In this document: positions 1-64,000 of the stretch, in pieces | How the letters are laid out: each line of letters starts with the position of its first letter | Numbering within the stretch: the first letter of the stretch is position 1 | Assembly (NCBI GenBank): GCA_948695535.1 | Contig: CAPRTS010000007.1 | Coordinates: 3,164 to 67,163 of the forward strand | Direction: 5' to 3' | Source of the DNA: an uncultured Eubacteriales bacterium | GTDB lineage: Bacteria > Bacillota > Clostridia > Christensenellales > UBA1242 | Length of the DNA stretch: 64,000 nt | The notes under the pieces: generated by a model | Told to the model about the DNA's origin: nothing | Databases searched by the model: none | The model's input: the letters and a program-made list of their open reading frames with translations, nothing else | Position numbers and translations under genes: made by a program

Positions 1-103
1 CGGAATTGTGACGATTCCGTTACGCGGAAAGGTGAATAGTCTTAACGTGGGTAGTGCGGCGGCGATTGCTTTATACGAGGTTAATCGCCAAAGGGGTCTG
101 TAA
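1..103 (+). CDS. 3' end of a SpoU/TrmH-family RNA 2'-O-methyltransferase (RlmB/YacO-like), truncated by the window edge
   Basis: Frame 2 reads GIVTIPLRGKVNSLNVGSAAAIALYEVNRQRGL*. This contains the conserved C-terminal SLNVxxAxxIxxYE motif of SpoU methylases. The TAA stop at 101-103 abuts the GTG of the next gene. Confidence 0.6.
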   Translation, partial: GIVTIPLRGKVNSLNVGSAAAIALYEVNRQRGL

Positions 104-565
104 GTGGTAGATCGTGAGCGATTAGTACGCATGCAAGTGCGTCGTTTCGCTAATACCTGCGTTGCCGAAGAAGATTTATGGCAAGAAGGAATGTTGGCGT
201 TGTTAAAAGCCGACCAAACTTATGATCCCAATTTAGGTATTAAATACGAAACTTATGCTAGTACCGTTATTCGTAATCGCTTGATTGACGTCTTACGTGG
301 TTACAAGGCAAAAGACGAAGAAGAACCCCTGGTTGACGATCCGGTGGGTAAACCGTTAGATAACGAAATTGAACACCAACGCAAAGTGCACTTATTGCAC
401 AAGGCTTTGGGCAGCTGTACTGCAATTGAACGGGCAATCTTTAATGCCTATTGGCAAGGTTATTCCTACAAAGAGATTGGTGGTATTTTTACTGTGAACT
501 CTAAAAAAATAGATAATACTATACAAAAAATTAAAAAACTGGTAAAATCTTATGATGAAGATTGA
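104..565 (+). CDS. Small sigma-70-family RNA polymerase sigma factor (SigH-like by position after the SpoU methylase)
   Basis: 153 aa. Region 2 signature: DLWQEGMLALLKADQTYDPNLGIKYETYASTVIRNRLIDVLR. Region 4 HTH: ERAIFNAYWQGYSYKEIGGIFTVNSKKIDNTIQKIKKL. The rlmB-sigH type synteny is known from Bacillota. Confidence 0.8.
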   Translation: MVDRERLVRMQVRRFANTCVAEEDLWQEGMLALLKADQTYDPNLGIKYETYASTVIRNRLIDVLRGYKAKDEEEPLVDDPVGKPLDNEIEHQRKVHLLHKALGSCTAIERAIFNAYWQGYSYKEIGGIFTVNSKKIDNTIQKIKKLVKSYDED

Positions 566-1187
566 AACGCTTGATGGTATGTATGACAGTAACACTTACG
601 TGTGTAAGTTGGGTAATAAAGTGTTGATTATTGATAGCGGGGCCACATTGGACGACGTAGTAGCCAACGTCGGTAAAAAACAAGTGGTAGCCGTGCTGGT
701 TACGCACGAACACTTTGATCATTTAACCAACTGCGTGGCGTACGCGCGGCATTTTAACGTGCCCGTATACGGCACCAGAGAGGTTCTGGACAATTTGAAG
801 TATTATCGCGAGCAATTACCCTCGGCGGAAGAAGCGGGCGTTTATTACCCGATTGTGGGCTTTGATGAGGCGATTACTTTTAATATTATTGGTGATGAAC
901 AACCATTAACTTTGGCCGGGATTAAAGTGCAACCGTATCTTTGCCCAGGGCACAGTGCCGGTAGTGTGGTTTACCAAATTGGTGATGCGTTGTTCACCGG
1001 GGATTTGCTTTTCGCCCGTGGGGTGGGTAATGTTTATATGACCAATGGTAAACGTTATCTTTTAGCAAGTTTGGAACGTGTAAAAGGGTTGCAGTTCCTA
1101 ACGGCCTACCATGGCCATGGTGCCCCCAGTGAGTACACTGCACAGCAGAAAAATATTCAAGTATGGTTGAAATGGTTGGCCAGATAG
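552..1187 (+). CDS. MBL-fold metallo-hydrolase (glyoxalase II-like)
   Basis: 211 aa with the metal-binding motif VLVTHEHFDH, followed by PGHSAGS and TGDLLF. It overlaps the sigma gene by 14 nt. Confidence 0.8.
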   Translation: MMKIETLDGMYDSNTYVCKLGNKVLIIDSGATLDDVVANVGKKQVVAVLVTHEHFDHLTNCVAYARHFNVPVYGTREVLDNLKYYREQLPSAEEAGVYYPIVGFDEAITFNIIGDEQPLTLAGIKVQPYLCPGHSAGSVVYQIGDALFTGDLLFARGVGNVYMTNGKRYLLASLERVKGLQFLTAYHGHGAPSEYTAQQKNIQVWLKWLAR

Positions 1188-1201
1188 GTTATAATTAAAT
1201 T

Positions 1202-3766
1202 GTGTTAGAGGAAATTATTGTTACTGGCGCGAAAGAGCATAATTTGCGTAATGTTGACGTGACGATCCCGCGTAATCAGTTAGTGGTTTTTACGGGGGTT
1301 TCGGGGAGCGGTAAAAGCAGTTTGGCTTTTGGAACAATATACGCCGAAGGTCAACGGCGTTTTATGGAAAGCCTAAGTTCGTACGCACGTATGTTTTTGG
1401 GACAAATGCAAAAACCCGCGGTAGATAAAATCACTGGGCTATCACCAGCTATTGCTATTGACCAAAAAACTACCAATAATAATCCGCGTTCAACGGTAGG
1501 TACAGTGACCGAAATTTACGATTACCTACGCTTACTGTATGCCCGGGTAGGTATTGCCCATTGCCCGCATTGTGGTAAAGTGGTAGAACGGCAAACGGTA
1601 GACCAAATTATTGACCAAATTTACCGGGACTTTGATGGTCAGCAAATCCATATTGAAGCTCCCATTATTCGTGGTCAAAAGGGCAGTTTTGAAAAGCGTT
1701 TTGAGGAATTGCGCAAAAGCGGTTTTGTGCGCGTTAAAATCGACGGTAACCGTTGGACTTTGGATGAAGAAATTAAGTTAGATAAGAATCTTAAACACAA
1801 TATCAGTATAATTGTTGACCGTTTACGCGTGTCGAGTGAGGAGCGTACACGCTTGAATGATGGTATCGAGTCCGCTTTACGTCAAACCAAGGGTTTGGTA
1901 ACCATTGAATGCGGTGACGTGGTAAAAACTTTTTCCGATCAATTCGCGTGCATTGATTGTGGTATCTCGATCGCTGAATTAGAACCACGCAGTTTTTCGT
2001 TTAACAGTCCTTTTGGTGCGTGTCCTGAATGTAATGGTTTGGGTTTTGTTACTCGAATTGATCCAGTTAAATTGCAAGCTTGTCATTTTGAATCAATTAA
2101 GTACTTGACGCCCGAAGAAGTTATGGTGCGTTATCGAGCCACAACCAGTGACTATGTCCGCAACGAGTTGGCAAAAATGATTGTCGAAGATGAATGTCCG
2201 GCTTGTCATGGTCGTAAACTTAAACCGGAGGTCTTAGCGGTAACCATTGCGGGGTATAACATTGCCCAAATAACTGCGTTACCGATTAACGAAATGATTA
2301 CTGTTATTAAGGGCTTGCAACTGACGGGGGCGGCTGCTATTACCGCAGCCCCGATTGTGAAAGAAGTTTTGGCGCGTTGTCAGTTTTTGGTTGATGTCGG
2401 GTTGCATTATTTGACTTTGGCTCGTAGTGCTGGGACCTTATCTGGTGGGGAGAGTCAACGTATTCGTTTAGCAACCCAAATTGGTGCTGGGTTGGTTGGG
2501 GTGCTGTACATTTTGGACGAACCAAGTATCGGCTTACACCAACGTGATAATCAAAAGTTATTGGCAACCTTAAAACACTTACGTGATTTAGGTAATACCT
2601 TGATCGTGGTGGAACATGACGAAGAAACCATTCGTAGTGCCGATTTTATTGTTGATGTGGGACCTCACGCGGGGATCTACGGCGGTGAGATTGTGGCCAC
2701 GGGCAAAGTTCAAGATATTATTGATTGCCCACGCTCGGTTACTGGTGCCTTTTTAAGCGGTCGAGAAACTATTCCTGTGCCAACTAAGCGTCGCCCTATC
2801 GGTAAACGCTTTATAGAAATTAAACACGCGAAAACAAATAACTTGCAAGACATTGATGTCGCTTTCCCCGTTGGCGTGCTGACGGTCGTTACCGGCGTAT
2901 CGGGCAGTGGCAAAAGCAGTTTGGTTAACTATGAATTGTTGAATGGCTTACAAAATGGTGTCGGTAAAGAATATATAGACAAAATTATCCGTATTGACCA
3001 AAGTCCAATTGGTCGCACGCCCCGCAGCAATCCCGCGACCTATACCGGTGTGTGGACGTTAATCCGCGAACTGTTTGCGGCCACGCGTGATGCCAAGGAG
3101 CGTGGTTTTGGCGCGGGACGTTTCTCGTTTAATGTTGCCGGTGGGCGTTGCGAGAATTGTGAAGGTGATGGTACCAAAAAAATTGAAATGCACTTTTTAC
3201 CCGATATTTACGTGCAGTGTGACGTCTGTGGTGGTAAACGTTTTAACCAAGAAACTTTAGCGGTTAAGTACAAAGAAAAAAACATTTGGCAAGTGTTGGC
3301 TATGTCAGTTGACGAGGCTTGTGATTTTTTTGCCAATGTACCGCGAATTTACAAAAAGTTAAAAACCTTACAAGACGTTGGGTTAGGCTACATTAAATTG
3401 GGTCAACCCGCTACTGAATTATCGGGCGGGGAAGCCCAACGCGTGAAATTAGCCACTGAATTGTGTAAAGTAATGACCAATAAAACCATTTATCTTTTAG
3501 ATGAACCGACCACGGGGTTATCGACGTACGATGTCAAAAAATTGATTGCTGTATTAAACCGTTTAGTTGACGCGGGCAGCACGATGGTAGTTATTGAACA
3601 TAATCTGGACGTTATTAAAGTGGCCGACTATATTATCGACCTTGGTCCAGAGGGCGGTAATGCCGGGGGGCGCATCGTGGCCAAAGGTACTCCCGAAGCG
3701 GTTAGCCAAGTAACCGCTAGTTTTACCGGACAATTTTTACGCGATTTGTTACCCGGTGTTAAATAA
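1202..3766 (+). CDS. uvrA: Excinuclease ABC subunit A (UvrA), short 854-aa form
   Basis: Two ABC ATPase modules: Walker A GVSGSGKSSLAF twice, and signatures LSGGESQR and LSGGEAQR. Zinc modules: CPHCG, CIDCG, CPECNG, CPACHG, CENCEGDG, CDVCGG. Confidence 0.95.
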   Translation: MLEEIIVTGAKEHNLRNVDVTIPRNQLVVFTGVSGSGKSSLAFGTIYAEGQRRFMESLSSYARMFLGQMQKPAVDKITGLSPAIAIDQKTTNNNPRSTVGTVTEIYDYLRLLYARVGIAHCPHCGKVVERQTVDQIIDQIYRDFDGQQIHIEAPIIRGQKGSFEKRFEELRKSGFVRVKIDGNRWTLDEEIKLDKNLKHNISIIVDRLRVSSEERTRLNDGIESALRQTKGLVTIECGDVVKTFSDQFACIDCGISIAELEPRSFSFNSPFGACPECNGLGFVTRIDPVKLQACHFESIKYLTPEEVMVRYRATTSDYVRNELAKMIVEDECPACHGRKLKPEVLAVTIAGYNIAQITALPINEMITVIKGLQLTGAAAITAAPIVKEVLARCQFLVDVGLHYLTLARSAGTLSGGESQRIRLATQIGAGLVGVLYILDEPSIGLHQRDNQKLLATLKHLRDLGNTLIVVEHDEETIRSADFIVDVGPHAGIYGGEIVATGKVQDIIDCPRSVTGAFLSGRETIPVPTKRRPIGKRFIEIKHAKTNNLQDIDVAFPVGVLTVVTGVSGSGKSSLVNYELLNGLQNGVGKEYIDKIIRIDQSPIGRTPRSNPATYTGVWTLIRELFAATRDAKERGFGAGRFSFNVAGGRCENCEGDGTKKIEMHFLPDIYVQCDVCGGKRFNQETLAVKYKEKNIWQVLAMSVDEACDFFANVPRIYKKLKTLQDVGLGYIKLGQPATELSGGEAQRVKLATELCKVMTNKTIYLLDEPTTGLSTYDVKKLIAVLNRLVDAGSTMVVIEHNLDVIKVADYIIDLGPEGGNAGGRIVAKGTPEAVSQVTASFTGQFLRDLLPGVK

Positions 3767-4154
3767 TATTTTCCCAACTGGTGCCAAGATTATAGTGGTG
3801 AACCTTAAACAAGTATTGTAGTTTAGTTAAGGCATTCATGGTTTCCTCTTTGTTGCCAAAGTTAATAAAATTTTTGGCATAAATGATAGCGTCACTGATT
3901 TGAAACGTTTCGGTGTGTTTGACGATAAAGCACAGTGCTTGTTCGCGCTTTAACCATGTTTGCTCCATGGCGGCGATGCGTTCCTTATTTTCGTCAGTAT
4001 CAACGCTGTCGTCGCCACAAACCGAAACGCTGGCCAATAAAGTGTCCAGTTGTTGGTTTAATAACTTGAAAGTTTGATTGACGTAAACTTGTTCCCAAAC
4101 TACACCCCCAATGATTAACAGTAAAATAACCAAAGTTGCAAGCCAACGTTTCAT
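3759..4154 (-). CDS. DUF4363-like small membrane-anchored protein
   Basis: 131 aa with an N-terminal TM (WLATLVILLLIIGGVVW), a helical body and a ...WENII C-terminus. It is translationally coupled (4-nt overlap) to the upstream DUF421 gene, a pairing typical of Bacillota. Confidence 0.65.
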   Translation of the reverse strand: MKRWLATLVILLLIIGGVVWEQVYVNQTFKLLNQQLDTLLASVSVCGDDSVDTDENKERIAAMEQTWLKREQALCFIVKHTETFQISDAIIYAKNFINFGNKEETMNALTKLQYLFKVHHYNLGTSWENII

Positions 4155-4615
4155 AAAGACACCTTCTTACCTTCCCCTTTGGGAACCACCGAAATTTTGC
4201 CATTGCTTTCCAAAATAGCGTAATCAATATCTTGCAGATCAAAGACATCTTTACCGCGTAATAATTCTAGCAGTTCATCTTCGCAAATATCCAATTGCTT
4301 TAATTTCTTGTGGTCAATGCCTTTGGGCGTAACCACAATTACCGGTGATCCGGATAAAATTTTGCGTACAGTTTCGCTTTTATATTGTAACTTGACAACA
4401 AAAAAATGTATAACTTGAATTACCAGTAGCGGCAAAATTCCGTACCAAATCGGAATGGTGGGGTCAGACATCGGGATGGTCGCCAGGTCGGCAATAATCA
4501 GTGTAATGACTAACTCGAATGGCTCCATTTCGCCAATTTGGCGTTTACCCATCAAACGCATTACTACAATCGCAATTAAATAAATAATAAAAACTCGTAC
4601 GACAATCGTTAACAT
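4151..4615 (-). CDS. DUF421 (YetF-like) membrane protein
   Basis: 154 aa. LMGKRQIGEMEPFELVITLIIADLA and the C-terminal DYAILESNGKISVVPK match the YetF/DUF421 pattern. Confidence 0.8.
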   Translation of the reverse strand: MLTIVVRVFIIYLIAIVVMRLMGKRQIGEMEPFELVITLIIADLATIPMSDPTIPIWYGILPLLVIQVIHFFVVKLQYKSETVRKILSGSPVIVVTPKGIDHKKLKQLDICEDELLELLRGKDVFDLQDIDYAILESNGKISVVPKGEGKKVSL

Positions 4616-4623
4616 TAAATTGA

Positions 4624-6117
4624 TTATTGCCGTTTCTTAGGCAGAATAATCAAGTTGGTTGTCCACGCCAAAATAAAAAAAACAGTTAAGGCTAAGGCTC
4701 CGGCTAAACTTAAATTTAACCAAAGTGGCAAGATAGGGCAAAAATGATAAGTGAAGAACCCAACCGTTAACGCGGGGAGAGCAATCCCCGTATAGGCCGT
4801 AATGGTGACTAAGGTGCGGTCGGGACTGTGCCAGTCAGTATATTTACGAATGGCCATGATATTTAGGAACGAAGACACGGTCATACCTAAACCTAACCCC
4901 AGTAACACCGCATCAGCACCAATGATCGCGGGCATAAACCAAATAATAATGAACAGTAAAACGGAACCAATCGCATAATTACGAATAGCAAGACCTTCCT
5001 TGTTCAATGAGTTTAAGGTGGTATTGGTGATTTGTGATAACGATAAGGGAAGCATCGCCCATGCCGAGCGGGATAGGTAAATACCACTGGTAGCGTCAGC
5101 GTATAAAAATGTACCAATAGGTTCACCCAAAGCAATGTAAACCGGGATAAAAATAAAGTTAATGAAAATGGTAAATTGCAGTACTGTCTTGATTTGGTGG
5201 CGAATGGTACGCCATTGTTTTTGCCCCGCCATAATTGATAATTCAGGAACCAAAGCGGTAGCCAAAGACGAAATCACGGTGGACGGAATTGTCAACAAGG
5301 GATAAGTCATTCCCACGATAACGCCTAATTGTGAAATGGCGGTAACGTTATCCCAGCCCGCGGCCACAAGCCGTAACGGTAACAAAATTGAAATAAGCGG
5401 AAAAGCTAAACTGCCTAAGATACGAACACCCGTAATGGTGGCTGCTGACCTTAATAATGGTTTAACGTAATGGGGACGAGGCCCAGTGGCATGGGCAAAT
5501 TTGTTGCACTTGATAAAAATAAGTACTACCACCATTGCGGAAACAATACACGCACCACTGAAAGCCCAAGCACTCAAATGGGCTAGGTCGGCAAAGAAAA
5601 AAGTAAAACCCAAGAAAAGTACGAACAGCAGTACACGGGCAATTTGTTCAATTAACTCGGTTAGTCCCAATAAGAAAAAACGTTTTTCGCCCCACCAAAC
5701 TGCCCGCAGTACAGCGTAAACACTGCTGGCGATAATGGCAGGTAACAAAGCAATCAAAATGCCGATACTGCGGCGGTCAGTAAAAATGAAACCTAGACAA
5801 CCTTGGCACAGTAATACGATGGCACATAAAATTAATGACGCTATCACGCCAATCAGTAAGCCCGCTAAGGTAATGTGTAAAACCTTATTGCTACCACGTT
5901 CGGTTTTGGCTACTTCTCGCGAAATTACCAAGGGCAGGCCACTGCTGATAACGGTCAAGAGAATCATGAAAATACTCATTGCCATTTGGTAAACGCCCAG
6001 CATCTCGGCGCCCAAAATACGTGATAAAAAAATGCGGAAGATAAAACCGATGATGCGTGTCCCGACGGCAAAAGCGGTAATGACCAAGACAGATTTCGCG
6101 AAGGCACGCATACACAT
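4624..6117 (-). CDS. MOP-superfamily flippase (SpoVB/MurJ/Wzx-like)
   Basis: Polytopic membrane protein. The N-terminus GFIFRIFLSRILGAEMLGVYQMAMSIF is typical of the polysaccharide-biosynthesis/SpoVB family. The start was moved to an internal ATG (6117 or 6111), because the first 43 codons of the 540-aa ORF look non-coding. The start remains uncertain. Confidence 0.7.
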   Translation of the reverse strand: MCMRAFAKSVLVITAFAVGTRIIGFIFRIFLSRILGAEMLGVYQMAMSIFMILLTVISSGLPLVISREVAKTERGSNKVLHITLAGLLIGVIASLILCAIVLLCQGCLGFIFTDRRSIGILIALLPAIIASSVYAVLRAVWWGEKRFFLLGLTELIEQIARVLLFVLFLGFTFFFADLAHLSAWAFSGACIVSAMVVVLIFIKCNKFAHATGPRPHYVKPLLRSAATITGVRILGSLAFPLISILLPLRLVAAGWDNVTAISQLGVIVGMTYPLLTIPSTVISSLATALVPELSIMAGQKQWRTIRHQIKTVLQFTIFINFIFIPVYIALGEPIGTFLYADATSGIYLSRSAWAMLPLSLSQITNTTLNSLNKEGLAIRNYAIGSVLLFIIIWFMPAIIGADAVLLGLGLGMTVSSFLNIMAIRKYTDWHSPDRTLVTITAYTGIALPALTVGFFTYHFCPILPLWLNLSLAGALALTVFFILAWTTNLIILPKKRQ

Positions 6118-6288
6118 TATTATGTTGGTGAAAATCAAATATGAAAAGGGGCAGTTGTTTGAAATTGCCCGGACGTGCGGAGTTGCTCCGTGTACGATTA
6201 TCTTGGCAAATCGCTGTCGCAACGAAAATGAATTACCGGCCACCATTTATGTGCCGGTTACAACGGCAGTCCGATGCCAAGTAATTCC

Positions 6289-6702
6289 TTACCCAAAGTA
6301 ATAGATTTGTTGATTGTTATCGATAAACTTAATGCGGTTGCCAGATTTCGTGTAAACCATCACGTCACTGAATTTAGCCATTTGGTCGCTGAGCACGTTT
6401 TGTTGGCGTCCAATCGCTTGTTGAAAAGTTAAGTAATAATCATTACCTTTTTGGGTGTAGGTGCCCAGACCTAAGAAAAATAAACCCTTGTCCCGGTGAA
6501 CGATGCGAATGTGAAAAGTACCGTTGTCGTACAATTGCAGATCGGAATCTTGAAAATCGGCAGCAGTGTACTCCGTATGCTCAACGGCCGCAACGTGATA
6601 ACCGTTTTTGTTAAAAACCGTGAAGTAAACCAGTAGGCCAATGCCGACCAGTGCCACGCTTAACGAGGCAACAATAATACTCCATTTAATCCCACGTCGC
6701 AT
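6289..6702 (-). CDS. Small N-terminally anchored exported protein, function unknown
   Basis: 137 aa with one N-terminal TM (WSIIVASLSVALVGIGLLVYF) and a beta-rich body. It is the last gene of a three-gene minus-strand operon; its start overlaps the stop of the upstream gene. Confidence 0.55.
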   Translation of the reverse strand: MRRGIKWSIIVASLSVALVGIGLLVYFTVFNKNGYHVAAVEHTEYTAADFQDSDLQLYDNGTFHIRIVHRDKGLFFLGLGTYTQKGNDYYLTFQQAIGRQQNVLSDQMAKFSDVMVYTKSGNRIKFIDNNQQIYYFG

Positions 6703-7190
6703 TAGGCAACCTCCTTAGAAAATACCAAAATAGTGACCTCGTATTCTAAATAGCGTGTCTCGTCAGGATTTTCTTGGGTGATTTCAACCCGCGAAGGTTG
6801 CGTCTGACGGAAACAAATCGTAGCGTCCGTACTGGTCGCGGTTAGCGTTTGCAATTCGTTTTTGTAAATAAATTCAATATTAAAGGTTGTGTTTTTAACA
6901 CCTTCTTGATATTTGGTAACGATAAAGGGTATACGTTCGTTAGGTAAACCAACTAAGTGTAATTCGCCGGTTTGACGGTCGGTATTGATTTGCAAATAAC
7001 TTGCGTGGTTAATCGTCACGTCGGTAAAAACGTTTTCGCGAATTTCACTTAAATAATATTTTTGACCAAACTCAACAGCACCATTGATGGCACCAGTGTT
7101 CGTACAACAATACCACGTTACGCCAACTGCCGTAGCAATGATGGCTACGACTAAAATAACGATAAGACTAATTGTTGTGCGACGCTTCAT
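6702..7190 (-). CDS. Small N-terminally anchored exported protein, function unknown
   Basis: 162 aa with an N-terminal TM (ISLIVILVVAIIATAVGV). It overlaps the 3' end of the 866-aa gene by 23 nt. Confidence 0.55.
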   Translation of the reverse strand: MKRRTTISLIVILVVAIIATAVGVTWYCCTNTGAINGAVEFGQKYYLSEIRENVFTDVTINHASYLQINTDRQTGELHLVGLPNERIPFIVTKYQEGVKNTTFNIEFIYKNELQTLTATSTDATICFRQTQPSRVEITQENPDETRYLEYEVTILVFSKEVA

Positions 7191-9768
7191 CTTTAATATT
7201 ATCTACTTTTGCTGATTTTTCGGCAACAATTTTCTTATGAGTATCTTTAAGTTGCATATCACGGGCGTAGGTAGTAGTTTGGTGAGTAATGTGCTTATTG
7301 AATTTAGTACGACGCCATAAGAAACTAAATACCGCCAAAACAATTGCTATTGCGGTAATCAAAGTCGGAATCAAGTACCACCAATTTTCGCCAAAAAAAT
7401 TATTCTTATCGCTATCGTTACTATCATTATCGGTTGGTTTATCGTCAGTGGCGGTGGCAACTTTAACAAGTTTATCGTTGGCGCTTAGGTTCTTGGTTGC
7501 TAAATTGTAATCAGTCTCGGTCATTTCCGTAACCGTCAAAGCGGTTATGTACAAATGACCGTCATTAAAAGCGGTTACATCTTTGCTGCCTAAGGTAACT
7601 AATAAGTTTAAGGTTGTGGTTGTAGAAGTGGCCTGGCAGTAGAAATTATAAGTCGTCAGTGCGTCAGGGGTGTTAGCGTCGAGTTTAACGGTGAAGTAAT
7701 CATCAAAACCGTTTAATTCTATAAAAGCATTCTCGCCACGAGCGGTAAGCGAAACGCGGTAGTAATTATCGGTTGTTAAATTGTAGTCCAAGCCGTATTT
7801 GGTAACAATAGTGGTTTGTTCTTCGTTACGTAAAGTAATACCATCGCGGTCAAAACCAATAGCCAACTTGTCGGCCACAGTATTATCGGTGGTTTGCCAC
7901 AATCCGGTAAGGTTAACGGGACTGGTTAAATCAACCGTAATCAGGGTCGTAGCGTTCGCATCATCGAATGGACAAAATTCAGTATCGCTACGGAAGTTAT
8001 CTAAAAAGGCGGTACCCGCTTTTTGTAAGGTAAAAACTAATTGGTAAGCACGACTGGCTGCGTTAGCATGTTCGGTAATTGCTAATTCGTAATGACGCCA
8101 CGTATTATCTTGGATCGTAAATTTACTTAATTCCACACCATCGGTGGTTTGAAAACTGACCGACAATGGGGCAGTGTCTAGGGCATGCGCGTCAAACGAA
8201 AAGTAAGTAGTTTCGCCCGCGGTGGTGGTCAGTGTGGGACTGGTGACTTGGTTAGTGGTCGCGGTGCCGTTGTGCAACATGTAGATATTATTATTTTCGC
8301 GATAATTTTGGTTAATTTTCCCCGGATTATCCAGTCCGTTAAAATACCAAAAGGCGGTGTTGACAATGCCGTTGGTGGTTTGTTCGGTTGTCCAACTGTC
8401 GGCTTTTAAGGGGTAGGGGTAAGTGTTGCTGTTCACATTCGCAGCGGTACCTAATTCAAAATTACCATTAGCCACCGACCAATCTTCAGCACTATTCAAC
8501 TCGTTGGTGCCTTGCACGCCCAACGCGTTGGCATTGGTCACGGCGTAATCACCCGCTACACGATAAATGCGTAAATCGTCCAAAGCGACCCAACCGGTAA
8601 CTTTACCTTCGTCTTCATTGCCTAAAACAAAACTCAACATGAATTCTTGTTTAGCGTCGTAGCCTGCGGTATAGAAAATGGTATTTAATTGCCAGCCGTT
8701 ATAATTGGGGTATTCGACGGCAGTAATCTTTTGGTAAGTGTTGCCAACGCAGAAATAAAATTGTGCTAAATCACTGGGCATTAACGAATAGAATTGAAAC
8801 ATATAAACTGCGTGCGGTAACGGTTGAAAAGTGTATTTACTTAAAGTTAAACGGGTATTATTGCCGTGGGCGGCCATTAACATAACATCTCCTTGACCGT
8901 CCTTAGCGTAGAAAGTATGATGATCATCGGTAAAATTCAAACGCGTAGCGACTAAATTATTATTGATGTTATTGGTGACAATAACGTTCGGTTGGGTACT
9001 GGTCGGGGCAGTAAAGTCAGTATTGGTTACGACTTGCACTTCCTCAACGGCAGTGTGGTCGGTTAAGTTGTAATACACTTGGTCGGCACTGTCTAAGGAC
9101 GCAACGGTATTATTAAAGGTGGTGACTGGCAAAGCGGTGACGGTCAGGTCACAAAAATACGCGGCACCATAAATCTCTTGATTAGGACTACCAAAATACA
9201 GTAACGCGGATAAAGTTGTGGCGACTAAACGGTCTGTCTGGATCATGAATTTGGCAGTATGCCACGCTCCGCGGGCGTGTAACGGCAAGTCATAGTCGCC
9301 TAAATAAAAATGACATTGGTCGGCAGGGTCGCCCATAACCCAGTACTCGACAGCAATTTCGTAGTAACTGTTGGCCGCCAAAGTTATTTCATTAAGACTC
9401 AAATTACCACTGGTTTTGGTATTGGCCTTGTTTGCCAATAAAAGGTAAGGATTGCGTTTGCCAATTTGACTGCTATCCAGTGTAATGTCACGGTAGGTTT
9501 TGTTATTGTGGTAGGTGTCGTTAGTTTGATTGGTAACTCGCAGTACTGTCAAATTGTCATTAGTGTTTTTTTGCCAATTATCTAAATTGTAATCCGTCGT
9601 GCTTTGTTGGAAAGGAATTGTTTTTTGCGCCGGTGCTGTATATTGGTAAGGACTGGTCGTGGCTGTTAACGCACTTAGTCCCGTTGCCGCTAACGGAGTG
9701 ACGGGACTAAATAGTATGACGGCAATAACGATTAAAGCACTTAAAATAATAAGTAATTTTTTTTTCAT
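7168..9768 (-). CDS. 866-aa surface protein with a signal peptide, CBM-like beta-sandwich modules, and a C-terminal TM anchor with a charged tail
   Basis: N-terminus: MKKKLLIILSALIVIAVILF. NGNFELG...W is reminiscent of CBM4/9/22-type modules. The C-terminus has an acidic stalk (TDDKPTDNDSNDSDKNN), the TM WWYLIPTLITAIAIVLAVFSFLW, and an RRTKFNKH tail. There is no LPXTG. Confidence 0.8.
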   Translation of the reverse strand: MKKKLLIILSALIVIAVILFSPVTPLAATGLSALTATTSPYQYTAPAQKTIPFQQSTTDYNLDNWQKNTNDNLTVLRVTNQTNDTYHNNKTYRDITLDSSQIGKRNPYLLLANKANTKTSGNLSLNEITLAANSYYEIAVEYWVMGDPADQCHFYLGDYDLPLHARGAWHTAKFMIQTDRLVATTLSALLYFGSPNQEIYGAAYFCDLTVTALPVTTFNNTVASLDSADQVYYNLTDHTAVEEVQVVTNTDFTAPTSTQPNVIVTNNINNNLVATRLNFTDDHHTFYAKDGQGDVMLMAAHGNNTRLTLSKYTFQPLPHAVYMFQFYSLMPSDLAQFYFCVGNTYQKITAVEYPNYNGWQLNTIFYTAGYDAKQEFMLSFVLGNEDEGKVTGWVALDDLRIYRVAGDYAVTNANALGVQGTNELNSAEDWSVANGNFELGTAANVNSNTYPYPLKADSWTTEQTTNGIVNTAFWYFNGLDNPGKINQNYRENNNIYMLHNGTATTNQVTSPTLTTTAGETTYFSFDAHALDTAPLSVSFQTTDGVELSKFTIQDNTWRHYELAITEHANAASRAYQLVFTLQKAGTAFLDNFRSDTEFCPFDDANATTLITVDLTSPVNLTGLWQTTDNTVADKLAIGFDRDGITLRNEEQTTIVTKYGLDYNLTTDNYYRVSLTARGENAFIELNGFDDYFTVKLDANTPDALTTYNFYCQATSTTTTLNLLVTLGSKDVTAFNDGHLYITALTVTEMTETDYNLATKNLSANDKLVKVATATDDKPTDNDSNDSDKNNFFGENWWYLIPTLITAIAIVLAVFSFLWRRTKFNKHITHQTTTYARDMQLKDTHKKIVAEKSAKVDNIKDEASHNN

Positions 9769-9803
9769 AGAACAACTAATAGTTTATACTACAATTGCTA
9801 TTT

Positions 9804-9832
9804 TTAGCAAGGGAAAAACTTTTACATATAAT
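9804..9832 (+). promoter_or_regulatory. Candidate sigma-A promoter for the Ppx/GppA gene
   Basis: TTAGCA (9804-9809), a 17-nt spacer, then TATAAT (9827-9832), in the divergent intergenic region. Confidence 0.4.
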
Positions 9833-9868
9833 CTATACAAAAAATAAATTTTGTGTTATCATTGGAAC

Positions 9869-11365
9869 ATGAGTAAAGTTGCAATCATTGAATTAGGTAC
9901 TAACCAAATTAAATTATCCTTGGTGCGTATTGAAGAAGGTAAGTATTTTGAAATCGAAAAAGAATATGCGGAATTTGTGGGTATCGACCACCACTTGGCG
10001 GACAGTGGTTTAATTAAGACCGTTAAAATTAAAGAATGTATCACCATTTTACAAATGTATAAACAAATTGCTTTGGCAAATCACGTGGATCAATTCTATT
10101 GTGTAGCATCGGCAAATTTAACCAAAGCCAAAAATTATCTTTCGTTTATTGAAGAAACTAATGCTGAATTGGATTTGGACTTTAAATTGCTAACCCAAGA
10201 AGAAGAAATAAATTCCTTATATACTGCGGTAGTTAACACTTTGGATATCAACAAAGGAATTATTGTTTCTATTTCAACGGCCAGCACGCGTATTATCAAT
10301 TATTGTCGTCGTGTGGTCTTGAATAGCCTGACTATTCCTGTGGGTGCCGCGAATTTTACCAATGTTGAAGACTTTAAGCAGGAGTTGCAAAACGCTGGTG
10401 ACATGTTCAAACAAGTTGATCGCGAAGCTCCGATTATTGGTTCAGACGAAATCTTCACCAGTTTTGCTCGCTTATCACGCAAGAAAACTAAATACCCACT
10501 TGATCTGGATCATAATTACAACACGACCAAAGATAATTTCCAAGCCATCTTATCTTTTTTGCAAGGTTTAGATGTCGAGAAGGGCGCCAAATTAAAAGGC
10601 ATTTCGGCTAATGGTATTGGCTACATTATGAACGGCATGCAAATTGCTTTGGCGATTATGGACTTTGTTGGGTTAAGTAATATTGTGATTAACCGCAATG
10701 CCCGTAATGTTGGTTTGGCTTACCGTTTAATGATGGGGGAAGATGAACGTCCGGTTACGGATGTGTGTTTGAACAGTGTGGAAACGGTACTGTGGGCGAA
10801 TGGACTGGACATGGAGCAAGCCAAATACCATTATTTCTTAGCGACTACTTTGTATTCGCAATTAAAAGTGTTGCACAAATTACCCCGTGTCTTTACTCGC
10901 ATTTTGAAAGTGGCAACCTTATTATATAATTTAGGGCACACGATAAATCAACTGTCGTTTAATAAGATTACCTATTACGCCATCTTAAACGCTAATCTTT
11001 ACGGTTTAAGTCATAAAGAGATTGTGATGGCGGCGTTTGTGGCCAGTTGTCGTAACTGGGATGACTTTATGCTGGCAGAATGGGTTAAATACAAAGACCT
11101 GATGAACGAAGATGACTTGGTAGCGGTGCGCAAGTTGGCGATCATTGCGGCTATGGCGGATATCATGAACATGCGTAAACAAAAAGTAGTCAAAGATATT
11201 TCTTGTGACGTGTTGGGGGACAGCGTAATTATTAAATTGGTAACTGATACAGATATGAAAAAAAATAAAGTTGACGTTGATGCGGCGAAGACTGAAATTT
11301 TCTGCTTGCGTAAATTAGCAAAAGAATTTACCCGTATTTATAAAAAGAATGTTGAAATTTTGTGA
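9869..11365 (+). CDS. Ppx/GppA-family phosphatase
   Basis: The N-terminal actin-like ATPase motif VAIIELGTNQIKLSLV corresponds to the consensus DxGSNSxRL. An HD-like segment (LLYNLGHTIN) lies in the C-terminal half. The start was set at ATG 9869 (MSKVAII), not the ORF-track 9851. Confidence 0.8.
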   Translation: MSKVAIIELGTNQIKLSLVRIEEGKYFEIEKEYAEFVGIDHHLADSGLIKTVKIKECITILQMYKQIALANHVDQFYCVASANLTKAKNYLSFIEETNAELDLDFKLLTQEEEINSLYTAVVNTLDINKGIIVSISTASTRIINYCRRVVLNSLTIPVGAANFTNVEDFKQELQNAGDMFKQVDREAPIIGSDEIFTSFARLSRKKTKYPLDLDHNYNTTKDNFQAILSFLQGLDVEKGAKLKGISANGIGYIMNGMQIALAIMDFVGLSNIVINRNARNVGLAYRLMMGEDERPVTDVCLNSVETVLWANGLDMEQAKYHYFLATTLYSQLKVLHKLPRVFTRILKVATLLYNLGHTINQLSFNKITYYAILNANLYGLSHKEIVMAAFVASCRNWDDFMLAEWVKYKDLMNEDDLVAVRKLAIIAAMADIMNMRKQKVVKDISCDVLGDSVIIKLVTDTDMKKNKVDVDAAKTEIFCLRKLAKEFTRIYKKNVEIL

Positions 11366-11419
11366 TGCCAGCGGCGACAAAATTGCTTGCCATAACGCGA
11401 AATAGTCAATAAACTAACA

Positions 11420-13420
11420 TTGATGATGAAGAAAGTGGGGAAATGGGCAGCCATTGGCCTGGGTGGCTTATTAGTCTTGGCGGTCATTCTTTTAATCATT
11501 GCTAATATGATTGAGAGTCGCGACATACTCAATTTGGCGGGTATCAACAGTCCTATTTTCGGTTACGGCATGTTGTTGATTCCGTTGTTGGCGTTGGCGT
11601 TTATTTTATTTAAATATTTTGATGTGGATAGTAAAGGTAAAAGTAAAACGGGAAAAGTATCCCAGTTCTATTCTAACCGTTGGATGACTAACAGTGAACG
11701 TGATAAAATTTACCTTTACACACGGGCTTCACAGTTAAAATCAATGAACAAAACGGGGCCATTGGCACGTTTTGAAGCAATTGGCAGTGATATTCACATT
11801 AACATGATCCCCAAAGATTACCACAGTATTGTTTTAGGTACTACCGGTGCCAATAAAACCCAAGGTTATGTTTTCCCGTTTATTTATACTTTGGGCTTTT
11901 CTAACGTTAAACCTAATTTGGTGGTTACTGACCCCAAAGGGGAAATTTATAACACAATGGCCGAAACTTTGCGCCAACAAGGTTATGACGTGCAGGTCTT
12001 TAATTTAAGTGAGCCTACGCGCAGTTCGCGCTGGAACCCATTTGAAAACGCGTGGAACATGTTTCAACGTGCTCAACACATTGAACGTGAAATCAAACGC
12101 TACGAAAATGCTGATCCGGCCAAAATGGGGTTACGAGTGGTGGCGTCCAGTTATCCGCCGGTTTGGTATGCTTTTAATGGTATTGCGTTCCCCAGCAAAG
12201 AAATGGCCGAAAACGAGATGCGTCTTTTCAAACAACAACTGATTTCTGATGCCGAAACCGACATCAAAGATATCTGTGCGGGAATTTGCCCAATAGAAAA
12301 TGAAAAAGATCCCAGTTGGGAACAAGGGGCTCGCGATTTGATCCAAGGTACGGCCATGGCAATGTTGGAAGACAGTTTGAACCCCAGTTTAGGTATGACT
12401 CGTGAAAAGTTTAATTTCTATAATATTGCGAAGATTTTGTCTTTGCGGGATAACGATCCGCAAGCCATGTTCAAAACTATTAAGAATTATTTTGAAGGGC
12501 GTGATAAATTATCTCCCGCAGCCGCTTTGGCACAAACGGTTACGTCCAATGCGGAAAATACCATGCGTAACTACTTCGGTATCGTGACACAAAAATTATC
12601 AATGTTTAATGACAAGGGAATCTGCTATATTACCAGTGGTACTGACGTTCGTTTCGAAGACTTTACCAAAAAACCAACGGCCTTCTTCTTGATTATCCCC
12701 GACCAAATTAAAGTGCGTCACCCGTTGGCTACTTTATGTATCTCGCAACTATATAAAGCGTTGGTAGCGGCGGCGAATCAGCGGGGCGGTAAATTGCCGT
12801 GGCCAACTTATTTTGTACTTGATGAGTTTGGTAATATGCCCAAGATTAATGATTTTGCAACCATTGTTACTGTCGCTCGGTCGCGCCGTATTTTCTTAAC
12901 CTTGGTTTTGCAAGATTATAAGCAGTTAGAAACCATTTATGGTACCGAAAGTGCAGTTACCATTCGTAACAACTGTAACCACCAAGTGTTTATTGGGGTT
13001 AACGACATGGATACTCGTAAAATGTTTTCGGATTTAATGGGCGACATGGAAGTTACTACTGAAAGCAAAAGTATCAGTCGTAATACGGGCAAGGCGGCCA
13101 AAGATGACGCTAACGGTGGCAGTGAATCGACCAGTACTAATACGGCCAGTCGTCCGCTGTTGCCTCCTAACGAATTACTGGATATGATCCCGGGAACAAT
13201 TTATATTTACTGTTTTGGCTTCCATCCGTTGAAAAGCAAGGTTACTTTATTTTATGAATGTCTTAATAAGGGCTTAATTAAATTAGTGCCGACGCCAGAT
13301 GTTTACGTGCCGGGTAAGTTTTTTGACGAAGCCGCGGTTTATTATGATATTCGTCGCCGTAATGATATCGTAATTCGACGTATGGATACCGTACAAAAGA
13401 AAGATCTATTTGAATGGTAG
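11420..13420 (+). CDS. Type IV secretion coupling protein (VirD4/TraG/TraD family), orphan
   Basis: Two N-terminal TMs. Motifs: NTP-binding LGTTGANKT, VVTDPKGEIYNTM, Walker B YFVLDEFGNMP, and ARSRRIFLTLVLQDYKQLETIYG. These are the T4CP hallmarks. The start could be 11420 (TTG) or 11423 (ATG). Confidence 0.85.
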   Translation: MMMKKVGKWAAIGLGGLLVLAVILLIIANMIESRDILNLAGINSPIFGYGMLLIPLLALAFILFKYFDVDSKGKSKTGKVSQFYSNRWMTNSERDKIYLYTRASQLKSMNKTGPLARFEAIGSDIHINMIPKDYHSIVLGTTGANKTQGYVFPFIYTLGFSNVKPNLVVTDPKGEIYNTMAETLRQQGYDVQVFNLSEPTRSSRWNPFENAWNMFQRAQHIEREIKRYENADPAKMGLRVVASSYPPVWYAFNGIAFPSKEMAENEMRLFKQQLISDAETDIKDICAGICPIENEKDPSWEQGARDLIQGTAMAMLEDSLNPSLGMTREKFNFYNIAKILSLRDNDPQAMFKTIKNYFEGRDKLSPAAALAQTVTSNAENTMRNYFGIVTQKLSMFNDKGICYITSGTDVRFEDFTKKPTAFFLIIPDQIKVRHPLATLCISQLYKALVAAANQRGGKLPWPTYFVLDEFGNMPKINDFATIVTVARSRRIFLTLVLQDYKQLETIYGTESAVTIRNNCNHQVFIGVNDMDTRKMFSDLMGDMEVTTESKSISRNTGKAAKDDANGGSESTSTNTASRPLLPPNELLDMIPGTIYIYCFGFHPLKSKVTLFYECLNKGLIKLVPTPDVYVPGKFFDEAAVYYDIRRRNDIVIRRMDTVQKKDLFEW

Positions 13421-13435
13421 GATACCAGCATTTTG

Positions 13436-13464
13436 TTGACGATATAAAATATTAAAATTATAAT
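13436..13464 (+). promoter_or_regulatory. Near-consensus sigma-A promoter of the 2.5k-aa surface-protein gene
   Basis: TTGACG (13436-13441), a 17-nt spacer, then TATAAT (13459-13464). Confidence 0.6.
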
Positions 13465-13490
13465 TTAACCATACTATGTTGGGGGAACGA

Positions 13491-16400
13491 ATGAAATACG
13501 GGCGAGGCCGGGTAATTGCTGTCGCACTGTTAAGTACGGTGCTGGCTTTGTTGCTGTCTGGTTTCGGTTTTTTATTAGGTTTCAGTAATTTGCAAACCCA
13601 AGCTGGTGATAATGATAATTACGATCCTTATCATATTCCAACTTTTGACGAAGCCTATGTCTTTGACCCAATTACCACTTCTGGCGAAATAACCTTGGGG
13701 CAAAATGCGGGGGCGGCAACAATATTTGCTTTACGTGATGAAAGTTACCGAAGTGATAGTGTCACTGCTTTGTTTAACGCCTCCCAAAAATTAGGTTTTA
13801 GTTCTTTACGCAACAAACGCAATCGCGATCCTTACGCCTTGTTTACTGACGCTGATATGCAAAGTATTGTTAATGGTATTGGCATGAATGATTATGGCGT
13901 CAAGTACGACGATAATAATGGTAATGGTCAATTTGATTATGAAGACCAAAACGGTAATGGCCAGTTTGATGTCGGGGAAGACACGAAGCAAGATAAGTTT
14001 GTGGCTTATTGTTTGCAGACGCCGGTGATTATGTTAGATACGATTAACGTTAACCAAGCAATCGTTTTTGAATTGTTGAACTTGCCACTGGCACCGTCAA
14101 TTAACAAAATGACGCAAAATGGGGAGAATATTCCTATTAAAAATATAGTTTTGGCCAGTGGGCAAAATGCGGATCACGTTTACGGCAGCAGTTTTACACA
14201 GACCACGATGCCCATGACCAAAGAGGAAGTTAAAGCTTTTAATGACCAAAAACGCCAAGAAATTATTCAAGGTAACGTTGGCTTAAACAAAGGTGATCCG
14301 GGTTGGATTGACCCCGATGACCCCGTTAATTATTTGGATTACGACGCTATGTTGGCAAAAAATACCTACGAAATGATTGGTGCGGGGGCGGTAGCCAGTT
14401 GTGGTACCAGCCTGCGCGGGGTTTTTAATCAAGAAGGGTTGTACGAATTTGATTTTACTTTATCGGTGCCGGGAGCTAATGGGGTGATAACCGAAATCAA
14501 ATTGGCGTTTGCTTTTTATATCACTGATCGTTCGCATTATACTGCTTACCCCAGTTTCCCTGACGAAAATCGGGCCGCGGGCAATGGTAATGTTTATAAT
14601 TATTCTTTTGGTGGCGAATATCCTATGGTCACTTATAACGAAAACTACTTTGATGTTGTTATTACCAGTACGGAAAAATATGCTGACAGTGCCAATGATG
14701 ATAGTATTCAAAATGCCGGCGACGGACGCACTTTGCAGTTTTCTGCGGTGGGGGAATATACCATGACCAGTTACCTGAAAAACTATTATTTTTACGTTGA
14801 CCAAGCTGACCCGAGTAAAAGTATTTATCGCGAACTGCGGTTGCCGCGTTACCGTGCTAATGTTAGTGTTCTTTATATTCGTGGTTTCCAAGCCTATTAT
14901 GGTGGACAACACAACCAACCCGAATACAACGGCCCGTTACCATTTTACAATGCCAGCACTGTTAACAGTAACATAACGCCATGGGTAACCAATAACCATT
15001 ATAACTTGGTCGATATGGTGAAAAACAAAAATCCTGACGCCAATGCGACTCTCGCTTACGCTAAGTTATTGACTGATGTGCTTGATCGTGAAGATGCCAA
15101 AAAAGAAGATGACTCCACAAAATTGGTGCCAATTCGTACTAACTTCCCACCCGTACAATTTGTCGGCAACGTCAATCACGCCTATGGTGCCGGCTTGGGC
15201 GGGGAAAACGTGCGTTTATCGACCGTCAGTTTCAAAGGTGTCGATGATTTTTCGTGGGGTGAACCGACTACTTATGAGCCGGGAAAGCCTTTTACTGATG
15301 CGGGTCGCTACTTGGTAATGATGTATTTCTGGGTTAATAAAACCTTATGTCAACAAACCTTTTACTTTGAAATTAGTAACGCCTTAGAAATGAAATTTGC
15401 CGTTACGGGTACTGAAGGGAAAGGTTACGAGATTTTAGAATATGACGAATTAGTACGTAAGGGGGGACGAGCACAAGGTAAAGCAATCACAATTATGTAT
15501 AACGGTGCAACTAAATTAGGTGAATTTGAAGTGCCACCGACCATCACTTTGGAACGGGCGTCATTAAACGACCCACGTCATTTTACCGATATAGAAATCA
15601 ACAAGGCAACTGATGGTTCTTTTAATTTTTATTTGGCACCGGCATGCTATCGTTTAACTGTCGTTTACGGAGCCTATGGTCAAGCCGCAACGGTAATCGA
15701 ATTGTTGGTCGATAACACGTCCGCAACCAATATAACGACCACTGCGCAATACCAACAACCACGGCTAAGCAATTTACCCACCAATACAGCGATATGGGGA
15801 ATGGGAAATATTACCTTATCGTGGGATAAAAAAGTCAGTGGCATTGGTTTCCGTAACGTTCAGGTTGATTATTACCGCAGTTTAATTGAAGATGCCAAGG
15901 CAGATCCTAATGCAGCCATAAATTATACTAATTACGACCCCAGCCAAACCAATTTGTTTGCAACCACAATTTTTAGTGAAGAACGTACTGCCACTCGTGA
16001 TTATACTCCGGTGTTGGCGGACGACCGCTGGTGTTTAACGGAAAAATTTAATCAAGCCGGAGTGTATTTGATTACGTTGACTGATGACGTGGGTAATGAA
16101 ACACAATATTTATTGATCATTGATGATGCTAAACCAACGTTTGTGCAAAAGTCGCCCGCACCCGTTAATTCGTCTAATGTAGTTGCCTATGATAAAAATG
16201 GTATTAATGTCGGCTTTGGTCGCAACAAAATGGTGATGTTCAATGTTGATTTAGCCAATGATGCGCCTTTTAAGGATTGGCAACAGTTTGCTGACTTGCG
16301 TGAGCAACAACTGATTGTACCGACGGCAACTGGTAAATACGCTTTGTCAATACCGTTGGCCAAGGCCGAAATGAACGTTAATGGGGGAGTATACGAAACT

Positions 16401-19400
16401 TTAAGTCGAGCTGAGCTGGAACTTGGTTATAAAATTGTCTATAAAGATGATACTTACTACTTTCGCGTTACTGATGTCTTGGGTAACGTTAGTGAGTATT
16501 ATATTATTCTTAGTAACGACATTAGTCGGGGCATTATTTACGCGGAAGACAGCGAGCAATCGTTTTCCAGCACGCGGGGTTTTTTGGCGAATAATAAACC
16601 CAACATGATGACCAGTTTGGTTACCGCTAAGGGTGGTATGACGAATCGTAATTATTTGACTTTTTCTTTTGACCAAGTAGAAAAAGGAGCAACCGCTTAT
16701 CGGGTAAGTACAATAAAACTGGAATATTACCCATTTACCTTTGATACTAAATCACCGAATTATCCGTTCGCGGCTAATCCGGTAACTTACTTACGTGGCC
16801 GTCAAGACAGTGCGGGAATTATTTACCGAGTTGATAATAGTGAACAAGGTGATGGCAAGGGCACATTCCGTTTGGCACTTTACAACAGTGGGGAAATTAC
16901 TCCGCGTGGTTTGTTTATAATTACGCGTACTTATGAAACCACAAGCAGTGATGATACAACGCGGGCGTATTATTTTATCGTTGATGACCGACCAATGTTG
17001 TCTTACGAAGCGAACGTCTACCAAAGTGATCTGCGGATTCGTTTCGGTGCCGACGATAAAATCGCTAACGCCAAAAAGTTTGAAGATTTCCATTACGAAT
17101 TGCGTAGCAATCGCGCTGCCGAAATTGCTGGTTATAGCAGTAAGTATCATGGCACCACGCGTTATTTGGGTTACGACTTTCCGTCGTTAATTCCCCGATT
17201 CAGTTGTGTCAATAATGGTCAAACAACCAACCTTGGCGAAGGGGCAATCAACGTGGTTTTGGGTAACGAATCGACAGGTGATGTTAATTACAAATTAGTT
17301 GTGGCTGATAACGCCCGTAATTTCCCCGTCTTGTTGACTGGTGGAGCCATCACGGAAATAATTCCTACCGGCAAAAGTACAAGTGCTAATTACAGTGAAT
17401 TGTTATTGATATTGGATACCGGCTATGGTACTAAGGCTCAATTGATCAAGAACGGACAAAATAACACGCCAATTACTAACACTCAAATGGAATACGATGT
17501 TGAGACGGGCGTTTACACTTACGTTGTTGATCCCGATGACATCAAGACGTTGACTTTTGAATTTACAAGCGATCCAGATAGTCTTTATGCCGACATTGAT
17601 ATTGAGGAAACTACCGCCAGTTGGTTTACCATCGGCTTAGACCACTCAGCGTACATCGCGCCGGAAATTGACGGAACAATCTATCGTTACGACATTGCTA
17701 ATACTTTTCTCAACAGTGCCGGTTTCCGTAGTGGCGCAAGGGTTGGGGTCTCGTTAATTACTAAGGATAACCAACACACCGATTACAATATTGTTTTTGA
17801 TTTGGACGATGGAGAACCAACCTATAACTTACGCCGCATTATCGAACAAGATAATTTAGCAAAAGACTTGGCGGAAATTCCCGACGGTTATATTTACGGG
17901 TTGAGTACAAAATTTGTTTTTGCTCCCGACACTACTGGTAATCGTTATTTGGATACCAAGGAAATTTCTTACCGTGAAGTTAATTACCAAGGTGACGGTT
18001 CCTTGCCGAAAACTATTTTCCGCTTAGATTCAGGTCTAACTTTTGCCGATATTGTTGGCTTACGTGACAACGAAATGAAATACTTCCGCATTACGGAAAC
18101 TGATTACGCAGGACATGTTGATGATTACGTTGTGCAGATTCAGGGTAAAAAATACAACGGGGCTGTTACTTATGTGGGGGCTATTCCTGATAAGAATACG
18201 GACGATGGTACCGTGTTGGGAATTGAAATGCGAGTCGCGACTGCCAGCGCACAACAATTTTACCGTAATAACAATTCCTTTAAATTTGTTAATGGTGAAG
18301 AATATTATGCCGTCTACTGTGGTACCGCCAAATGGTATTTGAACGGTAAGGCAGGAACAGGAGCCAGCAGTGAAGCCGAATTAGTTGCCGTCTTGAACGA
18401 ATGGATAAACGACGCCACGGAACTTGGTCAGCGTTGTCGTTATGTGCTTTATGACCGAATGGGGGAACCTAAGGTTTTTGCTTGTTATAATTTACGTGAA
18501 GACGCAGTGAAATTACAGTTAGAAGCGTATAATCTAATTCCTGACGCAGTGGTCACCAGTCCGGTTTGTTTGCAGACTGTTAACTACGATAGCTTGCCTT
18601 TGATTTTGAAAGATCCGGATTTGGCAAAGTTTTATCAAATTAAAATTACCGATGTCGCTACGCAAAGACCACTTGATAATAACTTGACCTTTACTTTGGG
18701 GATAACCACTTTATATAATATCAGCCAAGGACAAGAACTGATTATTGAAGTTACTGACCCCTTTAACCGTGTTAGTATAACTGAGTATCATGGTCAAGAC
18801 GAGGTGGGTTTGCAATTTGCACCTTACGGTAATACGGTTGATATTGAGGGAGTGACCTATGTCGGCGACAGTCGCGGTGTGCAATTTTCGTTCTTGCGTA
18901 CGGTTTACACCATTAACGTTTACAACGCTGATACGGGAGCGTTAGTTGGTAACTTGCCGACCTTTATTCAAGGTGATAAAGTCACTTATTCCTTTGTGCC
19001 GTCGGCGTTACGCGCGGATACCACTCGGTACCGCCTGGAAGCCGTAGGGCGTTCCAGTCATGCTGTTCTATACGAAAAAATCTTTGCTTTTGATACCCGT
19101 TTACCACAAGTAATTTGGACAAAAAGTGATGACCAAGAAATTGCGGTTAACGATCATACTTTCACTGGTACAATTAATCTGCACGTGGTCCCCAATCCGA
19201 TGTTACGTTTCAGCACTACGGTAAGTTACCAACGTACGTTTAACGGTATGGTGGAACAGGTAACCTTACCGAAGGGAATAGAAACTTTCCAATTCGACCA
19301 AAGTGGTGATTACGTGGTAACCTTACGTAACGCAATTTGGGCAACTAGTGTTTATAATTTCAAAATCGCCAATACCAGTGAAGCCTTAATAAATGTTTAC

Positions 19401-21041
19401 GACGATGATCAGTTATTAACCCCCAGTACCAGTATGTACTTTTATCAAGGCGTACCAATAAATAATTACATTTTTACCATGGAAACACGCGTTAATGATA
19501 ATGGTGTAGAAGAATTGTTAGATTTGACTAATTATGAGGCGCATGGCTTACGTTTTATTCCTGCCGAAACCAGTAACCGGCAATTGGTATGGCGTAATGA
19601 AAATCAAGCGTTTCAAGAGTATGACCGTCAAAACAATACCTTGGTATGGCGTTTCGCCGTAGTGTCAAAAGATGAATTTGGACAAACGGTTTACACTAAT
19701 GATTTATATTTGGCAACTACGGGGGTTCCGCGTGCTGACATTAAAGGTTTTACGTTGGCCATTAACGAAGATAATTTGCGACCATATCACGAAACTTACC
19801 GAATTTTGACGGCTGATAAAATTCCCAGTACTGGTATTAGTTTGCGTTTGCAAACAGACAACAACAATGAAACGGGAATCCCAGATGAGTACAACACTTC
19901 CCCTGGTAATAGCGTTTTGGTTGACTGTTACCGCAATGGGGAATTGGTTAAGACTTTGACTCACGAAGAAACTTTTAACCTAACGGCGGGGGACGCTGGT
20001 TATTATCAATTCCGCGTGCACGACTTGGTAGGTAACACGTTGCAGTTTGGTAACAATGGTGCCGAACAGGATTATTATGCATTGGTAATTTTAACTAAAC
20101 CAATGGTGGTAATCAATGATGCCAATCCCGTTAAACACATGATTTATAACGATCGGGTTGAATTTAAAATTACTGATGACGTTGAGCATTTATTACAGTT
20201 AGAGTATGGCGAAGAATTTTTTAACCAATACTTTAAGATCGCCAGTTTAGAAGTTACCTGCAACGGTGAGCCGTTAACCATAGATTTAAAAAGTAATCCT
20301 ACCAGTTTCTTGTGGGATCAACAAGGTACCTACTTAGTGCGCTTAAAATACCAAATTGGTGAAACCTTACAACAAACCATTGAAGACCAATACGAATTTG
20401 AAATTATTCCGCGTTATACCGCAATGGCCAGTTGGAGTATGAATATCTATCCAGATATCCGTATTCTTTCGGTACGGCGTAACAATTATTTGCTGCGCGA
20501 CTTCGTTGAACCGGCTGTCGGAGAGGCTTTAACTTTCGCGGCTGAGGAAAATACGGGACATTACGAAATTGTTTTGCAAAGCCATGATGTGATTAACGGC
20601 TATAAAACGCATACGATTGAGTTCAACATCAATTATAAAAATAGCAATTCGTTGAACTATTTCTGGTTAGATACCGCCAGTGGCTTATCGACAACTACTG
20701 CGGTTACCCTTAGTTACCAGCCTAAAATGCTTTATTACGCACGTGGTGAATGCAGAATTACTCTCTATAAAGATTTCAAAATGGTTGAAACCCGTGAAAT
20801 TAATGCTGATTCGGTGGCCGAAATGGGAATTAACGATTTGGCGACTTTATCGGCAAGTGCTGTCGGTTTGTACACAGTTCAAGTGCTTGATGAGGAGGGT
20901 GACATTGTTTATGCTGACAGTTGGACAATTGCCAAAGGAAAAAGTTCGACAGGAATGATTATCACGGCGATTATTGCGGGTATTGCGGGGCTTGGGTTGA
21001 TTGTGTTTATTCGTTTACGTCGTAAGATAACAGTTAAATAA
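13491..21041 (+). CDS. Giant (~2,516 aa) surface protein with TM segments at both termini and repeated Ig-like modules
   Basis: Uninterrupted ORF. ATG 13491 is preceded by GGGGGAA (13481-13487); the in-frame ATG at 13476 is an alternative start. N-terminal TM: VIAVALLSTVLALLLSGFGFLLGF. C-terminal TM: MIITAIIAGIAGLGLIVFI, followed by an RLRRK tail. A duplicated NGNGQFD acidic loop is present. The module signature GxYxhxhxDxxGN recurs (see findings). Confidence 0.9.
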   Translation: MKYGRGRVIAVALLSTVLALLLSGFGFLLGFSNLQTQAGDNDNYDPYHIPTFDEAYVFDPITTSGEITLGQNAGAATIFALRDESYRSDSVTALFNASQKLGFSSLRNKRNRDPYALFTDADMQSIVNGIGMNDYGVKYDDNNGNGQFDYEDQNGNGQFDVGEDTKQDKFVAYCLQTPVIMLDTINVNQAIVFELLNLPLAPSINKMTQNGENIPIKNIVLASGQNADHVYGSSFTQTTMPMTKEEVKAFNDQKRQEIIQGNVGLNKGDPGWIDPDDPVNYLDYDAMLAKNTYEMIGAGAVASCGTSLRGVFNQEGLYEFDFTLSVPGANGVITEIKLAFAFYITDRSHYTAYPSFPDENRAAGNGNVYNYSFGGEYPMVTYNENYFDVVITSTEKYADSANDDSIQNAGDGRTLQFSAVGEYTMTSYLKNYYFYVDQADPSKSIYRELRLPRYRANVSVLYIRGFQAYYGGQHNQPEYNGPLPFYNASTVNSNITPWVTNNHYNLVDMVKNKNPDANATLAYAKLLTDVLDREDAKKEDDSTKLVPIRTNFPPVQFVGNVNHAYGAGLGGENVRLSTVSFKGVDDFSWGEPTTYEPGKPFTDAGRYLVMMYFWVNKTLCQQTFYFEISNALEMKFAVTGTEGKGYEILEYDELVRKGGRAQGKAITIMYNGATKLGEFEVPPTITLERASLNDPRHFTDIEINKATDGSFNFYLAPACYRLTVVYGAYGQAATVIELLVDNTSATNITTTAQYQQPRLSNLPTNTAIWGMGNITLSWDKKVSGIGFRNVQVDYYRSLIEDAKADPNAAINYTNYDPSQTNLFATTIFSEERTATRDYTPVLADDRWCLTEKFNQAGVYLITLTDDVGNETQYLLIIDDAKPTFVQKSPAPVNSSNVVAYDKNGINVGFGRNKMVMFNVDLANDAPFKDWQQFADLREQQLIVPTATGKYALSIPLAKAEMNVNGGVYETLSRAELELGYKIVYKDDTYYFRVTDVLGNVSEYYIILSNDISRGIIYAEDSEQSFSSTRGFLANNKPNMMTSLVTAKGGMTNRNYLTFSFDQVEKGATAYRVSTIKLEYYPFTFDTKSPNYPFAANPVTYLRGRQDSAGIIYRVDNSEQGDGKGTFRLALYNSGEITPRGLFIITRTYETTSSDDTTRAYYFIVDDRPMLSYEANVYQSDLRIRFGADDKIANAKKFEDFHYELRSNRAAEIAGYSSKYHGTTRYLGYDFPSLIPRFSCVNNGQTTNLGEGAINVVLGNESTGDVNYKLVVADNARNFPVLLTGGAITEIIPTGKSTSANYSELLLILDTGYGTKAQLIKNGQNNTPITNTQMEYDVETGVYTYVVDPDDIKTLTFEFTSDPDSLYADIDIEETTASWFTIGLDHSAYIAPEIDGTIYRYDIANTFLNSAGFRSGARVGVSLITKDNQHTDYNIVFDLDDGEPTYNLRRIIEQDNLAKDLAEIPDGYIYGLSTKFVFAPDTTGNRYLDTKEISYREVNYQGDGSLPKTIFRLDSGLTFADIVGLRDNEMKYFRITETDYAGHVDDYVVQIQGKKYNGAVTYVGAIPDKNTDDGTVLGIEMRVATASAQQFYRNNNSFKFVNGEEYYAVYCGTAKWYLNGKAGTGASSEAELVAVLNEWINDATELGQRCRYVLYDRMGEPKVFACYNLREDAVKLQLEAYNLIPDAVVTSPVCLQTVNYDSLPLILKDPDLAKFYQIKITDVATQRPLDNNLTFTLGITTLYNISQGQELIIEVTDPFNRVSITEYHGQDEVGLQFAPYGNTVDIEGVTYVGDSRGVQFSFLRTVYTINVYNADTGALVGNLPTFIQGDKVTYSFVPSALRADTTRYRLEAVGRSSHAVLYEKIFAFDTRLPQVIWTKSDDQEIAVNDHTFTGTINLHVVPNPMLRFSTTVSYQRTFNGMVEQVTLPKGIETFQFDQSGDYVVTLRNAIWATSVYNFKIANTSEALINVYDDDQLLTPSTSMYFYQGVPINNYIFTMETRVNDNGVEELLDLTNYEAHGLRFIPAETSNRQLVWRNENQAFQEYDRQNNTLVWRFAVVSKDEFGQTVYTNDLYLATTGVPRADIKGFTLAINEDNLRPYHETYRILTADKIPSTGISLRLQTDNNNETGIPDEYNTSPGNSVLVDCYRNGELVKTLTHEETFNLTAGDAGYYQFRVHDLVGNTLQFGNNGAEQDYYALVILTKPMVVINDANPVKHMIYNDRVEFKITDDVEHLLQLEYGEEFFNQYFKIASLEVTCNGEPLTIDLKSNPTSFLWDQQGTYLVRLKYQIGETLQQTIEDQYEFEIIPRYTAMASWSMNIYPDIRILSVRRNNYLLRDFVEPAVGEALTFAAEENTGHYEIVLQSHDVINGYKTHTIEFNINYKNSNSLNYFWLDTASGLSTTTAVTLSYQPKMLYYARGECRITLYKDFKMVETREINADSVAEMGINDLATLSASAVGLYTVQVLDEEGDIVYADSWTIAKGKSSTGMIITAIIAGIAGLGLIVFIRLRRKITVK

Positions 21042-21894
21042 GTACGTCAAACAATTGTCGAAAGCGATCAGTAATGTATTGTTGTGGCGCCGAAGCACCG
21101 GGTCGGTGTAAACCTAAGATGGTGAGACTGCCACCGCTGGAAAGGCAACTGCTGTCGCATAATAGACTTTCTAAATCAGTAGCAGCAGCGACGGAAATGT
21201 ATTGTGGGTCTATCAAACCCATCCGTTGCATGCAGTTATTAAATACCGTAAACATTTTATCTAAACTGTCAATTAAGATTACAACTTGTTCACCGCGACT
21301 GGCCAGTTCTTTGGCGTGGAAAAAAGCCAATAAACAAATTGTTAATTTATCGCGACTGGTTTGCGTGATTTTAGTTAAATACAGATTGCGGTAGTCCGTC
21401 AATCTTTCGGCGCGACCATCAAAAGAAAGTACAATTTGGGTAACGTTTGGTGGCAGTTGGGCGGATAAACTTGCTAAACGGTCAAGGGTGTTACTGTGGT
21501 CGTCCATGGTTAATAAAACTGTTGTGCCACAATTAACTTTACAGCCGTCCAGTTGGTAAGTTTGGGTACAGTTGACCGTGGTTACGTCATCGTAGTTTAC
21601 TTTGGTTACTTGGGCAATGTCGGTAACCAGGTAGTTATTGTAATTGGTGGCGTAATCAACAGTGGCACGAATGCGGTCGCCGGTTTGTAACTGATAATGC
21701 TGAATAAAATCACACGTTATGAAGTAGGGAACGCAATCTTCGGTAATAAAGATAGCATTACCATTGGCAAGAGTGTGGACATACCCCGTCAATTCCTGCG
21801 CATCCGGGTTCGTAACAATGCTACGCGCGTAGTTATCGTTAAGCCCGCTAATAACGTCGTCGAAAACACAAGATAGGTTGGGTAATAAAAGCAT
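21034..21894 (-). CDS. Rho-derived protein lacking the Walker A P-loop (Rho-like pseudo-ATPase)
   Basis: TGYVHTLANGNAIFITED...YQLQTGDRIRATV aligns to the Rho RNA-binding OB domain. VLSFDGRAERLTDY aligns to VLLIDERPEEVTDM. VVILIDSLDKMFTVFN aligns to VVILLDSITRLARAYN. GGSLTIL matches GGSLTII. At the PPKAGKT position the protein reads TMDDHSNT. The start was set at ATG 21894. Confidence 0.6.
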   Translation of the reverse strand: MLLLPNLSCVFDDVISGLNDNYARSIVTNPDAQELTGYVHTLANGNAIFITEDCVPYFITCDFIQHYQLQTGDRIRATVDYATNYNNYLVTDIAQVTKVNYDDVTTVNCTQTYQLDGCKVNCGTTVLLTMDDHSNTLDRLASLSAQLPPNVTQIVLSFDGRAERLTDYRNLYLTKITQTSRDKLTICLLAFFHAKELASRGEQVVILIDSLDKMFTVFNNCMQRMGLIDPQYISVAAATDLESLLCDSSCLSSGGSLTILGLHRPGASAPQQYITDRFRQLFDVLI

Positions 21895-21938
21895 AACTTT
21901 TATTTTAAGGTATAAACCAAACAAGTGTCAAACTAACA

Positions 21939-22727
21939 CTATTCAAGACAGTAGCAGTTCCCGATACGACTCTGTAAAGCAACATCGATATATAAGTCGC
22001 GTCCTTCGTGAATCCCTTGGATTGCTAAATACTGTTTAACGGTTTCGTAAGCCAAACGTGGCGTGTTGTTCTTTTCACTTAAATGCGCCAGAATAATTTG
22101 ACTGACTTGCTGTTGGTACAATTTGGCGATAGTTTTTGCACAATCTAAGTTGGATAAATGGCCACGGTTGCTTAAAATACGTCGTTTTAACCACTCTGGG
22201 TATTTGGGATTCGCCAGTAGGGTCTGTACATCATGGTTGGCCTCTAATACAACAATTTGACAAGTGCCTAAGTACGCGAGAATGGTATCGGTCATTTGCC
22301 CAATATCGGTGGCAATGCCGACCGTAGTGTTGTTGTGGGTGAAAGTGTAGCCTAAACAAAAATGGCTGTCGTGGGGAACAGGAAAGTAATTGATGGTCAA
22401 ATCACCAATGGTCGGGTTGTCGGTAAATTCCTGAAAGTAGTGGGGTGGTAATTTAGTGTAACGGCGTAAAATTCCGGTAGTTTTTTGGTGGCAATAAATT
22501 GGCGTATCATATTTAACTACAAAGTCAGCGACGCCTTTAAGGTGGTCACTGTGTTCGTGCGTAATTAAAATGCCGTCAATGCTGTTAGGGTCTATCTGGG
22601 CCTCTGCCAGTAATTTATGGGTTAACGATAATGGTAAGCCGATATCAACTAACAAGTTAGTGTTTTCGGTACCGATGAAAGTAATATTGCCTTGGCTGCC
22701 GCTACTTAACGTTTGTATTTTTAACAC
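21939..22727 (-). CDS. MBL-fold metallo-hydrolase (YycJ/WalJ-like)
   Basis: SSGSQGNITFIGTENTNLLVDIGL and ILITHEHSDHLKGV are typical of the YycJ-type MBL family. Confidence 0.85.
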   Translation of the reverse strand: MLKIQTLSSGSQGNITFIGTENTNLLVDIGLPLSLTHKLLAEAQIDPNSIDGILITHEHSDHLKGVADFVVKYDTPIYCHQKTTGILRRYTKLPPHYFQEFTDNPTIGDLTINYFPVPHDSHFCLGYTFTHNNTTVGIATDIGQMTDTILAYLGTCQIVVLEANHDVQTLLANPKYPEWLKRRILSNRGHLSNLDCAKTIAKLYQQQVSQIILAHLSEKNNTPRLAYETVKQYLAIQGIHEGRDLYIDVALQSRIGNCYCLE

Positions 22728-22748
22728 TTTGCTATTATACTAAAAAAG

Positions 22749-23339
22749 ATGAGTAAAGTTAAGAATAATTTCTTAACCGCGGGCGTATGTGTCGCTATCG
22801 CTTTTATTTGCTTGTTTGGCTATTTATATTTACAAAATATGTCTGCCGAAATCTTTATCAAACTTGGCTGGGAAACTCGTACCAGCAGTACTGACCAAGC
22901 GGCACAAATGTTCGCTAAGGGTTTTTGGTTGGCGTTTTTGTTGTATGCGGTATTACCGCCGTTGATAGAAGAATTGGTTTTTCGTTTGGCCGTCTGCAAA
23001 ACCTTGCAATGGGCACAACTTAAACCGTGGCTGATTATTAGCATCAGTGCCATATTGTTTGCGGTTTATCACCGGTCGTGGTCGCAGTTAGTTTATCAGT
23101 TAATTATGGGTATCTTCTTAGCATGGATTTTTGTGAAAACTAATAACTTAGGTTGGACAATTTTAATCCATTTTATAAATAACGCTTTTATTGTCACATA
23201 TACATATTTTGTTAGGGCCAGCAATGATGTCTTTGCCTTGAATGCAGGTAACATTATTTTGGCCATCAGTTCAGCCGTGTTGGCCACCGTTATCGTGGCA
23301 CTGTTAATTAAAAAAGGAATAACTTATGCAACCAAATAA
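22749..23339 (+). CDS. CPBP (CAAX-type) intramembrane glutamic endopeptidase
   Basis: Polytopic membrane protein with motif 1 IEELVFR, motif 2 FAVYH and motif 3 HFINN. Confidence 0.85.
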   Translation: MSKVKNNFLTAGVCVAIAFICLFGYLYLQNMSAEIFIKLGWETRTSSTDQAAQMFAKGFWLAFLLYAVLPPLIEELVFRLAVCKTLQWAQLKPWLIISISAILFAVYHRSWSQLVYQLIMGIFLAWIFVKTNNLGWTILIHFINNAFIVTYTYFVRASNDVFALNAGNIILAISSAVLATVIVALLIKKGITYATK

Positions 23340-24405
23340 ACGCTATACCGTGACCATAATCGTTTATCTTACCGCGATGGTATTATTAGTGCTGTTGCAA
23401 ATTTTGGCGTCAGTAGGTTGTTTTGCGGCTTTAAGTGACGAAGCCGTAACCATTATCGGCAGTATCTTGCCACAAATTGTAATTATGTTACTTGTGCCGT
23501 TTTTGATGCTGTTATTCGCCCAAAAGATTGGTGGCGAGCCCGTTAGTGTCCGACGCATAGTTGAACACGTTGGCTGGCACAGAATGTCGGTTAAAAATGT
23601 ATTGCTGGTCTTTTTGTTGGGGATTTGCTTATATCTATTGAACATATTTGTTGCCAGTTTCTTTGGTTTAATTTTGCAATCTTTTGGTTACCAATACCCC
23701 GATAACCCCAACGTCTTTACGGGGTGGGGGGGATTGTTAATAACACTCTTGTTAACGGCAGTCTTGCCAGCACTTTGTGAAGAATTTTTGCACCGTGGCG
23801 TTTTATTGAACGGACTGATCCCGCAGTTTGGTGTCACCCGGGCAATTCTGTTGGTAAGTTTATTGTTTGGCTTGATGCACATGAACGCAGGGCAGTTTTT
23901 TTACGCGACCATTTTGGGATGGTTCTTTTGCGTAACGGCATTGTCAGCCCGTTCGCTATGGGCCAGTGTTATTGTGCATTTTGTGAATAATGCTTTGGCG
24001 ACTTATTTCAGTTACGCCGAAGAATTGCACTTGCCCGGAATGAACATTTTAAATTATTTACTAAGTAATCCGGTGTTGGTAATTTTAACTTTATTGGTGG
24101 CTGTGGTTGCCATCGCGGAAATTCTCCGTCACTTAGCCCGTGAAAACTTTGAACGCAATTTGGATACTTATACCGTGCGTTATTTAGCGTCCCAGAACCT
24201 ATTTGACGCAAGTGATTTTGATCAAGTGAAAAATGCCTTACCCCGTGCGATTAAAAGCATGCCGACGTGGAAAGCAACCATGGCGTACATTGAAACTTTC
24301 GACGTGCCCAAGCGTTCTAAACCTTTGCCGAAAGCCTTGTTATGGGCGGTTTGCGTGTTAGGCAGTGTAATCACTATTTTATCTTTGGTGTGGGGAACCT
24401 GGTAA
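23326..24405 (+). CDS. CPBP (CAAX-type) intramembrane glutamic endopeptidase, longer paralogue
   Basis: Motifs CEEFLHR, FGLMH and HFVNN, with additional C-terminal TM segments. It overlaps the preceding CPBP gene by 14 nt. Confidence 0.85.
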   Translation: MQPNKRYTVTIIVYLTAMVLLVLLQILASVGCFAALSDEAVTIIGSILPQIVIMLLVPFLMLLFAQKIGGEPVSVRRIVEHVGWHRMSVKNVLLVFLLGICLYLLNIFVASFFGLILQSFGYQYPDNPNVFTGWGGLLITLLLTAVLPALCEEFLHRGVLLNGLIPQFGVTRAILLVSLLFGLMHMNAGQFFYATILGWFFCVTALSARSLWASVIVHFVNNALATYFSYAEELHLPGMNILNYLLSNPVLVILTLLVAVVAIAEILRHLARENFERNLDTYTVRYLASQNLFDASDFDQVKNALPRAIKSMPTWKATMAYIETFDVPKRSKPLPKALLWAVCVLGSVITILSLVWGTW

Positions 24406-24797
24406 TGGATTTTATGGCAGAGGCGGTTAAACAAGCCCGGCGGGCGGCGAAACGCGGGGAAGTACCAGTCGGTTGTGTTATTGTCCGCGAAAACCGGATT
24501 ATTGCTGCTGGCTATAACCAACGTGAACGTCGGCGTAATAGTTTGTGGCATGCAGAAATGGTGGCAATTAACCGCGCGTGTCGTAAATTAAGGTCGTGGC
24601 GTTTAGACGATTGCGTAATGTACGTGACTTTATCACCTTGTCAAATGTGTATGGGAGCGATTATTAACGCCCGCTTGCAAGCCGTTTACGTTGGTGCCGA
24701 GTCCACCAGTAACCTTAATTGGCAGACGCCAATTATTATGCAACCTAACGCCGTAGCAAAAAACATTTTAGTGGCTTTTTTTCGTGAACGGCGTTAA
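24405..24797 (+). CDS. tadA: tRNA-specific adenosine deaminase
   Basis: Motifs EVPVGCVIV, HAEMVAI and PCQMC (zinc-binding CDA fold). The start was set at the in-frame ATG 24405, which overlaps the TAA of the upstream gene. Confidence 0.9.
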   Translation: MDFMAEAVKQARRAAKRGEVPVGCVIVRENRIIAAGYNQRERRRNSLWHAEMVAINRACRKLRSWRLDDCVMYVTLSPCQMCMGAIINARLQAVYVGAESTSNLNWQTPIIMQPNAVAKNILVAFFRERR

Positions 24798-24806
24798 ACT
24801 TAAATT

Positions 24807-26327
24807 GTGAAGCAACAATTAAACAACGTAATCGCGACTTTGGGATTTATGATGTTATTTGCGGCGGCTGTTTTGGGTGTCTTGGTTGCCGTATTGTTTC
24901 TGGTTCCTGATGCCGCTTTGGGTAATATGGTGGCGGTCAATGAACGAGATACCCAAATTGTTTATTGTGACGACGTGTTAAAAACTGCATTTGCGCGGGG
25001 TAATTTTATTATCGAAAGTGATAATTGTGATGTTGTAGTACAAGTTAATACGGCAGGCTACGTTGGTGAAAGTACCGTTGTGATTAACGAAAACGCTACG
25101 GGAATCGCTTTCAACAGCCGTAAACGCACTTTGGTGGAATGGACAACTACCATGATTGAAGAAATGCCTTATTGTAAAATTCGGGTATTGGAACCAACGG
25201 GAATAGTAGTGAACAGCAAACCAACTACGGTTTATTTGAATTTATCCAGTCAAACACCGGTGCACAATTTTATTTTGCAAAATAAATACAGTAACGTGAC
25301 TTTTCGTTATGGTGATGATGTTGACCCAAACCGCGAGCATTTGTGCATTAACAATTTGGCCGTGCGCAGTGCTTCCAGTGTCACTCTACCATCTTACGAT
25401 ACAATTACAATTAACGAAGTTGCGTTAAGCTGTAACAATACTCAATTTACCTGTGGCGGTATAGTTAACGGTGGTGTTACGGTTACTGGTAACCGGGCTA
25501 CAATTAACTTTAATAACACCATTAAGGGCGATGTATTGATTAATGGTGAAATGAATAAGTTTCGAGCCAGCAAAGTCGGTAACATTGTTTTTGGTGCCCA
25601 AGAGGGTAGTTGCACCGTTAATGAATGTCAACAATTAACCGTCAATACCACCAATGCTAATATAACTGTTGACCGTATTCGGGGTGGGGTAGCAATGAAC
25701 ACCGTTAACGGCTCTTTGCAAGTTAATGAAATTACCAACGGCGGTTTGACTTTTACAGCCACAGCCACAGCCAATGTAAATGTTAGTGGTACCTTAACGG
25801 GTGATGCTGTGGTTAGAAATACTGGTGTCGGTAATGTCAATTTGCAGGGCGTTGTCGGCAATGTTGATATTGAAAGCAGTCGGGTTAACGGTGGTAATAT
25901 TGATGTTGGCTTCGGCAGTACCAAGCAATACAGCACTACGATTCGCGGTTATGACGGGGATATTACGGTACGCAATATTTATGGTGATGTGGATATTCAA
26001 GTGCGTGACAGCGGGGCTGGTGGTGCCGCAGGACGCGCCAATATTACGGCTTACTTTAACTATATTACTACCAATGCTAATAACCAAATTGTAGCAGGCG
26101 CGTACGTTAATTCGCCGTCGGGTATGGGGAATATTAACCTTTATTTACAATCTGGCTGGAATGATTTTGTTCTGTCAGTAAAAAATGCCCGTTCGGCGTG
26201 GGCCTTTGTGGGTACCAATAAGGCTCGACAATTGGTTAAGGGTGATAATGGGCTGTATGAAGGAAGTAATGTACATGTTGCGGGAAAATTAACCGTTAAC
26301 ACTCCGGCAGACTTGCGTGTGCATTAA
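24807..26327 (+). CDS. N-terminally anchored beta-helix repeat protein (DUF4097/adhesin-like)
   Basis: 506 aa with a GTG start and the TM LGFMMLFAAAVLGVLVAVLFLV. Many short repeats follow, of the type VNGG.ITV.G, GDVLING, NGSLQVNEITNGGLTF and GNVDIESSRVNGGNIDV. Confidence 0.7.
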   Translation: MKQQLNNVIATLGFMMLFAAAVLGVLVAVLFLVPDAALGNMVAVNERDTQIVYCDDVLKTAFARGNFIIESDNCDVVVQVNTAGYVGESTVVINENATGIAFNSRKRTLVEWTTTMIEEMPYCKIRVLEPTGIVVNSKPTTVYLNLSSQTPVHNFILQNKYSNVTFRYGDDVDPNREHLCINNLAVRSASSVTLPSYDTITINEVALSCNNTQFTCGGIVNGGVTVTGNRATINFNNTIKGDVLINGEMNKFRASKVGNIVFGAQEGSCTVNECQQLTVNTTNANITVDRIRGGVAMNTVNGSLQVNEITNGGLTFTATATANVNVSGTLTGDAVVRNTGVGNVNLQGVVGNVDIESSRVNGGNIDVGFGSTKQYSTTIRGYDGDITVRNIYGDVDIQVRDSGAGGAAGRANITAYFNYITTNANNQIVAGAYVNSPSGMGNINLYLQSGWNDFVLSVKNARSAWAFVGTNKARQLVKGDNGLYEGSNVHVAGKLTVNTPADLRVH

Positions 26328-26345
26328 ACATACGGCCGTTTTTAC

Positions 26346-26374
26346 TTGACCAAAGGTGAAATAAAAAATATAAT
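26346..26374 (+). promoter_or_regulatory. Near-consensus sigma-A promoter of the 6,804-aa gene
   Basis: TTGACC (26346-26351), a 17-nt spacer, then TATAAT (26369-26374). Confidence 0.6.
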
Positions 26375-26413
26375 TTATACATACTAGGTTGATGGGGAAT
26401 TGGGGGTAACCAT

Positions 26414-29400
26414 TTGAACAAACGAAGAACGCGGATTATTGCTCTGGTGATTATGAGTTTGCTCGCCGTCGTCAGTGTGGTGGGGGTGATTTTTGCGTTT
26501 AATAATTCTGGTACCCAACATGACGCTTACGGTAATATCGCTGTTTATGTGGATAAAACCGACATTGAACTGGATATTGAAGTTGAACGCGATGAAGACA
26601 GTGATAAAAAATTGCGTTTAGCCGATACACCCAATCGTTCGACCTATTTAACTATTACTGTTGGTGGTTTGCCGGACACTGCTGACCGAGGAGTAACTTT
26701 TAATGAAAGTTCCGCACGCAGTGGGGTGGTAAGTGTTGCGCTGGCTGGGTTTGACCAAAAACAAGGTATTAGTCGTTTCTTGATTACTGGACTCAATGGT
26801 GGAGCGCCGGTGACCTTGCGTTTTACCACACGTTCTGGTAACCAAACGATAGCCGTTAACGTCAAAGTCAATTTAACGGCCAAAGATTTCCGTTTGTCAT
26901 CAGGTGCTTACTTTGGTATTCGCCAAAATGGTGCTGGTTTGGATTTTAATAAAACCAGTACTTTGTCAAAACTTGATTTTTATGCTCATCCCGACGATAC
27001 TAATCAAACTTATAAACCTAATAATTTTCCACTACAATTCGCTTTAAAAGAAAATTACGCAGGTGTAACCTTGAACGACGGGGTTTTAAAAGTTAATGAC
27101 GATTTTGTGTTCGATGACGCAACCGATGGTCGTGAAATCGAAGTCTTGGCCAAATTACCAACCATGACGGAAATGGTGAGTATCCCCGTTTACGTCTTTC
27201 GTCCCGTTGATACCATTGCCGTGACAACCGATGCGTACGTGCCGACAACGACCGACGAAAACATCTATGATTTGATTTTGAATCGTGCTGAGCGTAGTCA
27301 GGCAAACTTTACCTTTGCTTTGCCCGCCAATCAAGGTGTAGTCGGTGAGAACTACAACTTTAAGCTTACGCCCCAAGATACCACTATGATCAACGTGACT
27401 AACAATGGCGAAGGTACAGGGCAATACGTATTGCGAGCTGTGGGTAATGCGGGACGTACGGCGGTAAGGGTAACGGCTTATCCACGTGCACGCATGACCG
27501 TGGACGGACAATTAAAGGACGTATGGTTTAATAACCCCGATACTGATGCTAATGTTTTTGTTGAACAAATGCTTTACTTGCGGGTGCGCAACGAATTTAT
27601 TGACCAAAATGAAACCGGTGGTTACGTTAATTGGAAATTACAATACAGTAAAGAACAACTATCGGCCTTCTATTACGAAGGAACGGGTGATGGCTATACT
27701 GACCAATTCACTATAAACACTATCAATACACAACCTATTACTTACGATAATGATATCGAATTTGAGTTAGTGGTTAAAGATGCCAGCAATCAAACTACTG
27801 TGTTTGACAAAGATACAGGGTTATTTAACGTTTTAGCGTTGTCGGTTTATCGTGACGGAGTATGGCAACCCTTGACCAGTGAACAATACATTGCCAACTA
27901 CCGTGACCAGTTCGCGGTGGCTTTGTTAAATAATACGGAATCAGAAAAGTACTTATCCGGCAATGTACAAGGTCTGTGGTTGCGTGCCAAAAGCGTAACC
28001 CCACTGAGTACCAGCACTGACGGTAATTTACGTTACGCCACTTGGGACGTGCCTTTGGTGGCGTTTGGGGCAATTGACCGTTTCCAAATTTCTAATTTAA
28101 CTACCTTGGACGATGGTACGACAGGGGTGGCGTTAGTGCATCACCAAGGCCTTAATCAAGTTAGCGCGGTGACATTGGATGTTTATGGCCTGTTGGCAAA
28201 CAATGACGCTTTTGAATACAGTGAGCACTGGGACGTTAAGGCGATTACCATCAATGACAATTTGCCCTTTACGGTAACTTATGCCGACAGTAACGTAGTG
28301 ACAAGTAATGGCCAACATGTTGCCAAACGGGCTTATACCTTTACTTTACGCAAGGGGACGAATGTTGAATATTATAATGCTTATCCCGTGACTTTTACCT
28401 ACCCCAATGGCATCAGCCAAACCATTTATGTTAAAATTTTCCCCACGGTTACTCAATTGAATATGAACGTGGTCAGTGATAATCATGGTCAAATTTACCG
28501 AACCATACAAGATGATAATGGTTACGTCAAAACTGTTTACGTTAAGCAAGGTGCTACCTACCGCATTAACGTTGCAACCGCTGACGTCAGTGTCGGTGCG
28601 TACGCAGAAATTGGTGATCAAGGTGAAAAGTCCTTTGATGCCCGTGAACTTGCCGAAGGTTGTTACACGGTGCCGGCATATTTGCACGCGTACAGTGATG
28701 ATGTTTACGTTAACCATGAGCAGCGGTTTACGGTAAACTTTGTGGTGGTGGCTCCGGTTGTTAACGTTGCGGCGCCTTCCACGATTACCTTACCGGGAAT
28801 TGGACCGTCAGTGCCAATAAAAGTTGCCCCCACCAGTGGTAGTGAGCAATATCTGCACGTTGATCCAGTTCTGCAAAACGAGAACATAGACATTAATCGC
28901 ATCACAACTACCGAATTTACCTTATCAGCTCGTTATTTAAAAGATGAACCGATAACGATTGGCTTCCGAATTTATAAACAATATAACTTTGGGATTGATT
29001 TTGACGGTGACGGTATCGACGATGTTTTTGAAATACAATACACCGCGGGTAACTTAGTTCCAATCACGGTAACTATCGCCAATACTAACCGGTTCAGCCA
29101 AGTAATTATCAATGAACAAGGCGCGGTTCGTACCGAAAAAGGGATTGGTAAATACATTGAGTTAGTTTCTAAACCGTTACCGGAAACACCAGTCAGTGTT
29201 AAGGTTACTACCTTGGGAACAAGCAGTTGTGATGAAATTGGTTTTACTTTTATTAAGTACCAAAATGGTAAGTTTGATATTACGGATAGACTGGACAACA
29301 TTAACGTAATCACGGCCGCGGAAGTTCAAGGGAACAGTTTATTGCTTACACCTAAGGCTGAGATCCGTAGTATGGGAATTTATGCACTGTTGGTCTACAC

Positions 29401-32400
29401 CAAAGATAGTTTACGTTTGGGGGCTACTGTTACCGGAAAGGTAGTTGAGATTCCGCAGACTTATGAAATTGTTCCGCTATATATTGGTACGCAAGAAGAA
29501 ATTGAAAACGTAATCGGTGAATTGAAAGATGGTATAATTCATGACGGGAATTCGGGGCAACTGAATGATTTGGGTGGTTATAACTGGGTTATGGCGGGAG
29601 AGAAACCTTATCATGCCGCTTTGTTCTATACCGTCGAAGGAACCGAGTATAGCAGTAACATTAAAGCAAATCGTTATTACTTAGATGATTTAGAATTAGT
29701 TTTAGGTAGCGACGAAAAATGGCAGCAGGCTTTGTGTTTTGAAGAATATGAATTCCATAAATTTGTTAACAACGTTGAAATTAAGGATTTGAATGACGAG
29801 GAAAAAATTTCGCGAGAAGGTTTAAGCAAAAAAACAATTCGTAAATACTTTCAAGTCGGGGATTACAGTTATGCGGGGCACGAAGTTTATTACTTATTAA
29901 GTAACGGTAACGGCGTTAATTTGTACTTCTATGTTGCGGAAAGCATAAAACATTTTGACGTAAGGTTGACCGTTGACGGCAGCAGTAGTATCGTGGCCGA
30001 GAAGAGTTTAACCACCGGCAGTATGAATTCGGAATTAGCCATAAGTACTGTGAAAGTGCAGCGCGGTCGTCCGTTTAGATTGGTTGGGGAAACGGACGCT
30101 TCGGTTAATTCCTTTTGGCAAATTGACCCCAGTGTAATTGATAATCCCGCTGGGCCGTCCTACATGGGGGGCAGTTACCAGTTTATGCCATACCTTGAAT
30201 TTGATGACGGTGGTGGTGCTAAGGAACGATTTAATTTAACGGTGTTACAAACCTTAGTAAAAGTTGGCATTACGGGAGGCGTGCAATATTTAAGTTTGGC
30301 TCAGTCGGGCAATACTTTGGACGGCGTCACAACAGCGGTCTATAACGCAACGGTGTTGACCGATCAAAGTTGGGATAAAAACATTTTGAACTACGTTTTA
30401 GATTATAACGGAGTGCGTTATCAATTGTTTGAAAATGCCGTGGGTGATATTATTACTGATGAAGTATTAATGGAAGGCGGCAATGCGGCGTTCTATTTCA
30501 AGTTGATCCCAACCAAAGGTAAACTTGACATTAATACTAACTATTACACGCATTACTTGCGTTTGGAAGTCGCGATTATTTTGAAATCGGCAGCTACTAA
30601 CCCGTTTGCTAACGTGTCAGGTGCTCGTTTGATTTTGCAAGAAAATTTATCAGGTTCAACCTTGGAGGGCAGTAAAGTCGCCCGTGAAGTTTCAGCAGGC
30701 TTAAACGTAGTACGACAGGGAATTACCAACGTGTCTATGGCTCATTTTGCGAATATTACAGTTGACACTAATACCGGTAATATCTCGCTGCCTGAAAGCC
30801 AAAGCAATACTAATATTATTTACGTAGACAACAGTGTTGTCGGTGGTATTTTGACTGTCCATCCGTCGCCTTATTACCTGGATGTTGACAGCATTGCCGT
30901 TGAATGCGTAAAGCCGGTTGAAGTTACTAAACAAATTGGTACCTCTTTGGATGGGGTGGCGGTCATGGGTACGGCACGTTACAGTATTGGCTTTATGCAA
31001 TTGGTCTACAACACTGATGAACAAGTCTACCAAAACTTTTTAAGCGGTACTTCGCCCAAAATGGTTTCGACTTGGTCGAAAAAAGATGGTTACCAATGGA
31101 ATGGTCGTTATTATTTCCGTACTTATTTGCGTTGTGACGGACAGGCCGATGCCGCAATCCCTGATGGTGCCGAATTCAAAATTGCGGTTACGATTACCAG
31201 TGAAGGGTACCAACGTATTACCGAACAAATGACAATATATGCCAAGTATAAAGACGGCATTGTGATTACACCTGACGATAATGGTACTGCCTACCCAATT
31301 AGTACCATGGTACAAACTAATTACCAAGCCGTCGGCACTTCCGCCGTTTACGATATTGCTTTCCCTGCCGGTTACTTACCTAATTATTTAGGTTACAGTA
31401 TCTATGGTGATGGTAAAGATTACGCTACTGTTGAGGTGGATGCACTTAATAAAACGGTGCGAGTGCGGTTGGCCAGTGACGTTTCGTTAATCAACAAAAC
31501 GATAGAAATTCGTTTCCCGTATCGTGCTCAAGGTGATTTTGTTAATCCCTATTTAAGCGTGGTCATTGTCCCTGTCTATTTTCAATTTACCGGTCTGTCG
31601 GTTGCTAACCATATTGAAACGCCGGTAATACTGTTAGCCGATGAATCGCCTGACAGTTTAACTTATCGAGTTATCGCTAACTATGATTCGTCCTTAGCTG
31701 TCATTACGTCGCGGTTATCGGATTTTAACGGTAATTTAGGTACTAAACGTCCTAACGAGTTGTTGCAATTTACCGACGAAGGTCATGGTAAACGTACGGT
31801 GCGGTTTAGTTATTCTTACGTTAATGGTATCCCCGTGATTATGCGGGACGGTGAACTGGTTTACGAACAAACAATTTACTATGAAGTAGCCGAAAGTCGC
31901 GATATTTTAGAACGCACGGTTTATTTGGCCATTGGTTGCACCGAAACCTATGACTTTGAGTTTGATCCTTTACGTAAACAAATTTGGCGTGTCGCCAGCC
32001 GTTCTGGTGCAGCAACCGATTTGTGGGACGTTAATATGCGCAATGATAATTCGGGCATTTTTACGGTCTCCTTAAATAACGAAGCCAATGGCGGCCTTGA
32101 TTTAATCAATGCTCCCTTGACGCTTGAAATCGGCCCACGAACCAGCTCGCAAGTGGATTTACGATTACACATTGTGCCCGTTTATTTTACGTTTAACGGC
32201 TTCAAAACGCTGGATTATCCAGTTGACCCTTTAATCGCTTTAAGTCAACCCTTTACGGTTACCTTGGCGGCGGATAATGTGGTTACTGCGGGGGGAGAAA
32301 AGGCCGTTACCGCTTTGGCAGAATTTAATGCCGACTTATTGCAAGCGCAAGAAGATGCAGACAAAAATTTAGTGAATTTTGCCCGCGTACCGAACGAAGA

Positions 32401-35400
32401 GGGTATCATAAATTTTGACTTTGACGAAACAACCCGTGCTTTGTCGCGTAATGATTTAAATAATCCCATTACGGCAACTACTCACTTGCAAGCCTCCGCG
32501 ACAATCATCTACCGCGATGGTCGTCCAGAATTAAATAAGAATGGCCAAAAGATGACTACTTATTTTGTAGTTAAAACTTACGGTTCTAATCCTGATGGTG
32601 GTAACGAAAACGAAAACCCATTAGAACCGCAACCTAGCAGCCGTTATCGCAAAGTCGCACAGGCGATTGGTACTTCGGTAACTTATAACATCGCTTTGAA
32701 AGACGTTACCTTCGATACAGTCTTGGATTGTAGTGAAACCAGTAACACTACTAATCCAAAACCATGGAGTAGCGATAGTAAATGGACGGCTAAGTTAAGC
32801 GGTAATAAAATTATTGTGGATTTACAACCGAATACGGATTTGTTTGGATTGACCTTGGTGATCAATGTTTATTCGGCAGAAGATAATACTACCCCCGTTT
32901 ACACCTTGAATATTGTCCCGGCTTACTTCACGGTCGAAAATTTGGTAGCGGTCGGTCATGCTGATGAAAATCCGTTACAAATAATCAGTCCCGAAACAAT
33001 TGATACCTTACGTGTGGATTTTGAGTCTGTTTATGGTAATCTCGATTATCCCTATCTCGACAAAATCGCAGCCTTCCGCGAAACCTTATTACATACAGAA
33101 TTATTAACCCGTATTGCAGATGGCGGCCTTTTAACTTTATTATTGGGTGTCAGGTACAATAATGGCGAACCCGAAATTGTCAGCCGAGCCAACAGCAGTG
33201 CTTTAACCGTGCAAAGCACATACCGTTACGAATTATTGGCGAACGGGCCAAAAGTTGCCACTTTGGCGCAGGCAATTGGTACTACGATACAATATGACCG
33301 TATTCCGTACGGTAAAACTATTCGCAGTATCAGTCGTTGCTACTATGATCCGGATAACCGTGAAGCCGACGAAGAAGGTTACGTTGAATTGACTTCTCGC
33401 TATGATGCGGATAAGCCTTATACTCAATGGGACGCTTACATCAGTAATAACGATAGCCGATTGTTCCAAGTGTCTTTGGCCAATACTACCGATTTGTTTA
33501 ACTATCGCTTGAAAGTGGAAGTATACACCGTCGGTGGCAAGGGAACCAGTACCCCGGATTGTAAGTTGTACATTATTCCGGCTCAGTTTGTGCTTAGCGG
33601 CCTGGCGGTCGATGGTCAAAGCGGTAACGAAATTTGGTTTGTTGCCGACAGCACTCCGGTTGATGCAAACGCGTTAATTAATAATATTTCTTACGTTGGT
33701 GTAGTTGACAGTCGTAATTTGAACGGAAGTAATATCGCTGGCCTGTTAACCAAATTTAATACTGAACAATTACGCCAAAAAGCTGACTTATTGGAACGCA
33801 ATTTTGACAGTGACGCAACCACCGGCAAATTAACTACCACGATGTACCTTAAATACGTAAATGGTGAACCAACGTTGGTGGCGACTAAAAATGAAGCGGA
33901 TATTTGCTTGCCTACCGATTTTACTTACCAAATCTACGGGCCGAGTGAATATAACCCGAATTACCCCAACTTGCCAACGGGACCGCGTACTCGCAGTGAA
34001 GTCCAAGCAATTGGTACCACGGTTCGTTACCATATTGATTTACCGACGGGACAACTGATCGATAAGAAAACGCTGGAGGACAGCAGTCTGGAGGACAGCA
34101 GTGCGGATAAATTATGGACCGCAACTTGGGAAGATGAAGAGTTAGTGGTCACCTTGAAACCTAACACTAAGTTACTGAACAATACCATTAAGTTGTCATT
34201 CTATTCGATGCTTGATCACTCGGCTAATGCTTACTTGTTTGAGTTGACGATTAGGCCAGTCTTGTTTGAAGTGGTTGGTTTTACGATTGCGGATCATCCC
34301 GAACAACCGGTAACTTTGTTGTCGGCTGACGACAAAGCTAATCTCGCAGCCGTAGTTAAACACATGGATATTTACCAAACGAATGGTGACACAACTTATA
34401 ATGCAGCCGTAAGTTTCTTGCGCCAACAATTGGCTAAGTTTAATCAACAAACCTTAGCTAGTTACGTTAAGAACGGCAATACACAGTTTTGGCAAGTTGA
34501 CGACGAATACGACAGCAATAGTAACTTTGGTTACTTGACTTTCCGGGCTGCCATTAACTACAATGATCGTAACCAACCGCGATTAGTGAATATCGACAGT
34601 AACCCATTAAGCGTTGTTGAATCAACTGTGGCTTACCAAATGGTTGCTTCGGCTGACGAAATTGGATCGACAGCTGCTTATTACCAAGCAATTGGCACAA
34701 CCGAATTTTACCCATTACCGGCGTCAGTTTTGCAAAATAACCGTTTTAAGGCAGTAAGCGGTAGTGGTGCCAGTGTTGACGCCAGTGGTACCAAAATAAC
34801 TGCTACTTATTGGCAAGCGTCCATCGTGAACAGCGGTGACCGTTATGCCGTCAAAGTTGAATTTAATGCAACTCAATATGGTACAGCCTTATTGGGCACC
34901 GACATTATTTTGGAAATTGTTGATGCTAATCCAAACCATGTCTTTACTTTGCAAATTAAACCCGTATACTTTGTGGTCGAAGGTTTTGAAGTGGTTAATC
35001 ACCCCGAGCGACCTTTGTGGTTGCTGACTTCGCCCGAAACCACCGAAAATGTATCCAGTCTACGCTTTAACGCCAAGGTGCGCCGTTCTTATGCTCCGGA
35101 TTTGCAAGCCGATATTGATGTTGCCTTAAATGTTTTCAATAATAAATTGCAAAACGATTGGTACAATGATTTAGAAATAAGTGCTGTCGGCGGTGAATAT
35201 TTGCTTGTGCGGGGAGCAGTGGCTTATAACACAGAAACAATAGGTGAGCAACTTGGTGATGGTTCGGCTAACCTTGTGCCGATAGTTACAACGGGACTTG
35301 AACGTATTCCGCTAATCCGCAGTATATTCCAATACAAAATTTATAATAACTCGGGTACACAGTTACCAGACACAGGTATTGTTTATCCCACGGGCACGCG

Positions 35401-38400
35401 GACCCGCACGGTGGCCCAAGCCATCGGCTTAACGAATAATTACACTATTGACTTAGCCGACTTGCCAAATTTCGGTACAGCACATTTAACTTTAACGGAA
35501 GAACGCCAAGATGGCACCAAGAGTGATTGGACCGCGACCAGTGGTTGGCAAGTTACGGCCGATGGTAACAGTTTGACGGTCAGTTTGGCGGCAGCATCCG
35601 ATTTGCTGGAACGTACTTTGGTAATTACCATCAGTTACAATGCTGATTACTATAACCCCGCTTACGTTTTGAAAATTAAACCGGTATGGTTCAAAGTTGT
35701 TGATATTGCCATGCAAGATCACCCAGAAAGCCCAATTATAGTTGACGACTTAAATAATTATGCTCGCCCGATTTTTGTCCCCGTGGTTGAGTACGCTCCC
35801 GAATTAACTGACGAAGTTTCTCCCAAAGTTACGGCTTTCGTTAAAAAGTTTACCAACAACATGACGTCTGTGCTTACTACCAGTCGCCGCGGCAGTGATG
35901 GTAAAACTGAATACATACGTTGTACTGCCTTTGTCGGCTATGATTATCCAGACGTGACCAATGAAGACGAAACCCTACGTCACGATGGCGTCTATCTTAG
36001 TAACAATATTGTCGATCGTTTGTGGCGCGTGTTTACCGTTCAACAAAAAGATGAAGGCCAATTGACTCCTAAACCAGCCAAAACGGTAGTGCAGGGGATT
36101 GGCAGTACCAAAGAATATTATTTAGAACTTAGTAAGTCAGTCAATAATGGAACTTATCCCAGTAACGATGGCAAGGCAACAGCCGTAGTTAAGGGCGACC
36201 AAACTACCGTAACTTTGGCGGCTGATACGGATTTAATAGGTCGTACCTTAGTGTTTGACTTAGGGGGCGCCTTTGATTTAAAAATTACTCCCGTTTGGTT
36301 TGAAGTTAAGAAGTTAGAGGTTGTGGGACATCCCGAACGCCCAGTTTGGTTATTCTCGCCAGCAACTACCGCCAGTTTGAACTACCGAGCAGTGACCAAC
36401 GCAATTCCGGCTGAATTGGGTATTGAAGAAAAAATTGCCGCATTTAACACTAATTTGAATGCGCAGCGAGCAACATTGGTTTCCGAAAGTGTTAGCGATA
36501 AATACATAACGATTAACGCGGCGGTTGATTATGTCGATGGCTTACCAACTTTGGTGCGCATTGGCGGTGATTTAAGTAACGTTGTCGAAACGGTTTTTGA
36601 ATATTACGTTTGGGCAGATTCCCGAGAACCAACCCCTGAACACCCTGCGGTTATTGCTACAACCAAGGTTAACCAAATTATCGGTGGTTCTAAAACTTAC
36701 ACTTTGCAAAACATTCAAGGTAAAGTTTATTACCAATGGCTTTGGGTAGAGGGTGCCGGACAATTAAAACAGGCTAATAATGGCAGTTTTGTGCAATACG
36801 AAGGAGTAACGGTTAATTTTGACGTAACTAAAAATTTGTTTACTGTCGCAATCGCTGCGGATGTAAATTATTTACTACAACCGATTAAAATCAATCTGCC
36901 ATATTTGGTAACAGTAGACAAACAAGAAGTTTGGTACACGCATTGTTTGGAAATTACGCCGTTACTTTTGGAAGTTTATGGTTGGCAAATTAAGCCTGAT
37001 GCAACCGCACCAATCGCGGCTTATGAATGCGTTGGCGATTACCTTAAATTAAATATTCAAAACTTGCCACTTAACGCTAATTTTGTCCCCAAAGTAAATT
37101 ATTCGTCAGCTGCTGAGCTGGCTCCCGAAATTGAGCAAGCTTTGGCTGCTTTGCAAGAGCAAATTGACGCGGACTTAACTCTATTAAATTGGCAATATCA
37201 AGGTGATTACGTGCAGATTAGTGCCAATAATAACAAATTAGTTGTAATGCAAAATACTACCGAAACCCAAAATACCGCGGTCGATTTAACTGGTCGAATT
37301 GTTTATGAAAACGGTCGCCCAACCGCAGAGAAGGACGGTGGCATCAGCGTTGCTAACCAAGTTATGGTCAGCACGGGCAATCCGCAACCTTGGCCACCCG
37401 AAGAACCATTGGTTGGCCATCAAACCATTAATCGACAAGCCATTGGCACCGAATACATCTACCACCTTGATTTTGTCGACGCCGATTATTTGCTGAATGA
37501 CGCCCAGCAGCCTTACTTAGATGTTCAGTACGACCAGATGCGAATTATGTGCGACGGGGTAGTGCTTAACCCGCAAAAAGATTATACCACCGATAACGAT
37601 GACGCTGATGATAATCGTTTCGTAATTGACGGGGAATACGATTTACTTACTGTTGATTACGATGCCGATGCGCAAAACGTCATCGTTGATTTGGCGGCGG
37701 TGTTGGCATTAACTACGCATTCCTTGACTATTGATATTCCGTATAAAGTTGATACCAACTACCTCGATCCTGACAGTAAAGCACCGGTTTATGCTACCAA
37801 ATATTACCGTTTGGCAATTGATCCAGTTAGTTATTTGCTGAATGGTTTCACCTTAGTTGGACATGTAAACAACTACGTGGCGTTAAATGACCAAGACGTC
37901 CAAGTTACTTTACAGGCCGACGTTACACGCACGGATCGCGCAACCAATGCCGTGCGTAACAGTATCAATATGGCAATCGATAATTTCGAAAACCAATTAA
38001 AAACTATGTTGCAAAACCAAAATCTTGACGATGCTTGGACGATTACTAACCTTGACGGTACAGTCAATAATTACATTGATATAGTTACCTTGGGCGGTAG
38101 TTTGTGGTTGCAACGTACGGCACCAGTAACAGCTTCTCACCGTGTCACTACGCGAGTGTATATTAATTACCAAGACGGTCGCCCAGTGTTGAGTGAAGCC
38201 AGTAAAGCTGAACTTTATTTTGATGTCGAAATTTTGGTAGATACTGATGCGAAAGATGTGGAGTTTTTCCCGGGATTAGATGACGTTAAAGAAGGTGAAC
38301 GTCGCGAGTTCCAACAAGCGGTTGGTACTTCCAAAACTTACGTAATTGATAAGACCGCCAACGCGACGGAAACTTTGTATTTCAAATGGTTAACCGTCAA

Positions 38401-41400
38401 GAATGGTGGCCCAAAACGTGATGCTAAGAATTACGAATTCTTTGATATGCAAATTACGGGTGGCAGCAATTACGGTGAAATCGTAGTAACGTTTAAACCA
38501 CAAGTCCGTTTGTTGATTAACCCGCTTGAAATTTTAATTCCGTACGCCAAATACCAAACGGCTGATGGTCAAGAAGGGGACGTGGTTTGGTATTATTACG
38601 CTTTGGTTATTAAACCGGTCTTATTTGAAGTAACCGGTTGGGGCGTTGAAAACGAAAAAGGTGAAGTGGTTGATGAATTGATCATTGACGACAGTGCAGT
38701 AGAATTGAAATTCGTGCCCATTATCCGCAGTGCTCCCTTAGACAACCAAACCTTTGTTGATGATCCCAGCGACCCGAATAATGCCGAAACCAGCGAATTG
38801 ATTTTCATCAGTAACTCAATTCGCAATTTGAAAAAACAAATTAATGATTATAACGCTGCTGTGGCTGATAAATATACTTATTTAGTGATCAACAATTACC
38901 CCGAAGAAAATCACCAAATTAACTACTCTTTATACCGTGACGAAGGCGCACAAAAGACTTACTTAATTCGCGATGTTAATGAAGATACCTACACAACTAT
39001 CGATTTGTCGGCGACTATTTCTTACCAAGTTAACAGCTTTGATACCTCCGCGGCCGACGGGGTACATGCCGTGGTCGGTTATGACGATTTGAATAACGGT
39101 ATTCGCGTTAGCAGCAGTGTTACCATCAAGACTACGGATCGCACTAAGGCTGGTAACGAAAATTTAATGGTAATCACGCAAGATAACGCTAAGGTTTTGG
39201 AAAGTTTAGCACCCGATACTGATTACATCTTGATGGAAGATATTCATTTATCAAGAGTTAGTGCCAGTGGTTGGCAGCCCGCGGTGTTCCCGACCAACAG
39301 TACTTTAGATGGTAATAATTTCAAAATCTATCTTGACGCCGGTTTTGATTTGAGTAAAACACCAGGCAATATCGGGTTGTTTGAAAGTATCCCTAACGGT
39401 TCAGTGGTTAAAAACTTACAAGTAGTTATCCCGCAGGGTACTTCGTTCGATAAGGCTCGTACTTTGGAAGTTGACCTAACTGATTATAATGAAGGTGCCG
39501 TTAATATTGGTTTATTGGCCGGTACAAATAACGGTTTAATCACTAACTGTGCTGTGCTGTCGGATTGGCAATTTGTGCAAGATTTAAGTAACGTTATCAA
39601 TCCGTTAAGCGGTAACAAATTTACCAGCAACTTGCAATTTAACATGGAAGGCTATCTTTTTGGTACCGTATCATACGATGGAGTAGAAGACACTTATTTC
39701 TTTGAAACCAGTATCAACAGCAATCAAGAAATAACTATTGAACGGGTTTATAACCGTTATGGCTACCGTTTGATTAAAAATGGCGCAAATAAATGGGTTG
39801 AGTACGTTGATAAGTACAATAATAATATCGAATTTATTACGCCCGATACTACCAGTGTGGCACGTTATGATAATTACAGTGCAATGATGAGTGATGGCTC
39901 AGCAGCAGCCCGTGTGTTGGTAAAAGGAACTAACGCTAAATTAGACGTTACTTTGGGTGGTTTAGTTGGTACAAACGCTCGCATGGTCACTAACAGTCGG
40001 GTCTTGATTGATGTTGAATTAACTGACTTGAACAATGGTGCCGACAATGTTGATGACGCAATCAGTGCTAATTCAGCGATAGTCGGGGGCTTTGTCGGTA
40101 ATAATGGTAAGACAGGTACGATAACGGCTTCTTTCTTCCGTGATGGTAACGTTATCAATAACGCGAATGTTAGTACCGCAAGCGATAATCCAATTTGTTA
40201 CTTGGGCGGTTTCGTCGGGTATAACCAAGGTAAAATTTTGCAATCTTACGCAATGGGACAATCTACTAACCGTGATAATAAAGCAAACATCAATTTCACT
40301 TCGTTGGCGGGTAGCGTCAAAACCAGCCGTAACTCCTTAGGTGGATTTGTCCACCAAAATGATGGTACCGTTACGGATTGCTTAGTTAACATGTTGATTG
40401 ATAAGGGTGGTTTGGCTGGTTTCGCGGGTGGTTTTGTCTACCGCAATACCACTAACGGCAAGATTACAAACTGCGTAGAAAATAACGTCTTGTACTTTGT
40501 CGCGGAAGATGCCAGCGGTGCTTTGTACCGACCATTTATCGCTTTGAATGCCAATATGACGGTTGATGATGCCAAAGCTGGTACTAACACGGTTTTAACC
40601 AATTTGCAAAATTTGTACTACGCTGGTAACTTGTCGGGTACGGGTGCATCGCAATTCTTGGCTCCGGGCGTGCTGACCCAATTGGCTGACGTTAATGATC
40701 CTAACGCAAATTCGCGTAAATACAATATGGTGGAAAGTTACGAAGGTTTCTCGATTGGTGAAAATAATAATGCGGATTGGTACATTACCGCCCAAAACAC
40801 AATTTGGATGATGACCGATTTAGGCCCCATGTTGCGTACCCCGAATGATATTGCCATCAGTTATCGTAAAACTATTGCGCAATCTTCACCATACTTATTT
40901 GCGCCCGGTACCGCGCGTAACCCGTATCTTATCTGGCAAAAAGACCAATTCCGTAGTTATGTTTACGCAGCCACGCCGTCGGCAACGAAAGCCGATAAAA
41001 CTGGTGCTAAACAAAATGTTGACGCTAACCGGCAAAATAACCATTTACGCTTAGTTGATGATGTAACTTTGGACGGTATCCAAGACACTTATAAGATTAC
41101 TTATACGGGTACTTTTGAAGGTAATGGCCTAACTTTGGGCGGCATTGGCCTACCTTCGGTAGCAACAACTTTGGTAACGGCCGGTTTGTTTGGTAAAACG
41201 GAATACGCCACTATTCGTAATATCAATTTTACCTTTAATAATAATATCAATTCGACTGCACGTTATGTTGGTGGTATTGCGGGTATCAGTATTAACACTA
41301 ACTATGTTGACGTTAATTTGAACGGTTCGTCATCGACTATTTTAGGTGCTAACATAGTGGGTGGCGTTGCGGGACTGATGGTGGTTAACGATTATCACGT

Positions 41401-44400
41401 TGAAAATTATAATATTAACAGTTCAATTTCGGTTCGGGCTAATTACAGTGAAGGTATTACTTCCCCTGGATCCAGTCGCTTTACTTCGGGGGAAGAATAC
41501 GTCCGACAAACTTTGTACTCGCGGGTCGAGTATCACCGTTCGCCCCGGGAACAAGCGTTTGGTACTGCGGGTGGGGTATTCGGGTTTGTAACTGCTAACC
41601 CCAACAATTACAAGGTTTTTGATAATGACGGTAACGCAAGTATTAAGCCTCGTAAAGCCGAATCACGTTATGAAACACTTGACGAAGCGGTAACTCTTAC
41701 CAGTTTCAACACTGACGCGACGATGTTCATGCGCGATCGTAATGGTAATGCTATTGATGATACAGGTATCTATTATACCGACCAAATTGTCTTACGCAAT
41801 ATCAGTGGTAAGGTCGGCGATATTGCCGCCAATGTGGCTGGTGGCTTGATCGGTATTATGGACGAAACTATTGAATTGCACGAACCGACAGTAGCCAGCC
41901 TTAACAAATTAACTGGTAAATACTATTTAGGTGGAGTGGTTGGTATTAACTTAGGTAAAATATCGGGTGGTACAATTGGTCAAATTGCTGCCGATGGTAC
42001 TGTTAATTCCTTACCTTTGAACGTTAATAGTTCGGTTACCGGCAGTTATATTTATCGTTTTGACTCTAATGCGGCAAACCCTAAACATTATTGGGGTATG
42101 ACTGTTGGTGCGGTAGCAGCGTACAACAATGGTCTTGCTGACAATAACAACAGTGGTACCATCGAAAATGTTAACGTCAATGTTAACATGCTGAACGGTA
42201 GTGCCCAAAAAATTTATGTTATCGGCGGCGTAATTGGAGAAGCGGGTACTTACAGCACCATCAGTAATACAGTTAATAATATTTATGCTACGGGTGCTAA
42301 TACGGTAATGTTCTCAGCCAGCGAATTCAACAAGATCGGTTTCTATGTGGGCAAGATCGTTGGTCGTGCGGTAATTGACCCGAACAATGTTCGTTCTAAT
42401 ATGGTTATGATGCCGGCGTCGGTCGATATCGTGTACCAAGATTGTTACGTGTCGTTAACCGATTTCGCTACGCCAAATTACAAAGTTAACAACGTTTACA
42501 CTAACGCGTTCGGTATCCAAGCCGACGAAAATGGTAACAGTATCACTCACAAAGTGCAAACCATGACTATGGACGAATACCAACAATACATCGTGGATAG
42601 TCTAGTCAGAGGGAACGCTACTATCGCGCAATTGGTCACGGCCTTAGAACCCTGGTACCGTAGTTTACCTACTTATATTGTTAACACGACAATTAACGGT
42701 AAAAACGTATTTGTTGAAAAATTAACGGCACTTGCTTATACTGAATTTGTCAATTGGTTAACGGTTAATAAGGTGTTTGATCGCTTTACTGCTTATAAAT
42801 ACAATGGCGTCGATAATACCGGAGCAACGGTTACCAAAAACCGCTTACTGAACGATTATTGCGCTTACGTTGAATATTGTGCGATTGGTAAAGTTGATGA
42901 GGGCGAAGTCTGGTTTAACGAAAACCTAGTTGCGTGCCGTAACCAACGTTACCAACTGGCGGAAGAATTCTTTGCGTACAAATCGCAAGCCGCTGATAAC
43001 AGTACGCAATATCCTGCTACAATTCGCTTTACTTGGCAACAATACGAAAACTATCGTTATTTGTTAGCGTCGCTAAATATGAAGCAAAACGAGTACTATA
43101 AACGCACTTATGGCGACGAAATCTTGAAATATGACGCTGACCTTGGCTATTTAAGCTCTTGGTTGGCGAATAAAGATTTACCGGAATTGGGTGCAACCGA
43201 CGATTACGGTACGGTTAAATTAACTGACGGATACGCTGATTTGCAAGCGTTATTGAACCACATGGTTACGGAAAACGCGGACGGCACTGTGCAAGTCGTT
43301 AACCGTTTCACCGAAAAAGACCCCTTGCAAGCCTACATGAACTATATTACTGACGGATATACTTACCGCCGCACTTTGGGTTCGCTCACCGAGAACATAA
43401 CTCATGAACAGTACGGTACCCGCGGTTCGGGCTGGTATATGACCTTGAAACAATATTTCCACTACGTAAACGACATTGCGGGTGAAACTTACGGTGACCG
43501 TGACCATCAAGGTAAATACGACGTTGATTTAATTGCGGACTATTTATACTCATCTTATACGTTGAACCAAGCCGCCAGTCCCGCCATAACTTTGGACGAA
43601 TACATGGTTTTCCGCATTGACGAAGCCCCAATTTTGCGCCAAAACGAACTTGAATGGGTAGAAAAAGGTCACCAAAAAGGTGGTGTAACGGTCAGCCTGG
43701 TGGGGGCGTTAACTATGCCGGAATGGGGCTTAACCGATACCAAAGAAGAAGCGTGGCAAGCATTATTGGCCGATACGGAAAACGTTAAACTGGTTGCCGA
43801 AAACGGCGAAATCGTGTACACGAATAACCAAGACGGGGCAGCAGCACGTAAAGTTTGGGCTTACCAAACGGCTTACACGGCTGCCCGCGCACAAGGCATT
43901 GACATCATCAAATACCAAGAAATGTGCCGACTTGGTGGCAGTTTGTACGAATTGACCCACAGCAAAAAAGAAGACGGTGTCACTTTGCGCTATGCCACTG
44001 TTGATGAATACCTATTTGCCTTAAAGGTTCCGCAGTATGGTTGGAGCGATGCACAATCCGCGTTTATTTCGGGAACTTTCGGGATCGAAAATATTCGTTA
44101 CGCGCTGTCGGCCACCTATTACGGAAACATTTTGCAACAGACTTTGGATAAAGTAATGGCCATTAAAGCGGAAAATAACCCGCGCTTAAAACATAAATTC
44201 CAAAACAAAGCCGAAGGTTGGGTCTGGTATTATGACGACGATAATAACGATTCGTTAGATTCTGGAGTTGGTGTCAAAGACCGTCGTGGTACTTGGCAAC
44301 TGATTGCGGCGGACAACTTCCATAATGGTGATGGTGAAGTTTACGAATACGTTAACCCCGGCCAAGCCATTGACTTGCGCGAAAACACCAATTCGGCACA

Positions 44401-46828
44401 AGGACCCTTGCAGGGTGCGGCGCTGTATATTGACGCGGACGATGATAAATTGTTTACTACTGATGTCAAAGGTGTGCAAGAATTGGGCAGTGGCGATACT
44501 TTGGTACTGTACGAAGTGCCCACCGTGGACGGCGCCGATTTCAAACAATTGGCCAAAGATGACGATGGCAATCCGCTTGCCGGCCAATACAAATACTTCA
44601 AAATCAGTCGTCGCATCATCGAACAAGGTACCATGCGCTATACAACCACCAACGGCCGTAACGAATATTCCGGCAATACGGCGGATTACTTGGAAGAAGC
44701 TTTGTGGTGGCAAAATCAAGGCTTTACCGAGGAACAATTTGACCAAATCAAAGCCAACGCGATGCAACAATCGGTGCCGTACGCGGGGCAAGTCGTATTG
44801 ACCAAAGAACCCGGTACTAACCATTACACAGTGGCTGACCGCGGGGTAGGCTTTGTGGTGGCCGACGACTGGTACGCGAAAAAGGGCGGTGAAGAATATG
44901 GTTTCCGCACGTTCAACTTTACCACCACCGATTACACGAATATTGCAACCAATGCCCACTATACCACCTTGACCAACCAAGACACCGGCGAAACTAAACA
45001 ATGGTGGTACAGTAACTACGCTGATTACCTTTTGTTCTGCGGCCTGTTGAACATGGAAAACACCACCACGGGCAGCACCACCAGCGACATCGACAGCATC
45101 GCCGCCCTCGCCGCGCGTTTACCGTACCCCGATAATAACCAAACGATTTGGAACACTGCGTCGACGTCCTTGCCCGACCGAACCAACTACGTTAATTATC
45201 CGTTTGTACGCAGGACAGTTAAGGAGCTATCGGATGATTTGATTTCGGAAAATGATTTGGCCGCCGCCATGGAATTCGGCAGTGACCAGGCCGCCTACCT
45301 GCAATTACTGGCGACCAAGCACACCACGGCGGATTACGTTACTTGGGCGTTTGACAATAAAACCGCGACCACCTTGGATAATAAAAACAAATACTTCCGT
45401 ATGAACCATTATTTGTATTTGCAGACCAAAAACAAAGGCGACGAATTAACCGGTGATAATTTAAAAAACTTCGTGTGGGCGTTAAACCAAAATAACCGTG
45501 CCAAAATTTATTACACGGGCGTAACCCAAGAAAGCCGTACCGACGAATTGTTGGCCTACCGCGAAGAATGGTGGAACCACGCCGACCAAGGCAACACGCC
45601 GTATATGACGTTCCGTGATTACCAAGAATGGATTAACGTTTACGCCCACGGTGACGAATATAAAATTGACCGTGGTGAATTGGCGGAAGGGGAAGAAGCC
45701 ACCGCGGAAGCGTGGTTGGATATTTACGCGTTCGCGGTTTGGAAACGTATGGAAAAATACGAAAATAACGTCGAATACATCAACAAAGGCGACCAAAGTT
45801 CGGGCATTACCCAAATAACCAACCCCATCCTGAAACGACAAATCAGTACCACCGTGTTCCCCAAAATCGCCAGCAGTGGTAACGGCAGTGGCCCCAAACC
45901 GACCTTGCCCGTGGGGTACTGGTGGGAACAAGATACGGAAAAAGAAAAAGACGGCAGTGTCAAGAAAGATAATGATGGTAACCCCATTTTGAAATGGGAA
46001 GATAAGGACAAAACGAAACCCGTCATGATCAAAGTGCCGGTGGACGGTGCCTATTATGGTTGGCCCGAAGATAAAGAGCCACCGAAGGAGCGCGTGCGTC
46101 CGTATTACGACCGTTACGAATACAACGAAAAATATTTGGAAGGTTACCGCGACGTTAACGACCCCGAAAACTTGCTGGCTTACACTGTATACGACTTTGA
46201 CAAAGGCACCTTTAACCCCGATAATATTTACAGTCTGCTTTGTGATGATAAGCCAGTATGTAAGCATCCCGAACACGCCAAGTTCCAATCCGCCCAATGG
46301 TTGGGCCGTTACACCCAAACCACCTATGTCGAAAAACAACAAGAAAAGAAAGACGCCAACGGTAACGTGGTTAAAGATGAAAACGGTAAGCCGGTTATGG
46401 AAACCGTCATGCAGGAGAAGAAAGATGCCGACGGTAATGTGGTTACCGATGAGAACGGTAACACGGTGATGGAGCCCGTCATGGAAGCCGTAGTTACCAA
46501 ATACGACGGCATCGACCGCATGACTGACAAAGCGTTCACCCAATTGTACGTGCCGTTTGATTATTTCAAACGGGCGTGCCAAATGATCCAATCGGTGTAC
46601 AGTGCCGATAACCAATACGCGGGCTACCACAACTTCATGCACTACTGGGCGAAAAACGGTAAATGGAACTGGATTTGCTTTACCACCGATGGTGGTACGT
46701 TGGCTGATGACGATCCTGTTTTTGAACAAGTGGATTACACCTATCGTGCAACCAACTTCTGGAATAACTTCGACCCCAGCCAAGGCTTACACGCGTTGGC
46801 GTCGTGTAATGACCCCATTAACTGGTAA
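26414..46828 (+). CDS. Giant 6,804-aa surface protein: N-terminal signal anchor, Ig-like region, 11 tandem modules, GLUG-motif beta-helix region, and a W/Y-rich C-terminal region
   Basis: A single uninterrupted 20,415-nt ORF. The TTG start at 26414 lies 7 nt after GGGGG (26402-26406). N-terminal TM: IIALVIMSLLAVVSVVGVIFAF. No LPXTG or C-terminal TM. A rho-independent terminator follows directly. Confidence 0.95.
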   Translation: MNKRRTRIIALVIMSLLAVVSVVGVIFAFNNSGTQHDAYGNIAVYVDKTDIELDIEVERDEDSDKKLRLADTPNRSTYLTITVGGLPDTADRGVTFNESSARSGVVSVALAGFDQKQGISRFLITGLNGGAPVTLRFTTRSGNQTIAVNVKVNLTAKDFRLSSGAYFGIRQNGAGLDFNKTSTLSKLDFYAHPDDTNQTYKPNNFPLQFALKENYAGVTLNDGVLKVNDDFVFDDATDGREIEVLAKLPTMTEMVSIPVYVFRPVDTIAVTTDAYVPTTTDENIYDLILNRAERSQANFTFALPANQGVVGENYNFKLTPQDTTMINVTNNGEGTGQYVLRAVGNAGRTAVRVTAYPRARMTVDGQLKDVWFNNPDTDANVFVEQMLYLRVRNEFIDQNETGGYVNWKLQYSKEQLSAFYYEGTGDGYTDQFTINTINTQPITYDNDIEFELVVKDASNQTTVFDKDTGLFNVLALSVYRDGVWQPLTSEQYIANYRDQFAVALLNNTESEKYLSGNVQGLWLRAKSVTPLSTSTDGNLRYATWDVPLVAFGAIDRFQISNLTTLDDGTTGVALVHHQGLNQVSAVTLDVYGLLANNDAFEYSEHWDVKAITINDNLPFTVTYADSNVVTSNGQHVAKRAYTFTLRKGTNVEYYNAYPVTFTYPNGISQTIYVKIFPTVTQLNMNVVSDNHGQIYRTIQDDNGYVKTVYVKQGATYRINVATADVSVGAYAEIGDQGEKSFDARELAEGCYTVPAYLHAYSDDVYVNHEQRFTVNFVVVAPVVNVAAPSTITLPGIGPSVPIKVAPTSGSEQYLHVDPVLQNENIDINRITTTEFTLSARYLKDEPITIGFRIYKQYNFGIDFDGDGIDDVFEIQYTAGNLVPITVTIANTNRFSQVIINEQGAVRTEKGIGKYIELVSKPLPETPVSVKVTTLGTSSCDEIGFTFIKYQNGKFDITDRLDNINVITAAEVQGNSLLLTPKAEIRSMGIYALLVYTKDSLRLGATVTGKVVEIPQTYEIVPLYIGTQEEIENVIGELKDGIIHDGNSGQLNDLGGYNWVMAGEKPYHAALFYTVEGTEYSSNIKANRYYLDDLELVLGSDEKWQQALCFEEYEFHKFVNNVEIKDLNDEEKISREGLSKKTIRKYFQVGDYSYAGHEVYYLLSNGNGVNLYFYVAESIKHFDVRLTVDGSSSIVAEKSLTTGSMNSELAISTVKVQRGRPFRLVGETDASVNSFWQIDPSVIDNPAGPSYMGGSYQFMPYLEFDDGGGAKERFNLTVLQTLVKVGITGGVQYLSLAQSGNTLDGVTTAVYNATVLTDQSWDKNILNYVLDYNGVRYQLFENAVGDIITDEVLMEGGNAAFYFKLIPTKGKLDINTNYYTHYLRLEVAIILKSAATNPFANVSGARLILQENLSGSTLEGSKVAREVSAGLNVVRQGITNVSMAHFANITVDTNTGNISLPESQSNTNIIYVDNSVVGGILTVHPSPYYLDVDSIAVECVKPVEVTKQIGTSLDGVAVMGTARYSIGFMQLVYNTDEQVYQNFLSGTSPKMVSTWSKKDGYQWNGRYYFRTYLRCDGQADAAIPDGAEFKIAVTITSEGYQRITEQMTIYAKYKDGIVITPDDNGTAYPISTMVQTNYQAVGTSAVYDIAFPAGYLPNYLGYSIYGDGKDYATVEVDALNKTVRVRLASDVSLINKTIEIRFPYRAQGDFVNPYLSVVIVPVYFQFTGLSVANHIETPVILLADESPDSLTYRVIANYDSSLAVITSRLSDFNGNLGTKRPNELLQFTDEGHGKRTVRFSYSYVNGIPVIMRDGELVYEQTIYYEVAESRDILERTVYLAIGCTETYDFEFDPLRKQIWRVASRSGAATDLWDVNMRNDNSGIFTVSLNNEANGGLDLINAPLTLEIGPRTSSQVDLRLHIVPVYFTFNGFKTLDYPVDPLIALSQPFTVTLAADNVVTAGGEKAVTALAEFNADLLQAQEDADKNLVNFARVPNEEGIINFDFDETTRALSRNDLNNPITATTHLQASATIIYRDGRPELNKNGQKMTTYFVVKTYGSNPDGGNENENPLEPQPSSRYRKVAQAIGTSVTYNIALKDVTFDTVLDCSETSNTTNPKPWSSDSKWTAKLSGNKIIVDLQPNTDLFGLTLVINVYSAEDNTTPVYTLNIVPAYFTVENLVAVGHADENPLQIISPETIDTLRVDFESVYGNLDYPYLDKIAAFRETLLHTELLTRIADGGLLTLLLGVRYNNGEPEIVSRANSSALTVQSTYRYELLANGPKVATLAQAIGTTIQYDRIPYGKTIRSISRCYYDPDNREADEEGYVELTSRYDADKPYTQWDAYISNNDSRLFQVSLANTTDLFNYRLKVEVYTVGGKGTSTPDCKLYIIPAQFVLSGLAVDGQSGNEIWFVADSTPVDANALINNISYVGVVDSRNLNGSNIAGLLTKFNTEQLRQKADLLERNFDSDATTGKLTTTMYLKYVNGEPTLVATKNEADICLPTDFTYQIYGPSEYNPNYPNLPTGPRTRSEVQAIGTTVRYHIDLPTGQLIDKKTLEDSSLEDSSADKLWTATWEDEELVVTLKPNTKLLNNTIKLSFYSMLDHSANAYLFELTIRPVLFEVVGFTIADHPEQPVTLLSADDKANLAAVVKHMDIYQTNGDTTYNAAVSFLRQQLAKFNQQTLASYVKNGNTQFWQVDDEYDSNSNFGYLTFRAAINYNDRNQPRLVNIDSNPLSVVESTVAYQMVASADEIGSTAAYYQAIGTTEFYPLPASVLQNNRFKAVSGSGASVDASGTKITATYWQASIVNSGDRYAVKVEFNATQYGTALLGTDIILEIVDANPNHVFTLQIKPVYFVVEGFEVVNHPERPLWLLTSPETTENVSSLRFNAKVRRSYAPDLQADIDVALNVFNNKLQNDWYNDLEISAVGGEYLLVRGAVAYNTETIGEQLGDGSANLVPIVTTGLERIPLIRSIFQYKIYNNSGTQLPDTGIVYPTGTRTRTVAQAIGLTNNYTIDLADLPNFGTAHLTLTEERQDGTKSDWTATSGWQVTADGNSLTVSLAAASDLLERTLVITISYNADYYNPAYVLKIKPVWFKVVDIAMQDHPESPIIVDDLNNYARPIFVPVVEYAPELTDEVSPKVTAFVKKFTNNMTSVLTTSRRGSDGKTEYIRCTAFVGYDYPDVTNEDETLRHDGVYLSNNIVDRLWRVFTVQQKDEGQLTPKPAKTVVQGIGSTKEYYLELSKSVNNGTYPSNDGKATAVVKGDQTTVTLAADTDLIGRTLVFDLGGAFDLKITPVWFEVKKLEVVGHPERPVWLFSPATTASLNYRAVTNAIPAELGIEEKIAAFNTNLNAQRATLVSESVSDKYITINAAVDYVDGLPTLVRIGGDLSNVVETVFEYYVWADSREPTPEHPAVIATTKVNQIIGGSKTYTLQNIQGKVYYQWLWVEGAGQLKQANNGSFVQYEGVTVNFDVTKNLFTVAIAADVNYLLQPIKINLPYLVTVDKQEVWYTHCLEITPLLLEVYGWQIKPDATAPIAAYECVGDYLKLNIQNLPLNANFVPKVNYSSAAELAPEIEQALAALQEQIDADLTLLNWQYQGDYVQISANNNKLVVMQNTTETQNTAVDLTGRIVYENGRPTAEKDGGISVANQVMVSTGNPQPWPPEEPLVGHQTINRQAIGTEYIYHLDFVDADYLLNDAQQPYLDVQYDQMRIMCDGVVLNPQKDYTTDNDDADDNRFVIDGEYDLLTVDYDADAQNVIVDLAAVLALTTHSLTIDIPYKVDTNYLDPDSKAPVYATKYYRLAIDPVSYLLNGFTLVGHVNNYVALNDQDVQVTLQADVTRTDRATNAVRNSINMAIDNFENQLKTMLQNQNLDDAWTITNLDGTVNNYIDIVTLGGSLWLQRTAPVTASHRVTTRVYINYQDGRPVLSEASKAELYFDVEILVDTDAKDVEFFPGLDDVKEGERREFQQAVGTSKTYVIDKTANATETLYFKWLTVKNGGPKRDAKNYEFFDMQITGGSNYGEIVVTFKPQVRLLINPLEILIPYAKYQTADGQEGDVVWYYYALVIKPVLFEVTGWGVENEKGEVVDELIIDDSAVELKFVPIIRSAPLDNQTFVDDPSDPNNAETSELIFISNSIRNLKKQINDYNAAVADKYTYLVINNYPEENHQINYSLYRDEGAQKTYLIRDVNEDTYTTIDLSATISYQVNSFDTSAADGVHAVVGYDDLNNGIRVSSSVTIKTTDRTKAGNENLMVITQDNAKVLESLAPDTDYILMEDIHLSRVSASGWQPAVFPTNSTLDGNNFKIYLDAGFDLSKTPGNIGLFESIPNGSVVKNLQVVIPQGTSFDKARTLEVDLTDYNEGAVNIGLLAGTNNGLITNCAVLSDWQFVQDLSNVINPLSGNKFTSNLQFNMEGYLFGTVSYDGVEDTYFFETSINSNQEITIERVYNRYGYRLIKNGANKWVEYVDKYNNNIEFITPDTTSVARYDNYSAMMSDGSAAARVLVKGTNAKLDVTLGGLVGTNARMVTNSRVLIDVELTDLNNGADNVDDAISANSAIVGGFVGNNGKTGTITASFFRDGNVINNANVSTASDNPICYLGGFVGYNQGKILQSYAMGQSTNRDNKANINFTSLAGSVKTSRNSLGGFVHQNDGTVTDCLVNMLIDKGGLAGFAGGFVYRNTTNGKITNCVENNVLYFVAEDASGALYRPFIALNANMTVDDAKAGTNTVLTNLQNLYYAGNLSGTGASQFLAPGVLTQLADVNDPNANSRKYNMVESYEGFSIGENNNADWYITAQNTIWMMTDLGPMLRTPNDIAISYRKTIAQSSPYLFAPGTARNPYLIWQKDQFRSYVYAATPSATKADKTGAKQNVDANRQNNHLRLVDDVTLDGIQDTYKITYTGTFEGNGLTLGGIGLPSVATTLVTAGLFGKTEYATIRNINFTFNNNINSTARYVGGIAGISINTNYVDVNLNGSSSTILGANIVGGVAGLMVVNDYHVENYNINSSISVRANYSEGITSPGSSRFTSGEEYVRQTLYSRVEYHRSPREQAFGTAGGVFGFVTANPNNYKVFDNDGNASIKPRKAESRYETLDEAVTLTSFNTDATMFMRDRNGNAIDDTGIYYTDQIVLRNISGKVGDIAANVAGGLIGIMDETIELHEPTVASLNKLTGKYYLGGVVGINLGKISGGTIGQIAADGTVNSLPLNVNSSVTGSYIYRFDSNAANPKHYWGMTVGAVAAYNNGLADNNNSGTIENVNVNVNMLNGSAQKIYVIGGVIGEAGTYSTISNTVNNIYATGANTVMFSASEFNKIGFYVGKIVGRAVIDPNNVRSNMVMMPASVDIVYQDCYVSLTDFATPNYKVNNVYTNAFGIQADENGNSITHKVQTMTMDEYQQYIVDSLVRGNATIAQLVTALEPWYRSLPTYIVNTTINGKNVFVEKLTALAYTEFVNWLTVNKVFDRFTAYKYNGVDNTGATVTKNRLLNDYCAYVEYCAIGKVDEGEVWFNENLVACRNQRYQLAEEFFAYKSQAADNSTQYPATIRFTWQQYENYRYLLASLNMKQNEYYKRTYGDEILKYDADLGYLSSWLANKDLPELGATDDYGTVKLTDGYADLQALLNHMVTENADGTVQVVNRFTEKDPLQAYMNYITDGYTYRRTLGSLTENITHEQYGTRGSGWYMTLKQYFHYVNDIAGETYGDRDHQGKYDVDLIADYLYSSYTLNQAASPAITLDEYMVFRIDEAPILRQNELEWVEKGHQKGGVTVSLVGALTMPEWGLTDTKEEAWQALLADTENVKLVAENGEIVYTNNQDGAAARKVWAYQTAYTAARAQGIDIIKYQEMCRLGGSLYELTHSKKEDGVTLRYATVDEYLFALKVPQYGWSDAQSAFISGTFGIENIRYALSATYYGNILQQTLDKVMAIKAENNPRLKHKFQNKAEGWVWYYDDDNNDSLDSGVGVKDRRGTWQLIAADNFHNGDGEVYEYVNPGQAIDLRENTNSAQGPLQGAALYIDADDDKLFTTDVKGVQELGSGDTLVLYEVPTVDGADFKQLAKDDDGNPLAGQYKYFKISRRIIEQGTMRYTTTNGRNEYSGNTADYLEEALWWQNQGFTEEQFDQIKANAMQQSVPYAGQVVLTKEPGTNHYTVADRGVGFVVADDWYAKKGGEEYGFRTFNFTTTDYTNIATNAHYTTLTNQDTGETKQWWYSNYADYLLFCGLLNMENTTTGSTTSDIDSIAALAARLPYPDNNQTIWNTASTSLPDRTNYVNYPFVRRTVKELSDDLISENDLAAAMEFGSDQAAYLQLLATKHTTADYVTWAFDNKTATTLDNKNKYFRMNHYLYLQTKNKGDELTGDNLKNFVWALNQNNRAKIYYTGVTQESRTDELLAYREEWWNHADQGNTPYMTFRDYQEWINVYAHGDEYKIDRGELAEGEEATAEAWLDIYAFAVWKRMEKYENNVEYINKGDQSSGITQITNPILKRQISTTVFPKIASSGNGSGPKPTLPVGYWWEQDTEKEKDGSVKKDNDGNPILKWEDKDKTKPVMIKVPVDGAYYGWPEDKEPPKERVRPYYDRYEYNEKYLEGYRDVNDPENLLAYTVYDFDKGTFNPDNIYSLLCDDKPVCKHPEHAKFQSAQWLGRYTQTTYVEKQQEKKDANGNVVKDENGKPVMETVMQEKKDADGNVVTDENGNTVMEPVMEAVVTKYDGIDRMTDKAFTQLYVPFDYFKRACQMIQSVYSADNQYAGYHNFMHYWAKNGKWNWICFTTDGGTLADDDPVFEQVDYTYRATNFWNNFDPSQGLHALASCNDPINW
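31320..38640 (+). repeat. Array of 11 diverged tandem protein modules (about 200-290 aa each) inside the giant gene
   Basis: Each module opens with a QA(I/V)GT-x3-Y motif. These lie near nt 31325, 31925, 32660, 33270, 34005, 34685, 35415, 36095, 36675, 37435 and 38320. Each module closes with h-x-I-x-P-V-x-F-x-V-x-G, near nt 31575, 32180, 32920, 33580, 34255, 34960, 35680, 36290, 36955, 37825 and 38615. Confidence 0.75.
34073..34102 (+). repeat. Perfect 15-bp tandem duplication inside the giant gene
   Basis: CTGGAGGACAGCAGT occurs twice, at 34073-34087 and 34088-34102. It is in frame and encodes LEDSSLEDSS. Confidence 0.95.
46346..46489 (+). repeat. Two 72-bp (24-aa) tandem repeats near the C-terminus of the giant protein
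   Basis: KKDANGNVVKDENGKPVMETVMQE is followed by KKDADGNVVTDENGNTVMEPVMEA. The two DNA copies differ mainly at synonymous or conservative positions. Confidence 0.9.
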
Positions 46829-46863
46829 CCCGTGGGCGATTAGCCGAGTAGGGCAGTACCACT

Positions 46864-46895
46864 AAAAAAGCAACGCGAATCCGCGTTGCTTTTTT
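46864..46895. terminator. Bidirectional rho-independent terminator between convergent genes
   Basis: A-run (46864-46869), stem GCAACGCG (46870-46877), loop AATC, stem CGCGTTGC (46882-46889), T-run (46890-46895). Confidence 0.8.
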
Positions 46896-46917
46896 AATGC
46901 TTAGTCTTACACAACGA

Positions 46918-47907
46918 TTACATCGTACGGTCGTCAATTTGTTGCACTTGGTGGTATTCCACTTCATTTATATAAGCAATAAACTCATGGATCTCAAAGC
47001 AACCATACTTACCAGCCAAAGCCTGGTAATTATAGTTCCTTTGAGAGCCAAGACCGATGTTGCCAACTTTGGCCGCGGTATCGTGTAGCCCGTGCAAACT
47101 TTCGTTATACAAGGCTAACTCAATAGTTTTTTTAATTAAGGCGGGGTTAACGTTGGTCGTCTCGCCAATAGTGCTTAACAAATTATCCATCTTGTCGCGA
47201 ACAAAATCACCGTTCATAGCGTCGTAGGTTAAATCTGTTCTACTTAAATGGCTATCAAAAATAGAACTCTTGGTTAAATCGGTGTCAAAATCTTTACTAT
47301 TTTTGTAATTGCCTAATGATTTTTTGTAGGCATCAACCGCCAAGTATTCGTAACAAGCATTGAAAGCAAAGAAATCTTTATCGTCAACAAGTGAATCGCG
47401 CAAAGGGTACATAATGTTGGCGTAGGCTTCGTAATTGTTTTTAACATCATCACCAACATAGGTGGTGTTATTGTTTTGGTTACGGCTGTTGGCCAAATTT
47501 TGTTTCATCAAAGCAATGTATTCGTTTTCGTATTCGTTGTCCAAATCGTTTTGCAATTCGGCCACCATTTTGTCCATGATGATTTTCGCGTCATTGTATA
47601 ATTGCGGACCTTTGGCTTGGTCGTCGGTTCGGGCAAAATCAATGTTGTCCGGGGCAAAGGCGATACCGCTGTAATCGCTGATGTTATATTGGGCACGGAT
47701 TTCGTCCGCGGTCATGTCCTTTAATGTTTTTGTCTCTTCCTGAGTGTGGTCTTTGTCGGGGGTAGGGTGGTATTCTTCTTCCACGGTGCTGCCGCCCGCG
47801 TTGTTACCGCAACCCGCGGTACCCAGCATTAACGCGGTCGCCAAAACGCCCGCTTGTAATCCTTTCGTAAAATATTTTCCTAATTTTTTTAATTTTTGAT
47901 TTTCCAT
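46918..47907 (-). CDS. Putative lipoprotein, function unknown
   Basis: ATG 47907 is preceded by AGGAAGT. The signal peptide with lipobox-like ALMLGTAGC is followed by a Gly/Ser/Glu-rich linker. The first 21 codons of the ORF-track model were discarded. Confidence 0.7.
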   Translation of the reverse strand: MENQKLKKLGKYFTKGLQAGVLATALMLGTAGCGNNAGGSTVEEEYHPTPDKDHTQEETKTLKDMTADEIRAQYNISDYSGIAFAPDNIDFARTDDQAKGPQLYNDAKIIMDKMVAELQNDLDNEYENEYIALMKQNLANSRNQNNNTTYVGDDVKNNYEAYANIMYPLRDSLVDDKDFFAFNACYEYLAVDAYKKSLGNYKNSKDFDTDLTKSSIFDSHLSRTDLTYDAMNGDFVRDKMDNLLSTIGETTNVNPALIKKTIELALYNESLHGLHDTAAKVGNIGLGSQRNYNYQALAGKYGCFEIHEFIAYINEVEYHQVQQIDDRTM

Positions 47908-48110
47908 ACTTCCTATTTTACGCTCTTTCCCGCCAAAAGTCAAGATAAATCCGCTAAATTCTTTTGCCAAATGTTACCAACGACCGTCGTCCGCCGACCG
48001 TAAACCTTTGACCCACAAAATACAGTGGCTATTATCCTTGCTTAACCACATTTTGCGGTGGCGGTGCGGGTTTCCCTTGTCCAAAGTGCCAAAAAGCGCT
48101 ATCATATTTT

Positions 48111-50306
48111 ATGATTATCGAAGCCGTCGTCGCGTCCGTGGTGTACAGCAACGCCGAAAGTGGCTATACCGTGTTACGGTTGGACAACAATTTGACTGCC
48201 GTCGGGATTGCACCGTTCGCCGCGGTCGGGGCGGGGTATCGTTTCGTTGGCGAGTTCGTGAACAACGCTAAGCACGGCAAACAATTCGCCTTTAAGGAAA
48301 TCACGTTGTTGCCACCCGACACGGAAGCCAAAATTTTGGCGTTCTTGGGCGGTGGCTTATTACCCGGAGTAGGCCCCGCGACCGCGCGCAAAATTGTGCA
48401 ACGCTTCGGCGCGCAAACGTTAGACATAATTGCCAACGACCCGCAAGCCTTGTCGCAAGTGCGGGGTATTTCGCCCGTTAAAGCCCAAACCATTGCCGCG
48501 AACTACCGCAGTATCCGTCAAATGCAAGACGTAATGATGTGGTTGTACCGTTTTGAAATCAGTTTGAACTTGGCACAAAAAATCTACCAATATTACGGCG
48601 ACGACACGATTGCCACCGTCGCCAAAAACCCGTACGCGCTGATTGAAACCATTGACGGGATTGGCTTCACCACCGCCGACAACATGGCCAAAACGCTGGG
48701 CGTCGCCTATAACGGCACGTTCCGTGTGCGGGCGGGGATAGTGCACACTTTGAAGGTCAGCGCCGAAACCGACGGGCACACTTACGTGACCTTGCCCGAT
48801 TTGGTCGGCAAGGTTTGTCACTTGTTGCGCATTAAAATGGCAGAGTTAACCCCGACCTTTAACACGATTATCAACGAGTTATGCATGGATCGTGTCGTGG
48901 TGCCGGTCACTATTGACGGTGAGCAAGGTATCCAGTTAATCCGCTTCTTTAACGCCGAAAAATCCATCGCGCAAAAAATCCGCTTGCTGATGCAAGAGCC
49001 GAAAACCCCCGCGCGCGTGGACGAGTTAATCGCCCATTACGAGCAGTTGCGGGGGATAACTTTCCACGCGACCCAAAAGCAGGCCATCAAACAAGCGGTC
49101 AGTGGTGGCGTCACGGTGATCACCGGGGGGCCCGGCACGGGGAAGACGACGATTATCAACGCAATTTTGTACATTAACCAAGCCAACGAGTTGACAACCC
49201 AGTTGTTGGCGCCGACGGGGCGGGCGGCCAAGCGTATGGAAGAGGCTACGGGACAGCAGGCGATGACGATTCACCGTTGCTTGGATATGGATTACAAAAT
49301 GGGCGCGGGCAAGTTTACTTACGACGACCCGAACAACTTTATCCGGCAAGACATGGTGATTGTCGACGAAGTTTCCATGTGCGATTGTCTACTGACGGCG
49401 TCGTTATTGCGGAAAATCTTGGTTGGCACGAAGGTGGTCTTCATCGGCGACATTGACCAGTTGCCCTCGGTGGGGGCGGGAAACGTCTTGGCCGATATCA
49501 TTGATTCGGGCGTGGTGCCGACAACGCGTTTGACCCAAATTTACCGCACAGCCGAAAACGCCACGATTGCCGTTAACGCTCACCGCATCAACAATGGTGA
49601 AATGCCGTATCTCGATAACAAAAGCAGTGACTTCTTTTATTGCAATGTGGAAACACCAGATTTAATTAAAGATGAAATATTGGGGTTGTGTTTAACACGA
49701 TTACCACAATATCTTGGGGTTGATCGTAATAAAGTGCAAGTTTTGGCGCCGATGAAGTTGGGCGCGGCCGGGGTTATCAATTTGAACCAATGCTTGCAAG
49801 CGGCCTTAAACCCACCTGCCCCCAACAAGGACGAATACACTTATGGTAGCACTGTATTTCGTTTGGGTGATCGCGTGATGCATACGGTTAATAACTATCG
49901 CCAAGAATGGACGAAAAATCACGAAACCGGCAAAGGGATTTTTAATGGCGATATTGGTAAAATTGTTGCCATCAACGCGGCGAACGGGGAAATTACCGTG
50001 GAATTGGAAGACGGTCGGGTCACGATTTACCCGCGCACCGAACTGAATGCGTTAACTTTATCTTACGCAATTACCGTTCACAAAAGCCAAGGCTGCGAAT
50101 TTGACGTGGTGGTTATCCCCGTGGTGGCGGGGGCGTACATGATTATGACCCGTAATTTGCTGTATACGGCGGTAACGCGCGCTAAACGACTGGTAGTCTT
50201 GGTCGGGAAAACGGAAAATATCCAAAAAATGGTGGCGAACACTTACACCAAAAAACGCAACAGTTGCTTGAATAAATATTTACAATATTTTACCGATATG
50301 GCATAA
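48111..50306 (+). CDS. recD2: RecD2-type (YrrC-like) SF1B ATP-dependent DNA helicase
   Basis: 731 aa with Walker A GGPGTGKTT, Walker B MVIVDEVSM, and VFIGDIDQLPSVGAGNV. The C-terminus has SYAITVHKSQGCEF and LLYTAVTRAK. Confidence 0.9.
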   Translation: MIIEAVVASVVYSNAESGYTVLRLDNNLTAVGIAPFAAVGAGYRFVGEFVNNAKHGKQFAFKEITLLPPDTEAKILAFLGGGLLPGVGPATARKIVQRFGAQTLDIIANDPQALSQVRGISPVKAQTIAANYRSIRQMQDVMMWLYRFEISLNLAQKIYQYYGDDTIATVAKNPYALIETIDGIGFTTADNMAKTLGVAYNGTFRVRAGIVHTLKVSAETDGHTYVTLPDLVGKVCHLLRIKMAELTPTFNTIINELCMDRVVVPVTIDGEQGIQLIRFFNAEKSIAQKIRLLMQEPKTPARVDELIAHYEQLRGITFHATQKQAIKQAVSGGVTVITGGPGTGKTTIINAILYINQANELTTQLLAPTGRAAKRMEEATGQQAMTIHRCLDMDYKMGAGKFTYDDPNNFIRQDMVIVDEVSMCDCLLTASLLRKILVGTKVVFIGDIDQLPSVGAGNVLADIIDSGVVPTTRLTQIYRTAENATIAVNAHRINNGEMPYLDNKSSDFFYCNVETPDLIKDEILGLCLTRLPQYLGVDRNKVQVLAPMKLGAAGVINLNQCLQAALNPPAPNKDEYTYGSTVFRLGDRVMHTVNNYRQEWTKNHETGKGIFNGDIGKIVAINAANGEITVELEDGRVTIYPRTELNALTLSYAITVHKSQGCEFDVVVIPVVAGAYMIMTRNLLYTAVTRAKRLVVLVGKTENIQKMVANTYTKKRNSCLNKYLQYFTDMA

Positions 50307-50315
50307 TGGAAAGTA

Positions 50316-51317
50316 ATGGACATACTTAACGAACTGGCAAAAATTAAGGACGAAAACGCTTTGACGGCTTTCCACAAAAAGTACTTGTCGAAAACAGGTG
50401 AATTGACCGCACAATTACAGAATTTGAAAAATCTACCCGCTGACCAACGGGCCACGGAAGGTAACCGCATCAACGAACTTAAACGCAATGTTGAACGCGA
50501 ATTTTTCCGTAAGCAAACCGCGTTGCGCGAACAAGCCATTAACGATCAGTTGCGGGCAGATCCATTAGTCGATATTACTATTCCGGCAATTAACGTTCCA
50601 CAGGGCAGTTTGCACCCGATTACTTATTTAATCCGTCGTGTGACCGAAATCTGTCGTTCAATGGGGTTCTTGGTGGTGGACGGTAACGAAGTGGTGACCG
50701 AATACGAAAATTTTGACGCGGTCAATGTGCCGGCCGATCACCCGGCTCGTGATATGCAGGACACGTTCTGGCTGACTAACGGTAAATTGTTAAAGACCCA
50801 AACTTCGGCCATGCAAAACGAAATTTTACGCAAGCACGGCCCCGTAGTTTCGGCGATTTTTCCTGGCCGTTGTTACCGTAACGAAGCCACGGACGCCAGT
50901 CACGAATTTGCCTTTTTTCAATGCGAAGGCATGATGGTGGGGGAGAATATCTCGATCGCGAATTTGATTTACGTGATGAAAAAAATCTTATCGGGCGTTT
51001 ACGGTAAAGATATTGATGTGCGTTTGCGGCCAGGCTACTTTCCGTTTGTTGAACCCGGGTTTGAACTGGACGCCAGTTGTCCGTTTTGTGAAGGAAAAGG
51101 GTGCAGTGTTTGCAAACATTCGGGGTGGATCGAATTTTGTGGTTGTGGAATGATTCACCAAAACGTATTACGCCAAGCCAACGTTGATCCGGAACGGTAC
51201 CAAGGTTTTGCTTTTGGTTTCGGCTTGACGCGGATGGCAATGATGCAGTACGCCATTAGCGACATTCGCCTACTGAACTCGGGTAACTTAGAATTTTTGC
51301 GAGGTATCAAACGATGA
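50316..51317 (+). CDS. pheS: Phenylalanine--tRNA ligase alpha subunit
   Basis: Class II aaRS motifs: HPARDMQDTFW, RCYRNEATDASHEFAFFQCEG and GFAFGFGLTRM. Confidence 0.95.
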   Translation: MDILNELAKIKDENALTAFHKKYLSKTGELTAQLQNLKNLPADQRATEGNRINELKRNVEREFFRKQTALREQAINDQLRADPLVDITIPAINVPQGSLHPITYLIRRVTEICRSMGFLVVDGNEVVTEYENFDAVNVPADHPARDMQDTFWLTNGKLLKTQTSAMQNEILRKHGPVVSAIFPGRCYRNEATDASHEFAFFQCEGMMVGENISIANLIYVMKKILSGVYGKDIDVRLRPGYFPFVEPGFELDASCPFCEGKGCSVCKHSGWIEFCGCGMIHQNVLRQANVDPERYQGFAFGFGLTRMAMMQYAISDIRLLNSGNLEFLRGIKR

Positions 51318-53629
51318 AAATTTCGGTTAATTGGTTAAATGATTATGTTGATTTGTCGGGAATTTCCGCTCAGGAAATTGCGGCTAAGTTGACGCAAATT
51401 ACCTGCGAAGTGGAGGAAGTTATTTCGGTTGGTCGGGGACTAGACACGGTAGTGGTGGGCAAAATATTAACGTGTGAAAACCACCCACAAAGTAACCACT
51501 TACACCTATTGACCGTAGATGTTGGCCGTAAACAACCACTACCCATTGTTTGCGGGGCACCGAACGCGCGGGCGGGCTTAACTGTGGCAGTTGCTACCGT
51601 CGGTACGGTAATGCCTAATGGCATGCAAATCGAAGCCGTTAAACTGCGTGGTTATGACAGTTGTGGTATGTGTTGTTCCTATGCCGAGTTAGGCTACCAA
51701 GAAGACAACGATGGAATTATCGAATTGCCCGCTACCACCAAAATTGGCACCCCGATTACCGCGGTTTTACCGGGCTTGGTTGATGATATAATTGATATTG
51801 ATAATAAAAGTATTACTAATCGTCCTGACCTTTGGGGACATTATGGTATCGCTCGTGAATTGGCGGTAATCTTTGACCGTCCGTTGCGTGCGATTAACAC
51901 AACGAACTTACAAGCCTATAATAATTTACCGCCATTAAGCATTAAAATTGAAAATGACTATTGTTTAAGTTACGGTGCAATTAAAGTTGCCCGGGTTGGT
52001 GGTTATGCGTCACCCGCTTTAATCCAAAATCGCTTGTATAAGTTGGGACATAACAGCCACGGTTTGTTGGTGGACTTAACCAATTACATAATGTTGGCGT
52101 TTGGTAACCCATTGCACGCGTTTGACGCGAACAAAATGGGAAAAATCAGTATTGGCGCCGTGCCGTCGGGAACTGAATTTACCACTTTGAAAGACAATCA
52201 AATTACCGCCACTAAGGACATGTTGTTTGTTAAAGCCAACGGTAAGCCCGTGGCCTTGGCCGGTATTATGGGCGGTAAGAACAGCGAGATTACTGATGCT
52301 ACCACCGACGTAATTTTTGAAATTGCAACTTTTGATGCCGCGAATGTGCGTCGCACTTCGGTAACGGTGGGCATTCGCAGTGACGCCAGTATGCGTTACG
52401 AAAAAGCATTGGATCCGGAAACAAATTGGCTGGCGGCGGCAGAATTATTGCGTCTGTTAAAAAAATACGCACCACAAGCTGCTGTGGTTTCGTCCTTTAC
52501 GCGCGTGATGAACGCCAAGGCTGAACGCCCCGTGCAAAAAATTGTAGTGTCCAAACAACGCTTATGCAGTTTTACCGGGGTAGACTTTACCGACCAGTAC
52601 GACTTGGTGCAACGCAAGTTAACGGCCTTGGGTTTCAAGCCGAAAATTACCGCTAAGGACATTACGGTAACGGTGCCGTCGTGGCGCAGTTGGAAAGATA
52701 TTACCACGCCTGCCGATGTGATCGAAGAAATTATCCGTAACTATGGTTACCAAAATATTTTACCAGTAGCACCTACTGCGGAATTATCTCCGTTGCCACA
52801 TGATCCCTATGCCACGGCCAAAGACCAAATCAAAGATACTTTGGCGTGGCAATACGCATTTAGTGAAGTGCATACCAATCTTTGGTACGACACTAAGGCC
52901 TTAAAACGGATGGGGTTAACGCCGGCTACTTACGCCACAATCGCGAACCCGTTTAATCAGGACGATAACCAAATTCGCAGTGCTATGTTGCCCAGTATGC
53001 TGACCGTAGCAGTGAACAATAAGTTACAAACGGCGGTACGTGTCTTTGAGATTGGGCGCGTGATTAACGCGGACGGCAGTGAAAGTGAACACTTGGCCGG
53101 GGTAGTGGTGGCGATGCCTTATCTCGCGGTAGCACAACTGTTAACGGCGACGTTCGACCGCTTGGGTTTCAAGTTGGACTATAAACTTAAGACTTTGAAC
53201 GAACCAACTTTTCACCCGACTAATAATGCCGAAATTTGGTGCAATGGTCAGTTAGTTGGCAAAATTGGTATCATTCATCCGCACGTGATTACTTACGCCC
53301 CGGCTGTTGGTTTTGAAATCAATTTGTCGGCCATCGCGTGGGGCAGTGTTCCGCAAAATTTAGCACCCGTGTTGTCCAAATTCCCCAAAACGGAACTGGA
53401 TTTCACCTTCGTTTGGGACGGCATTTATGCCGAGTTGGCAACTATTATGGCGGGTTTCAAACACCCGTACGTGACGGGACAACGTTTGACGGCCGTGTAC
53501 GAAAACCGTTATACCTTGACCTTTACCGTTTCTTGTCGTGAAAAAACACTTGACAAAGAAGAAATTAAGCAGATTCACCAAGAAATTGTTGACTTTGCTG
53601 CTAAAAATAGTGTACATCTTTATCAGTGA
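51314..53629 (+). CDS. pheT: Phenylalanine--tRNA ligase beta subunit
   Basis: 771 aa. It has the N-terminal tRNA-binding OB domain (MKISVNWLNDYV...VVVGKILTCENHPQSNHLHLLTVDVG) and B3/4 and B5 domains. It overlaps pheS by 4 nt. Confidence 0.95.
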   Translation: MKISVNWLNDYVDLSGISAQEIAAKLTQITCEVEEVISVGRGLDTVVVGKILTCENHPQSNHLHLLTVDVGRKQPLPIVCGAPNARAGLTVAVATVGTVMPNGMQIEAVKLRGYDSCGMCCSYAELGYQEDNDGIIELPATTKIGTPITAVLPGLVDDIIDIDNKSITNRPDLWGHYGIARELAVIFDRPLRAINTTNLQAYNNLPPLSIKIENDYCLSYGAIKVARVGGYASPALIQNRLYKLGHNSHGLLVDLTNYIMLAFGNPLHAFDANKMGKISIGAVPSGTEFTTLKDNQITATKDMLFVKANGKPVALAGIMGGKNSEITDATTDVIFEIATFDAANVRRTSVTVGIRSDASMRYEKALDPETNWLAAAELLRLLKKYAPQAAVVSSFTRVMNAKAERPVQKIVVSKQRLCSFTGVDFTDQYDLVQRKLTALGFKPKITAKDITVTVPSWRSWKDITTPADVIEEIIRNYGYQNILPVAPTAELSPLPHDPYATAKDQIKDTLAWQYAFSEVHTNLWYDTKALKRMGLTPATYATIANPFNQDDNQIRSAMLPSMLTVAVNNKLQTAVRVFEIGRVINADGSESEHLAGVVVAMPYLAVAQLLTATFDRLGFKLDYKLKTLNEPTFHPTNNAEIWCNGQLVGKIGIIHPHVITYAPAVGFEINLSAIAWGSVPQNLAPVLSKFPKTELDFTFVWDGIYAELATIMAGFKHPYVTGQRLTAVYENRYTLTFTVSCREKTLDKEEIKQIHQEIVDFAAKNSVHLYQ

Positions 53630-54669
53630 ACGAGAACATCTTTTACATTGATGCTAAGACCAAAATTGTCGATTTTTTGACGACAGAATTTTCTGGTACG
53701 TTCCCGATTAAACTACAAAACCGTTTCTTGAATTTTTTCCCGCAAATTACCAATTATGAAGAAGAAGGGCATAAGTATAAGCCCGCGATTTTCTTTACTA
53801 ATAACATTGATGCGGTTGTTAAAAATGTGCCCAATGCGACCAAAATCGTGCTGTTTAACGATATTAACGAAAACATGTTTGCTTCTCGTTTGAAGAGTTT
53901 GATTCCGTTTTGTAACTTGAATTGGTGTGTTTACGTTTCCGTTTCGGACGAGAAAACCGAGTATGGTATTTTCCGGATTATCAATAGTATCAAGGACGAA
54001 AGTTTGGAAACAGTGTTGTTTAAGTCACAAACATTGTTAGACAAGAGCAACAAACTGTTTGGTATTTATGTTTATGCCGAAAATACTTGGACCATTACGA
54101 TGCGCAGTTTAAAAGGGCGCATGGTGAACGTTAATTTCGCGTTAGACATTAAAGTGGTTAATAACTGGGAAGACGAAATTAAAGAATTTGTTGATGCCAG
54201 TTTTGCTAAATTGCGTACCAGTTCCAAAAAACTGCAAGACATTAAGAACATGTACAAAAATATCTTTAAAAATGTGATGCGTTCAATTGATGGTACCATT
54301 TGTGTGGTCGTTGATTCTGAATACAAGCCCGATGCTTTTTTTGAAGATGGTATTTGGCTGACGGAACCGATTAACTTGTCGAAACTATTTGCCCAAACCA
54401 ACCAATATAACGAACAAAAATTGACGACCATTGCGGATGTGTTTATGACCATGTTGAATTTTGACGGCATAACCGTAGTGGATAACATGGGACAAATTCG
54501 GGCGTATAACGTGTTTATTGAAACTAACTTGAAAGTTGCTGGCAATATTATGGGCGGTGCCAGAAAACGGGCTGCCTATACAATTATTAACAGTAAACGC
54601 CCTAATATCATTGGTGTTTATTTCCAAAGCCACGAAGGCGAAATGTTTTACGCACCCGTTAAAAGGTGA
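53626..54669 (+). CDS. Protein with a divergent diadenylate-cyclase (DAC/DisA_N) fold C-terminal domain and an unknown N-terminal domain
   Basis: The GTG start overlaps the pheT stop (GTGA). The C-terminal half aligns to the DAC pattern: DGTICVVVD, FDGITVVDNMGQIRAYNVFI, GGARKRAAYTIIN and IIGVYFQSHEGEMFY. The DGA motif is changed to DGI, and RHR to RKR. Confidence 0.5.
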   Translation: MNENIFYIDAKTKIVDFLTTEFSGTFPIKLQNRFLNFFPQITNYEEEGHKYKPAIFFTNNIDAVVKNVPNATKIVLFNDINENMFASRLKSLIPFCNLNWCVYVSVSDEKTEYGIFRIINSIKDESLETVLFKSQTLLDKSNKLFGIYVYAENTWTITMRSLKGRMVNVNFALDIKVVNNWEDEIKEFVDASFAKLRTSSKKLQDIKNMYKNIFKNVMRSIDGTICVVVDSEYKPDAFFEDGIWLTEPINLSKLFAQTNQYNEQKLTTIADVFMTMLNFDGITVVDNMGQIRAYNVFIETNLKVAGNIMGGARKRAAYTIINSKRPNIIGVYFQSHEGEMFYAPVKR

Positions 54670-56144
54670 AAAATTTTCTGTAAGCGTGGCATAATGTCGG
54701 GGAGGTGTTCGCAACCCAACGGGTGTGGCCACTGGTCATTACCAATTTCAACAGTAAACGCGGGTATGCCCATTCTTAAAGCCAAGTAATCAGTTAACCC
54801 GCCGTACGAATTTACGGACATGACGGCGCGATATTGAGTTAACTCGGCAATGTTTTGGGCAGTGGTTTGGTCGGCCACCCGACTGTAATAGATAACTTCA
54901 CCTTTACTGTGTAAGGCTAGGCTAAGCGTTGGGTGGAAAGTGTTGATTAGTCGTAACAAGGCTTTGGTTTCCGGTTCACTGTGGGGGCGTCGCCCAATGT
55001 AGTTAGCAGGAGCGGGAGTAGTTAGGTTGCTGTGACCTTGCCCCCAGCCCGCGTCGTAATTGACATTCAAATCAACTGCGCGGGCGTTAGCTTTCCATAG
55101 ACTAAAATCAGTACTACCAAGATTGATACGTTGTAAGCGTTGGTGATAACGGCGGGGTACAGTGGTTAACCCTTGGGTAGCCAACGCGACACCATCGGGG
55201 TTACAATTTGGTACTAAAATTACCGCTACATCGTGGGGTAGATCACGGCACAACGGCAAAAGACCGTGGACAGCATTAACAGTCAACCACTCGCGCGCGT
55301 GCATACCACCGGTAATTAACAGCCGTTGTTTAGCCGATGGCTCGCCGAATAGGTAGGCAATCAGTGGCCGGTGTAAAACACTGTAACCAATAATATTGAT
55401 TGAATCTAAGTATTGTAGGTCATGATAATCGCGTACGCCGTCGGGGAGTGTATCTGTTCCGCAAAAGTCTGTGCCGATTTGTAAATGTTGACGTCCAAAA
55501 TGTTTAATAAAGTACAAATAGTGTTTTACAAAATCACAAAAACCACAATGGGTTGTGTTTTTAGTTAAAAACTTGGGTACTAAACATAAACCTACGGTGC
55601 CACCAGATTTGATGATAGTGCGCACTTGGCGGTTGGTTAAATTGCGTGGGTGGTGGCAAAGTGTGTTTAAAGCGGTGTGGGTGCAAAGCATGGGTTGTGT
55701 GGTTACGCGGGCAAACTGGTAGAAACTACGACGGTTTAAGTGGGCAGTGTCAATTTGAATACCTGCATCTTCCAAAGCCTTTATGACTTGGTACCCCCAC
55801 CGGGTAATGCCGCGGCGACTTTTGGCACCACCCGCCAAGGAGTTAGCGGCGTTCCACGTTAAACCGACGCTGTGGGGGCGCAATTTGAGAAAAGCCTCCA
55901 AATTATCAGGCGTTAAAAACCAAGCGTCTTCAATGTGTAAACGACATACGGGATAGGCAGAATCGCGGTTTAATTTATCTATCAAGCGCTTTTTGACTTT
56001 GATGGTGGCCATCGGGTCAGGCAGGCGGGTAGTCCAAACCGATAACCAAATTTCACTAACACCGTCGCTTTTGGCTTTTTGTAAATAAGTGCGCAACTTG
56101 CTGGCGGGTAGGGCTAACAATGCGTCATTATGTAAATCAATCAT
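54648..56144 (-). CDS. Fusion of an M19 (renal-type) dipeptidase domain and an M14 (gamma-D-Glu-mDAP peptidase-like) carboxypeptidase domain
   Basis: N-terminal half: IDLHNDAL, VGLTWNAANSLAGG, IQIDTAHLN, CTHTALNTLCHHPRNL (M19 pattern). C-terminal half: LITGGMHAREWLT (the HxxE zinc site), VPNCNPDG, VDLNVNYDAGWG, PHSEPET, ALHSKGEVIY (M14 pattern). There is no signal peptide. Confidence 0.8.
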   Translation of the reverse strand: MIDLHNDALLALPASKLRTYLQKAKSDGVSEIWLSVWTTRLPDPMATIKVKKRLIDKLNRDSAYPVCRLHIEDAWFLTPDNLEAFLKLRPHSVGLTWNAANSLAGGAKSRRGITRWGYQVIKALEDAGIQIDTAHLNRRSFYQFARVTTQPMLCTHTALNTLCHHPRNLTNRQVRTIIKSGGTVGLCLVPKFLTKNTTHCGFCDFVKHYLYFIKHFGRQHLQIGTDFCGTDTLPDGVRDYHDLQYLDSINIIGYSVLHRPLIAYLFGEPSAKQRLLITGGMHAREWLTVNAVHGLLPLCRDLPHDVAVILVPNCNPDGVALATQGLTTVPRRYHQRLQRINLGSTDFSLWKANARAVDLNVNYDAGWGQGHSNLTTPAPANYIGRRPHSEPETKALLRLINTFHPTLSLALHSKGEVIYYSRVADQTTAQNIAELTQYRAVMSVNSYGGLTDYLALRMGIPAFTVEIGNDQWPHPLGCEHLPDIMPRLQKIFHLLTGA

Positions 56145-56169
56145 TGGTTATGCTTATGCGGGGAAGCAG

Positions 56170-56199
56170 TTGCTAAACACTACTAAATTGTGGTATATT
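56170..56199 (+). promoter_or_regulatory. Candidate promoter for ssrA
   Basis: TTGCTA (56170-56175), an 18-nt spacer ending in TGG, then TATATT (56194-56199). This is an extended -10 type, about 25 nt upstream of the mature 5' end. Confidence 0.45.
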
Positions 56200-56223
56200 G
56201 ATAATAGGACTAACACAAGCCGT

Positions 56224-56586
56224 GGGGGCGATTGGCTTCGACGGTTGGCGGGCGGTTCGTTAAGCATACCGGCGGGGAAACCATACGTTAATTGGTTTCA
56301 AAAAGACAAATGCAAGTCCCAAAAATGCAAACTTGGCTTTGGCTGCGTAAGTAGTTAAAGAACCAACGAACGACGCGTTTAACCCTTTTAACGATCGTTC
56401 GCCAACAAAGGGTGAATGGGACAGTATCTCCTTGGTTAACGGAAATATTGTTCGGCACCAAAGTTAACCCTAACCGTATTACTTTGTCGTTAATTTAGCG
56501 GTTGGTAAATAAGATAACGACTATGTATGTAGAAGTACGAACCAGAAACCAATCGGACCCGGGTTCAATTCCCGGCGTCTCCACCA
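56224..56586 (+). ncRNA. ssrA: tmRNA (transfer-messenger RNA)
   Basis: The 5' end GGGGGCGATTGGCTTCGACGG pairs with the 3' end CGTCTCCACCA, including the G3:U pair. The T-arm is CCCGGGTTCAATTCCCGG, and the CCA is encoded. The tag reading frame is GCA AGT CCC AAA AAT GCA AAC TTG GCT TTG GCT GCG TAA (56312-56350), which encodes ASPKNANLALAA*. Confidence 0.9.
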
Positions 56587-58120
56587 CAACAGGGGTATAC
56601 GCACACCTTTTTGAAAGAGAAATCGCTTTGACGGTTTCTTTTTTGTTTGTATTGTTTATTTCATCGTTTCCGTCAGGGTAATCGGGGAAGATTAAGTTCA
56701 TCAGCAGTTCTTCTTTTTGTCCGCTTTTTAGATGAAATAAAATTTTTATTTTGTCTTCATATAGAATTACGCGGTAGATTAGCGTGTTAATTAACGCCTT
56801 GCGATTTTGGAAATTGTCATAATCAAGGTTGCGGAAGTGCTGTAACCATTGCCGAATATCAGCGTAACTATAATCAATTTGCATAGCTTTTTCGGTATCA
56901 ATTGTCGCGGTCAGTTCTTTGTTTTCTGTCTCCAATTTTTCAACCTGTGCCAAAATGGCGTCGGTGGCTCGGCCGTGCATTAACGCTTGCATGAGGTTGT
57001 CGATGGACTTTTGATTAGACGCGATCAAGTTCTCTAAACGTTTAATCTCGCTGTCATTTTGTTCCGCTTTAATGAGTGTGTAAGTCTCGGCGGCGACCAT
57101 GTCGATAAACTCATCGGTTAGAGTGTGAACGATTTCCTGCACAACGGCGTCTTCAATCTCTTTTTTACGCACAGCACGTTTGTCGCATTGACGCGATGGA
57201 AGCACATTAACACAGCGATAATAATGGTGCAATTTACCACTTTTGCTGGTCGCACTGATTCCCGTCATCTTGGCGCCACATTTGCCACAAATCAATTTAT
57301 CGGAGAGTAGGTAAGGAACTTTCGCTTTACCACGAGCCGGTGCGGTGGCGTATTTAGCCAGCACCTGTTGTACTTGCTCAAATAATTCATCATCAATAAT
57401 TCGCGGAATTCCACCGTCGGTTTCTTGACCTTGAAAAATATATTTGCCTAAATATCGGCGGTTGCCGAAAATACTGCGAAAACTGTTCTTGTTCCACTTC
57501 GCTCCGTGGGCGGTTTTAATGCCACGTTCATTTAGGGAATTACCAATTTGCACATAGTTATATCCATTGGCCAACATTTGAAACATTTGCTTTACAATCG
57601 GGGCAGTGTTCTCGTCAATAACAATATTTTTCTCGGTGTCAACCTTGTAGCCGAGCGGTACAGAGCCACCAAAGAATTTGCATTTAGACGCCGAGATCGC
57701 AATCCCGCGTTTGATCTTTTGAGCGAGTTCAGCGGAGTAGTATTCCGCCATACTTTCTAAAACGCCTTCAATCAAAATACCACTGGCATCATCGGTAATG
57801 TTCTCTTTGGCGGATAATACCCGTACACCATTTTTCTTTAACTTAGATTTGTAAATTGCACTATCATAGCGGTTACGAGCAAAACGGTCTAATTGGTAGA
57901 CAATGACAAATTGAAAAGCCTTTTTCTTGCTGTCTTCAATCATTTGTAAAAAGTCGGGGCGTTTGTCCGTTGTCCCGGTTAAGTCACGGTCAATGTATTC
58001 GTGAATAATGTGCAAATCACTGCGTTTGGCGAATGCGTAACATTCGGCCAACTGTCCTTCGATAGACTGTTCGTTTTGTCCGTGCGAACTGAACCGTGCG
58101 TAAATTACTGCATTTTTCAT
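56495..58120 (-). CDS. Large serine recombinase (integrase)
   Basis: The N-terminal resolvase catalytic domain is AVIYARFSSHGQNEQSIEGQ, with Ser in the YxRxSS context. A recombinase domain follows, then the zinc ribbon CGKCGAKMTG...YYRC and a coiled-coil region. ATG 58120 is preceded by AAGGAG. The last ~31 codons are antisense to the ssrA 3' domain. Confidence 0.9.
   Translation of the reverse strand: MKNAVIYARFSSHGQNEQSIEGQLAECYAFAKRSDLHIIHEYIDRDLTGTTDKRPDFLQMIEDSKKKAFQFVIVYQLDRFARNRYDSAIYKSKLKKNGVRVLSAKENITDDASGILIEGVLESMAEYYSAELAQKIKRGIAISASKCKFFGGSVPLGYKVDTEKNIVIDENTAPIVKQMFQMLANGYNYVQIGNSLNERGIKTAHGAKWNKNSFRSIFGNRRYLGKYIFQGQETDGGIPRIIDDELFEQVQQVLAKYATAPARGKAKVPYLLSDKLICGKCGAKMTGISATSKSGKLHHYYRCVNVLPSRQCDKRAVRKKEIEDAVVQEIVHTLTDEFIDMVAAETYTLIKAEQNDSEIKRLENLIASNQKSIDNLMQALMHGRATDAILAQVEKLETENKELTATIDTEKAMQIDYSYADIRQWLQHFRNLDYDNFQNRKALINTLIYRVILYEDKIKILFHLKSGQKEELLMNLIFPDYPDGNDEINNTNKKETVKAISLSKRCAYTPVVVETPGIEPGSDWFLVRTSTYIVVILFTNR
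56562..56606. repeat. Predicted attL (attB left arm + core + attP right arm)
   Basis: GGTTCAAT (56562-56569), N10, TCCACCA (56580-56586), N10, ATACGCACAC (56597-56606). Confidence 0.55.
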
Positions 58121-58180
58121 TTTTTACTCCTTTTTTGCCTTAAAAGGCAATGGCTCGCCATTGCTGCTTGGTTACCCGTC

Positions 58181-58285
58181 CCACTGGCGACAGCAAGGAC
58201 AGTCAAGGGTCTGCCACACAGTGGACGGCGTTTTATGCCTAACGGGAGATAAATCGCCGCCCTTGACGGTGCTTGCCGCCAGTGG
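58181..58285. repeat. GC-rich nested inverted repeats (long imperfect hairpin) upstream of the serine recombinase gene
   Basis: The outer arms CCACTGGCG (58181-58189) and CGCCAGTGG (58277-58285) pair. The inner arms GTCAAGGG (58202-58209) and CCCTTGAC (58260-58267) pair. Smaller hairpins, such as CCACACAGTGG, lie inside. Confidence 0.6.
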
Positions 58286-58421
58286 TAGCAGAGACAAAAC
58301 ATTGTTTTACAGTAGATTTAATTCACTGATTTAATTTGTGGGTTTTTGTCGTAATCTTGTGTAACTTGACGATTATAAGTAATTTATTGTAAAACCGTGA
58401 ACTTTTGCCTTCGCTCCTGCC

Positions 58422-58541
58422 TATAGTTAGGGGGTAAATTTTATAAAAACCTTGATTTTTACCACTTCTCGTGGGTATAGGTAGGGGCTATTAAAAAATA
58501 AAACCTTAACACCCCTGTCCCTAAGTGTTTATAAGTAGGGG
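58422..58541 (+). repeat. Three direct repeats TATA(G/A)(T/G)TAGGGG spaced exactly 54 bp apart
   Basis: TATAGTTAGGGG at 58422-58433, TATAGGTAGGGG at 58476-58487 and TATAAGTAGGGG at 58530-58541. The first two copies are also followed by a related ATAAAA(A)CCTT segment. Confidence 0.85.
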
Positions 58542-58638
58542 ATCGTGTGGGCAAGGCGGCTGCGCCGCCATTGCCCACGGGCGTGTATAGTATTACCACG
58601 CCACCCCGTAACACTGTAACAACTTAAAAGGAGTGAAA

Positions 58639-58836
58639 ATGAGTAAAACAAGTCAGTTACAATCATTACCAAGTCCATTTGACGGCATTTCGGTTATTTA
58701 TTTTGATGATGAAAACCGCAATCATCATGTGCGGTTACCAGCAGATAAAAAACTAGCCAATCAGTTGGCTAAATTGATTTATCATGATGCCAAAATCGCA
58801 ATCAGTGAAAATTACCAAAAGGAGCAAACAAAATGA
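58639..58836 (+). CDS. Small (65-aa) protein translationally coupled to the tyrosine recombinase; possible accessory or DNA-binding factor
   Basis: AAAGGAG (58627-58633) lies 5 nt upstream of ATG 58639. The stop overlaps the recombinase ATG (ATGA). I recognised no family. Confidence 0.5.
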   Translation: MSKTSQLQSLPSPFDGISVIYFDDENRNHHVRLPADKKLANQLAKLIYHDAKIAISENYQKEQTK

Positions 58837-59768
58837 ATTATTTAACTTGGTTAAACGAGTGGTTGGAAAATTATGTAAAGCCAACTCATAAGGCACGGAC
58901 TTACGAGCGTTATCAACAAATTGTTAATACGCACATATTGACAAATTTAGGGGATTATGACTTAAACGCAATCACGCCCTTACTTCTGCAGAAGTACATT
59001 ACCAACTTGTTGCAACATGGCAATCGACTAACTGGACAGGCATTATCCGCGAATACTGTCAATGGTATTATCTCCATTTTACAGTCGTCATTGAAAATGG
59101 CGTATACTTTGGGTTTGTGTCGTGAATACGTCGGTAACAAAATTGTGCGTCCCAAAATCACCGAAAAGCAAGTTGCGTGTTTCAGTTTGACAGAGCAAAA
59201 AAAAATGGAGCAATACATTTTAACCAGTAAAAAATACAAGCTTTATGGCGTGATAATTTGTTTGTATACGGGACTGCGGATTGGCGAATTGTTAGCGTTA
59301 GAGTGGGCCGATCTCGATTTTAGTAAAGGCATTTTGACGGTATCCAAAACCGCATACGATAACCACGGCCAACGCTATATTGACCGCCCGAAAACTGCTA
59401 ATTCGCATCGTATGATTCCGCTGCCCAAACAATTAGTTCCCGTGTTGAAAGACTTGAAAAGAAATACGCAATCTAACTGGGTAGTGGTGGACAAGAATAA
59501 CCAGCCAGTATCGGTCCGCAGTTACCAACGCAGTTTTGAATTATTGCAATACAAATTAAAAATTGCTCATAAAGGTTTCCACGCTTTACGGCATACTTTC
59601 GCCACGCGAGCGTTAGAGTGCGGTATGGACGTAAAATCACTTTCCGAAATTCTTGGACACAAAAACACTAATATAACACTAAATCGTTACGTACATTCGT
59701 TGTTGGAACACAAGCAAGAAATGATGTCAAAATTGGGTAAAATTTTGACATCCGCGCCAGAGAAATGA
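58833..59768 (+). CDS. Tyrosine recombinase (phage-integrase/XerD-like family), candidate invertase
   Basis: 311 aa with an N-terminal SAM-like core-binding domain. Catalytic motifs: TGLRIGELLAL (Arg), HALRHTFATRAL (HxxR) and LGHKNTNITLNRYVH (His, Tyr). Confidence 0.9.
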   Translation: MNYLTWLNEWLENYVKPTHKARTYERYQQIVNTHILTNLGDYDLNAITPLLLQKYITNLLQHGNRLTGQALSANTVNGIISILQSSLKMAYTLGLCREYVGNKIVRPKITEKQVACFSLTEQKKMEQYILTSKKYKLYGVIICLYTGLRIGELLALEWADLDFSKGILTVSKTAYDNHGQRYIDRPKTANSHRMIPLPKQLVPVLKDLKRNTQSNWVVVDKNNQPVSVRSYQRSFELLQYKLKIAHKGFHALRHTFATRALECGMDVKSLSEILGHKNTNITLNRYVHSLLEHKQEMMSKLGKILTSAPEK

Positions 59769-59797
59769 ATAAACTGAGAAAACTGTTATGAAATTGT

Positions 59798-59824
59798 GTT
59801 CATCAAATATTTTAATCGGTGTAC
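59798..59824. promoter_or_regulatory. Candidate recombinase core site L (arm-spacer-arm)
   Basis: GTTCATCAA-ATATTTTAA-TCGGTGTAC. The first 19 nt are the exact reverse complement of 59934-59952. Confidence 0.6.
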
Positions 59825-59838
59825 ATCTTACTGTAAAA

Positions 59839-59868
59839 ACTATACCATAACCACCCATAAATTGTAAA
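59839..59868 (-). promoter_or_regulatory. Strong promoter-like element inside the candidate invertible segment, currently facing away from the methyltransferase operon
   Basis: On the minus strand: TTTACA (59868-59863), an 18-nt spacer ending in TGG, then TATAGT (59844-59839). This is the extended -10 type. Confidence 0.5.
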
Positions 59869-59925
59869 TCTGTTATTAAAATTGTACATTTACACAACAT
59901 TTACCGCCACAAAATTCTAAGTTCT

Positions 59926-59952
59926 GTTCATCAATTAAAATATTTGATGAAC
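59926..59952. promoter_or_regulatory. Candidate recombinase core site R (arm-spacer-arm)
   Basis: GTTCATCAA-TTAAAATAT-TTGATGAAC has perfect 9-bp inverted arms. Its asymmetric 9-bp spacer is the reverse complement of the site L spacer. Confidence 0.6.
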
Positions 59953-59991
59953 AAAATTTTTTTATTGTGTGCATGAAATAGGAGTTTACAA

Positions 59992-60930
59992 ATGGCGAAT
60001 CAATCACTTAATAAGGCAAAAATTGAAAAAAACGATGAATTTTATACGTTGATGAGTGATATAGAAAATGAATTATCGCGCTATGATTTCGCTCAATTCA
60101 AAGATAAAATTGTTTATTGTAATTGCGATGATCCAACTTGGAGTAATTTTTTTAAATTTTTCACTAAATGGGGAAAACGCATGGGAATTAAAGAAGTCCA
60201 TTTTACAAATTACGCTAATACAAAAAGAAAATGGAATAAACAATTAACACTTTTTGAAGCGCTTGACTTAAAAGAAAGTGCAGAAGATGATAGATGTGGT
60301 ACTGCACATCACTGGACATTTTATCCAGATTCTAATCGAATTGTTAAAAAAAGTCTTAAGGGGAACGGCGATTTCCGCAGTCCTGAGTGTATTGAAATCT
60401 TAAAAAGGTGCGATATTGTTGTGACTAATCCACCATTTAGTATTTTTAATGACTTTCTAAAGTTACTAATTGAATATAAAAAATATTATTTAGTCATTAG
60501 CGATGATAATAAACTATCTAATATTGATATTTTCCCTTTGATTAAAGATAATAAACTTTGGTTGGGTTATACTCGTGTAAAAAAATTTTTGCAACCAGAC
60601 GGCACATATAAAACTTTTGGTAATAAATGTTGGTATACTAATTTAGAAGTAACCTACCGTAGGCAACCGATTGTCCTTCATGATCAAGACCTAACTCAAT
60701 TCAAAAAGTATGATAACTACAACGCTCTTGAAATTTCTGAAGTTAAGTATATTCCTGATGGATATTATGAGCCCATCGGATTACCAATAACATTTTTGCA
60801 TAAATTTTGTCCTGAGCAGTTTGAAATAGTTGGTATGTCTGGTGTTGATATAAAGATTAAGGGTGGACGATTTTATGTAAGTGGCAGACGCTTACAGCCA
60901 AGATTAGTTATTCAAAGGAGAAAAGCATAA
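59992..60930 (+). CDS. N6-adenine DNA methyltransferase (EcoRI-methylase-like family)
   Basis: The N-terminus is NDEFYTLMSDIENEL...IVYCNCDDP and the catalytic motif IV is VVTNPPFS. AGGAG lies 8 nt upstream of the ATG. Confidence 0.85.
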   Translation: MANQSLNKAKIEKNDEFYTLMSDIENELSRYDFAQFKDKIVYCNCDDPTWSNFFKFFTKWGKRMGIKEVHFTNYANTKRKWNKQLTLFEALDLKESAEDDRCGTAHHWTFYPDSNRIVKKSLKGNGDFRSPECIEILKRCDIVVTNPPFSIFNDFLKLLIEYKKYYLVISDDNKLSNIDIFPLIKDNKLWLGYTRVKKFLQPDGTYKTFGNKCWYTNLEVTYRRQPIVLHDQDLTQFKKYDNYNALEISEVKYIPDGYYEPIGLPITFLHKFCPEQFEIVGMSGVDIKIKGGRFYVSGRRLQPRLVIQRRKA

Positions 60931-60931
60931 G

Positions 60932-62008
60932 ATGCAATATCAGATCGCAATTAGAACAATTAAAGATTTGCTAAATGACAAGGTTTATTTAACCAATATT
61001 AATATGCAAAGGAAGTATATTTATAATCATGAACAGGCTTCGCATTTACTTGATAGTATCCAAAAGGGGATCCCAATCCCAGCAATTTATTTGTGGGATA
61101 ACTGTGATGGCACTTATGACGTATTAGATGGGAAACAGAGAATAACTGTCATGCGTTTATATGTTAATCCTAAATACTTACCTGGCGGTGTCCATAACTT
61201 TTTTATTGATCACATGAACAGTAATGATTTTGAAAGTTATCAAATCCCAGTGATTATTTGCTCGGGTACGGAAGAAGAAAAGGTTGAAACATTTAAGCGA
61301 ATCAATACAACTGCAGTGGCCTTAAAAGAGTTTGAAATTTACAATGCATTGTATCAAGGAACTTTTGTTGAAGAACTCGGTAACTGGGGTATTGGCTTAT
61401 CTCCAAATGAAGAATTATTCTTCGGCAAAAGTATTAGGGGTGAAAACTGTATCAGGGCAGTAAAATTATTTACCGAAAGACTAGAGGATTATTTTAAGCA
61501 CAATCGTAATCAGTCTTTTGTGAATGGTTTGAAGAAGCAAATTGATGTTCTGGTTAAAACCACACTTGATTTATTTAATGATTACGGAAATGATTATTAT
61601 ATTTTAGCCAAAATTGTACTTGAAAATATTAATAACAATTCGTTAATTGCCAGTTGGAAATTAAACCAAAAAACAATTAATGATTTGTTGGTAGAGTATG
61701 CTAATAATGGTGAATTAGCCAACGCTCCAAGTCGCGAAAGTTTTTATAAAGAATTATTGGGTTGCTATACAGTTACTGGGTTAGACGGTAAACGCTTCTT
61801 TACGAAAGATGATAAAAAAACTTTGTATGAAAAATTAAGTAAAGGACTAAGTAGCGGAAAAAGGATTTGCCCAACCTGTGGTAAAGAGTTTAGTTTTGAT
61901 CAATTTGAAGTTGACCACGTTTTACCTTGGAGCAAGGGTGGCAAGACGTGTTTGGCTAATGCGCAGTTATTATGCAAAAGCTGCAATGTAAAAAAAAGTA
62001 ATCAGTAA
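60932..62008 (+). CDS. DUF262 (ParB/GmrS-like) - HNH nuclease fusion
   Basis: N-terminus: IPIPAIYLW...VLDGKQRIT, a DGQQR-type DUF262 motif. C-terminus: CPTCGKEF...EVDHVLPWSKGGKTCLANAQLLCKSCNVKKSN, an HNH domain with two CxxC pairs. The gene starts 1 nt after the methyltransferase stop. Confidence 0.85.
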   Translation: MQYQIAIRTIKDLLNDKVYLTNINMQRKYIYNHEQASHLLDSIQKGIPIPAIYLWDNCDGTYDVLDGKQRITVMRLYVNPKYLPGGVHNFFIDHMNSNDFESYQIPVIICSGTEEEKVETFKRINTTAVALKEFEIYNALYQGTFVEELGNWGIGLSPNEELFFGKSIRGENCIRAVKLFTERLEDYFKHNRNQSFVNGLKKQIDVLVKTTLDLFNDYGNDYYILAKIVLENINNNSLIASWKLNQKTINDLLVEYANNGELANAPSRESFYKELLGCYTVTGLDGKRFFTKDDKKTLYEKLSKGLSSGKRICPTCGKEFSFDQFEVDHVLPWSKGGKTCLANAQLLCKSCNVKKSNQ

Positions 62009-62058
62009 TAAATACAAGGGACTTATAGATAAATAAAAATCGCTAATGATCTCTCACC

Positions 62059-63144
62059 CTAGAATGGCAGATAAAATTCGTCAGGTGAATTAATTTTCTC
62101 ATCAGAGGGCACATCTTCGAAAATACTTAATAACATATTGATTCTTTCTAATAATTCGTCATAACAGATAATACTTATAGAACGTAACTCATTCCTAAAA
62201 TTCTCAAAACTGTTCTTCGCATCTGGTGTAAGTGTGGAGTAATTACCAACCAACAAGATACAGTGAATGTTGTTTGCTTCTACATCTAATTTTGAATTAA
62301 CTTTAAGAGAATTAAATTCTTTATACAAGGAATCTTTTTGTGAAAGTAATTGTATTAAACTACCTGTTAGCTCGGTCGTAATTGGTAAAATCCCAGCACG
62401 ATATGAAGTATTTTGAGTTAGTGTAGTAACTGGCGTTTTTATCTCAATAATGGATACGTTTTTTGTTATCCCGTTTTGGTATATAAAATCAGGCTTTTTT
62501 CCACCATTAAAATCAAAACTCTTTCCGCCAACATAATGACATCCTTGCATAATCATATAGGGGGTGTTGAATAATTGTGATAGTATCCATGAGTTTTTCT
62601 CAAATAAAGGTTGCCAAAAGCCAACTTCGTCGCTGTTATTTAGATTATTTTTTATTTCTTCCTTAATTCGTTTAAGATATTCAATATTTAATGCCCAATT
62701 GATATTGGTTAAATCAACTGATTTTAATAACTTGACTAACTCTTCCTTGTTTTTTAGCAGTTCTTTGAACTTATCATATTCTTCATCTTTTAAGGTGTAA
62801 GTTACTTCTTCCCATGGTGTGTTCTTATCTTTTACGAGTTTGTATCTCTCAGTTAATGCTTGCCATAATTTGTATGTTTGGCTGCATGATAAGGCAAGCT
62901 CAAAACTTTCACCTGATTTAATCGACCTCTTGTTTAATGAGATAACATCATTAAAAGTGCTATCACTCTTTTTTACAGTATAGATGAACTTTCCACGTAA
63001 TTTTTCTTGATAGTTTTTTGGATTATTAATTTGTTGTAACTCAAAACGGACTTGGGAACGACCTGATTCGTCTAAAATAACAATTGGTGTAACATCGGCT
63101 GTAATGTATGATGTTGGTGTAATAGTAATTTCATTATTATCCAT
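62059..63144 (-). CDS. Shedu-like defence nuclease (DUF4263, PD-(D/E)xK fold)
   Basis: 361 aa. The C-terminal domain reads GGKKPDFIYQNGITKNVSIIEIKTP (D...ExK), followed by LIQLLSQKDSLY and HCILLVGNYSTL. This matches the DUF4263/SduA pattern. Confidence 0.7.
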   Translation of the reverse strand: MDNNEITITPTSYITADVTPIVILDESGRSQVRFELQQINNPKNYQEKLRGKFIYTVKKSDSTFNDVISLNKRSIKSGESFELALSCSQTYKLWQALTERYKLVKDKNTPWEEVTYTLKDEEYDKFKELLKNKEELVKLLKSVDLTNINWALNIEYLKRIKEEIKNNLNNSDEVGFWQPLFEKNSWILSQLFNTPYMIMQGCHYVGGKSFDFNGGKKPDFIYQNGITKNVSIIEIKTPVTTLTQNTSYRAGILPITTELTGSLIQLLSQKDSLYKEFNSLKVNSKLDVEANNIHCILLVGNYSTLTPDAKNSFENFRNELRSISIICYDELLERINMLLSIFEDVPSDEKINSPDEFYLPF

Positions 63145-63238
63145 GATTTATTGTAGCATATAATATTGTGAATGACTATTTAAGTGTGTAATGCTAACCT
63201 GACAATAGAAGTTGGTCCTATTAGCAATCAATATTGTA

Positions 63239-63289
63239 GTGTGCGTATTCAAGGCGTGCAGTTCCACCAAACGTACCAAAGATTGAACC
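63239..63289. repeat. Predicted attR (attP left arm + core + attB right arm)
   Basis: GTGTGCGTAT (63239-63248), N14, TCCACCA (63263-63269), N12, ATTGAACC (63282-63289). Confidence 0.55.
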
Positions 63290-63550
63290 TTTCAAGTTAA
63301 GGTAACGCCTTATGACCGGGAATTTTACCCCGGCGGGTTCTGTCACTGTGTGCCAGATAGCTCGCTCACTACGTTCGCTCGCTATCACTTCCCGCTATTT
63401 CTACCACAGACAAATAATCCAAAATTCGTCGCGTAGCGGAACTAGAATGTTATTTTATCGCATGTGTTTTATGCGTAGAACTGTTTGGGGATAGTAATGA
63501 AATTTTGCAGGTAATTTTTAGTGGCAGTAAAACGCCCGTTTCCGTAAATT

Positions 63551-63778
63551 ATGGGGAATAAACTGCGAACAAATGTTGCTGACCAATGGTATGCCTTACG
63601 CAATGCACCCAAAAAACGTAAATTCCAAAAATGGTGTCGCGAGAACAATATTTTTGGGCTTGACGTTGTTGGCAGCAAACGGGTTGACTATGACGCACTG
63701 CAACGTGATCTTCAAGGTGTCATAGCCGAAGTTGACGCCACCAATTTAGCGGCTGCTGACGAAAAGGGTAACGGCTGA
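63551..63778 (+). CDS. Hypothetical 75-aa protein
   Basis: An ORF with plausible composition (basic N-terminus, acidic C-terminus). I recognised no family and no clear RBS. Confidence 0.3.
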   Translation: MGNKLRTNVADQWYALRNAPKKRKFQKWCRENNIFGLDVVGSKRVDYDALQRDLQGVIAEVDATNLAAADEKGNG

Positions 63779-63798
63779 TTTTGCTCACGTTCTTTTCC

Positions 63799-63827
63799 TT
63801 GAATAATGGGTAGTTGTGTGCTATAAT
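63799..63827 (+). promoter_or_regulatory. Candidate promoter giving a near-leaderless transcript
   Basis: TTGAAT (63799-63804), a 17-nt spacer ending in TGC, then TATAAT (63822-63827). ATG 63837 lies only about 10 nt downstream. Confidence 0.4.
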
Positions 63828-63836
63828 ATTATTTGT

Positions 63837-64000
63837 ATGGATAACAGTAATAAGTTAAAACAATTCAACCAAACGGCGAACTTGCGACCGAAAGTTACGT
63901 TGCCGACGGCGGCAGAAATTGCACAAGTTCCTTATTTCAGTTACGAACTAACCGACTTCGCAATGTTCAGTGGCGCCCGTCAAGTCAGTGAATGTTACGA
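63837..64000 (+). CDS. 5' part of an unidentified gene running off the window
   Basis: Open frame MDNSNKLKQFNQTANLRPKVTLPTAAEIAQVPYFSYELTDFAMFSGARQVSECY... with no stop before the window end. It is absent from the ORF track because it is partial. Confidence 0.4.
   Translation, partial: MDNSNKLKQFNQTANLRPKVTLPTAAEIAQVPYFSYELTDFAMFSGARQVSECY

Follow-up and report, generated by a model that had tools for sequence, protein, structure and literature searches.

A motor-less Rho descendant, very probably kept for an ATP-independent role, at the ancestral rho locus of a clostridial family

The gene at positions 21034..21894 of the minus strand of the window, by which we mean the whole 64,000-nucleotide stretch analyzed here (contig CAPRTS010000007.1 of an uncultured Eubacteriales bacterium), encodes a protein of 286 aa, plus the stop codon. 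This protein is very probably rho turned pseudoenzyme: a Rho descendant which has lost the motor and is maintained by selection at the ancestral rho locus, as the only one left in its lineage, in a role that does not require ATP. The gene was recognized by ORF translation and Rho homology. All members of the group that we encountered are annotated only as "hypothetical protein".

Judged by sequence and predicted fold, the 286-aa protein is a true Rho homologue. It was matched by the NCBIfam Rho model (E=5.5e-10), with scores against NF006886 and TIGR00767 (38.6 bits vs a cut-off of 315 and 36.7 bits vs a cut-off of 509, respectively) that stay below both thresholds. When the PDB was searched with the family profile, only Rho chains were matched (E=3.8e-8), and hhalign aligned residues 33-263 with residues 49-319 of E. 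coli Rho (probability 97.6 %, E=4e-12). We also compared the AlphaFold (AF2) monomer model (pLDDT 82.4, pTM 0.82) with known structures by using Foldseek; all 50 matches listed were Rho, with E-values of ~1e-16 to 1e-13 (best 3.8e-16) and TM(query) of 0.62-0.71. The Rho-type RecA-like core was found by Foldseek, hhalign and the PDB profile search, and the motifs L.TGD, L..D.R, (I/L)DS....(F/Y)N and GGSLTI are collinear with Rho. Descent from F1/V-ATPase or FliI was rejected, since the profile and fold searches return Rho only and the intermediates carry Rho_N. An origin from Rho is further backed by the series of intermediates and by common gene order, both described below. The original prediction of a Rho-derived protein with its OB and RecA-like parts retained was thus confirmed by profile, hhalign and Foldseek comparisons alike.

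Counted from a TTG, the reading frame spans 21034..21924 (minus strand) and would encode 296 aa. Translation most likely begins at the ATG of position 21894 (286 aa), as this form agrees with the database entry and with the N-termini of all homologues; the equivalent Met is the start in 52 homologues and in the database form. The in-frame TTG at 21924 is an unlikely start. A promoter-like site, TTGACA-18-TAAAAT (21902..21931, minus strand), agrees with the consensus at 11 of 12 positions and is a consensus match only. Since the ATG at 21894 lies just 7 nt past the -10 hexamer and is not preceded by a Shine-Dalgarno sequence, the mRNA may be leaderless. This promoter/ATG layout is partly conserved in the relative L035 (74 % identical). 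The computed net charge of the protein is -12 (pI 4.66), and that of its OB domain is -4.

Motifs were aligned with MAFFT, HMMER and hhalign, lost residues are numbered as in E. coli Rho, and the site-by-site comparison covers 52 subfamily members, while 20 further genera were inspected separately. No match to Rho_N (Pfam PF07498) was found in the 286-aa protein, hence the N-terminal helical domain is absent; only ~32 residues, modeled with low pLDDT, precede the OB domain. The latter (residues ~33-97; 21604..21798, minus strand) corresponds to the RNA-binding domain of Rho and was delimited by the hhalign alignment, which begins at residue 33 (E. coli 49), and by AF2 strands at 33-97; the Pfam Rho_RNA_bind (PF07497) match to it is sub-threshold (14.7 bits vs 27). 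RNP1, GFGFLR in Rho, reads GNAIFI. At the primary RNA site, F62, F64, R66, E108 and R109 are replaced in the subfamily by N, I, I, N and N, respectively (F64 by I in 44/52, R66 by I in 52/52), and the same alignment has Leu at Y80; Y110 persists in 32 of the 52 members.

In the RecA-like part, the former Walker A loop reads TMDDHSNT (residues 129-136; 21487..21510, minus strand) where Rho has PPKAGKT, with no Gly and no Lys/Thr in the alignments. Residues K181, G183, K184 and T185 have become N, D, I and A in the subfamily, and an aligned G183, K184 or T185 was found in none of the 52 subfamily members and none of 26 family sequences. The segment VLSFDGRAERLTDY (residues 155-168; 21391..21432, minus strand), equivalent to VLLIDERPEEVTEM of Rho, keeps D210 and R212, but the catalytic Glu E211 is Gly, a replacement seen in 51/52 members. 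The equivalent of the Walker B strand and helix, VVILIDSLDKMFTVFN (residues 204-219; 21238..21285, minus strand), aligns with VIILLDSITRLARAYN of Rho; here D265 and N275 are kept in 52/52, and the Arg valve R269 is Lys, also in 52/52. Next comes a remodelled Q-loop region, NCMQRMGLIDPQYIS (21193..21237, minus strand), which is strongly conserved within the subfamily (C221, M222 and G226 invariant; Q223, I228, D229 and P230 near-invariant) and is devoid of K283 and T286. At the secondary RNA site, K283 and T286 (Q-loop) and K326 (R-loop) are replaced in the subfamily by L/T, P and P. The GGSLTILGL strand (residues 254-262; GGSLTIIAT in Rho) and the last helix (residues 269-281 in the AF2 model) are encoded at 21037..21135 (minus strand). 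The C-terminus maps to ~345 of E. coli Rho (median of 52 sequences), and everything beyond is absent: R347, R353, the Arg finger R366 and the C-terminal helices (~75 residues), i.e., the part of Rho that forms the ring interface. A Rho profile search revealed no separate ORF matching this missing part in the genome of the window (G000).

All motifs quoted in the original prediction (TMDDHSNT, VLSFDGRAERLTDY, VVILIDSLDKMFTVFN and GGSLTILGL) were therefore present, and the N-terminal helical domain, the Walker A loop and the C-terminal end were missing as stated. The protein does end early after GGSLTIL, at 286 and not 287 aa. As neither the P-loop Lys/Thr nor the catalytic Glu nor the Arg finger remains, ATP hydrolysis would not be expected, in agreement with what had been proposed. 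A sequencing error masking an intact P-loop, named earlier as a possible flaw, was ruled out, as 52 homologues are all P-loop-less with the frame intact.

We inspected 26 family sequences from 20 genera, none of which has a P-loop. The long motor-less homologues of the family measure 340-480 aa (471 aa in G021, 381 aa in G020; P0064-P0101). Like the 286-aa protein they have lost the P-loop, most are truncated at E. coli ~345, and they share the locus and, in many genera, the giant-gene neighbor described below. However, they keep Rho_N (detected in G021 and P0064-P0101) and often the catalytic Glu (LLIDE), and the homologue of genus g392 keeps the RNP1 motif GYGF, whereas in the window's genus Rho_N and E211 are gone as well and the protein is more acidic. 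In the tree, the sequences line up as a ladder that leads from canonical Rho to this genus, with branches so long that the ladder could be partly long-branch attraction. Across the sequences compared, Rho decay is graded family-wide, and the 286-aa form stands at its extreme end, the most reduced among the forms examined. The P-loop appears to have gone first and the N-terminal domain last, with the C-terminus, the catalytic Glu and RNP1 lost in between.

It could be argued that the protein is an ATP-independent RNA-binding regulator, whose OB fold, perhaps in a ring, binds nascent or mature RNA, e.g., the very long giant-gene transcripts, and protects, chaperones or attenuates it without translocating. 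We consider this unlikely. The OB fold is indeed retained and well predicted, Y110 persists in 32/52 members, the longer relatives keep Rho_N (and g392 its GYGF), and the gene lies tail-to-tail with a 7.5-kb gene in at least 9 genera. However, the primary-site residues (F62, F64, R66, E108, R109, and Y80, which is Leu) are replaced, the Q- and R-loop lysines and the basic N-terminal domain are gone, and both the protein (pI 4.66) and its OB domain (net charge -4) are acidic. Removal of the first 27 residues abolishes RNA binding by E. coli Rho, according to work cited in PMC11347177. With a pI of about 4.7, classical RNA binding looks unlikely; of the regulator suggested in the original prediction the OB fold stands, while the Ile residues at F64 and R66 and the other losses weaken the rest.

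The Rho-derived gene is convergent with a giant gene encoding a membrane-anchored protein of 2521 aa (13476..21041, plus strand), and the last 8 bases of the giant gene run into the stop of the Rho-derived one; the 8-bp overlap reported from the sequence, TTAAATAA at 21034-21041, is real. No intrinsic terminators above chance were found at this junction. Directly upstream, on the same strand, lies a gene for an MBL-fold hydrolase (21939..22727, minus strand; Pfam Lactamase_B_2, E=2.3e-19), which is adjacent in the window and in L035, L047/L013, G019, G022, G748, G710 and G707. It belongs to the giant-gene context only and is absent from the tuf context. In at least 9 genera of the family, the Rho-like gene and a giant surface-protein gene lie tail-to-tail, and the giant proteins have a conserved C-terminal TM helix and an LRxKMKV(K/R) tail. 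The sleB-ypeB-rho synteny is common to G021, G020, G023 and G025, the last of which carries canonical rho. In g25, g360, g363, g377 and g387, ypeB is followed by the rho-like gene, which converges on the giant gene, and the window has the same tail-to-tail pairing; in g351 the giant gene is convergent, with no ypeB match in the stretch examined. By gene order, our gene thus occupies the slot of the ancestral rho and is its positional orthologue, not the paralogue that had been supposed. In most species of the same genus the gene is found beside tuf/plsX/dnaE, the giant gene not being nearby. In the tree, these tuf-context copies branch together, as a single derived clade, from within the giant-gene-context copies; two ancient paralogue clades, one per context, were rejected, since the tuf copies are nested and each genome has one context or the other.

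Such a neighborhood might suggest a docking or adaptor protein for the surface-protein system, which would bind the conserved basic tail LRxKMKVK on the cytoplasmic side of the giant membrane-anchored protein, or the adjacent VirD4-like ATPase, and aid export, anchoring or assembly. The tail-to-tail pairing is kept in at least 9 genera though the proteins are only 20-26 % identical, the giant proteins share the C-terminal TM helix and the basic heptapeptide, the relic has a net charge of -12, and the T4CP-giant-relic cluster is conserved in G022. Nevertheless, we find this role very doubtful: most same-genus species have the tuf/plsX/dnaE context, away from any giant gene, complementary charges count for little as evidence, and with the housekeeping gene tadA among the neighbors the synteny may reflect nothing but inherited gene order. 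The proposed tie to the giant gene holds as conserved synteny; a functional tie is speculative.

A Rho profile search found no canonical rho in G000, and since this genome is 82 % complete, the absence rests on its relatives. Canonical rho is missing from 17 same-genus genomes and 6 other genera (0/23 close relatives), as well as from all 121 genomes of this family of gut and rumen Clostridia (58 genera, ~1 Mb each; 105 at least 90 % complete), among which the best TIGR00767 score was 197 bits vs a cut-off of 509. It is present in 12 of 16 order-level relatives. The only other Rho-profile match in G000, a 295-aa ATPase with an intact P-loop, was rejected as a second Rho because it is unrelated; read by eye, it seems SpoIIIAA-like. 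On these searches, the 286-aa protein is the sole Rho descendant of the lineage, with one match in G000 and mostly one copy per genome. In E. coli, Rho mutants with a dominant-negative effect are known, and together with the Rho-like fold and the partly retained RecA core they could favor the earlier idea of a dead paralogue which co-assembles with the canonical Rho hexamer and poisons or modulates it (anti-termination). This idea is effectively refuted: with no canonical Rho in G000, 17 same-genus genomes, 6 other genera or 121 family genomes there is nothing to poison, the gene is mostly single-copy, and the C-terminal interface elements are missing.

We found 53 homologues of 38-81 % identity, all 235-323 aa long (most 278-298) and with an intact frame, among which 41 alignment columns are invariant. 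As pN << pS and dN/dS lies at 0.05-0.15, synonymous sites being close to saturation, the gene is under strong purifying selection. The same losses in 52 homologues, at such dN/dS, mean that we deal with neither a sequencing error nor a dead gene. An order-wide search with the short-form profile gave strong matches in the window's genus only, and the family-wide picture needed a long-form profile, which class-wide also matches canonical Rho at ~1e-20 and is hence uninformative there. By the long-form profile, the Rho-like gene is retained in 117/121 family genomes. Useless genes are normally deleted from genomes of ~1 Mb. A functionless decaying relic, a pseudogene in all but name, is hardly credible: the lineage is genome-reduced, motifs have been lost progressively across the family and many Bacillota can do without Rho (PMC11347177), but frame and length are conserved in 53/53 homologues, and the invariant columns, the low dN/dS and the retention in 117/121 genomes all speak against it.

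We thus favor the pseudoenzyme outlined at the beginning. ATP would be neither bound nor hydrolyzed in the manner of Rho, and lacking such ATP use the protein would be unable to translocate on RNA or to act as a motor that terminates transcription. Since the sole Rho relative has lost the motor and is kept by selection, its job should be one without need for ATP, presumably that of a stoichiometric binding or adaptor protein on the retained Rho scaffold. Conservation is highest on the remodelled Walker-B / Q-loop face (IDSLDKMF..FNNCMQ..G.IDP), which for this reason is the likely working site. D210, R212, D265 and the Lys at the R269 position are invariant remnants, and the remodelled pocket may bind some other ligand. 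As a tentative best guess, it would bind a protein or the transcription machinery (RNAP/NusG) and not rut-type RNA.

The protein shares with canonical Rho (PDB 1PV4, 3ICE, 7OQH) an OB fold followed by a RecA-like core, collinear motifs and the ancestral rho locus, but not Rho_N, the P-loop, the catalytic Glu, the Arg finger, the C-terminal ~75 residues, the Q/R-loop lysines or the RNP1 aromatic/Arg residues. Rho 'Type 4' (PMC11347177, NAR 2024) also lacks the N-terminal helical domain; as defined there, however, it needs model-detected RNA-binding and Rho ATPase domains, both degenerate in the 286-aa protein, which would rather fit the loose label 'Rho-like' given in the same source to single-domain sequences. 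The main text of PMC11347177 describes no conserved P-loop-less, C-terminally truncated family, nor a clade in which such a protein replaces Rho. NF041509 ('paralog_Rho2, Rho short form', 360 aa) is likewise a shorter Rho relative and matches weakly in the Walker-B region, but at 35.3 bits vs a cut-off of 628 the 286-aa protein is not a member. No relevant description of an ATPase-dead Rho family was found in the literature searched.

Accounts of Rho usually know two states, one in which it is present and highly conserved and one in which it is absent. The family examined here would add a third, a pseudoenzyme form that is found throughout the clade and strongly selected, although these genomes have shed nearly all that they can spare. 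Its retention across the clade implies that the Rho scaffold can be used without ATP and probably without classical rut-RNA binding, and the natural series of intermediates could serve to dissect the non-motor roles of Rho parts (contacts with RNAP, NusG or another partner). From their gene content, these bacteria, which have genes of 7.5 kb and 20 kb, appear to live without Rho-dependent termination. In a bolder and rather improbable version, rho was not lost but turned family-wide, in at least 58 genera, into a motor-less protein, retained over a very long time and in many genera encoded tail-to-tail with a giant surface-protein gene, with a second, ATP-independent scaffold activity (toward RNAP/NusG or the giant-protein tail), and the loss of the motor was perhaps tied to the 7.5-20-kb genes, since a working Rho would tend to terminate such transcripts. 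If this is true, a conserved motor-less Rho would reveal a second activity of the Rho scaffold, one independent of ATP.

The product of the gene at window positions 21034..21894 (-), here called the Rho relic, is a homologue of Rho. Scanned as a single sequence, it matches the NCBIfam Rho equivalogs weakly but specifically (E=5.5e-10 and 2.3e-9), scoring 37-39 bits where the cut-offs are 315-509. The Pfam domains ATP-synt_ab and Rho_RNA_bind were detected below threshold, yet in the right order and positions. When the PDB sequence set was searched with a profile of 20 family members, only Rho chains were retrieved (E=3.8e-8), and hhalign of the same profile against a canonical-Rho alignment gave a probability of 97.6 % (E=4e-12), with residues 33-263 of the relic corresponding to E. 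coli Rho 49-319. The AlphaFold2 model (mean pLDDT 82.4, pTM 0.82) was compared with the PDB by using Foldseek, and all 50 matches listed were Rho (E 3.8e-16 to about 7e-13, TM(query) 0.62-0.71). The relationship to Rho, originally read by eye, is thus upheld by profile searches.

With a word-index search, 53 homologues were retrieved (38-81 % identity; 235-323 aa, mostly 278-298). All of them lack a Pfam domain, and the named ones are annotated "hypothetical protein". Among 20 diverse members 41 columns are invariant. For 14 genes of the genus, pN was 0.12-0.23 and pS 0.60-0.77 (Nei-Gojobori), corresponding to dN/dS of 0.05-0.15 with dS near saturation. These values argue that the gene is under selection and is not an artefact.

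The open frame extends over 21034..21924 (-), 296 codons from a TTG, while the protein-database form begins at ATG 21894 (286 aa), the position equivalent to the start of the homologues. A near-consensus promoter-like site, TTGACA-18-TAAAAT, occupies 21931-21902 (-), with the -35 hexamer abutting the TTG and the -10 element ending 7 nt ahead of ATG 21894. The -35 hexamer and spacing are similar in a relative at 74 % identity (L035). Because of this promoter placement and since no Shine-Dalgarno sequence precedes ATG 21894, translation probably begins at this ATG, perhaps on a leaderless mRNA.

The fate of individual Rho residues was followed in an alignment to E. coli Rho of 52 close homologues (the subfamily), 55 wider-family members and 10 canonical Rho proteins of the same order; residues 192-318 of the E. 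coli reference match the alignment from the PDB search. The earlier by-eye alignment proved correct throughout. None of the Walker A residues K181, G183, K184 and T185 is kept in the subfamily (N, D, I and A instead), and the catalytic E211 is Gly in 51 of the 52 members, while its neighbours D210 and R212 are kept. Walker B D265 is retained in 52/52, the Arg valve R269 is Lys in 52/52, and N275 and the GGSLT segment are kept; the Q-loop residues K283 and T286 and the R-loop K326 are lost, and the primary RNA site residues F64 and R66 are both Ile. The Rho_N domain is absent. Every member stops at about position 345 (E. coli numbering), and R347, R353, the Arg finger R366 and the C-terminal helices are missing. 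Conservation is strongest on the former nucleotide-pocket and Q-loop face (LSFDGR, IDSLDKMF..FNNCMQ..G.IDP). The window protein has a net charge of -12 and a pI of 4.66; the subfamily median charge is -7.

No canonical rho was found in the host genome (G000; 907 kb, 82 % complete), where the Rho model matched only the relic and one ATPase. The latter (locus L002 1150-2037 (-), on G000 contig C5; 295 aa) has an intact P-loop, IIAPPGAGKTTLL, and we read it by eye as SpoIIIAA-like; together with sleB/ypeB in related genomes, it suggests continuing sporulation in this ~1-Mb lineage. G000 also encodes NusG. The Rho cut-off was reached by 12 of 16 order-level relatives (1.3-3.2 Mb), by 0/17 genomes of the same genus and by 0/6 other family genera. 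An even sample of the family, with 121 genomes of 0.6-1.6 Mb in 58 genera, contained none that reached it; completeness was 90 % or more for 105 of the genomes, and the top score was 197 bits vs 509. A profile of the degenerate forms detected a Rho-like ORF in 117 of these 121 genomes. The motifs were also read in 20 additional loci, representing 14 more genera, and no GK[ST] P-loop was seen in any of them. The original prediction had described a paralogue; a canonical Rho for it to be a paralogue of was found neither in G000 nor, at the cut-off, in the family sample.

The position of the gene points the same way. A sleB-ypeB neighbourhood is common to the canonical rho of one relative (G025) and the degenerate forms of three others (G021, G020 and G023). 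The order ypeB, rho-like gene, convergent giant gene occurs in genera g25, g360, g363, g377 and g387; g351 has the convergent giant gene, with no ypeB match within the available stretch. The same tail-to-tail pairing is present in the window, L035, G008 (L013/L047) and genera g3 and g6, in all of which an MBL-fold hydrolase gene replaces ypeB. In the window, the stop codons of the relic and the 2521-aa giant gene (13476..21041 (+)) overlap within TTAAATAA (21034-21041), and this 8-bp overlap is kept in L035 and G019 as well. From the shared rho neighbourhood and the tail-to-tail pairing, we conclude that the gene is the positional orthologue of rho.

The gene belongs to a conserved block whose synteny extends over three genera (window 9851-46828; L026 of G022, L027 of G019, L035 and L047). 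The block runs from a T4CP-like ATPase through the giant gene (2.5k aa), the Rho relic, the MBL gene, two CPBP proteases and TadA to a 506-aa protein and, last, a second giant gene. In the window, the TadA-type deaminase gene (24342-24797 (+), Pfam E=8e-32) shares 64 nt with the end of the second CPBP gene. Next comes the gene of the 506-aa protein (24807-26327 (+)), for which Pfam gave no match, and immediately downstream of that the 6804-aa gene. Two contigs, L036 (JAMPCO010000007) and L047 (CAYJJH010000010), were deposited as 'Prevotella sp.' MAGs yet carry the Clostridia-type gene and neighbours, probably through mis-binning or mislabelling. In a derived clade within the genus, the gene adjoins tuf-plsX-queH-rlu-dnaE instead; most of the genus has no giant gene next to the relic. 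Two genomes of the genus, G011 (C69, C11) and G013 (C5, C17), have two full-length copies, and in the Tb.RUG.236 MAG (L043, L045) each copy adjoins a tuf copy; the two-copy state could reflect either a true duplication together with tuf or a strain mixture in the MAG.

Across the family, the decay of Rho is graded. The form of genus g392 retains RNP1 (GYGF), LIDERPEE and the TRK finger, and that of G021 (471 aa) is full-length and still has Rho_N. In G020 and many metagenomic members (340-385 aa), Rho_N is present and the protein ends at position ~345, and the window's genus has additionally lost Rho_N and E211. A maximum-likelihood tree forms a ladder from the order's canonical Rho to this genus; its branches are very long, which leaves the order of rungs insecure. 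In another family of the same order, a 1.6-Mb genome (G030, 99 % complete) encodes on contig C3 (L031) a Rho of 429 aa whose GKT P-loop is intact. This protein lacks the Q-loop, has LNAR for IDER (D210N, E211A) and scores 152 bits, under the cut-off; it may mark a step of decay that was independent, or came earlier, outside the reduced-genome family. In B. subtilis 168, rho is a non-essential gene. A 2024 survey of Rho diversity (PMC11347177) distinguishes four structural types of functional Rho, among them a Type 4 without the N-terminal domain, as well as loosely defined single-domain "Rho-like" sequences, and reports that Rho is wholly lost in 30 % of Bacillota. The relic resembles Type 4 in lacking the N-terminal domain and differs from it in its degenerate RNA-binding and ATPase domains; a conserved, truncated, P-loop-less form replacing Rho across a clade is not described in the main text of that survey. 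Further full-text literature searches returned nothing relevant.

Without P-loop, catalytic Glu and Arg finger, Rho-type ATPase activity, and hence translocation and termination, would be impossible for the relic. Its partner is, as a tentative first guess, a protein or the transcription machinery. An ATP-independent role on RNA seems unlikely, as classical RNA binding is doubtful with the primary-site aromatic and Arg residues, the secondary-site lysines and the basic N-terminal domain gone and the protein this acidic. Of the proposal of a catalytically dead RNA-binding regulator, the first half therefore stands better than the second. Less probable still, and speculative, is docking, either to the basic tail of the giant protein or to its T4CP. 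The giant proteins, mutually just 20-26 % identical overall, share a conserved C-terminus in at least nine genera (window 20980-21041 (+); L026, L027, L035, L047, L056-L074), in which (E)PLN or G(L/M)N precedes a TM helix and a basic (R/K)LRxKMKV(K/R) stands at the very end; the tail of the window's giant protein reads LRRKITVK. Poisoning of a canonical Rho, the subunit role once suggested, is effectively excluded since no such Rho was found in G000 or the 121 family genomes, as is functionless decay by the invariant columns and low dN/dS. Because conservation peaks at the former nucleotide-pocket and Q-loop face while motor and RNA-site residues are lost, we favour a pseudoenzyme, in which the Rho scaffold would be used for stoichiometric binding.

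Follow-up and report, generated by a model that had tools for sequence, protein, structure and literature searches.

Organisation and conservation of the locus

The window, by which we mean the whole 64-kb stretch of DNA analysed here, carries an uninterrupted 20-kb gene that takes up about a third of its length and encodes a giant protein, with a lipoprotein gene converging on it from downstream. The features of this locus are listed as coordinates, strand and description:

26346..26374, +, sigma-70-type promoter-like site TTGACC-17 nt-TATAAT, a consensus match only, at 11 of 12 positions
26402..26406, +, Shine-Dalgarno sequence GGGGG, 7 nt 5' of the TTG start of the giant gene, read from the sequence
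26414..46828, +, giant open reading frame of 6,804 codons plus stop, with a TTG start and no internal stops
26432..26500, +, single N-terminal transmembrane (TM) helix, aa about 7-29, with NKRRTR just before it
26501..31300, +, N-proximal region, aa 30-1629, no family match
31301..39163, +, 11 tandem modules, aa 1630-4250, with two modelled beta-sandwich domains apiece
39164..40813, +, GLUG-motif region 1, aa 4251-4800, with a PF07581 match
40814..42433, +, GLUG-like region 2, aa 4801-5340, where conservation of the giant is highest
42434..46513, +, aromatic-rich C-terminal region, aa 5341-6700, mixed alpha/beta
46514..46825, +, Cys-containing terminal domain of about 100 aa, QLYVPFDYFKxAC...GYHNFMxYWAKNGxWNWIC...TYxxTxFWN
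46863..46896, no strand, hairpin of a bidirectional intrinsic terminator, lying where the giant and lipoprotein genes converge
46918..47970, -, convergent lipoprotein gene, 350 aa, lipobox LGTAGC, candidate partner of the C-terminal region

The preliminary description had credited the unbroken frame with a promoter, Shine-Dalgarno sequence and terminator of its own, and all three are recovered: the promoter-like site is the sole one of its kind within 26000-27000, the GGGGG precedes the start by 7 nt, and the terminator hairpin, with an A-run on one flank and a T-run on the other, has a folding energy of -21 to -23 kcal/mol (z = -4.79), which none of 200 shuffles equalled. A consensus terminator scan did not pick up this hairpin, apparently because A:T pairs consume its T tail. 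Two other genes were considered in relation to the giant and set aside: there is no relationship between it and a second giant ORF (13476-21041), and a VirD4-like gene shows no linkage to the giant family in other genomes.

The giant gene is genuine; it is conserved and evolves under purifying selection. The comparison among related genomes proposed earlier finds it kept colinear in at least 13 independent assemblies, with four full-length orthologues of 6,535-6,970 aa that are 35-40% identical to it from end to end. In nine loci the orthologue is colinear and in one frame (L001, L003, L004, L006-L008, L010, L011 and L015); recD2 lies downstream in all nine, while pheS is visible in seven of them and pheT in five. 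Values of pN/pS lie between 0.19 and 0.46 in every region of the gene, with synonymous sites saturated. The relatives are without exception from gut samples of herbivores or humans (ruminants, rabbits, humans).

Anchoring and domain architecture

The helix at aa about 7-29 is the sole strongly hydrophobic stretch of the giant, with a peak Kyte-Doolittle mean of 3.06; two further stretches barely pass the 1.6 cut-off (1.64 and 1.66), and neither is C-terminal. This bears out the signal anchor that had been proposed; no AXA-type cleavage site is visible by eye, and the anchor is probably uncleaved. The KRRTR ahead of it is consistent with an N-in topology, and the helix is kept, together with a (V/I)(F/Y)AF(N/Q/K)N motif, in the full-length orthologues P0005-P0008. 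The earlier picture of an N-terminally anchored protein with the rest outside thus fits the single helix, the positive-inside rule, the acidic body (net charge about -290) and the retention of the anchor in orthologues. The absence of other anchors that was noted with it also stands: the last 200 aa contain no LPXTG-type motif, there is no C-terminal TM or hydrophobic segment, and Pfam returns no SLH or choline-binding domain. Lacking both the C-terminal motif and the hydrophobic segment, the giant does not belong to the sortase-anchored LPXTG class. We infer that it is exposed at the cell surface and held there by the N-terminal helix only. Other envelope proteins of the window likewise have TM or lipid anchors rather than LPXTG.

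Beyond the anchor, the N-proximal region (aa 30-1629) has no match in Pfam (400-aa pieces included), NCBIfam or PDB-sequence searches, and when 8,000 word-sharing candidates from a collection of 5.8 billion proteins were scored against aa 1-1650, none was a homologue at E <= 0.001. That collection seemingly returns no proteins longer than 5,000 aa, as judged from the orthologues having surfaced only in the representatives library. The region is 27-48% identical to the four full-length orthologues. We also considered whether it consists of diverged copies of the module domains and rejected this, as profile probabilities stay below 4% before aa 1540. The Ig-like character that the preliminary description read into these 1,600 aa is best regarded as putative.

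The 11 tandem modules of the preliminary description are borne out at aa 1630-4250 by self-BLAST and by shared motifs (QAIGT..Y, IxPVxF and YxNGxPxL); they start at aa 1630, 1830, 2075, 2278, 2523, 2750, 2994, 3219, 3413, 3667 and 3960, and by self-BLAST they are 21-47% identical to one another. An AF2 model of the single module 6 (pLDDT 85, pTM 0.83) has as its best structural matches protocadherin EC1-4, NCAM Ig1-3 and cadherin-23, and on this model each module would comprise two Ig/cadherin-like beta-sandwiches, 22 domains over the 11 modules. No catalogued stalk family matches the modules in Pfam. The array is stable in length, every full-length orthologue having 11-12 IxPxxF motifs, and its modules are old, diverged and position-specific.

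The GLUG motifs recognised earlier in the following part are confirmed by PF07581, which matches five stretches at aa about 4361-4700 (E 4.5e-8; 33.4 and 31.0 bits against a cut-off of 20.5) and also occurs in the relative P0003. This family covers less than 3% of the giant and is the sole match in chunked Pfam scans, the NCBIfam hits being noise far below cut-offs; some 6,700 of the 6,804 residues match no catalogued family. The motif G-G-phi-phi-G occurs 14 times in aa 4250-5345 and only twice elsewhere in the protein. Region 2, marked by F-E-G-N-G-L-T and a repeated GG(I/V)(A/V)G, has a mean identity to the four full-length orthologues of 43-68% per 100-aa block, reaching 65-68% at aa 4801-5000; identity to L001 is 77% here, and pN/pS falls to its lowest value in the giant, 0.19. 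It is also the only part common to all shorter and paralogous giants. From their motif patterns both GLUG-type regions would be beta-helices, region 1 of the right-handed type. Sequence and profile searches of the PDB with four segments of the giant and with the alignment of the putative helices gave nothing credible.

The C-terminal region and the convergent lipoprotein gene

The last large part of the protein answers to its earlier description as aromatic-rich and devoid of a recognisable domain: W makes up 2.5% and Y 7.7% of the C-terminal region, and Pfam, NCBIfam and PDB searches with it are negative. Together with the terminal domain it spans about 1,460 aa, which we refer to as the head. 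An AF2 model of aa 5605-6804 is of low confidence (pLDDT 56, pTM 0.40), and Foldseek found no match for this low-confidence model. Construction from internal repeats was rejected, with all profile-profile probabilities below 10%. The region includes a conserved block at aa 6390-6490 and is missing from shorter syntenic relatives. The terminal domain, which has no Pfam family, goes strictly with the C-terminal region: all orthologue loci with that region have the domain, and the remaining loci are without it. It is 40-56% identical across orthologues. A representatives search matched it to many short ORFs and fragments; the stand-alone copy in L055 is probably a contig-end artefact, and the other stand-alone copies have in-frame stops upstream but lie on contigs of less than 2 kb.

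The convergent lipoprotein, whose mature form would follow Cys53, belongs to a family whose lipobox Cys is invariant and which is found directly downstream of the giant in nine of nine orthologue loci as well as in the window, and is absent from the other 45 loci fetched. Set against the terminal domain, this gives ten loci with both and 45 with neither, the lipoprotein-bearing loci being all orthologous to one another and hence not independent. In the syntenic loci L017 and L019, where the giants are without the C-terminal region, lipoprotein and terminal domain are both missing. As the lipoprotein tracks the C-terminal region in gene content, it is possible that the C-terminus of the giant is also tethered or has a dedicated partner, and an interaction between the two proteins may be inferred.

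Likely function and relation to known surface proteins

We somewhat favour the view that the giant is an adhesin-like, fibrillar protein of the cell surface, held in the membrane in type-II orientation and bearing its C-terminal head at the distal end. The N-terminal KRRTR and TM helix would act as an uncleaved signal anchor and Sec would export the remaining, acidic residues (about 6,770). The N-proximal 1,600 aa and the 22 predicted beta-sandwich domains would then make up a long stalk, on the scale of 100 nm as estimated from the domain count, keeping the two GLUG-type beta-helices and the 1,460-aa head away from the cell. The beta-helix/head end would be the working end, its most likely ligand being a glycan, a partner cell or host material, and the 100-aa terminal domain, the adjacent conserved block or both may cooperate with the downstream lipoprotein. 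Mediation of host or partner-cell adhesion, as had been suggested, is a putative role.

The closest comparison is with the fibrillar adhesins in the sense of Monzon et al. 2021 (PMC8286594), examples of which are SasG, SiiE and Cna. Like these, the giant is a long single chain with a tandem beta-sandwich stalk and a non-repetitive region far from the anchor. Tandem stalk domains are present; chunked Pfam and NCBIfam scans reveal no known adhesive domain, lectin or carbohydrate-binding module, and no catalogued stalk domain either; as for the anchor, the giant has a predicted, conserved N-terminal TM and none of the catalogued types. Many fibrillar adhesins are without a known anchor, and TMHMM finds a TM in only 20% of those (PMC8286594), which makes the anchoring mode of the giant uncommon. 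Its polarity is reversed relative to the usual Gram-positive fibrillar adhesin, where the adhesive domain is N-terminal and LPXTG C-terminal, and it is accompanied by a putatively dedicated neighbouring lipoprotein. Furthermore, the modules are old (17-36% identical) and position-specific, unlike the recent, near-identical and rapidly turned-over repeats in the stalks of many adhesins, so that a structural role fits them equally well.

In size class, membrane-spanning anchor and long modular rod, the giant resembles staphylococcal Ebh/Embp. Those proteins are 5,000-10,000 aa long modular rods with a membrane-spanning anchor rather than only LPXTG, and combine helical FIVAR/GA modules with an N-terminal YSIRK-type signal and a C-terminal TM; in the giant the anchor is N-terminal, the modules are predicted beta-sandwich pairs, and FIVAR/GA, YSIRK and a C-terminal TM were not detected. 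With GLUG-motif proteins it shares a PF07581 match above the curated cut-off, although this short motif of unknown function is silent on mechanism. Giant adhesins of the RTX/BIg type (SiiE, LapA) are marked by BIg or RTX repeats and a C-terminal type I secretion signal region, whereas Pfam matches no Big_ or HemolysinCabind family in the giant, whose signal anchor is N-terminal. Finally, the giants of Omnitrophota are likewise very long, mostly unannotated and predicted to be extracellular, with a suggested role in attachment and domains that need structure prediction; they exceed 30,000 aa, have numerous TM regions and for the most part carry SecA-like domains (bioRxiv 10.1101/2023.11.21.568195), whereas the present giant, which belongs to another phylum, has 6,804 aa and a single TM and lacks a SecA domain.

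The alternative that survives best, though we hold it to be unlikely, is a doubly tethered scaffold in which the C-terminal domain docks on the lipoprotein of its own cell, and the resulting loop or arch organises or protects the surface in the manner of a coat or spacer. The strict co-occurrence of the lipoprotein gene with the C-terminal region and terminal domain, together with the invariant lipobox Cys, would be expected of such a scaffold, as would an old, position-specific array of stable length, which is typical of a structural component, and a fixed chromosomal position among housekeeping genes. Adjacency, however, equally fits a chaperone, a release factor or coincidental inheritance within one clade, and the L017 and L019 relatives manage without head and lipoprotein, which places the core function apart from both. 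Of comparably low probability, and offered as speculation, is a two-component surface system in which the terminal domain or aa 6390-6490 would dock specifically onto the lipoprotein, either on the same cell, forming an arch of about 100 nm or more, or on a sister cell, giving kin-specific bridging and flocs in this gut clade. One report describes flocs of cultured Christensenella with Methanobrevibacter (bioRxiv 10.1101/872333). If true, such docking would be a new cohesion mechanism made wholly of uncatalogued domains.

Less probable still is a surface-displayed polysaccharide-active enzyme, in which the beta-helix regions would serve as a glycan lyase or hydrolase presented by the stalk to plant or mucin glycans. 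Glycan-active enzymes are numerous among proteins with a right-handed beta-helix, and the strong conservation of region 2, its presence in all shorter and paralogous giants and the exclusively herbivore or human gut origin of the relatives are compatible with this, but no lyase, hydrolase or Beta_helix family is matched in Pfam or NCBIfam, the PDB offers no relative even by profile search, and the invariant residues are structural G/N/I positions of the GLUG coil with no obvious catalytic set among them. Contact-dependent delivery of a polymorphic toxin, with a C-terminal toxin at the tip of a long filament and a downstream immunity gene, appears very improbable: the length of the protein, a small distinct C-terminal domain also seen in short ORFs and a conserved small gene next door recall such systems, yet the terminal domain is conserved rather than hypervariable, the neighbour encodes a convergent 350-aa lipoprotein rather than a small same-strand immunity protein, and Pfam and NCBIfam give no match to a toxin, LXG, Rhs or pretoxin family. 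Least credible of all is an assembly artefact or a decaying pseudogene without product, since, although the window is probably of metagenomic source, the frame runs for 20.4 kb without a stop codon, the gene lacks DNA repeats of at least 30 nt on which an assembly might have collapsed or been wrongly joined, the architecture recurs in one frame in at least 13 independent assemblies, and pN/pS is well below 1 throughout; the chimera or frameshift that the preliminary description had asked to be checked is effectively excluded.

Whether as the membrane-anchored, adhesin-like fibre that we favour or otherwise, the giant would be the largest single coding investment seen in the window. As most of its residues lie outside catalogued families, several new domain families are on offer, namely the two-sandwich module, the conserved N-proximal region, the head of 1,460 aa, the terminal domain of 100 aa and the candidate partner lipoprotein. 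A practical lesson also emerges, as Pfam scans of the giant in pieces longer than 3,000 aa missed PF07581, which chunked scans found; on very long pieces Pfam can miss the sole real match. The head and the lipoprotein provide a concrete pair with which surface architecture or aggregation can be studied in Christensenellales-like bacteria, and, as an entire clade of uncultured gut Clostridia has kept it intact, the giant probably has a central part in the contact of these cells with their environment.

The giant gene and its orthologues

The giant gene is translated without interruption to a single, terminal stop, and is preceded by the sole sigma-70-like site in 26000-27000 and followed by a convergent gene:

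26414..46828 (+), giant ORF from the ORF listing, TTG start, 6,804 aa
26346-26374, upstream of the giant gene, sigma-70-like site TTGACC-17-TATAAT
46918-47970 (-), convergent lipoprotein gene, 350 aa, lipobox LGTAGC

A GGGGG run lies 7 nt before the TTG, and a hairpin 3' of the gene, AAAAAAGCAACGCG-AATC-CGCGTTGCTTTTTT, has a folding energy of -21 to -23 kcal/mol (z = -4.8). The uninterrupted frame of the preliminary description, with a putative promoter of its own, a Shine-Dalgarno sequence and a terminator, is borne out. The consensus terminator scan overlooked this hairpin, apparently because A:T pairs absorb the T tail; being located between the giant and the convergent gene, it can serve both.

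The giant gene holds no direct DNA repeat of at least 30 nt and only two tandem repeats (1.9 copies of a 72-bp unit at 46346-46483, and 2 copies of a 15-bp unit at 34073-34102), making misassembly through repeats unlikely. A pattern scan with the beta-helix alignment, using one genome per species, yielded 54 loci, nearly all in MAGs of gut Clostridia or Christensenellales, sampled from roe deer, buffalo, sheep, rabbits and humans. In nine of these (L001, L003, L004, L006, L007, L008, L010, L011 and L015) a single open frame runs colinear with the window protein over aa ~800-6700; how far upstream it can be followed is set by the 10-kb flank. recD2 follows the giant in all nine, with pheS also present in seven and pheT in five, and RecD2 identity across these loci ranges from 69% to 91%. 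Four full-length orthologues in the representatives library (P0005-P0008; 6,535-6,970 aa) align with the giant end to end, N-terminal helix included, at 35-40% identity. Compared with L001, synonymous sites are saturated (pS ~0.7) while pN is 0.13-0.37, with pN/pS at 0.19-0.46 in 9/9 regions tested. The preliminary description had named an assembly chimera or frameshift as one outcome that would overturn it; colinear and end-to-end orthologues, the lack of long repeats and pN/pS below 1 render a chimera, frameshift or pseudogene very unlikely.

L003 and L004 come from MAGs labelled Prevotella, yet their recD2, pheS and pheT neighbours share 55-80% identity with the corresponding Clostridia genes of the window; the Prevotella label probably reflects a mistake in binning or labelling.

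Domain architecture of the giant protein

Only aa ~7-29 are strongly hydrophobic (peak 3.06); two further stretches just reach the 1.6 cut-off, neither of them C-terminal. The single helix, aligned in the full-length orthologues and directly preceded by NKRRTR, together with a body of net charge ~-290, fits the N-in, C-out signal anchor proposed earlier; no AXA-type cleavage site was seen, though cleavage would be possible. The N-proximal region (aa 30-1629) has no match in Pfam, even as 400-aa pieces and in orthologues, or in NCBIfam and PDB sequences, and profile comparison shows no resemblance to the module domains; its identity to distant orthologues is 27-48%. The Ig-like character given to this region in the preliminary description is putative.

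Four shared motifs (QAIGT..Y, IxPVxF, FN..L and YxNGxPxL) mark exactly 11 tandem modules in aa 1630-4250, the number given before. An AF2 model of the sixth is confident (pLDDT 85, pTM 0.83) and comprises two beta-sandwich domains, the second with a long helix. Structurally the model comes closest to protocadherin EC1-4, NCAM Ig1-3 and cadherin-23, and in the viral library to generic Ig, BIG2 and FN3 proteins; every one of these matches is weak. This module is 17-31% identical to the other ten (17-36% with the modules of the related protein P0002 added), each module is 60-70% identical to its L001 counterpart, and full-length orthologues hold 11-12 IxPxxF motifs; the array is thus old and stable and not recently expanded.

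Two GLUG-type regions, for which the sequence suggests a beta-helix fold, lie within aa 4251-5340. The first scores above the cut-off of PF07581, and G-G-phi-phi-G motifs number 14 in these regions versus 2 in the rest of the giant, in agreement with the GLUG assignment of the preliminary description. hmmscan returned no family with 3,500-3,600-aa pieces of the giant (26414-46825) and GLUG above cut-off with 600-760-aa pieces; very long queries can hide short-motif matches. Conservation within the protein is highest in the second region, and this stretch alone is common to shorter syntenic relatives (3,000-3,700 aa; L013, L017, L019 = P0004) and to ~30 other giant ORFs in related genomes, which are 3,400 to over 7,100 aa long.

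GLUG giants of this size range occur in dozens of Christensenellales-like species, with two of over 5,000 aa on one contig in several related genomes (L029/L036, L030/L040 and L032/L042). In a distant relative, a VirB4-like ATPase gene at L046:1-2142 (PF19044, DUF87, AAA_10) directly precedes a 3,598-aa GLUG giant, and some paralogous GLUG giants may be part of conjugative or type IV secretion-like modules.

The C-terminal region (aa 5341-6804) is moderately rich in aromatic residues, has no relative in Pfam or PDB and no internal repeats, and is conserved in blocks at aa 6390-6490 and 6708-6760, consistent with its earlier portrayal as aromatic-rich sequence without a recognised domain. Its AF2 model is poor (pLDDT 56), suggests a mixed alpha/beta fold and gave no structural match. 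The last ~100 aa behave as a separate terminal domain, with matches to numerous short ORFs of the representatives library. Some of these are fragments, and that of L055 is probably a contig-end artefact. Those of L056, L057/L058 (two samples) and L059 have in-frame stops upstream and may be stand-alone forms; all of these contigs are shorter than 2 kb. The 46346-46483 repeat encodes KKDANGNVVKDENG..VMQE twice in a gap-rich, poorly conserved linker just before this domain; similar D/N/G/K-rich repeats match unrelated proteins.

The lipoprotein gene and other neighbours

Between the giant stop and recD2, every orthologue locus has one or two genes of the lipoprotein's kind on the minus strand. 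The window's lipoprotein is matched at E = 3e-17 by a profile from which it had been left out, the lipobox Cys is invariant in the family, and neither Pfam nor PDB holds a relative. By profile search of all ORFs in the 54 loci and the window, the family occurs only in the 10 loci that have the terminal domain. In L017 and L019, where the giants end after the second beta-helix and recD2 follows at 24 and 9 nt, the gene is absent, and the terminal-domain ORFs on L055 and L057/L058 are followed by the same lipoprotein type. This co-occurrence suggests a functional link to the giant's C-terminal region; as the loci share descent, it is suggestive, not proof.

Immediately upstream of the giant, 24807-26327 encodes 506 aa; the product starts with a TM, its repetitive sequence, rich in G/N/V/T, looks like a beta-solenoid, and it has no Pfam match; the order recurs in L017 (tadA, 506-aa gene, giant, recD2). 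A VirD4/TraG-type coupling ATPase gene (11420-13420) directly precedes a second giant ORF (13476-21041; 2,521 aa). The product of this ORF has a TM at each end, the C-terminal one followed by an RLRRK tail, no Pfam/NCBIfam match and no similarity to the 6,804-aa giant; the window ORFs scanned with Pfam included neither a relaxase nor a VirB4 gene. The 866-aa protein of 7168-9768 (-) has a signal peptide, a C-terminal TM with a basic tail and no Pfam match. The window's surface proteins have TM or lipid anchors, none with an LPXTG signal. At 56495-64000, GC drops from ~0.43 to 0.32-0.36 across a likely mobile defence island encoding a serine recombinase, a tyrosine integrase, an EcoRI-like adenine methyltransferase, a GmrSD-HNH nuclease and Shedu SduA.

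Proposed function and relation to known systems

The evidence best supports a fibrillar surface protein with type-II anchoring. The N-terminal helix would keep it in the membrane. Its stalk, on the order of 100 nm as estimated from domain counts and typical domain lengths, would consist of the N-proximal region together with the 22 sandwich domains, and the beta-helices and C-terminal head would be the distal working end. Docking, folding or retaining the C-terminus may be the role of the lipoprotein. The protein's activity is most likely binding, as the analogy with fibrillar adhesins (PMC8286594) suggests; no recognisable adhesive domain was found in the giant. As rival readings, the protein could be an envelope scaffold tethered at both ends, or the putative beta-helices could belong to a displayed glycan-active enzyme. 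A toxin-delivery filament is poorly supported, as is an artefact.

In kind, this giant fibrillar surface protein has no documented named-family membership beyond carrying GLUG motifs, and no description of its family was found in searches of the literature for giant proteins or genes of Christensenellales and of bacteria generally. It lacks the recognised adhesive domain required by the domain-based definition of fibrillar adhesins (PMC8286594), and it differs from LPXTG-anchored surface proteins in its anchor, from RTX/BIg- and FIVAR/GA-module proteins in lacking those modules, and from the giants of Omnitrophota (10.1101/2023.11.21.568195) in how large it is, how many TM segments it has and which domains it carries. 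This giant is set apart by its reversed polarity, by an array of modules that is old, by domains that are uncatalogued throughout and by the conserved lipoprotein gene beside it.

What the first reader, a model, noticed from the sequence alone, without database searches (positions are those of the whole stretch)
56562..63289. A 6.7-kb island at the ssrA 3' end whose attB and attP can both be reconstructed from the junctions
The tmRNA terminus TCCACCA (56580-56586) recurs in direct orientation at 63263-63269, exactly where AT-rich cargo gives way to normal composition.

Joining the outer flanks gives GGTTCAATTCCCGGCGTCTCCACCAAACGTACCAAAGATTGAACC. This has 8-bp perfect inverted arms (GGTTCAAT / ATTGAACC) placed 10 and 12 bp from the core.

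Joining the inner flanks gives GTGTGCGTATTCAAGGCGTGCAGTTCCACCACAACAGGGGTATACGCACAC. This has 10-bp perfect inverted arms placed 14 and 10 bp from the core.

Two 45-51-bp sites with inverted arms around a short shared core are what large-serine-recombinase attB and attP look like. The only serine recombinase gene in the window sits at the left end. Together this defines a compact mobile defence island with base-pair boundaries.
Basis: partly seen in the sequence, partly recalled or inferred. Interest (0 to 1): 0.75.

Follow-up and report, generated by a model that had tools for sequence, protein, structure and literature searches.

The report
Serine-recombinase defence island at ssrA
A 6.7-kb island carrying phage-defence genes sits exactly at the end of the tmRNA gene, put there by a serine recombinase from a large, little-described family that targets the 3' ends of tRNA and tmRNA genes.

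Summary
All coordinates and sequences are as stated. The 7-bp repeat alone is weak: TCCACCA occurs four times on the + strand in 56000-64000. The 10-bp inner inverted repeat is rare by chance (about 1 in 1000).

- Of 44 related recombinase loci with a readable junction, 38 abut the CCA end of a tRNA or tmRNA gene.
- The recombinase reading frame has no stop codon inside the element and runs across attL.
- Ten complete related islands (2.8-11.5 kb) have the same attP layout: GTGTKCGT-N23 (ending CCA)-N12-ACGMACAC. Two share the window's CAGTTCCACCA.
- The attB arm ATTGAACC recurs as TYGAAC at the same distance in other targets. It also occurs in an unoccupied ssrA of a related species.
- A near-identical strain carries a different recombinase allele, with divergence starting exactly after the CCA.

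- The attB and attP symmetry centres differ by 3 nt, so the crossover dinucleotide is not fixed.
- The island also encodes a tyrosine recombinase. It most likely flips an invertible switch upstream of the restriction-modification genes.

No same-species empty site and no attP junction was found. Current mobility is unproven.

The parts
56224..56586 (+). ssrA (tmRNA gene), left intact by the insertion. Its T-arm and acceptor 3' end form the B half-site of attB.
   Evidence: ARAGORN (tag ASPKNANLALAA); Rfam RF00023 at 145.7 bits.
56562..56606 (+). attL. It comprises the B arm (GGTTCAAT...), the core TCCACCA (56580-56586) and the P arm (CAACAGGGGT + ATACGCACAC at 56597-56606).
   Evidence: The P arm N9-GTATA[CA]G[CA]ACAC is conserved at the same distance from the CCA in over 40 related loci. 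Host identity to strain L002 ends exactly after the CCA.
56495..58120 (-). Large serine recombinase, 541 aa. The element-encoded part is 56587-58120. The last 30 or so codons are antisense ssrA, because the frame has no stop inside the element.
   Evidence: Pfam Resolvase, Recombinase and Zn_ribbon_recom; PHROG 95 integrase at 7e-119. The motif Y7-A8-R9-x-S11 and Cys278, 281, 303 and 312 are invariant across 18 homologs. The tails of homologs translate tRNA T-arms (GFEP, GIEP, GLEP).
58202..58267 (-). Conserved structured element of about 66 nt, roughly 80-150 nt upstream of the recombinase start codon.
   Evidence: 80-95% identical in nearly all family loci. The consensus fold has 6 pairs with compensatory changes. 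No Rfam match.
58633..58836 (+). Small protein of 65-67 aa, conserved in the island family. It is a candidate directionality factor or regulator (inference).
   Evidence: Homologs of 41-53% identity lie about 130 nt from the right end of many related islands. No hit in Pfam, NCBIfam, PHROGs or PADLOC.
58833..59768 (+). Tyrosine recombinase, 311 aa. It is probably the invertase of the adjacent switch, not the island integrase.
   Evidence: Pfam Phage_integrase and SAM_3; NCBIfam Xer-, integron- and invertase-like hits, all below cut-off. It is present only in the window and the sister-species island.
59791..59959 (.). Invertible DNA switch. Inverted repeats of 35 nt (59791-59825 and 59925-59959) flank a 99-nt segment upstream of the methyltransferase and endonuclease genes.
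   Evidence: Repeat I1, 89% complementary. In the sister species the homologous 111-nt block is an exact reverse complement between assemblies L095 and L097, with identical flanks. Promoter-like sites inside the segment point away from the restriction-modification genes in the window's orientation.
59992..60930 (+). EcoRI-type adenine methyltransferase (Type II).
   Evidence: Pfam PF13651 at 4.7e-83; PADLOC MTase_II at 3.4e-74.
60932..62008 (+). Restriction endonuclease with a GmrSD_N (DUF262) domain and an HNH domain.
   Evidence: Pfam PF03235 and PF01844; PADLOC REase_II at 3.6e-31.
62059..63144 (-). Shedu defence nuclease SduA.
   Evidence: Pfam SduA_N and SduA_C; PADLOC SduA at 1.2e-104.
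63239..63289 (+). attR. It comprises the P' arm (GTGTGCGTAT + TCAAGGCGTGCAGT), the core TCCACCA (63263-63269) and the B' arm (AACGTACCAAAG + ATTGAACC at 63282-63289).
   Evidence: The layout GTGTKCGT-N23 ending xCACCA is shared with 10 complete related islands, and CAGTTCCACCA is identical in L018 and L028. TYGAAC at nt 14-19 after the CCA is also seen in L028, L030, L033, L059 and the unoccupied L102.

Best explanation
An integrative island of 6683 bp was inserted by its own large serine recombinase at the extreme 3' end of ssrA.

Inferred mechanism. A recombinase dimer binds an attB made of two parts. One is the tmRNA T-arm and acceptor end (GGTTCAAT...TCCACCA). The other is an inverted pseudo-T-arm in the downstream spacer (...ATTGAACC). 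Another dimer binds the island's attP (GTGTGCGT-N23-N12-ACGCACAC). Strand exchange occurs at a dinucleotide inside the shared xCACCA. This leaves ssrA intact at attL and a second TCCACCA at attR.

The recombinase gene lies at the very edge of the element and has no stop codon of its own. Its last codons therefore overlap the P arm and continue into whatever lies beyond the junction.

The island carries a Type II restriction-modification pair and Shedu. The restriction-modification pair is preceded by an invertible switch, which the island's tyrosine recombinase most likely flips.

Shown here: the anatomy, the family-wide target and att architecture, the boundaries, and the inversion in a sister species. 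Inferred: recombination activity, the position of the crossover, present-day mobility, and the roles of the small protein and the tyrosine recombinase.
For: Recombinase identity:
- It has the Resolvase, Recombinase and Zn-ribbon domains and an intact catalytic motif.

Family-wide target:
- More than 5000 homologs were found. All 18 that were aligned have tails that stay conserved up to ...YTPV[MV]VE and then translate antisense tRNA T-arms.
- Of 44 species-representative loci with a readable junction, 10 abut a tmRNA and 28 abut a tRNA (Leu, Glu, Ala, Lys, Arg, Pro) at the CCA end.
- Recombinases 95-97% identical sit at different tRNA-like genes that share all or most of the same terminal core.

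att architecture:
- Ten complete related islands give attR sequences of the same geometry as the window's. The shared core is GCACCA at tRNA-Leu, TCACCA at tRNA-Glu and TCCACCA at tRNA-Ala and tmRNA.
- TYGAAC at nt 14-19 after the CCA recurs at independent targets.

Boundaries:
- Strain L002 is 99.7-100% identical up to the CCA and 75-92% identical beyond it.
- A sister species has an island of the same type at ssrA, with different distal cargo.
- L102, a species whose flanking peptidase is 79% identical, has no recombinase after ssrA. Its flank reads TCCACCA|AACAAAACCTAAATTGAAC, which matches 12 of 19 positions of the window's B' arm with TTGAAC in register.
- The inner inverted repeat has a chance level of about 0.001.

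Tyrosine recombinase explained otherwise:
- An exact inversion next to its gene is seen between two assemblies of the sister species.
Against: - No empty site was found in the same species. Every contig that covers either junction carries the island.
- The predicted attB 24-mer is absent from JGI metagenomes, and that collection holds no member of this genus.
- No attP junction was found in IMG/VR or in the fetched loci.
- The attB and attP dyads are offset by 3 nt.
- For the tRNA-Leu group, the dinucleotide at the attP dyad would be the palindrome GC. A palindrome cannot set polarity, so the symmetry argument does not locate the crossover.
- The same kind of island occupies the same site in two species. 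This is also what an old, fixed insertion would look like.
- L102 is a different species, and its flank diverges from the window's about 20 nt after the CCA.
Confidence: 0.88

Rival explanations
1. The island was integrated by the serine recombinase as described, but it is now a fixed, vertically inherited resident that no longer excises.
For: - All contigs of this species, from at least five samples, carry the island.
- A sister species, 75% identical in the flanking peptidase, has the same backbone at the same site.
- No attP or attB junction was found anywhere.
- The sigma-like gene found in related islands is absent here.
Against: - The recombinase frame, its catalytic residues and both att arms are intact and match the family consensus.
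- A near-identical host strain carries a clearly different recombinase allele at the site.
- The recombinase is 87% identical between the two species while the flanking peptidase is 75% identical.
Confidence: 0.3
2. The tyrosine recombinase at 58833-59768 is the integrase that placed the island in ssrA, as in classical tRNA-gene islands. The serine recombinase would then be a passenger.
For: Tyrosine integrases are the usual agents of tRNA and tmRNA gene integration (PMC4383910). The gene is intact and carries a SAM-like N-terminal domain.
Against: - Only 7 bp are duplicated, and no tRNA-gene fragment is regenerated.
- Related islands with the same att arms have no detectable homolog of it (tblastn).
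- The gene sits next to 35-nt inverted repeats whose intervening block is found in both orientations in the sister species.
- The serine recombinase frame itself crosses attL.
Confidence: 0.03
3. The repeats are coincidental, and the true limits of the foreign DNA lie elsewhere.
For: TCCACCA occurs four times in 8 kb. An 8-bp inverted repeat arises in 0.6-2% of controls. GGTTCAAT is simply the T-loop of the tmRNA.
Against: - The P and P' arms are conserved in sequence and spacing in independent islands.
- The identity break with L002 falls exactly at the CCA.
- The B' motif recurs at other targets.
Confidence: 0.02

Closest known systems
Dehalococcoides ssrA-specific genomic islands with the serine recombinase DsiB (McMurdie et al. 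2011, PMC3146451; read)
   Same: Both have a serine recombinase of about 540 aa encoded on the reverse strand directly next to attL at ssrA. Both are integrative islands with variable cargo.
   Different: - The Dehalococcoides islands insert in the T-loop and leave a 20-bp direct repeat. Here the exchange is in the last 5-7 nt and leaves 7 bp.
- Those islands carry a six-gene module with a second small serine recombinase (DsiA). None is present here.
- The family here also uses ordinary tRNA genes.
- Sequence relatedness to DsiB was not tested.
Phage and transposon large serine integrases (A118/LI, TP901-1, Bxb1, phiC31, TnpX of Tn4451)
   Same: The domain set is the same. The N-terminal domain matches the TP901-1 integrase structure 3bvp at 1.9e-10. 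The att sites are short, with imperfect inverted arms and a small shared core. The T-arm-like motif lies 5 nt further out in P' than in B. From my own knowledge of the LI integrase structures, this is the offset expected between attP and attB half-sites.
   Different: - Known members target protein-coding genes or intergenic DNA.
[quoted passage not shown] A review states that mobilizable elements with serine recombinases integrate within genes (PMC5704250).
- The right half-sites here do not show the 5-nt offset.
Classical tRNA- and tmRNA-gene islands with tyrosine integrases (Islander type)
   Same: The island sits at the 3' end of ssrA, the gene stays functional, and the cargo is accessory genes.
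   Different: The recombinase class differs. No duplicated tRNA-gene fragment of 15-50 nt is present. The tyrosine recombinase on board has another likely job.
Invertible promoter switches run by tyrosine invertases (FimB/FimE type and gut-bacterial invertons)
   Same: Inverted repeats flank a short segment next to a tyrosine recombinase gene and upstream of an operon. Both orientations are seen in nature.
   Different: The invertase-family matches are weak, with NCBIfam E-values of 4e-5 and far below cut-off. Both orientations were seen in the sister species, not in this one. The promoter is only a consensus match.

Membership tests
Large serine recombinase (serine integrase) | N-terminal resolvase catalytic domain with the nucleophilic serine | tested here: met
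   PF00239 at 9e-28 over residues 4-142. Y7, A8, R9 and S11 are invariant in 18 homologs.
Large serine recombinase (serine integrase) | Recombinase domain followed by a zinc-ribbon domain | tested here: met
   PF07508 at 2.7e-19 and PF13408 at 8e-14. Cys278, 281, 303 and 312 are invariant.
Large serine recombinase (serine integrase) | Coiled-coil motif inserted in the zinc-ribbon domain | not tested
   Residues of about 340-420 look heptad-rich by eye. No coiled-coil or structure prediction was run.
Large serine recombinase (serine integrase) | Short attP and attB sites (about 40-50 bp) with imperfect inverted arms and a small shared core, giving hybrid attL and attR | tested here: met
   The arms are conserved across independent islands. 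The shared core is 6-7 bp. The crossover dinucleotide is not resolved.
Large serine recombinase (serine integrase) | Catalyses attP x attB recombination, with excision needing a directionality factor | not testable with these tools
   This needs biochemistry. The conserved 65-aa protein is only a candidate factor.
Dehalococcoides ssrA-GI (DsiB type) | Serine recombinase gene next to attL at ssrA, on the reverse strand | tested here: met
   compared with PMC3146451.
Dehalococcoides ssrA-GI (DsiB type) | [quoted passage not shown] | tested here: not met
   Only TCCACCA is repeated, and the junction is at the CCA end.
Dehalococcoides ssrA-GI (DsiB type) | Syntenic module with a second small serine recombinase (DsiA), RecF-like and ParB-like genes | tested here: not met
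   tblastn found no second serine recombinase in the window. The island's genes are listed.
tRNA-gene island of the tyrosine-integrase type | A tyrosine integrase specifies the site, and the island carries a replacement tRNA-gene fragment | tested here: not met
   There is a 7-bp repeat only. No homolog of the tyrosine recombinase was detected in related islands that have the same att sites.
Shedu | SduA protein with a DUF4263 nuclease domain | tested here: met
   PADLOC SduA at 1.2e-104; Pfam SduA_N and SduA_C.
Type II restriction-modification | Adjacent methyltransferase and endonuclease genes | tested here: met
   PF13651 at 4.7e-83; PADLOC MTase_II at 3.4e-74 and REase_II at 3.6e-31. The two genes are 1 nt apart. 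Enzyme activity and recognition site were not tested.
Invertible promoter switch | Inverted repeats flank a segment found in both orientations, next to a recombinase gene | tested here: met
   The exact 111-nt inversion between L095 and L097 is. It was seen in the sister species only.
Invertible promoter switch | A promoter inside the segment drives the downstream operon in one orientation | tested here: inconclusive
   The site TTTACA-18-TGnTATAGT lies on the - strand inside the segment. The count of promoter-like sites is no higher than in shuffles.

The most novel reading that the evidence does not exclude
This serine-recombinase family reads the DNA of a tRNA-like T-arm plus acceptor end as a generic attB half-site. 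A mirror-image pseudo-T-arm downstream serves as the other half. The family changes target among tRNA and tmRNA genes mainly by matching the 5-7 nt terminal core in its attP.

Because the gene has no stop codon of its own, the enzyme's C-terminal tail differs between the integrated and the excised state. That difference could act as a built-in sensor of integration state.
Probability: 0.3. Interest if true: 0.75.

Novelty: new variant of a known kind. Interest (0 to 1): 0.6.

Why it matters
Integration into tRNA and tmRNA genes is treated in the literature as the province of tyrosine integrases (PMC4383910). The one clear serine-recombinase precedent found here is confined to Dehalococcoides ssrA (PMC3146451).

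This report documents a large family in gut Clostridia and relatives, with more than 5000 database homologs. It uses the invariant CCA end of many tRNA-like genes. Its att sites can be read off to the base, and its attB requirement looks simple: a T-arm, a terminal core and an inverted pseudo-T-arm.

If the enzymes are active, they would be natural integrases for sites present in every bacterium. They would also explain how small defence and resistance islands spread in gut Firmicutes. Related islands carry acetyltransferase- and transporter-like cargo, judged by eye from N-terminal sequences without a family search.

I could not check whether large computational catalogues of serine integrases already list these pairs.

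Tried and rejected
Searches that found nothing useful:
- Exact scans for the predicted attB (JGI metagenomes) and attP (IMG/VR) found nothing.
- A scan for the tmRNA 3' end in JGI metagenomes returned only unrelated organisms.
- A regular-expression search for attP-like tandem junctions in all fetched loci found none.
- Looking for a same-species empty site through the flanking genes gave only occupied contigs (peptidase, 75-aa gene, 360-aa gene).
- The 360-aa neighbour has only one distant homolog, and it lies in a different context.
- The look-up of the closest recombinase homolog, P0002, was not on record.
- Rfam gave nothing for the non-coding stretches.

Readings I corrected or dropped:
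- I first read the pseudo-tRNA ends in L015, L031, L048 and L060 as P' arms of this family. tblastn showed that they are the tails of a second recombinase, 28-42% identical, lying tail to tail. I dropped them and used true attR sequences instead.
- ARAGORN missed six tmRNA genes that Rfam found.
- I tried to fix the crossover dinucleotide from symmetry and rejected the result. The two dyads disagree by 3 nt, and one candidate is a palindrome.
- The tyrosine recombinase as island integrase was rejected.


Full report
**The observation**

The window comes from contig CAPLGA010000002.1 of the metagenome-assembled genome GCA_948651415.1. A tmRNA gene lies at 56224-56586 on the + strand (ARAGORN; Rfam).

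- TCCACCA at 56580-56586 and 63263-63269.
- GGTTCAAT at 56562-56569 and ATTGAACC at 63282-63289, with spacers of 10 and 12 nt.
- GTGTGCGTAT at 63239-63248 and ATACGCACAC at 56597-56606, with spacers of 14 and 10 nt.

The 7-mer is not informative alone, because it occurs four times on the + strand between 56000 and 64000. The inner 10-bp inverted repeat is rare: 6 of 5000 shuffles and 5 of 5000 random pairs of window 40-mers reach it. The outer 8-bp repeat is less so, at 30 and 103 of 5000.

G+C falls to about 0.28-0.35 only over 59800-63200. The recombinase end of the island is at about 0.42-0.44, close to the host.

**Gene content**

From left to right the island holds:
- a 541-aa large serine recombinase on the - strand (Resolvase, Recombinase and zinc-ribbon domains);
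- a 65-67-aa protein with no family match;
- a 311-aa tyrosine recombinase;
- an EcoRI-type methyltransferase;
- a GmrSD_N plus HNH endonuclease;
- a Shedu SduA nuclease (PADLOC 1.2e-104).

tblastn finds no second serine recombinase in the window. The recombinase frame has no stop codon inside the element. It runs through attL and ends 92 nt into antisense ssrA.

**The recombinase family**

A protein search returned more than 5000 homologs, most at 70-75% identity. In an alignment of 18 of them, the sequence stays conserved up to ...GCAYTPV[MV]VE. It then breaks into unrelated tails that begin GFEP, GIEP, GLEP or GVEP. These tails are the antisense translation of the tRNA T-loop GGTTCRAnnCC. 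The conserved codons CAYT are the P-arm DNA (TGTGCGTATAC).

I fetched 80 loci from species-representative genomes. Fifty-two of them encode a recombinase at least 60% identical to the window's. Of these, 44 have a readable junction:
- 10 abut a tmRNA gene;
- 28 abut a tRNA gene (10 Leu, 9 Glu, 4 Ala, 2 Lys, 1 Arg, 1 Pro, and 1 that ARAGORN left untyped);
- in every one of these 38 the junction is at the 3' CCA, with the RNA gene on the opposite strand;
- six of the tmRNA genes were missed by ARAGORN and found by Rfam.

The remaining six junctions are:
- four (L015, L031, L048, L060) that face the tail of a second, distantly related serine recombinase;
- L049 and L052, which show a similar pseudo-tRNA end although no second recombinase was detected within the fetched DNA.

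Two other junctions have no RNA-gene call: L051 abuts an uncalled tRNA-like 3' end, and L057 shows no tRNA-like flank.

Recombinases 95-97% identical occupy different tRNA-like genes that share all or most of the same terminal core. Examples are tmRNA and tRNA-Glu, tmRNA and tRNA-Ala, and tRNA-Lys and tRNA-Leu.

**The right end**

Ten related islands are complete within the fetched DNA, at 2.8-11.5 kb: L018, L028, L029, L030, L033, L035, L054, L055, L059 and L066.

Their right ends read GTGTKCGT followed by 23 nt ending in xCACCA, and then host DNA. Their left ends read CCA, 12 nt, then ACGMACAC. The window has exactly this geometry. Its CAGTTCCACCA is identical to that of L018 and L028.

The block shared by attP and attB depends on the target:
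- GCACCA at tRNA-Leu;
- TCACCA at tRNA-Glu;
- TCCACCA at tRNA-Ala and tmRNA.

Identity always stops at the last A of the CCA.

**attB**

The downstream arm is not peculiar to the window. TYGAAC occupies nt 14-19 after the CCA in the window, L028, L030, L033 and L059. Near-matches occur in L064 and L067. It mirrors the T-loop GTTCRA on the other side, so attB is a T-arm facing an inverted pseudo-T-arm.

All four half-sites contain a version of GT[TG]CR[AT][AT]T. In the P' arm this motif lies 5 nt further from the CCA than in the B arm. From my own knowledge of the LI (A118) integrase structures, this is the offset expected between attP and attB half-sites. The right halves do not show the offset.

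The dyad of attB falls on C74, and that of attP on position 71. At tRNA-Leu the attP dyad would give the palindrome GC. I therefore place the crossover only within CACCA.

**Empty sites and turnover**

No contig of this species lacks the island.

- A second strain (L002, L006) is 99.7-100% identical over the 4.5 kb up to the CCA, and 75-92% identical (100% in one 300-nt stretch) over most of the next 1.5 kb. It has a different P arm, CCACAGGAGTATACGAAC.
- A sister species, 75% identical in the flanking peptidase, has the same backbone at ssrA: recombinase 87%, tyrosine recombinase 81%, methyltransferase 92% and endonuclease 91% identical. Its distal cargo differs, with a Type IV-like endonuclease and a 720-aa HATPase protein instead of Shedu.
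- A third species (L102, peptidase 79% identical) has no recombinase after ssrA. Its flank reads TCCACCA|AACAAAACCTAAATTGAAC, which matches 12 of 19 positions of the window's B' arm with TTGAAC in register.
- Two more distant relatives (L116, L117) have unoccupied sites without that motif.

This pattern fits the predicted attB, but it is not the same-species test. Scans for the attB and attP junctions found nothing.

**The tyrosine recombinase**

Between its gene and the methyltransferase lie 35-nt inverted repeats at 59791-59825 and 59925-59959. In the sister species, assemblies L095 and L096 differ from L097 and L100 by an exact inversion of the homologous 111-nt block, and the flanks are identical.

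Promoter-like sites inside the segment point away from the restriction-modification genes in the window's orientation.

No homolog of the tyrosine recombinase was detected in related islands that have the same att sites. I conclude that it runs a phase switch for the restriction-modification genes and is not the island integrase.

**Comparison with what is known**

[quoted passage not shown] A review of mobilizable elements says that those with serine recombinases insert within genes.

The nearest precedent is the Dehalococcoides ssrA islands with the serine recombinase DsiB. These insert in the T-loop, leave a 20-bp repeat and carry a different six-gene module.

I rate this a new variant of a known kind. 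Confidence is 0.88 for the mechanism. Present-day mobility remains open.

Noticed in passing
window 59791-59959; L095 and L097 6240-6520: An invertible switch lies between the tyrosine recombinase gene and the restriction-modification operon. Inverted repeats of 35 nt flank the segment. In the sister species, two pairs of assemblies differ by an exact 111-nt inversion.
   Followed up: yes
window 58202-58267 (- strand): A non-coding element of about 66 nt upstream of the recombinase gene is 80-95% identical across the family, more conserved than the protein. Its consensus fold has three stems, and 6 pairs show compensatory changes. It contains CCCTTGACA. It has no Rfam match.
   Followed up: partly
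window 58585-58621: A stretch of about 37 nt just upstream of the small gene is 87-100% identical in most related islands. It may be a promoter or operator.
   Followed up: no
window 56495-56586: The recombinase frame has no stop codon inside the element. All 18 aligned homologs likewise read across attL into antisense tRNA or tmRNA. The protein's tail must therefore differ between the integrated and the excised forms.
   Followed up: partly
L015 10542-11959; also L031, L048, L060: A second serine recombinase, 28-42% identical, lies tail to tail with the family recombinase. The real tRNA gene lies 3-7 kb further on in L015, L031 and L060. This looks like a tandem array of two island types at one tRNA gene.
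   Followed up: partly
L029 7112-7537, with equivalents in L033, L035 and L059: Related islands carry a 141-aa sigma-70-like protein followed by the small protein near the right end. Their cargo lies between this pair and the recombinase gene. The window's island lacks the sigma-like gene and carries its cargo after the small gene.
   Followed up: partly
L102 (tmRNA 3' flank) compared with L116, L117 and L028: L102 has about 20 extra nt (AACAAAACCTAAATTGAAC) between the CCA and a flank that resembles that of L116 and L117. The insert is nearly identical to the B' arm of an unrelated tRNA-Ala site in L028 (AAAACCTAAATCGAAC). Its origin is unexplained.
   Followed up: no
window 58218: The window reads A where the public record (L001, L009, L104) reads G. 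This is the only difference across 53551-64000, and it lies inside the conserved upstream element.
   Followed up: partly
window 26414-46828 and 13476-21041: Two giant open reading frames of 6804 and 2521 aa lie on the + strand. The larger has counterparts of about 6500-6800 aa in related species.
   Followed up: no
window 53626-54669: A low-G+C 347-aa reading frame with no Pfam or PADLOC match overlaps the 3' end of the peptidase gene by 22 nt. It is conserved in position in all relatives examined.
   Followed up: no
L095 965-4078: In place of Shedu, the sister-species island carries a 247-aa protein with a weak Type IV endonuclease match and a 720-aa HATPase_c_3 protein. The distal cargo slot is therefore variable.
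   Followed up: partly

Follow-up and report, generated by a model that had tools for sequence, protein, structure and literature searches.

A predicted invertible promoter between a tyrosine recombinase gene and a Type II restriction-modification operon in an uncultured clostridial genome

Results

Gene content of the locus

The 64-kb stretch of DNA that was analysed, called the window throughout, carries a gene for a tyrosine recombinase followed by two inverted core sites that enclose a short segment, and then by a gene pair encoding a DNA methyltransferase and a nuclease. The positions of these features, and of the neighbouring genes that bear on their interpretation, are collected in Table 1.

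Table 1. Annotated and predicted features at the recombinase locus, in window coordinates.
Feature	Position	Strand	Details
tmRNA gene	56224-56586	+	
Large serine recombinase gene	56495-58120	-	541 aa; overlaps the 3' end of the tmRNA gene
Tyrosine recombinase gene, presumed invertase	58833-59768	+	311 aa; reads towards the switch
Core site L	59798-59824	+	GTTCATCAAATATTTTAATCGGTGTAC; 27 bp
Core site L, outer arm	59798-59807		GTTCATCAAA
Core site L, overlap	59808-59814		TATTTTA
Core site L, inner arm	59815-59824		ATCGGTGTAC
Invertible segment (proposed)	59817-59933		117 bp differing between orientations; strand exchange proposed inside the flanking overlaps
Predicted promoter	59839-59868	-	-35 TTTACA (59868-59863); 18-nt spacer; TG (59847-59846); -10 TATAGT (59844-59839)
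Core site R	59926-59952	-	GTTCATCAATTAAAATATTTGATGAAC; 27 bp
Core site R, inner arm	59926-59935		GTTCATCAAT
Core site R, overlap	59936-59942		TAAAATA
Core site R, outer arm	59943-59952		TTTGATGAAC
Predicted junctions in the ON orientation			left AATATTTTAATTGATGAACAG; right GTACACCGATTAAAATATTTG
AGGAG (59980-59984) and ATG (59992) of the methyltransferase gene	59980-59994	+	would be the first gene served after inversion; leader of about 74 nt
EcoRI-methylase-family N6-adenine DNA methyltransferase gene	59992-60930	+	312 aa; PF13651, E=4.7e-83; PADLOC MTase_II, E=3.4e-74
GmrSD_N (DUF262) plus HNH nuclease gene, presumed restriction enzyme	60932-62008	+	358 aa; PF03235, E=3.8e-18; PF01844, E=2.4e-14
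Shedu SduA defence gene	62059-63144	-	PADLOC, E=1e-104; directly after the restriction-modification pair, in a stretch of 32-36% G+C

The protein encoded by the tyrosine recombinase gene matched PF00589 (E=2.8e-30, 105.8 bits against a cut-off of 27.1) and PF14659 (E=1e-13), and it consists of a core-binding (SAM-like) and a catalytic domain, the arm-binding domain being absent. Residues R149, K172, H250, R253, H276, and Y286 were invariant among 16 relatives, both the catalytic set and the reading frame are intact, and the nearest solved structure was the catalytic domain of Tn1549 Int (E=2e-20). Membership of the FimB/FimE family was rejected on the scores obtained with NF007370 and NF007371 (23.3 and 18.8 bits, with cut-offs of 222 and 221), and identity with XerC or XerD was rejected likewise (65 bits vs 335, and 50 bits vs 330, respectively). 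A single site of the dif type was discarded too, as two inverted sites directly adjoin the recombinase gene instead, and so was an integrase of prophage or plasmid origin, as no tblastn match in phage and plasmid collections exceeded 37% identity. A 67-aa ORF overlapping the recombinase start (58633-58836, plus strand) was considered as an accessory protein and set aside, since it was found in the nearest relative only. Between the two recombinase genes there is a 510-nt non-coding stretch (58121-58632) with GC-rich hairpins at 58140-58300 and 58541-58580, and four independent Logan contigs (L002, L003, L004, and L008) share a start at 58592, immediately to the right of the latter hairpin.

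On the other side of the core sites, the start codon of the nuclease gene lies 1 nt past the methyltransferase stop, and the DUF262-HNH protein matched PADLOC REase_II over its full length (E=3.6e-31). The pair, which the first-pass annotation had described as a restriction-like module, scores as a Type II methyltransferase and restriction enzyme, and by its gene content, with methyltransferase and nuclease encoded by separate genes of one operon, it would be classed as a Type II restriction-modification system. A variant of 334 aa of the restriction gene, seen in some contigs, was dismissed as a mere difference in gene calling because the DNA is identical. At the position of the Shedu gene, a sister strain (see below) carries a 247-aa ORF and a HATPase_c gene; thus, the cargo behind the switch varies.

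The overlap of the large serine recombinase gene with the 3' end of the tmRNA gene suggests a genomic island inserted in ssrA, and, as the G+C content falls from about 43% to 32% across the methyltransferase and nuclease genes, the switch would stand at the front of a small defence island. A search for another copy of the tmRNA 3' end was negative up to position 64000, and the island would therefore extend beyond the window. To the left of the tmRNA gene, a 347-aa ORF with no Pfam match (53626-54669, plus strand) adjoins an unusual 498-aa fusion of M19 dipeptidase and M14 carboxypeptidase domains (54648-56144, minus strand).

Core sites and enclosed segment

The two core sites lie within the arms (59791-59825 and 59925-59959) of an inverted repeat of 35 nt and 89% complementarity, which the repeat finder returned as the longest one in the region and also in positions 50000-64000. 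Inside it, the perfect 19-mer GTTCATCAAATATTTTAAT is present in the 64-kb window at 59798-59816 (plus strand) and 59934-59952 (minus strand) only, with up to two mismatches allowed, and the chance expectation for such a perfect pair was 0 in 100 shuffles. A scan of JGI metagenome contigs with this 19-mer returned 83 single unpaired matches from unrelated environments and no locus of the switch type. In the window's strain, the arms of site R form a perfect palindrome.

The first-pass annotation had already described two arm-spacer-arm sites with a perfect 19-bp inverted repeat, whose coordinates and letters are those given here, and a recombinase gene ending 30 bp to the left of site L, measured as 29 nt from the end of the ORF (59768). 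It had also proposed spacers of 9 bp that are exact reverse complements of each other; the letters are right, but the comparison of family sites presented below narrows the crossover region to 7 bp (TATTTTA), with arms of 10 nt.

In a consensus scan, the minus-strand TTTACA-18-TGgTATAGT was the top promoter-like match of the region (10/12), in agreement with the strong promoter pointing away from the methyltransferase that had been proposed, whereas the plus-strand TTGTAA-17-TACATT (59862-59890), previously judged as the weaker one, reached only 8/12 and fell below the scan threshold. In the orientation of the window, the predicted promoter is directed at the 3' end of the recombinase gene, a state called OFF hereafter. 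After inversion its -10 would occupy 59906-59911, giving a leader of about 74 nt, close to the 75 nt or so that had been anticipated between the flipped promoter and ATG 59992. Within the 117-bp segment no coding sequence is conserved, the promoter alone being so, and no hsd genes lie nearby; a Type I hsdS shuffling inverton was ruled out on these grounds. Small ORFs spanning the ON-state junctions gave no exact look-up match, and the OFF-state control ORFs were equally absent.

Two hairpins were predicted in this part of the locus. Site R together with the A4T7 that follows it (59926-59965) would form a terminator-like hairpin on the plus-strand transcript, followed by a U-run (-12.5 kcal/mol, z = -3.8), which is lost in the inverted sequence (-3.2 kcal/mol). 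This structure could block read-through from the recombinase gene in the OFF state only, and it is kept just as a lead because the difference between OFF and ON is absent in the sister strain. The other, at 59752-59723 on the minus strand, is a perfect 12-bp hairpin with a T-rich tail that lies within the recombinase gene at its 3' end and could end an antisense transcript made in the OFF state; as a conserved antisense terminator it was ruled out, with z below -1.5 in only 4 of 79 family genes. Rfam returned nothing relevant on 58100-60000 (E up to 1) or on 16 related loci (gathering threshold).

Orientation of the segment in the sister strain and in the window's strain

The sister strain encodes a recombinase (P0004) that is 81% identical to that of the window, and the two loci are syntenic over the stretch bounded by the peptidase and nuclease genes. 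Its segment was found in the window's orientation in L011, L014, L015, and L027, and in the opposite one in L012 and L013, these being independent assemblies from different samples. The flanks of L011 and L012 are 100% identical along 4946 nt on the left and 3861 nt on the right, and the 111 bp between the 23-bp repeats in one contig are the exact reverse complement of those in the other, which is direct evidence of a precise site-specific inversion in the sister strain. The site geometry had been interpreted beforehand as that of inversion, and the exactly reverse-complemented segment of these assemblies bears this out; a single orientation in all related genomes had been named as a finding that would speak against a switch, and both orientations were found in the sister strain, between identical flanks.

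For the window's own strain, all five contigs that span the switch are OFF and none is ON, and the strain is considered mostly OFF for this reason. Three Logan contigs with no mismatches to the window have an end in the switch region: L004 stops at 59816, and L009 and L010 begin at 59924 and 59934, respectively. In a de Bruijn simulation with k=31, the OFF sequence alone produced no branch in this region, whereas a mixture of OFF and ON produced branches, with unitig ends at 59816 and 59953, unitig starts at 59797 and 59934, and 59924 as the first position of the unitig that succeeds the 59953 break. All three observed contig ends match the predictions for the mixture, which points, as indirect but specific evidence, to the existence of ON molecules in three samples of the window's strain. 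Contigs in several data sets often terminate inside the left site, including four of recombinase P0007 and one of P0004, and an inversion switch accounts for such frequent breaks just after the recombinase gene.

In the window's strain, the perfect repeat measures 19 bp, compared with the 23 bp of the sister strain, and site R has an altered inner arm. With this shorter repeat and altered arm, switching could be slower in the window's strain.

A family of recombinases with adjacent inverted sites

Relatives of the recombinase, counted as clusters at 90% identity, number in the thousands: 7756 clusters had E values up to 1e-20 among 8000 candidates scored, most of them of 304-305 aa and 60-66% identical, and a scan of one genome per species identified at least 564 encoding loci. 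Their hosts are almost all uncultured Clostridia labelled as Christensenella, Christensenellaceae, Borkfalkiaceae, or Clostridia, with Pumilibacter intestinalis as a cultured species among them. Its strain CLA-AA-M10 (L097) has a family member whose switch is in the ON orientation, ahead of a gene of 1045 aa. The family survey was carried out on the best 80 of these loci.

An inverted repeat after the recombinase gene (at least 15/18, with a start under 120 nt from the stop codon and 110-150 nt between its arms) was detected in 43 of the 64 loci from different species that had enough downstream sequence, compared with 3 of 192 shuffles. About 10 of the 80 family contigs break off inside the left site, 20-36 nt past the recombinase stop. 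When the left sites of 41 loci were aligned by the dyad centre with the reverse-complemented right sites, the seven central positions were 98-100% identical between partners, and the adjacent ones 61% and 76%; this central identity with variable neighbours therefore delimits an overlap region of 7 bp, where homology between partners is required. The arms have the family consensus GTTCAyc.A / T.g.TGAAC. By their inverted arms and an overlap within the 6-8 bp range that is identical in both partners, the sites have the predicted layout of core sites for a tyrosine recombinase. Site sequences vary along with the recombinase across species, and two paralogous modules in one MAG have different overlaps (TAGCGTA in L029 and TAATCTA in L033), so that cross-recombination between them would be prevented.

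Most loci have left sites of the form GTACA...TGTAC and right sites of the form GTTCA...TGAAC, differing at position -11/+11, and hybrid sites, with GTACA and GTTCA arms combined, occur in ON-orientation loci; for most loci, one state would have two pure sites and the other two hybrid ones. The window presents three arms of the GTTCA type and one of the GTACA type. This alternation of pure and hybrid sites may constitute a built-in directional bias.

The segments of 44 loci were oriented by their best promoter and anchored at the -10. The sole feature conserved among them was TTGAcTTT, a 17-nt spacer, and tTtTGnTATAAT, that is, a predicted promoter TTGACT-17-TGnTATAAT, with 30-42 nt between the end of its -10 and the outer end of the site towards which it points. 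With ON and OFF called by the consensus promoter score (L060 and L092 being ambiguous), the promoter is directed towards the recombinase in 33 of the 44 loci and towards the cargo in the other 11. In nearly all loci, a co-directional ORF begins 0-120 nt past the right site. Among these first downstream genes, about 14 of 41 encode DNA methyltransferases (six N6_N4 / Type III, four MmeI-type, two C5, one EcoRI-type, and one Type III mod), several encode ResIII, SNF2, or DEAD helicases, and about 10 encode surface repeat proteins (Flg_new, LRR_5, Glug).

On the 5' side of the recombinase gene, a conserved GC-rich element was observed about 60-200 nt from the start codon in L030, L033, L035, L044, L046, L065, L067, L070, and other loci. 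It has a 12-nt closing stem (TGCGCTTGGCTT / AAGCCAAGCGCA) around variable hairpins and no Rfam match, and compensatory changes in the stem were present in L070, L079, and L088 (TGGCTTGTCTT / AAGACAAGCCA). The element, which may be a leader RNA controlling the invertase, is absent from the window and from the sister strain, where an ORF of 62-67 aa occupies its position.

Discussion

The locus is best read as an inverton of the fimS type, in which the recombinase flips a promoter segment and thereby gates the Type II restriction-modification operon, a reading to which we assign a probability of about 0.85. According to this model, the 311-aa recombinase would bind the two inverted core sites, each made of a 7-bp overlap between two 10-nt arms, and would exchange strands within the identical asymmetric overlaps TATTTTA and TAAAATA, with the consequent flip of a segment of about 120 bp; inversion is the product expected from asymmetric overlaps in sites of opposite orientation. 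In the OFF state of the window, the extended -10 sigma-70 promoter would direct transcription to the left, into the 3' end of the recombinase gene, and no promoter reaching the scan threshold would serve the operon, some expression in this state being conceivable through read-through from the recombinase gene. In the ON state, about 74 nt would separate the promoter from ATG 59992 downstream of it, and transcription, with a start expected near 59918 in ON coordinates, would run through site R into the operon. The population would thus be made up of a minority of cells with the restriction-modification system and its methylation pattern and a majority without them, and turning on a Type II pair should endanger a cell whose genome is unmethylated. 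We infer that the recombinase adjoining the sites is the catalyst of inversion, that the promoter is active, and that expression of the operon follows its orientation.

This reading has to be weighed against others. The switch could have become fossilised in the window's strain, its repeats persisting as remnants that serve only as a recombinase-binding or terminator element, with an operon that is either silent or driven by read-through. The OFF orientation of every spanning contig, the shrinkage of the perfect repeat to 19 bp, and a site R that is now palindromic and folds in the OFF orientation into the U-run hairpin of -12.5 kcal/mol would all fit such a loss, which we nevertheless consider unlikely, because three contigs identical to the window break precisely where only a mixture of OFF and ON makes graph branches, and because the 7-bp overlaps, the outer arms, the recombinase frame, and its catalytic residues are all intact. 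It is also very unlikely, in our opinion, that the main target is the recombinase itself, through antisense RNA to the 3' end of its gene, with any effect on the operon being secondary. The cargo found right after the right site is co-directional in nearly all loci and belongs to classes typical of phase variation, and the 12-bp hairpin with a T-rich tail that could terminate the antisense transcript is not conserved in the family, even if the promoter does point towards the recombinase gene in most family loci (33/44). In any case, an antisense effect on the recombinase and control of the operon are compatible and do not exclude each other.

Hardly credible to us is the remaining possibility, namely that the repeats bound a MITE as its terminal inverted repeats or that the two orientations result from an assembly artefact. 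A short AT-rich segment between inverted repeats has indeed the appearance of a MITE, but these repeats differ in sequence from species to species and yet are always found directly after the recombinase, at constant spacing and with an internal promoter, and the 64 kb contain no further copy. As for an artefact, the data are mostly metagenome assemblies; however, the repeats are shorter than the assembler k-mers, and the identical, exact inversion was recovered in independent assemblies from different samples.

Invertible promoters are a familiar class of switch, and large-scale surveys of them exist. In the fimS switch of E. coli, FimB and FimE act on a 314-bp segment with 9-bp repeats, and the cargo consists of fimbriae. 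The locus described here shares with it one or more upstream recombinase genes reading towards the switch, a short invertible segment with one promoter, a predicted one in the window, a co-directional operon downstream, the use of a tyrosine recombinase, and ON/OFF phase variation as the expected outcome. In contrast, its segment is of about 120 bp with repeats of 19-23 bp, its recombinase falls outside the FimB/FimE family, and its cargo is a restriction-modification system instead of fimbriae. The E. coli fimS/FimB/FimE switch is included in a review of the field (PMC11868660).

In Bacteroides fragilis, the tyrosine recombinases Tsr15, Tsr16, and Tsr19 have adjacent invertible promoters (PMC11761130, PMC4747536). 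The likeness here is that of gut anaerobes with many paralogous modules, each composed of a recombinase and its own inverton and controlling the neighbouring operon, whereas the present family is found in Clostridia MAGs, belongs to another recombinase clade, and often has DNA methyltransferases or restriction genes as cargo, compared with the mainly surface structures controlled by the Tsr proteins. RecV of Clostridioides difficile, with its switches at cwpV, flgB, cmrRST, and pdcB (PMC6837544, PMC9286219, PMC5903667), is also a Firmicute tyrosine recombinase that inverts short promoter or leader segments, but it acts in trans on several distant switches, whereas the recombinases of this family adjoin their own sites and the overlaps of paralogues differ. 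The Type I hsdS "epigenetic invertons" (PMC7672463) and the Type III mod phasevarions based on repeat tracts (PMC11868660) resemble the proposed switch in that a clonal population becomes mixed in restriction and methylation, the hsdS switch being likewise driven by a tyrosine recombinase encoded next to it. However, hsdS shuffles coding sequence and mod slips repeats, whereas in the window coding sequence would stay unaffected and a promoter would be flipped before both genes of a complete Type II system.

Invertible promoters have already been suggested as a means of controlling methyltransferases, and phase variation of Type I and Type III systems is established. Full-text literature searches, whose scope did not include the survey of Jiang et al. 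2019, returned no paper for Christensenellaceae combined with invertible elements, and none for promoter inversion combined with Type II restriction. The size and uniformity of the clade are the part of the finding most likely to be new. Tentatively, and at somewhat less than even odds, we propose that these recombinases form a very large, apparently undescribed clade of cis-acting invertases, mostly from uncultured Christensenellales-like Clostridia, in which each recombinase and its own single-promoter cassette of 110-150 bp would constitute a portable switch module placed before restriction-modification and defence genes or surface genes, and in which the pure and hybrid states of the arms could bias the switch towards OFF.

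If the activity of the recombinase is confirmed, a protein of about 305 aa, two sites of 27 bp, and one promoter could make a possible tool, and natural variants with different overlaps are numerous and may be mutually orthogonal. For the organisms themselves, the proposed switch means that, in uncultured gut Clostridia, most cells may hold complete restriction-modification systems in a silent state while a few express them, and that, in defence repertoires and methylomes inferred from MAGs, the presence of a gene does not necessarily mean its activity.
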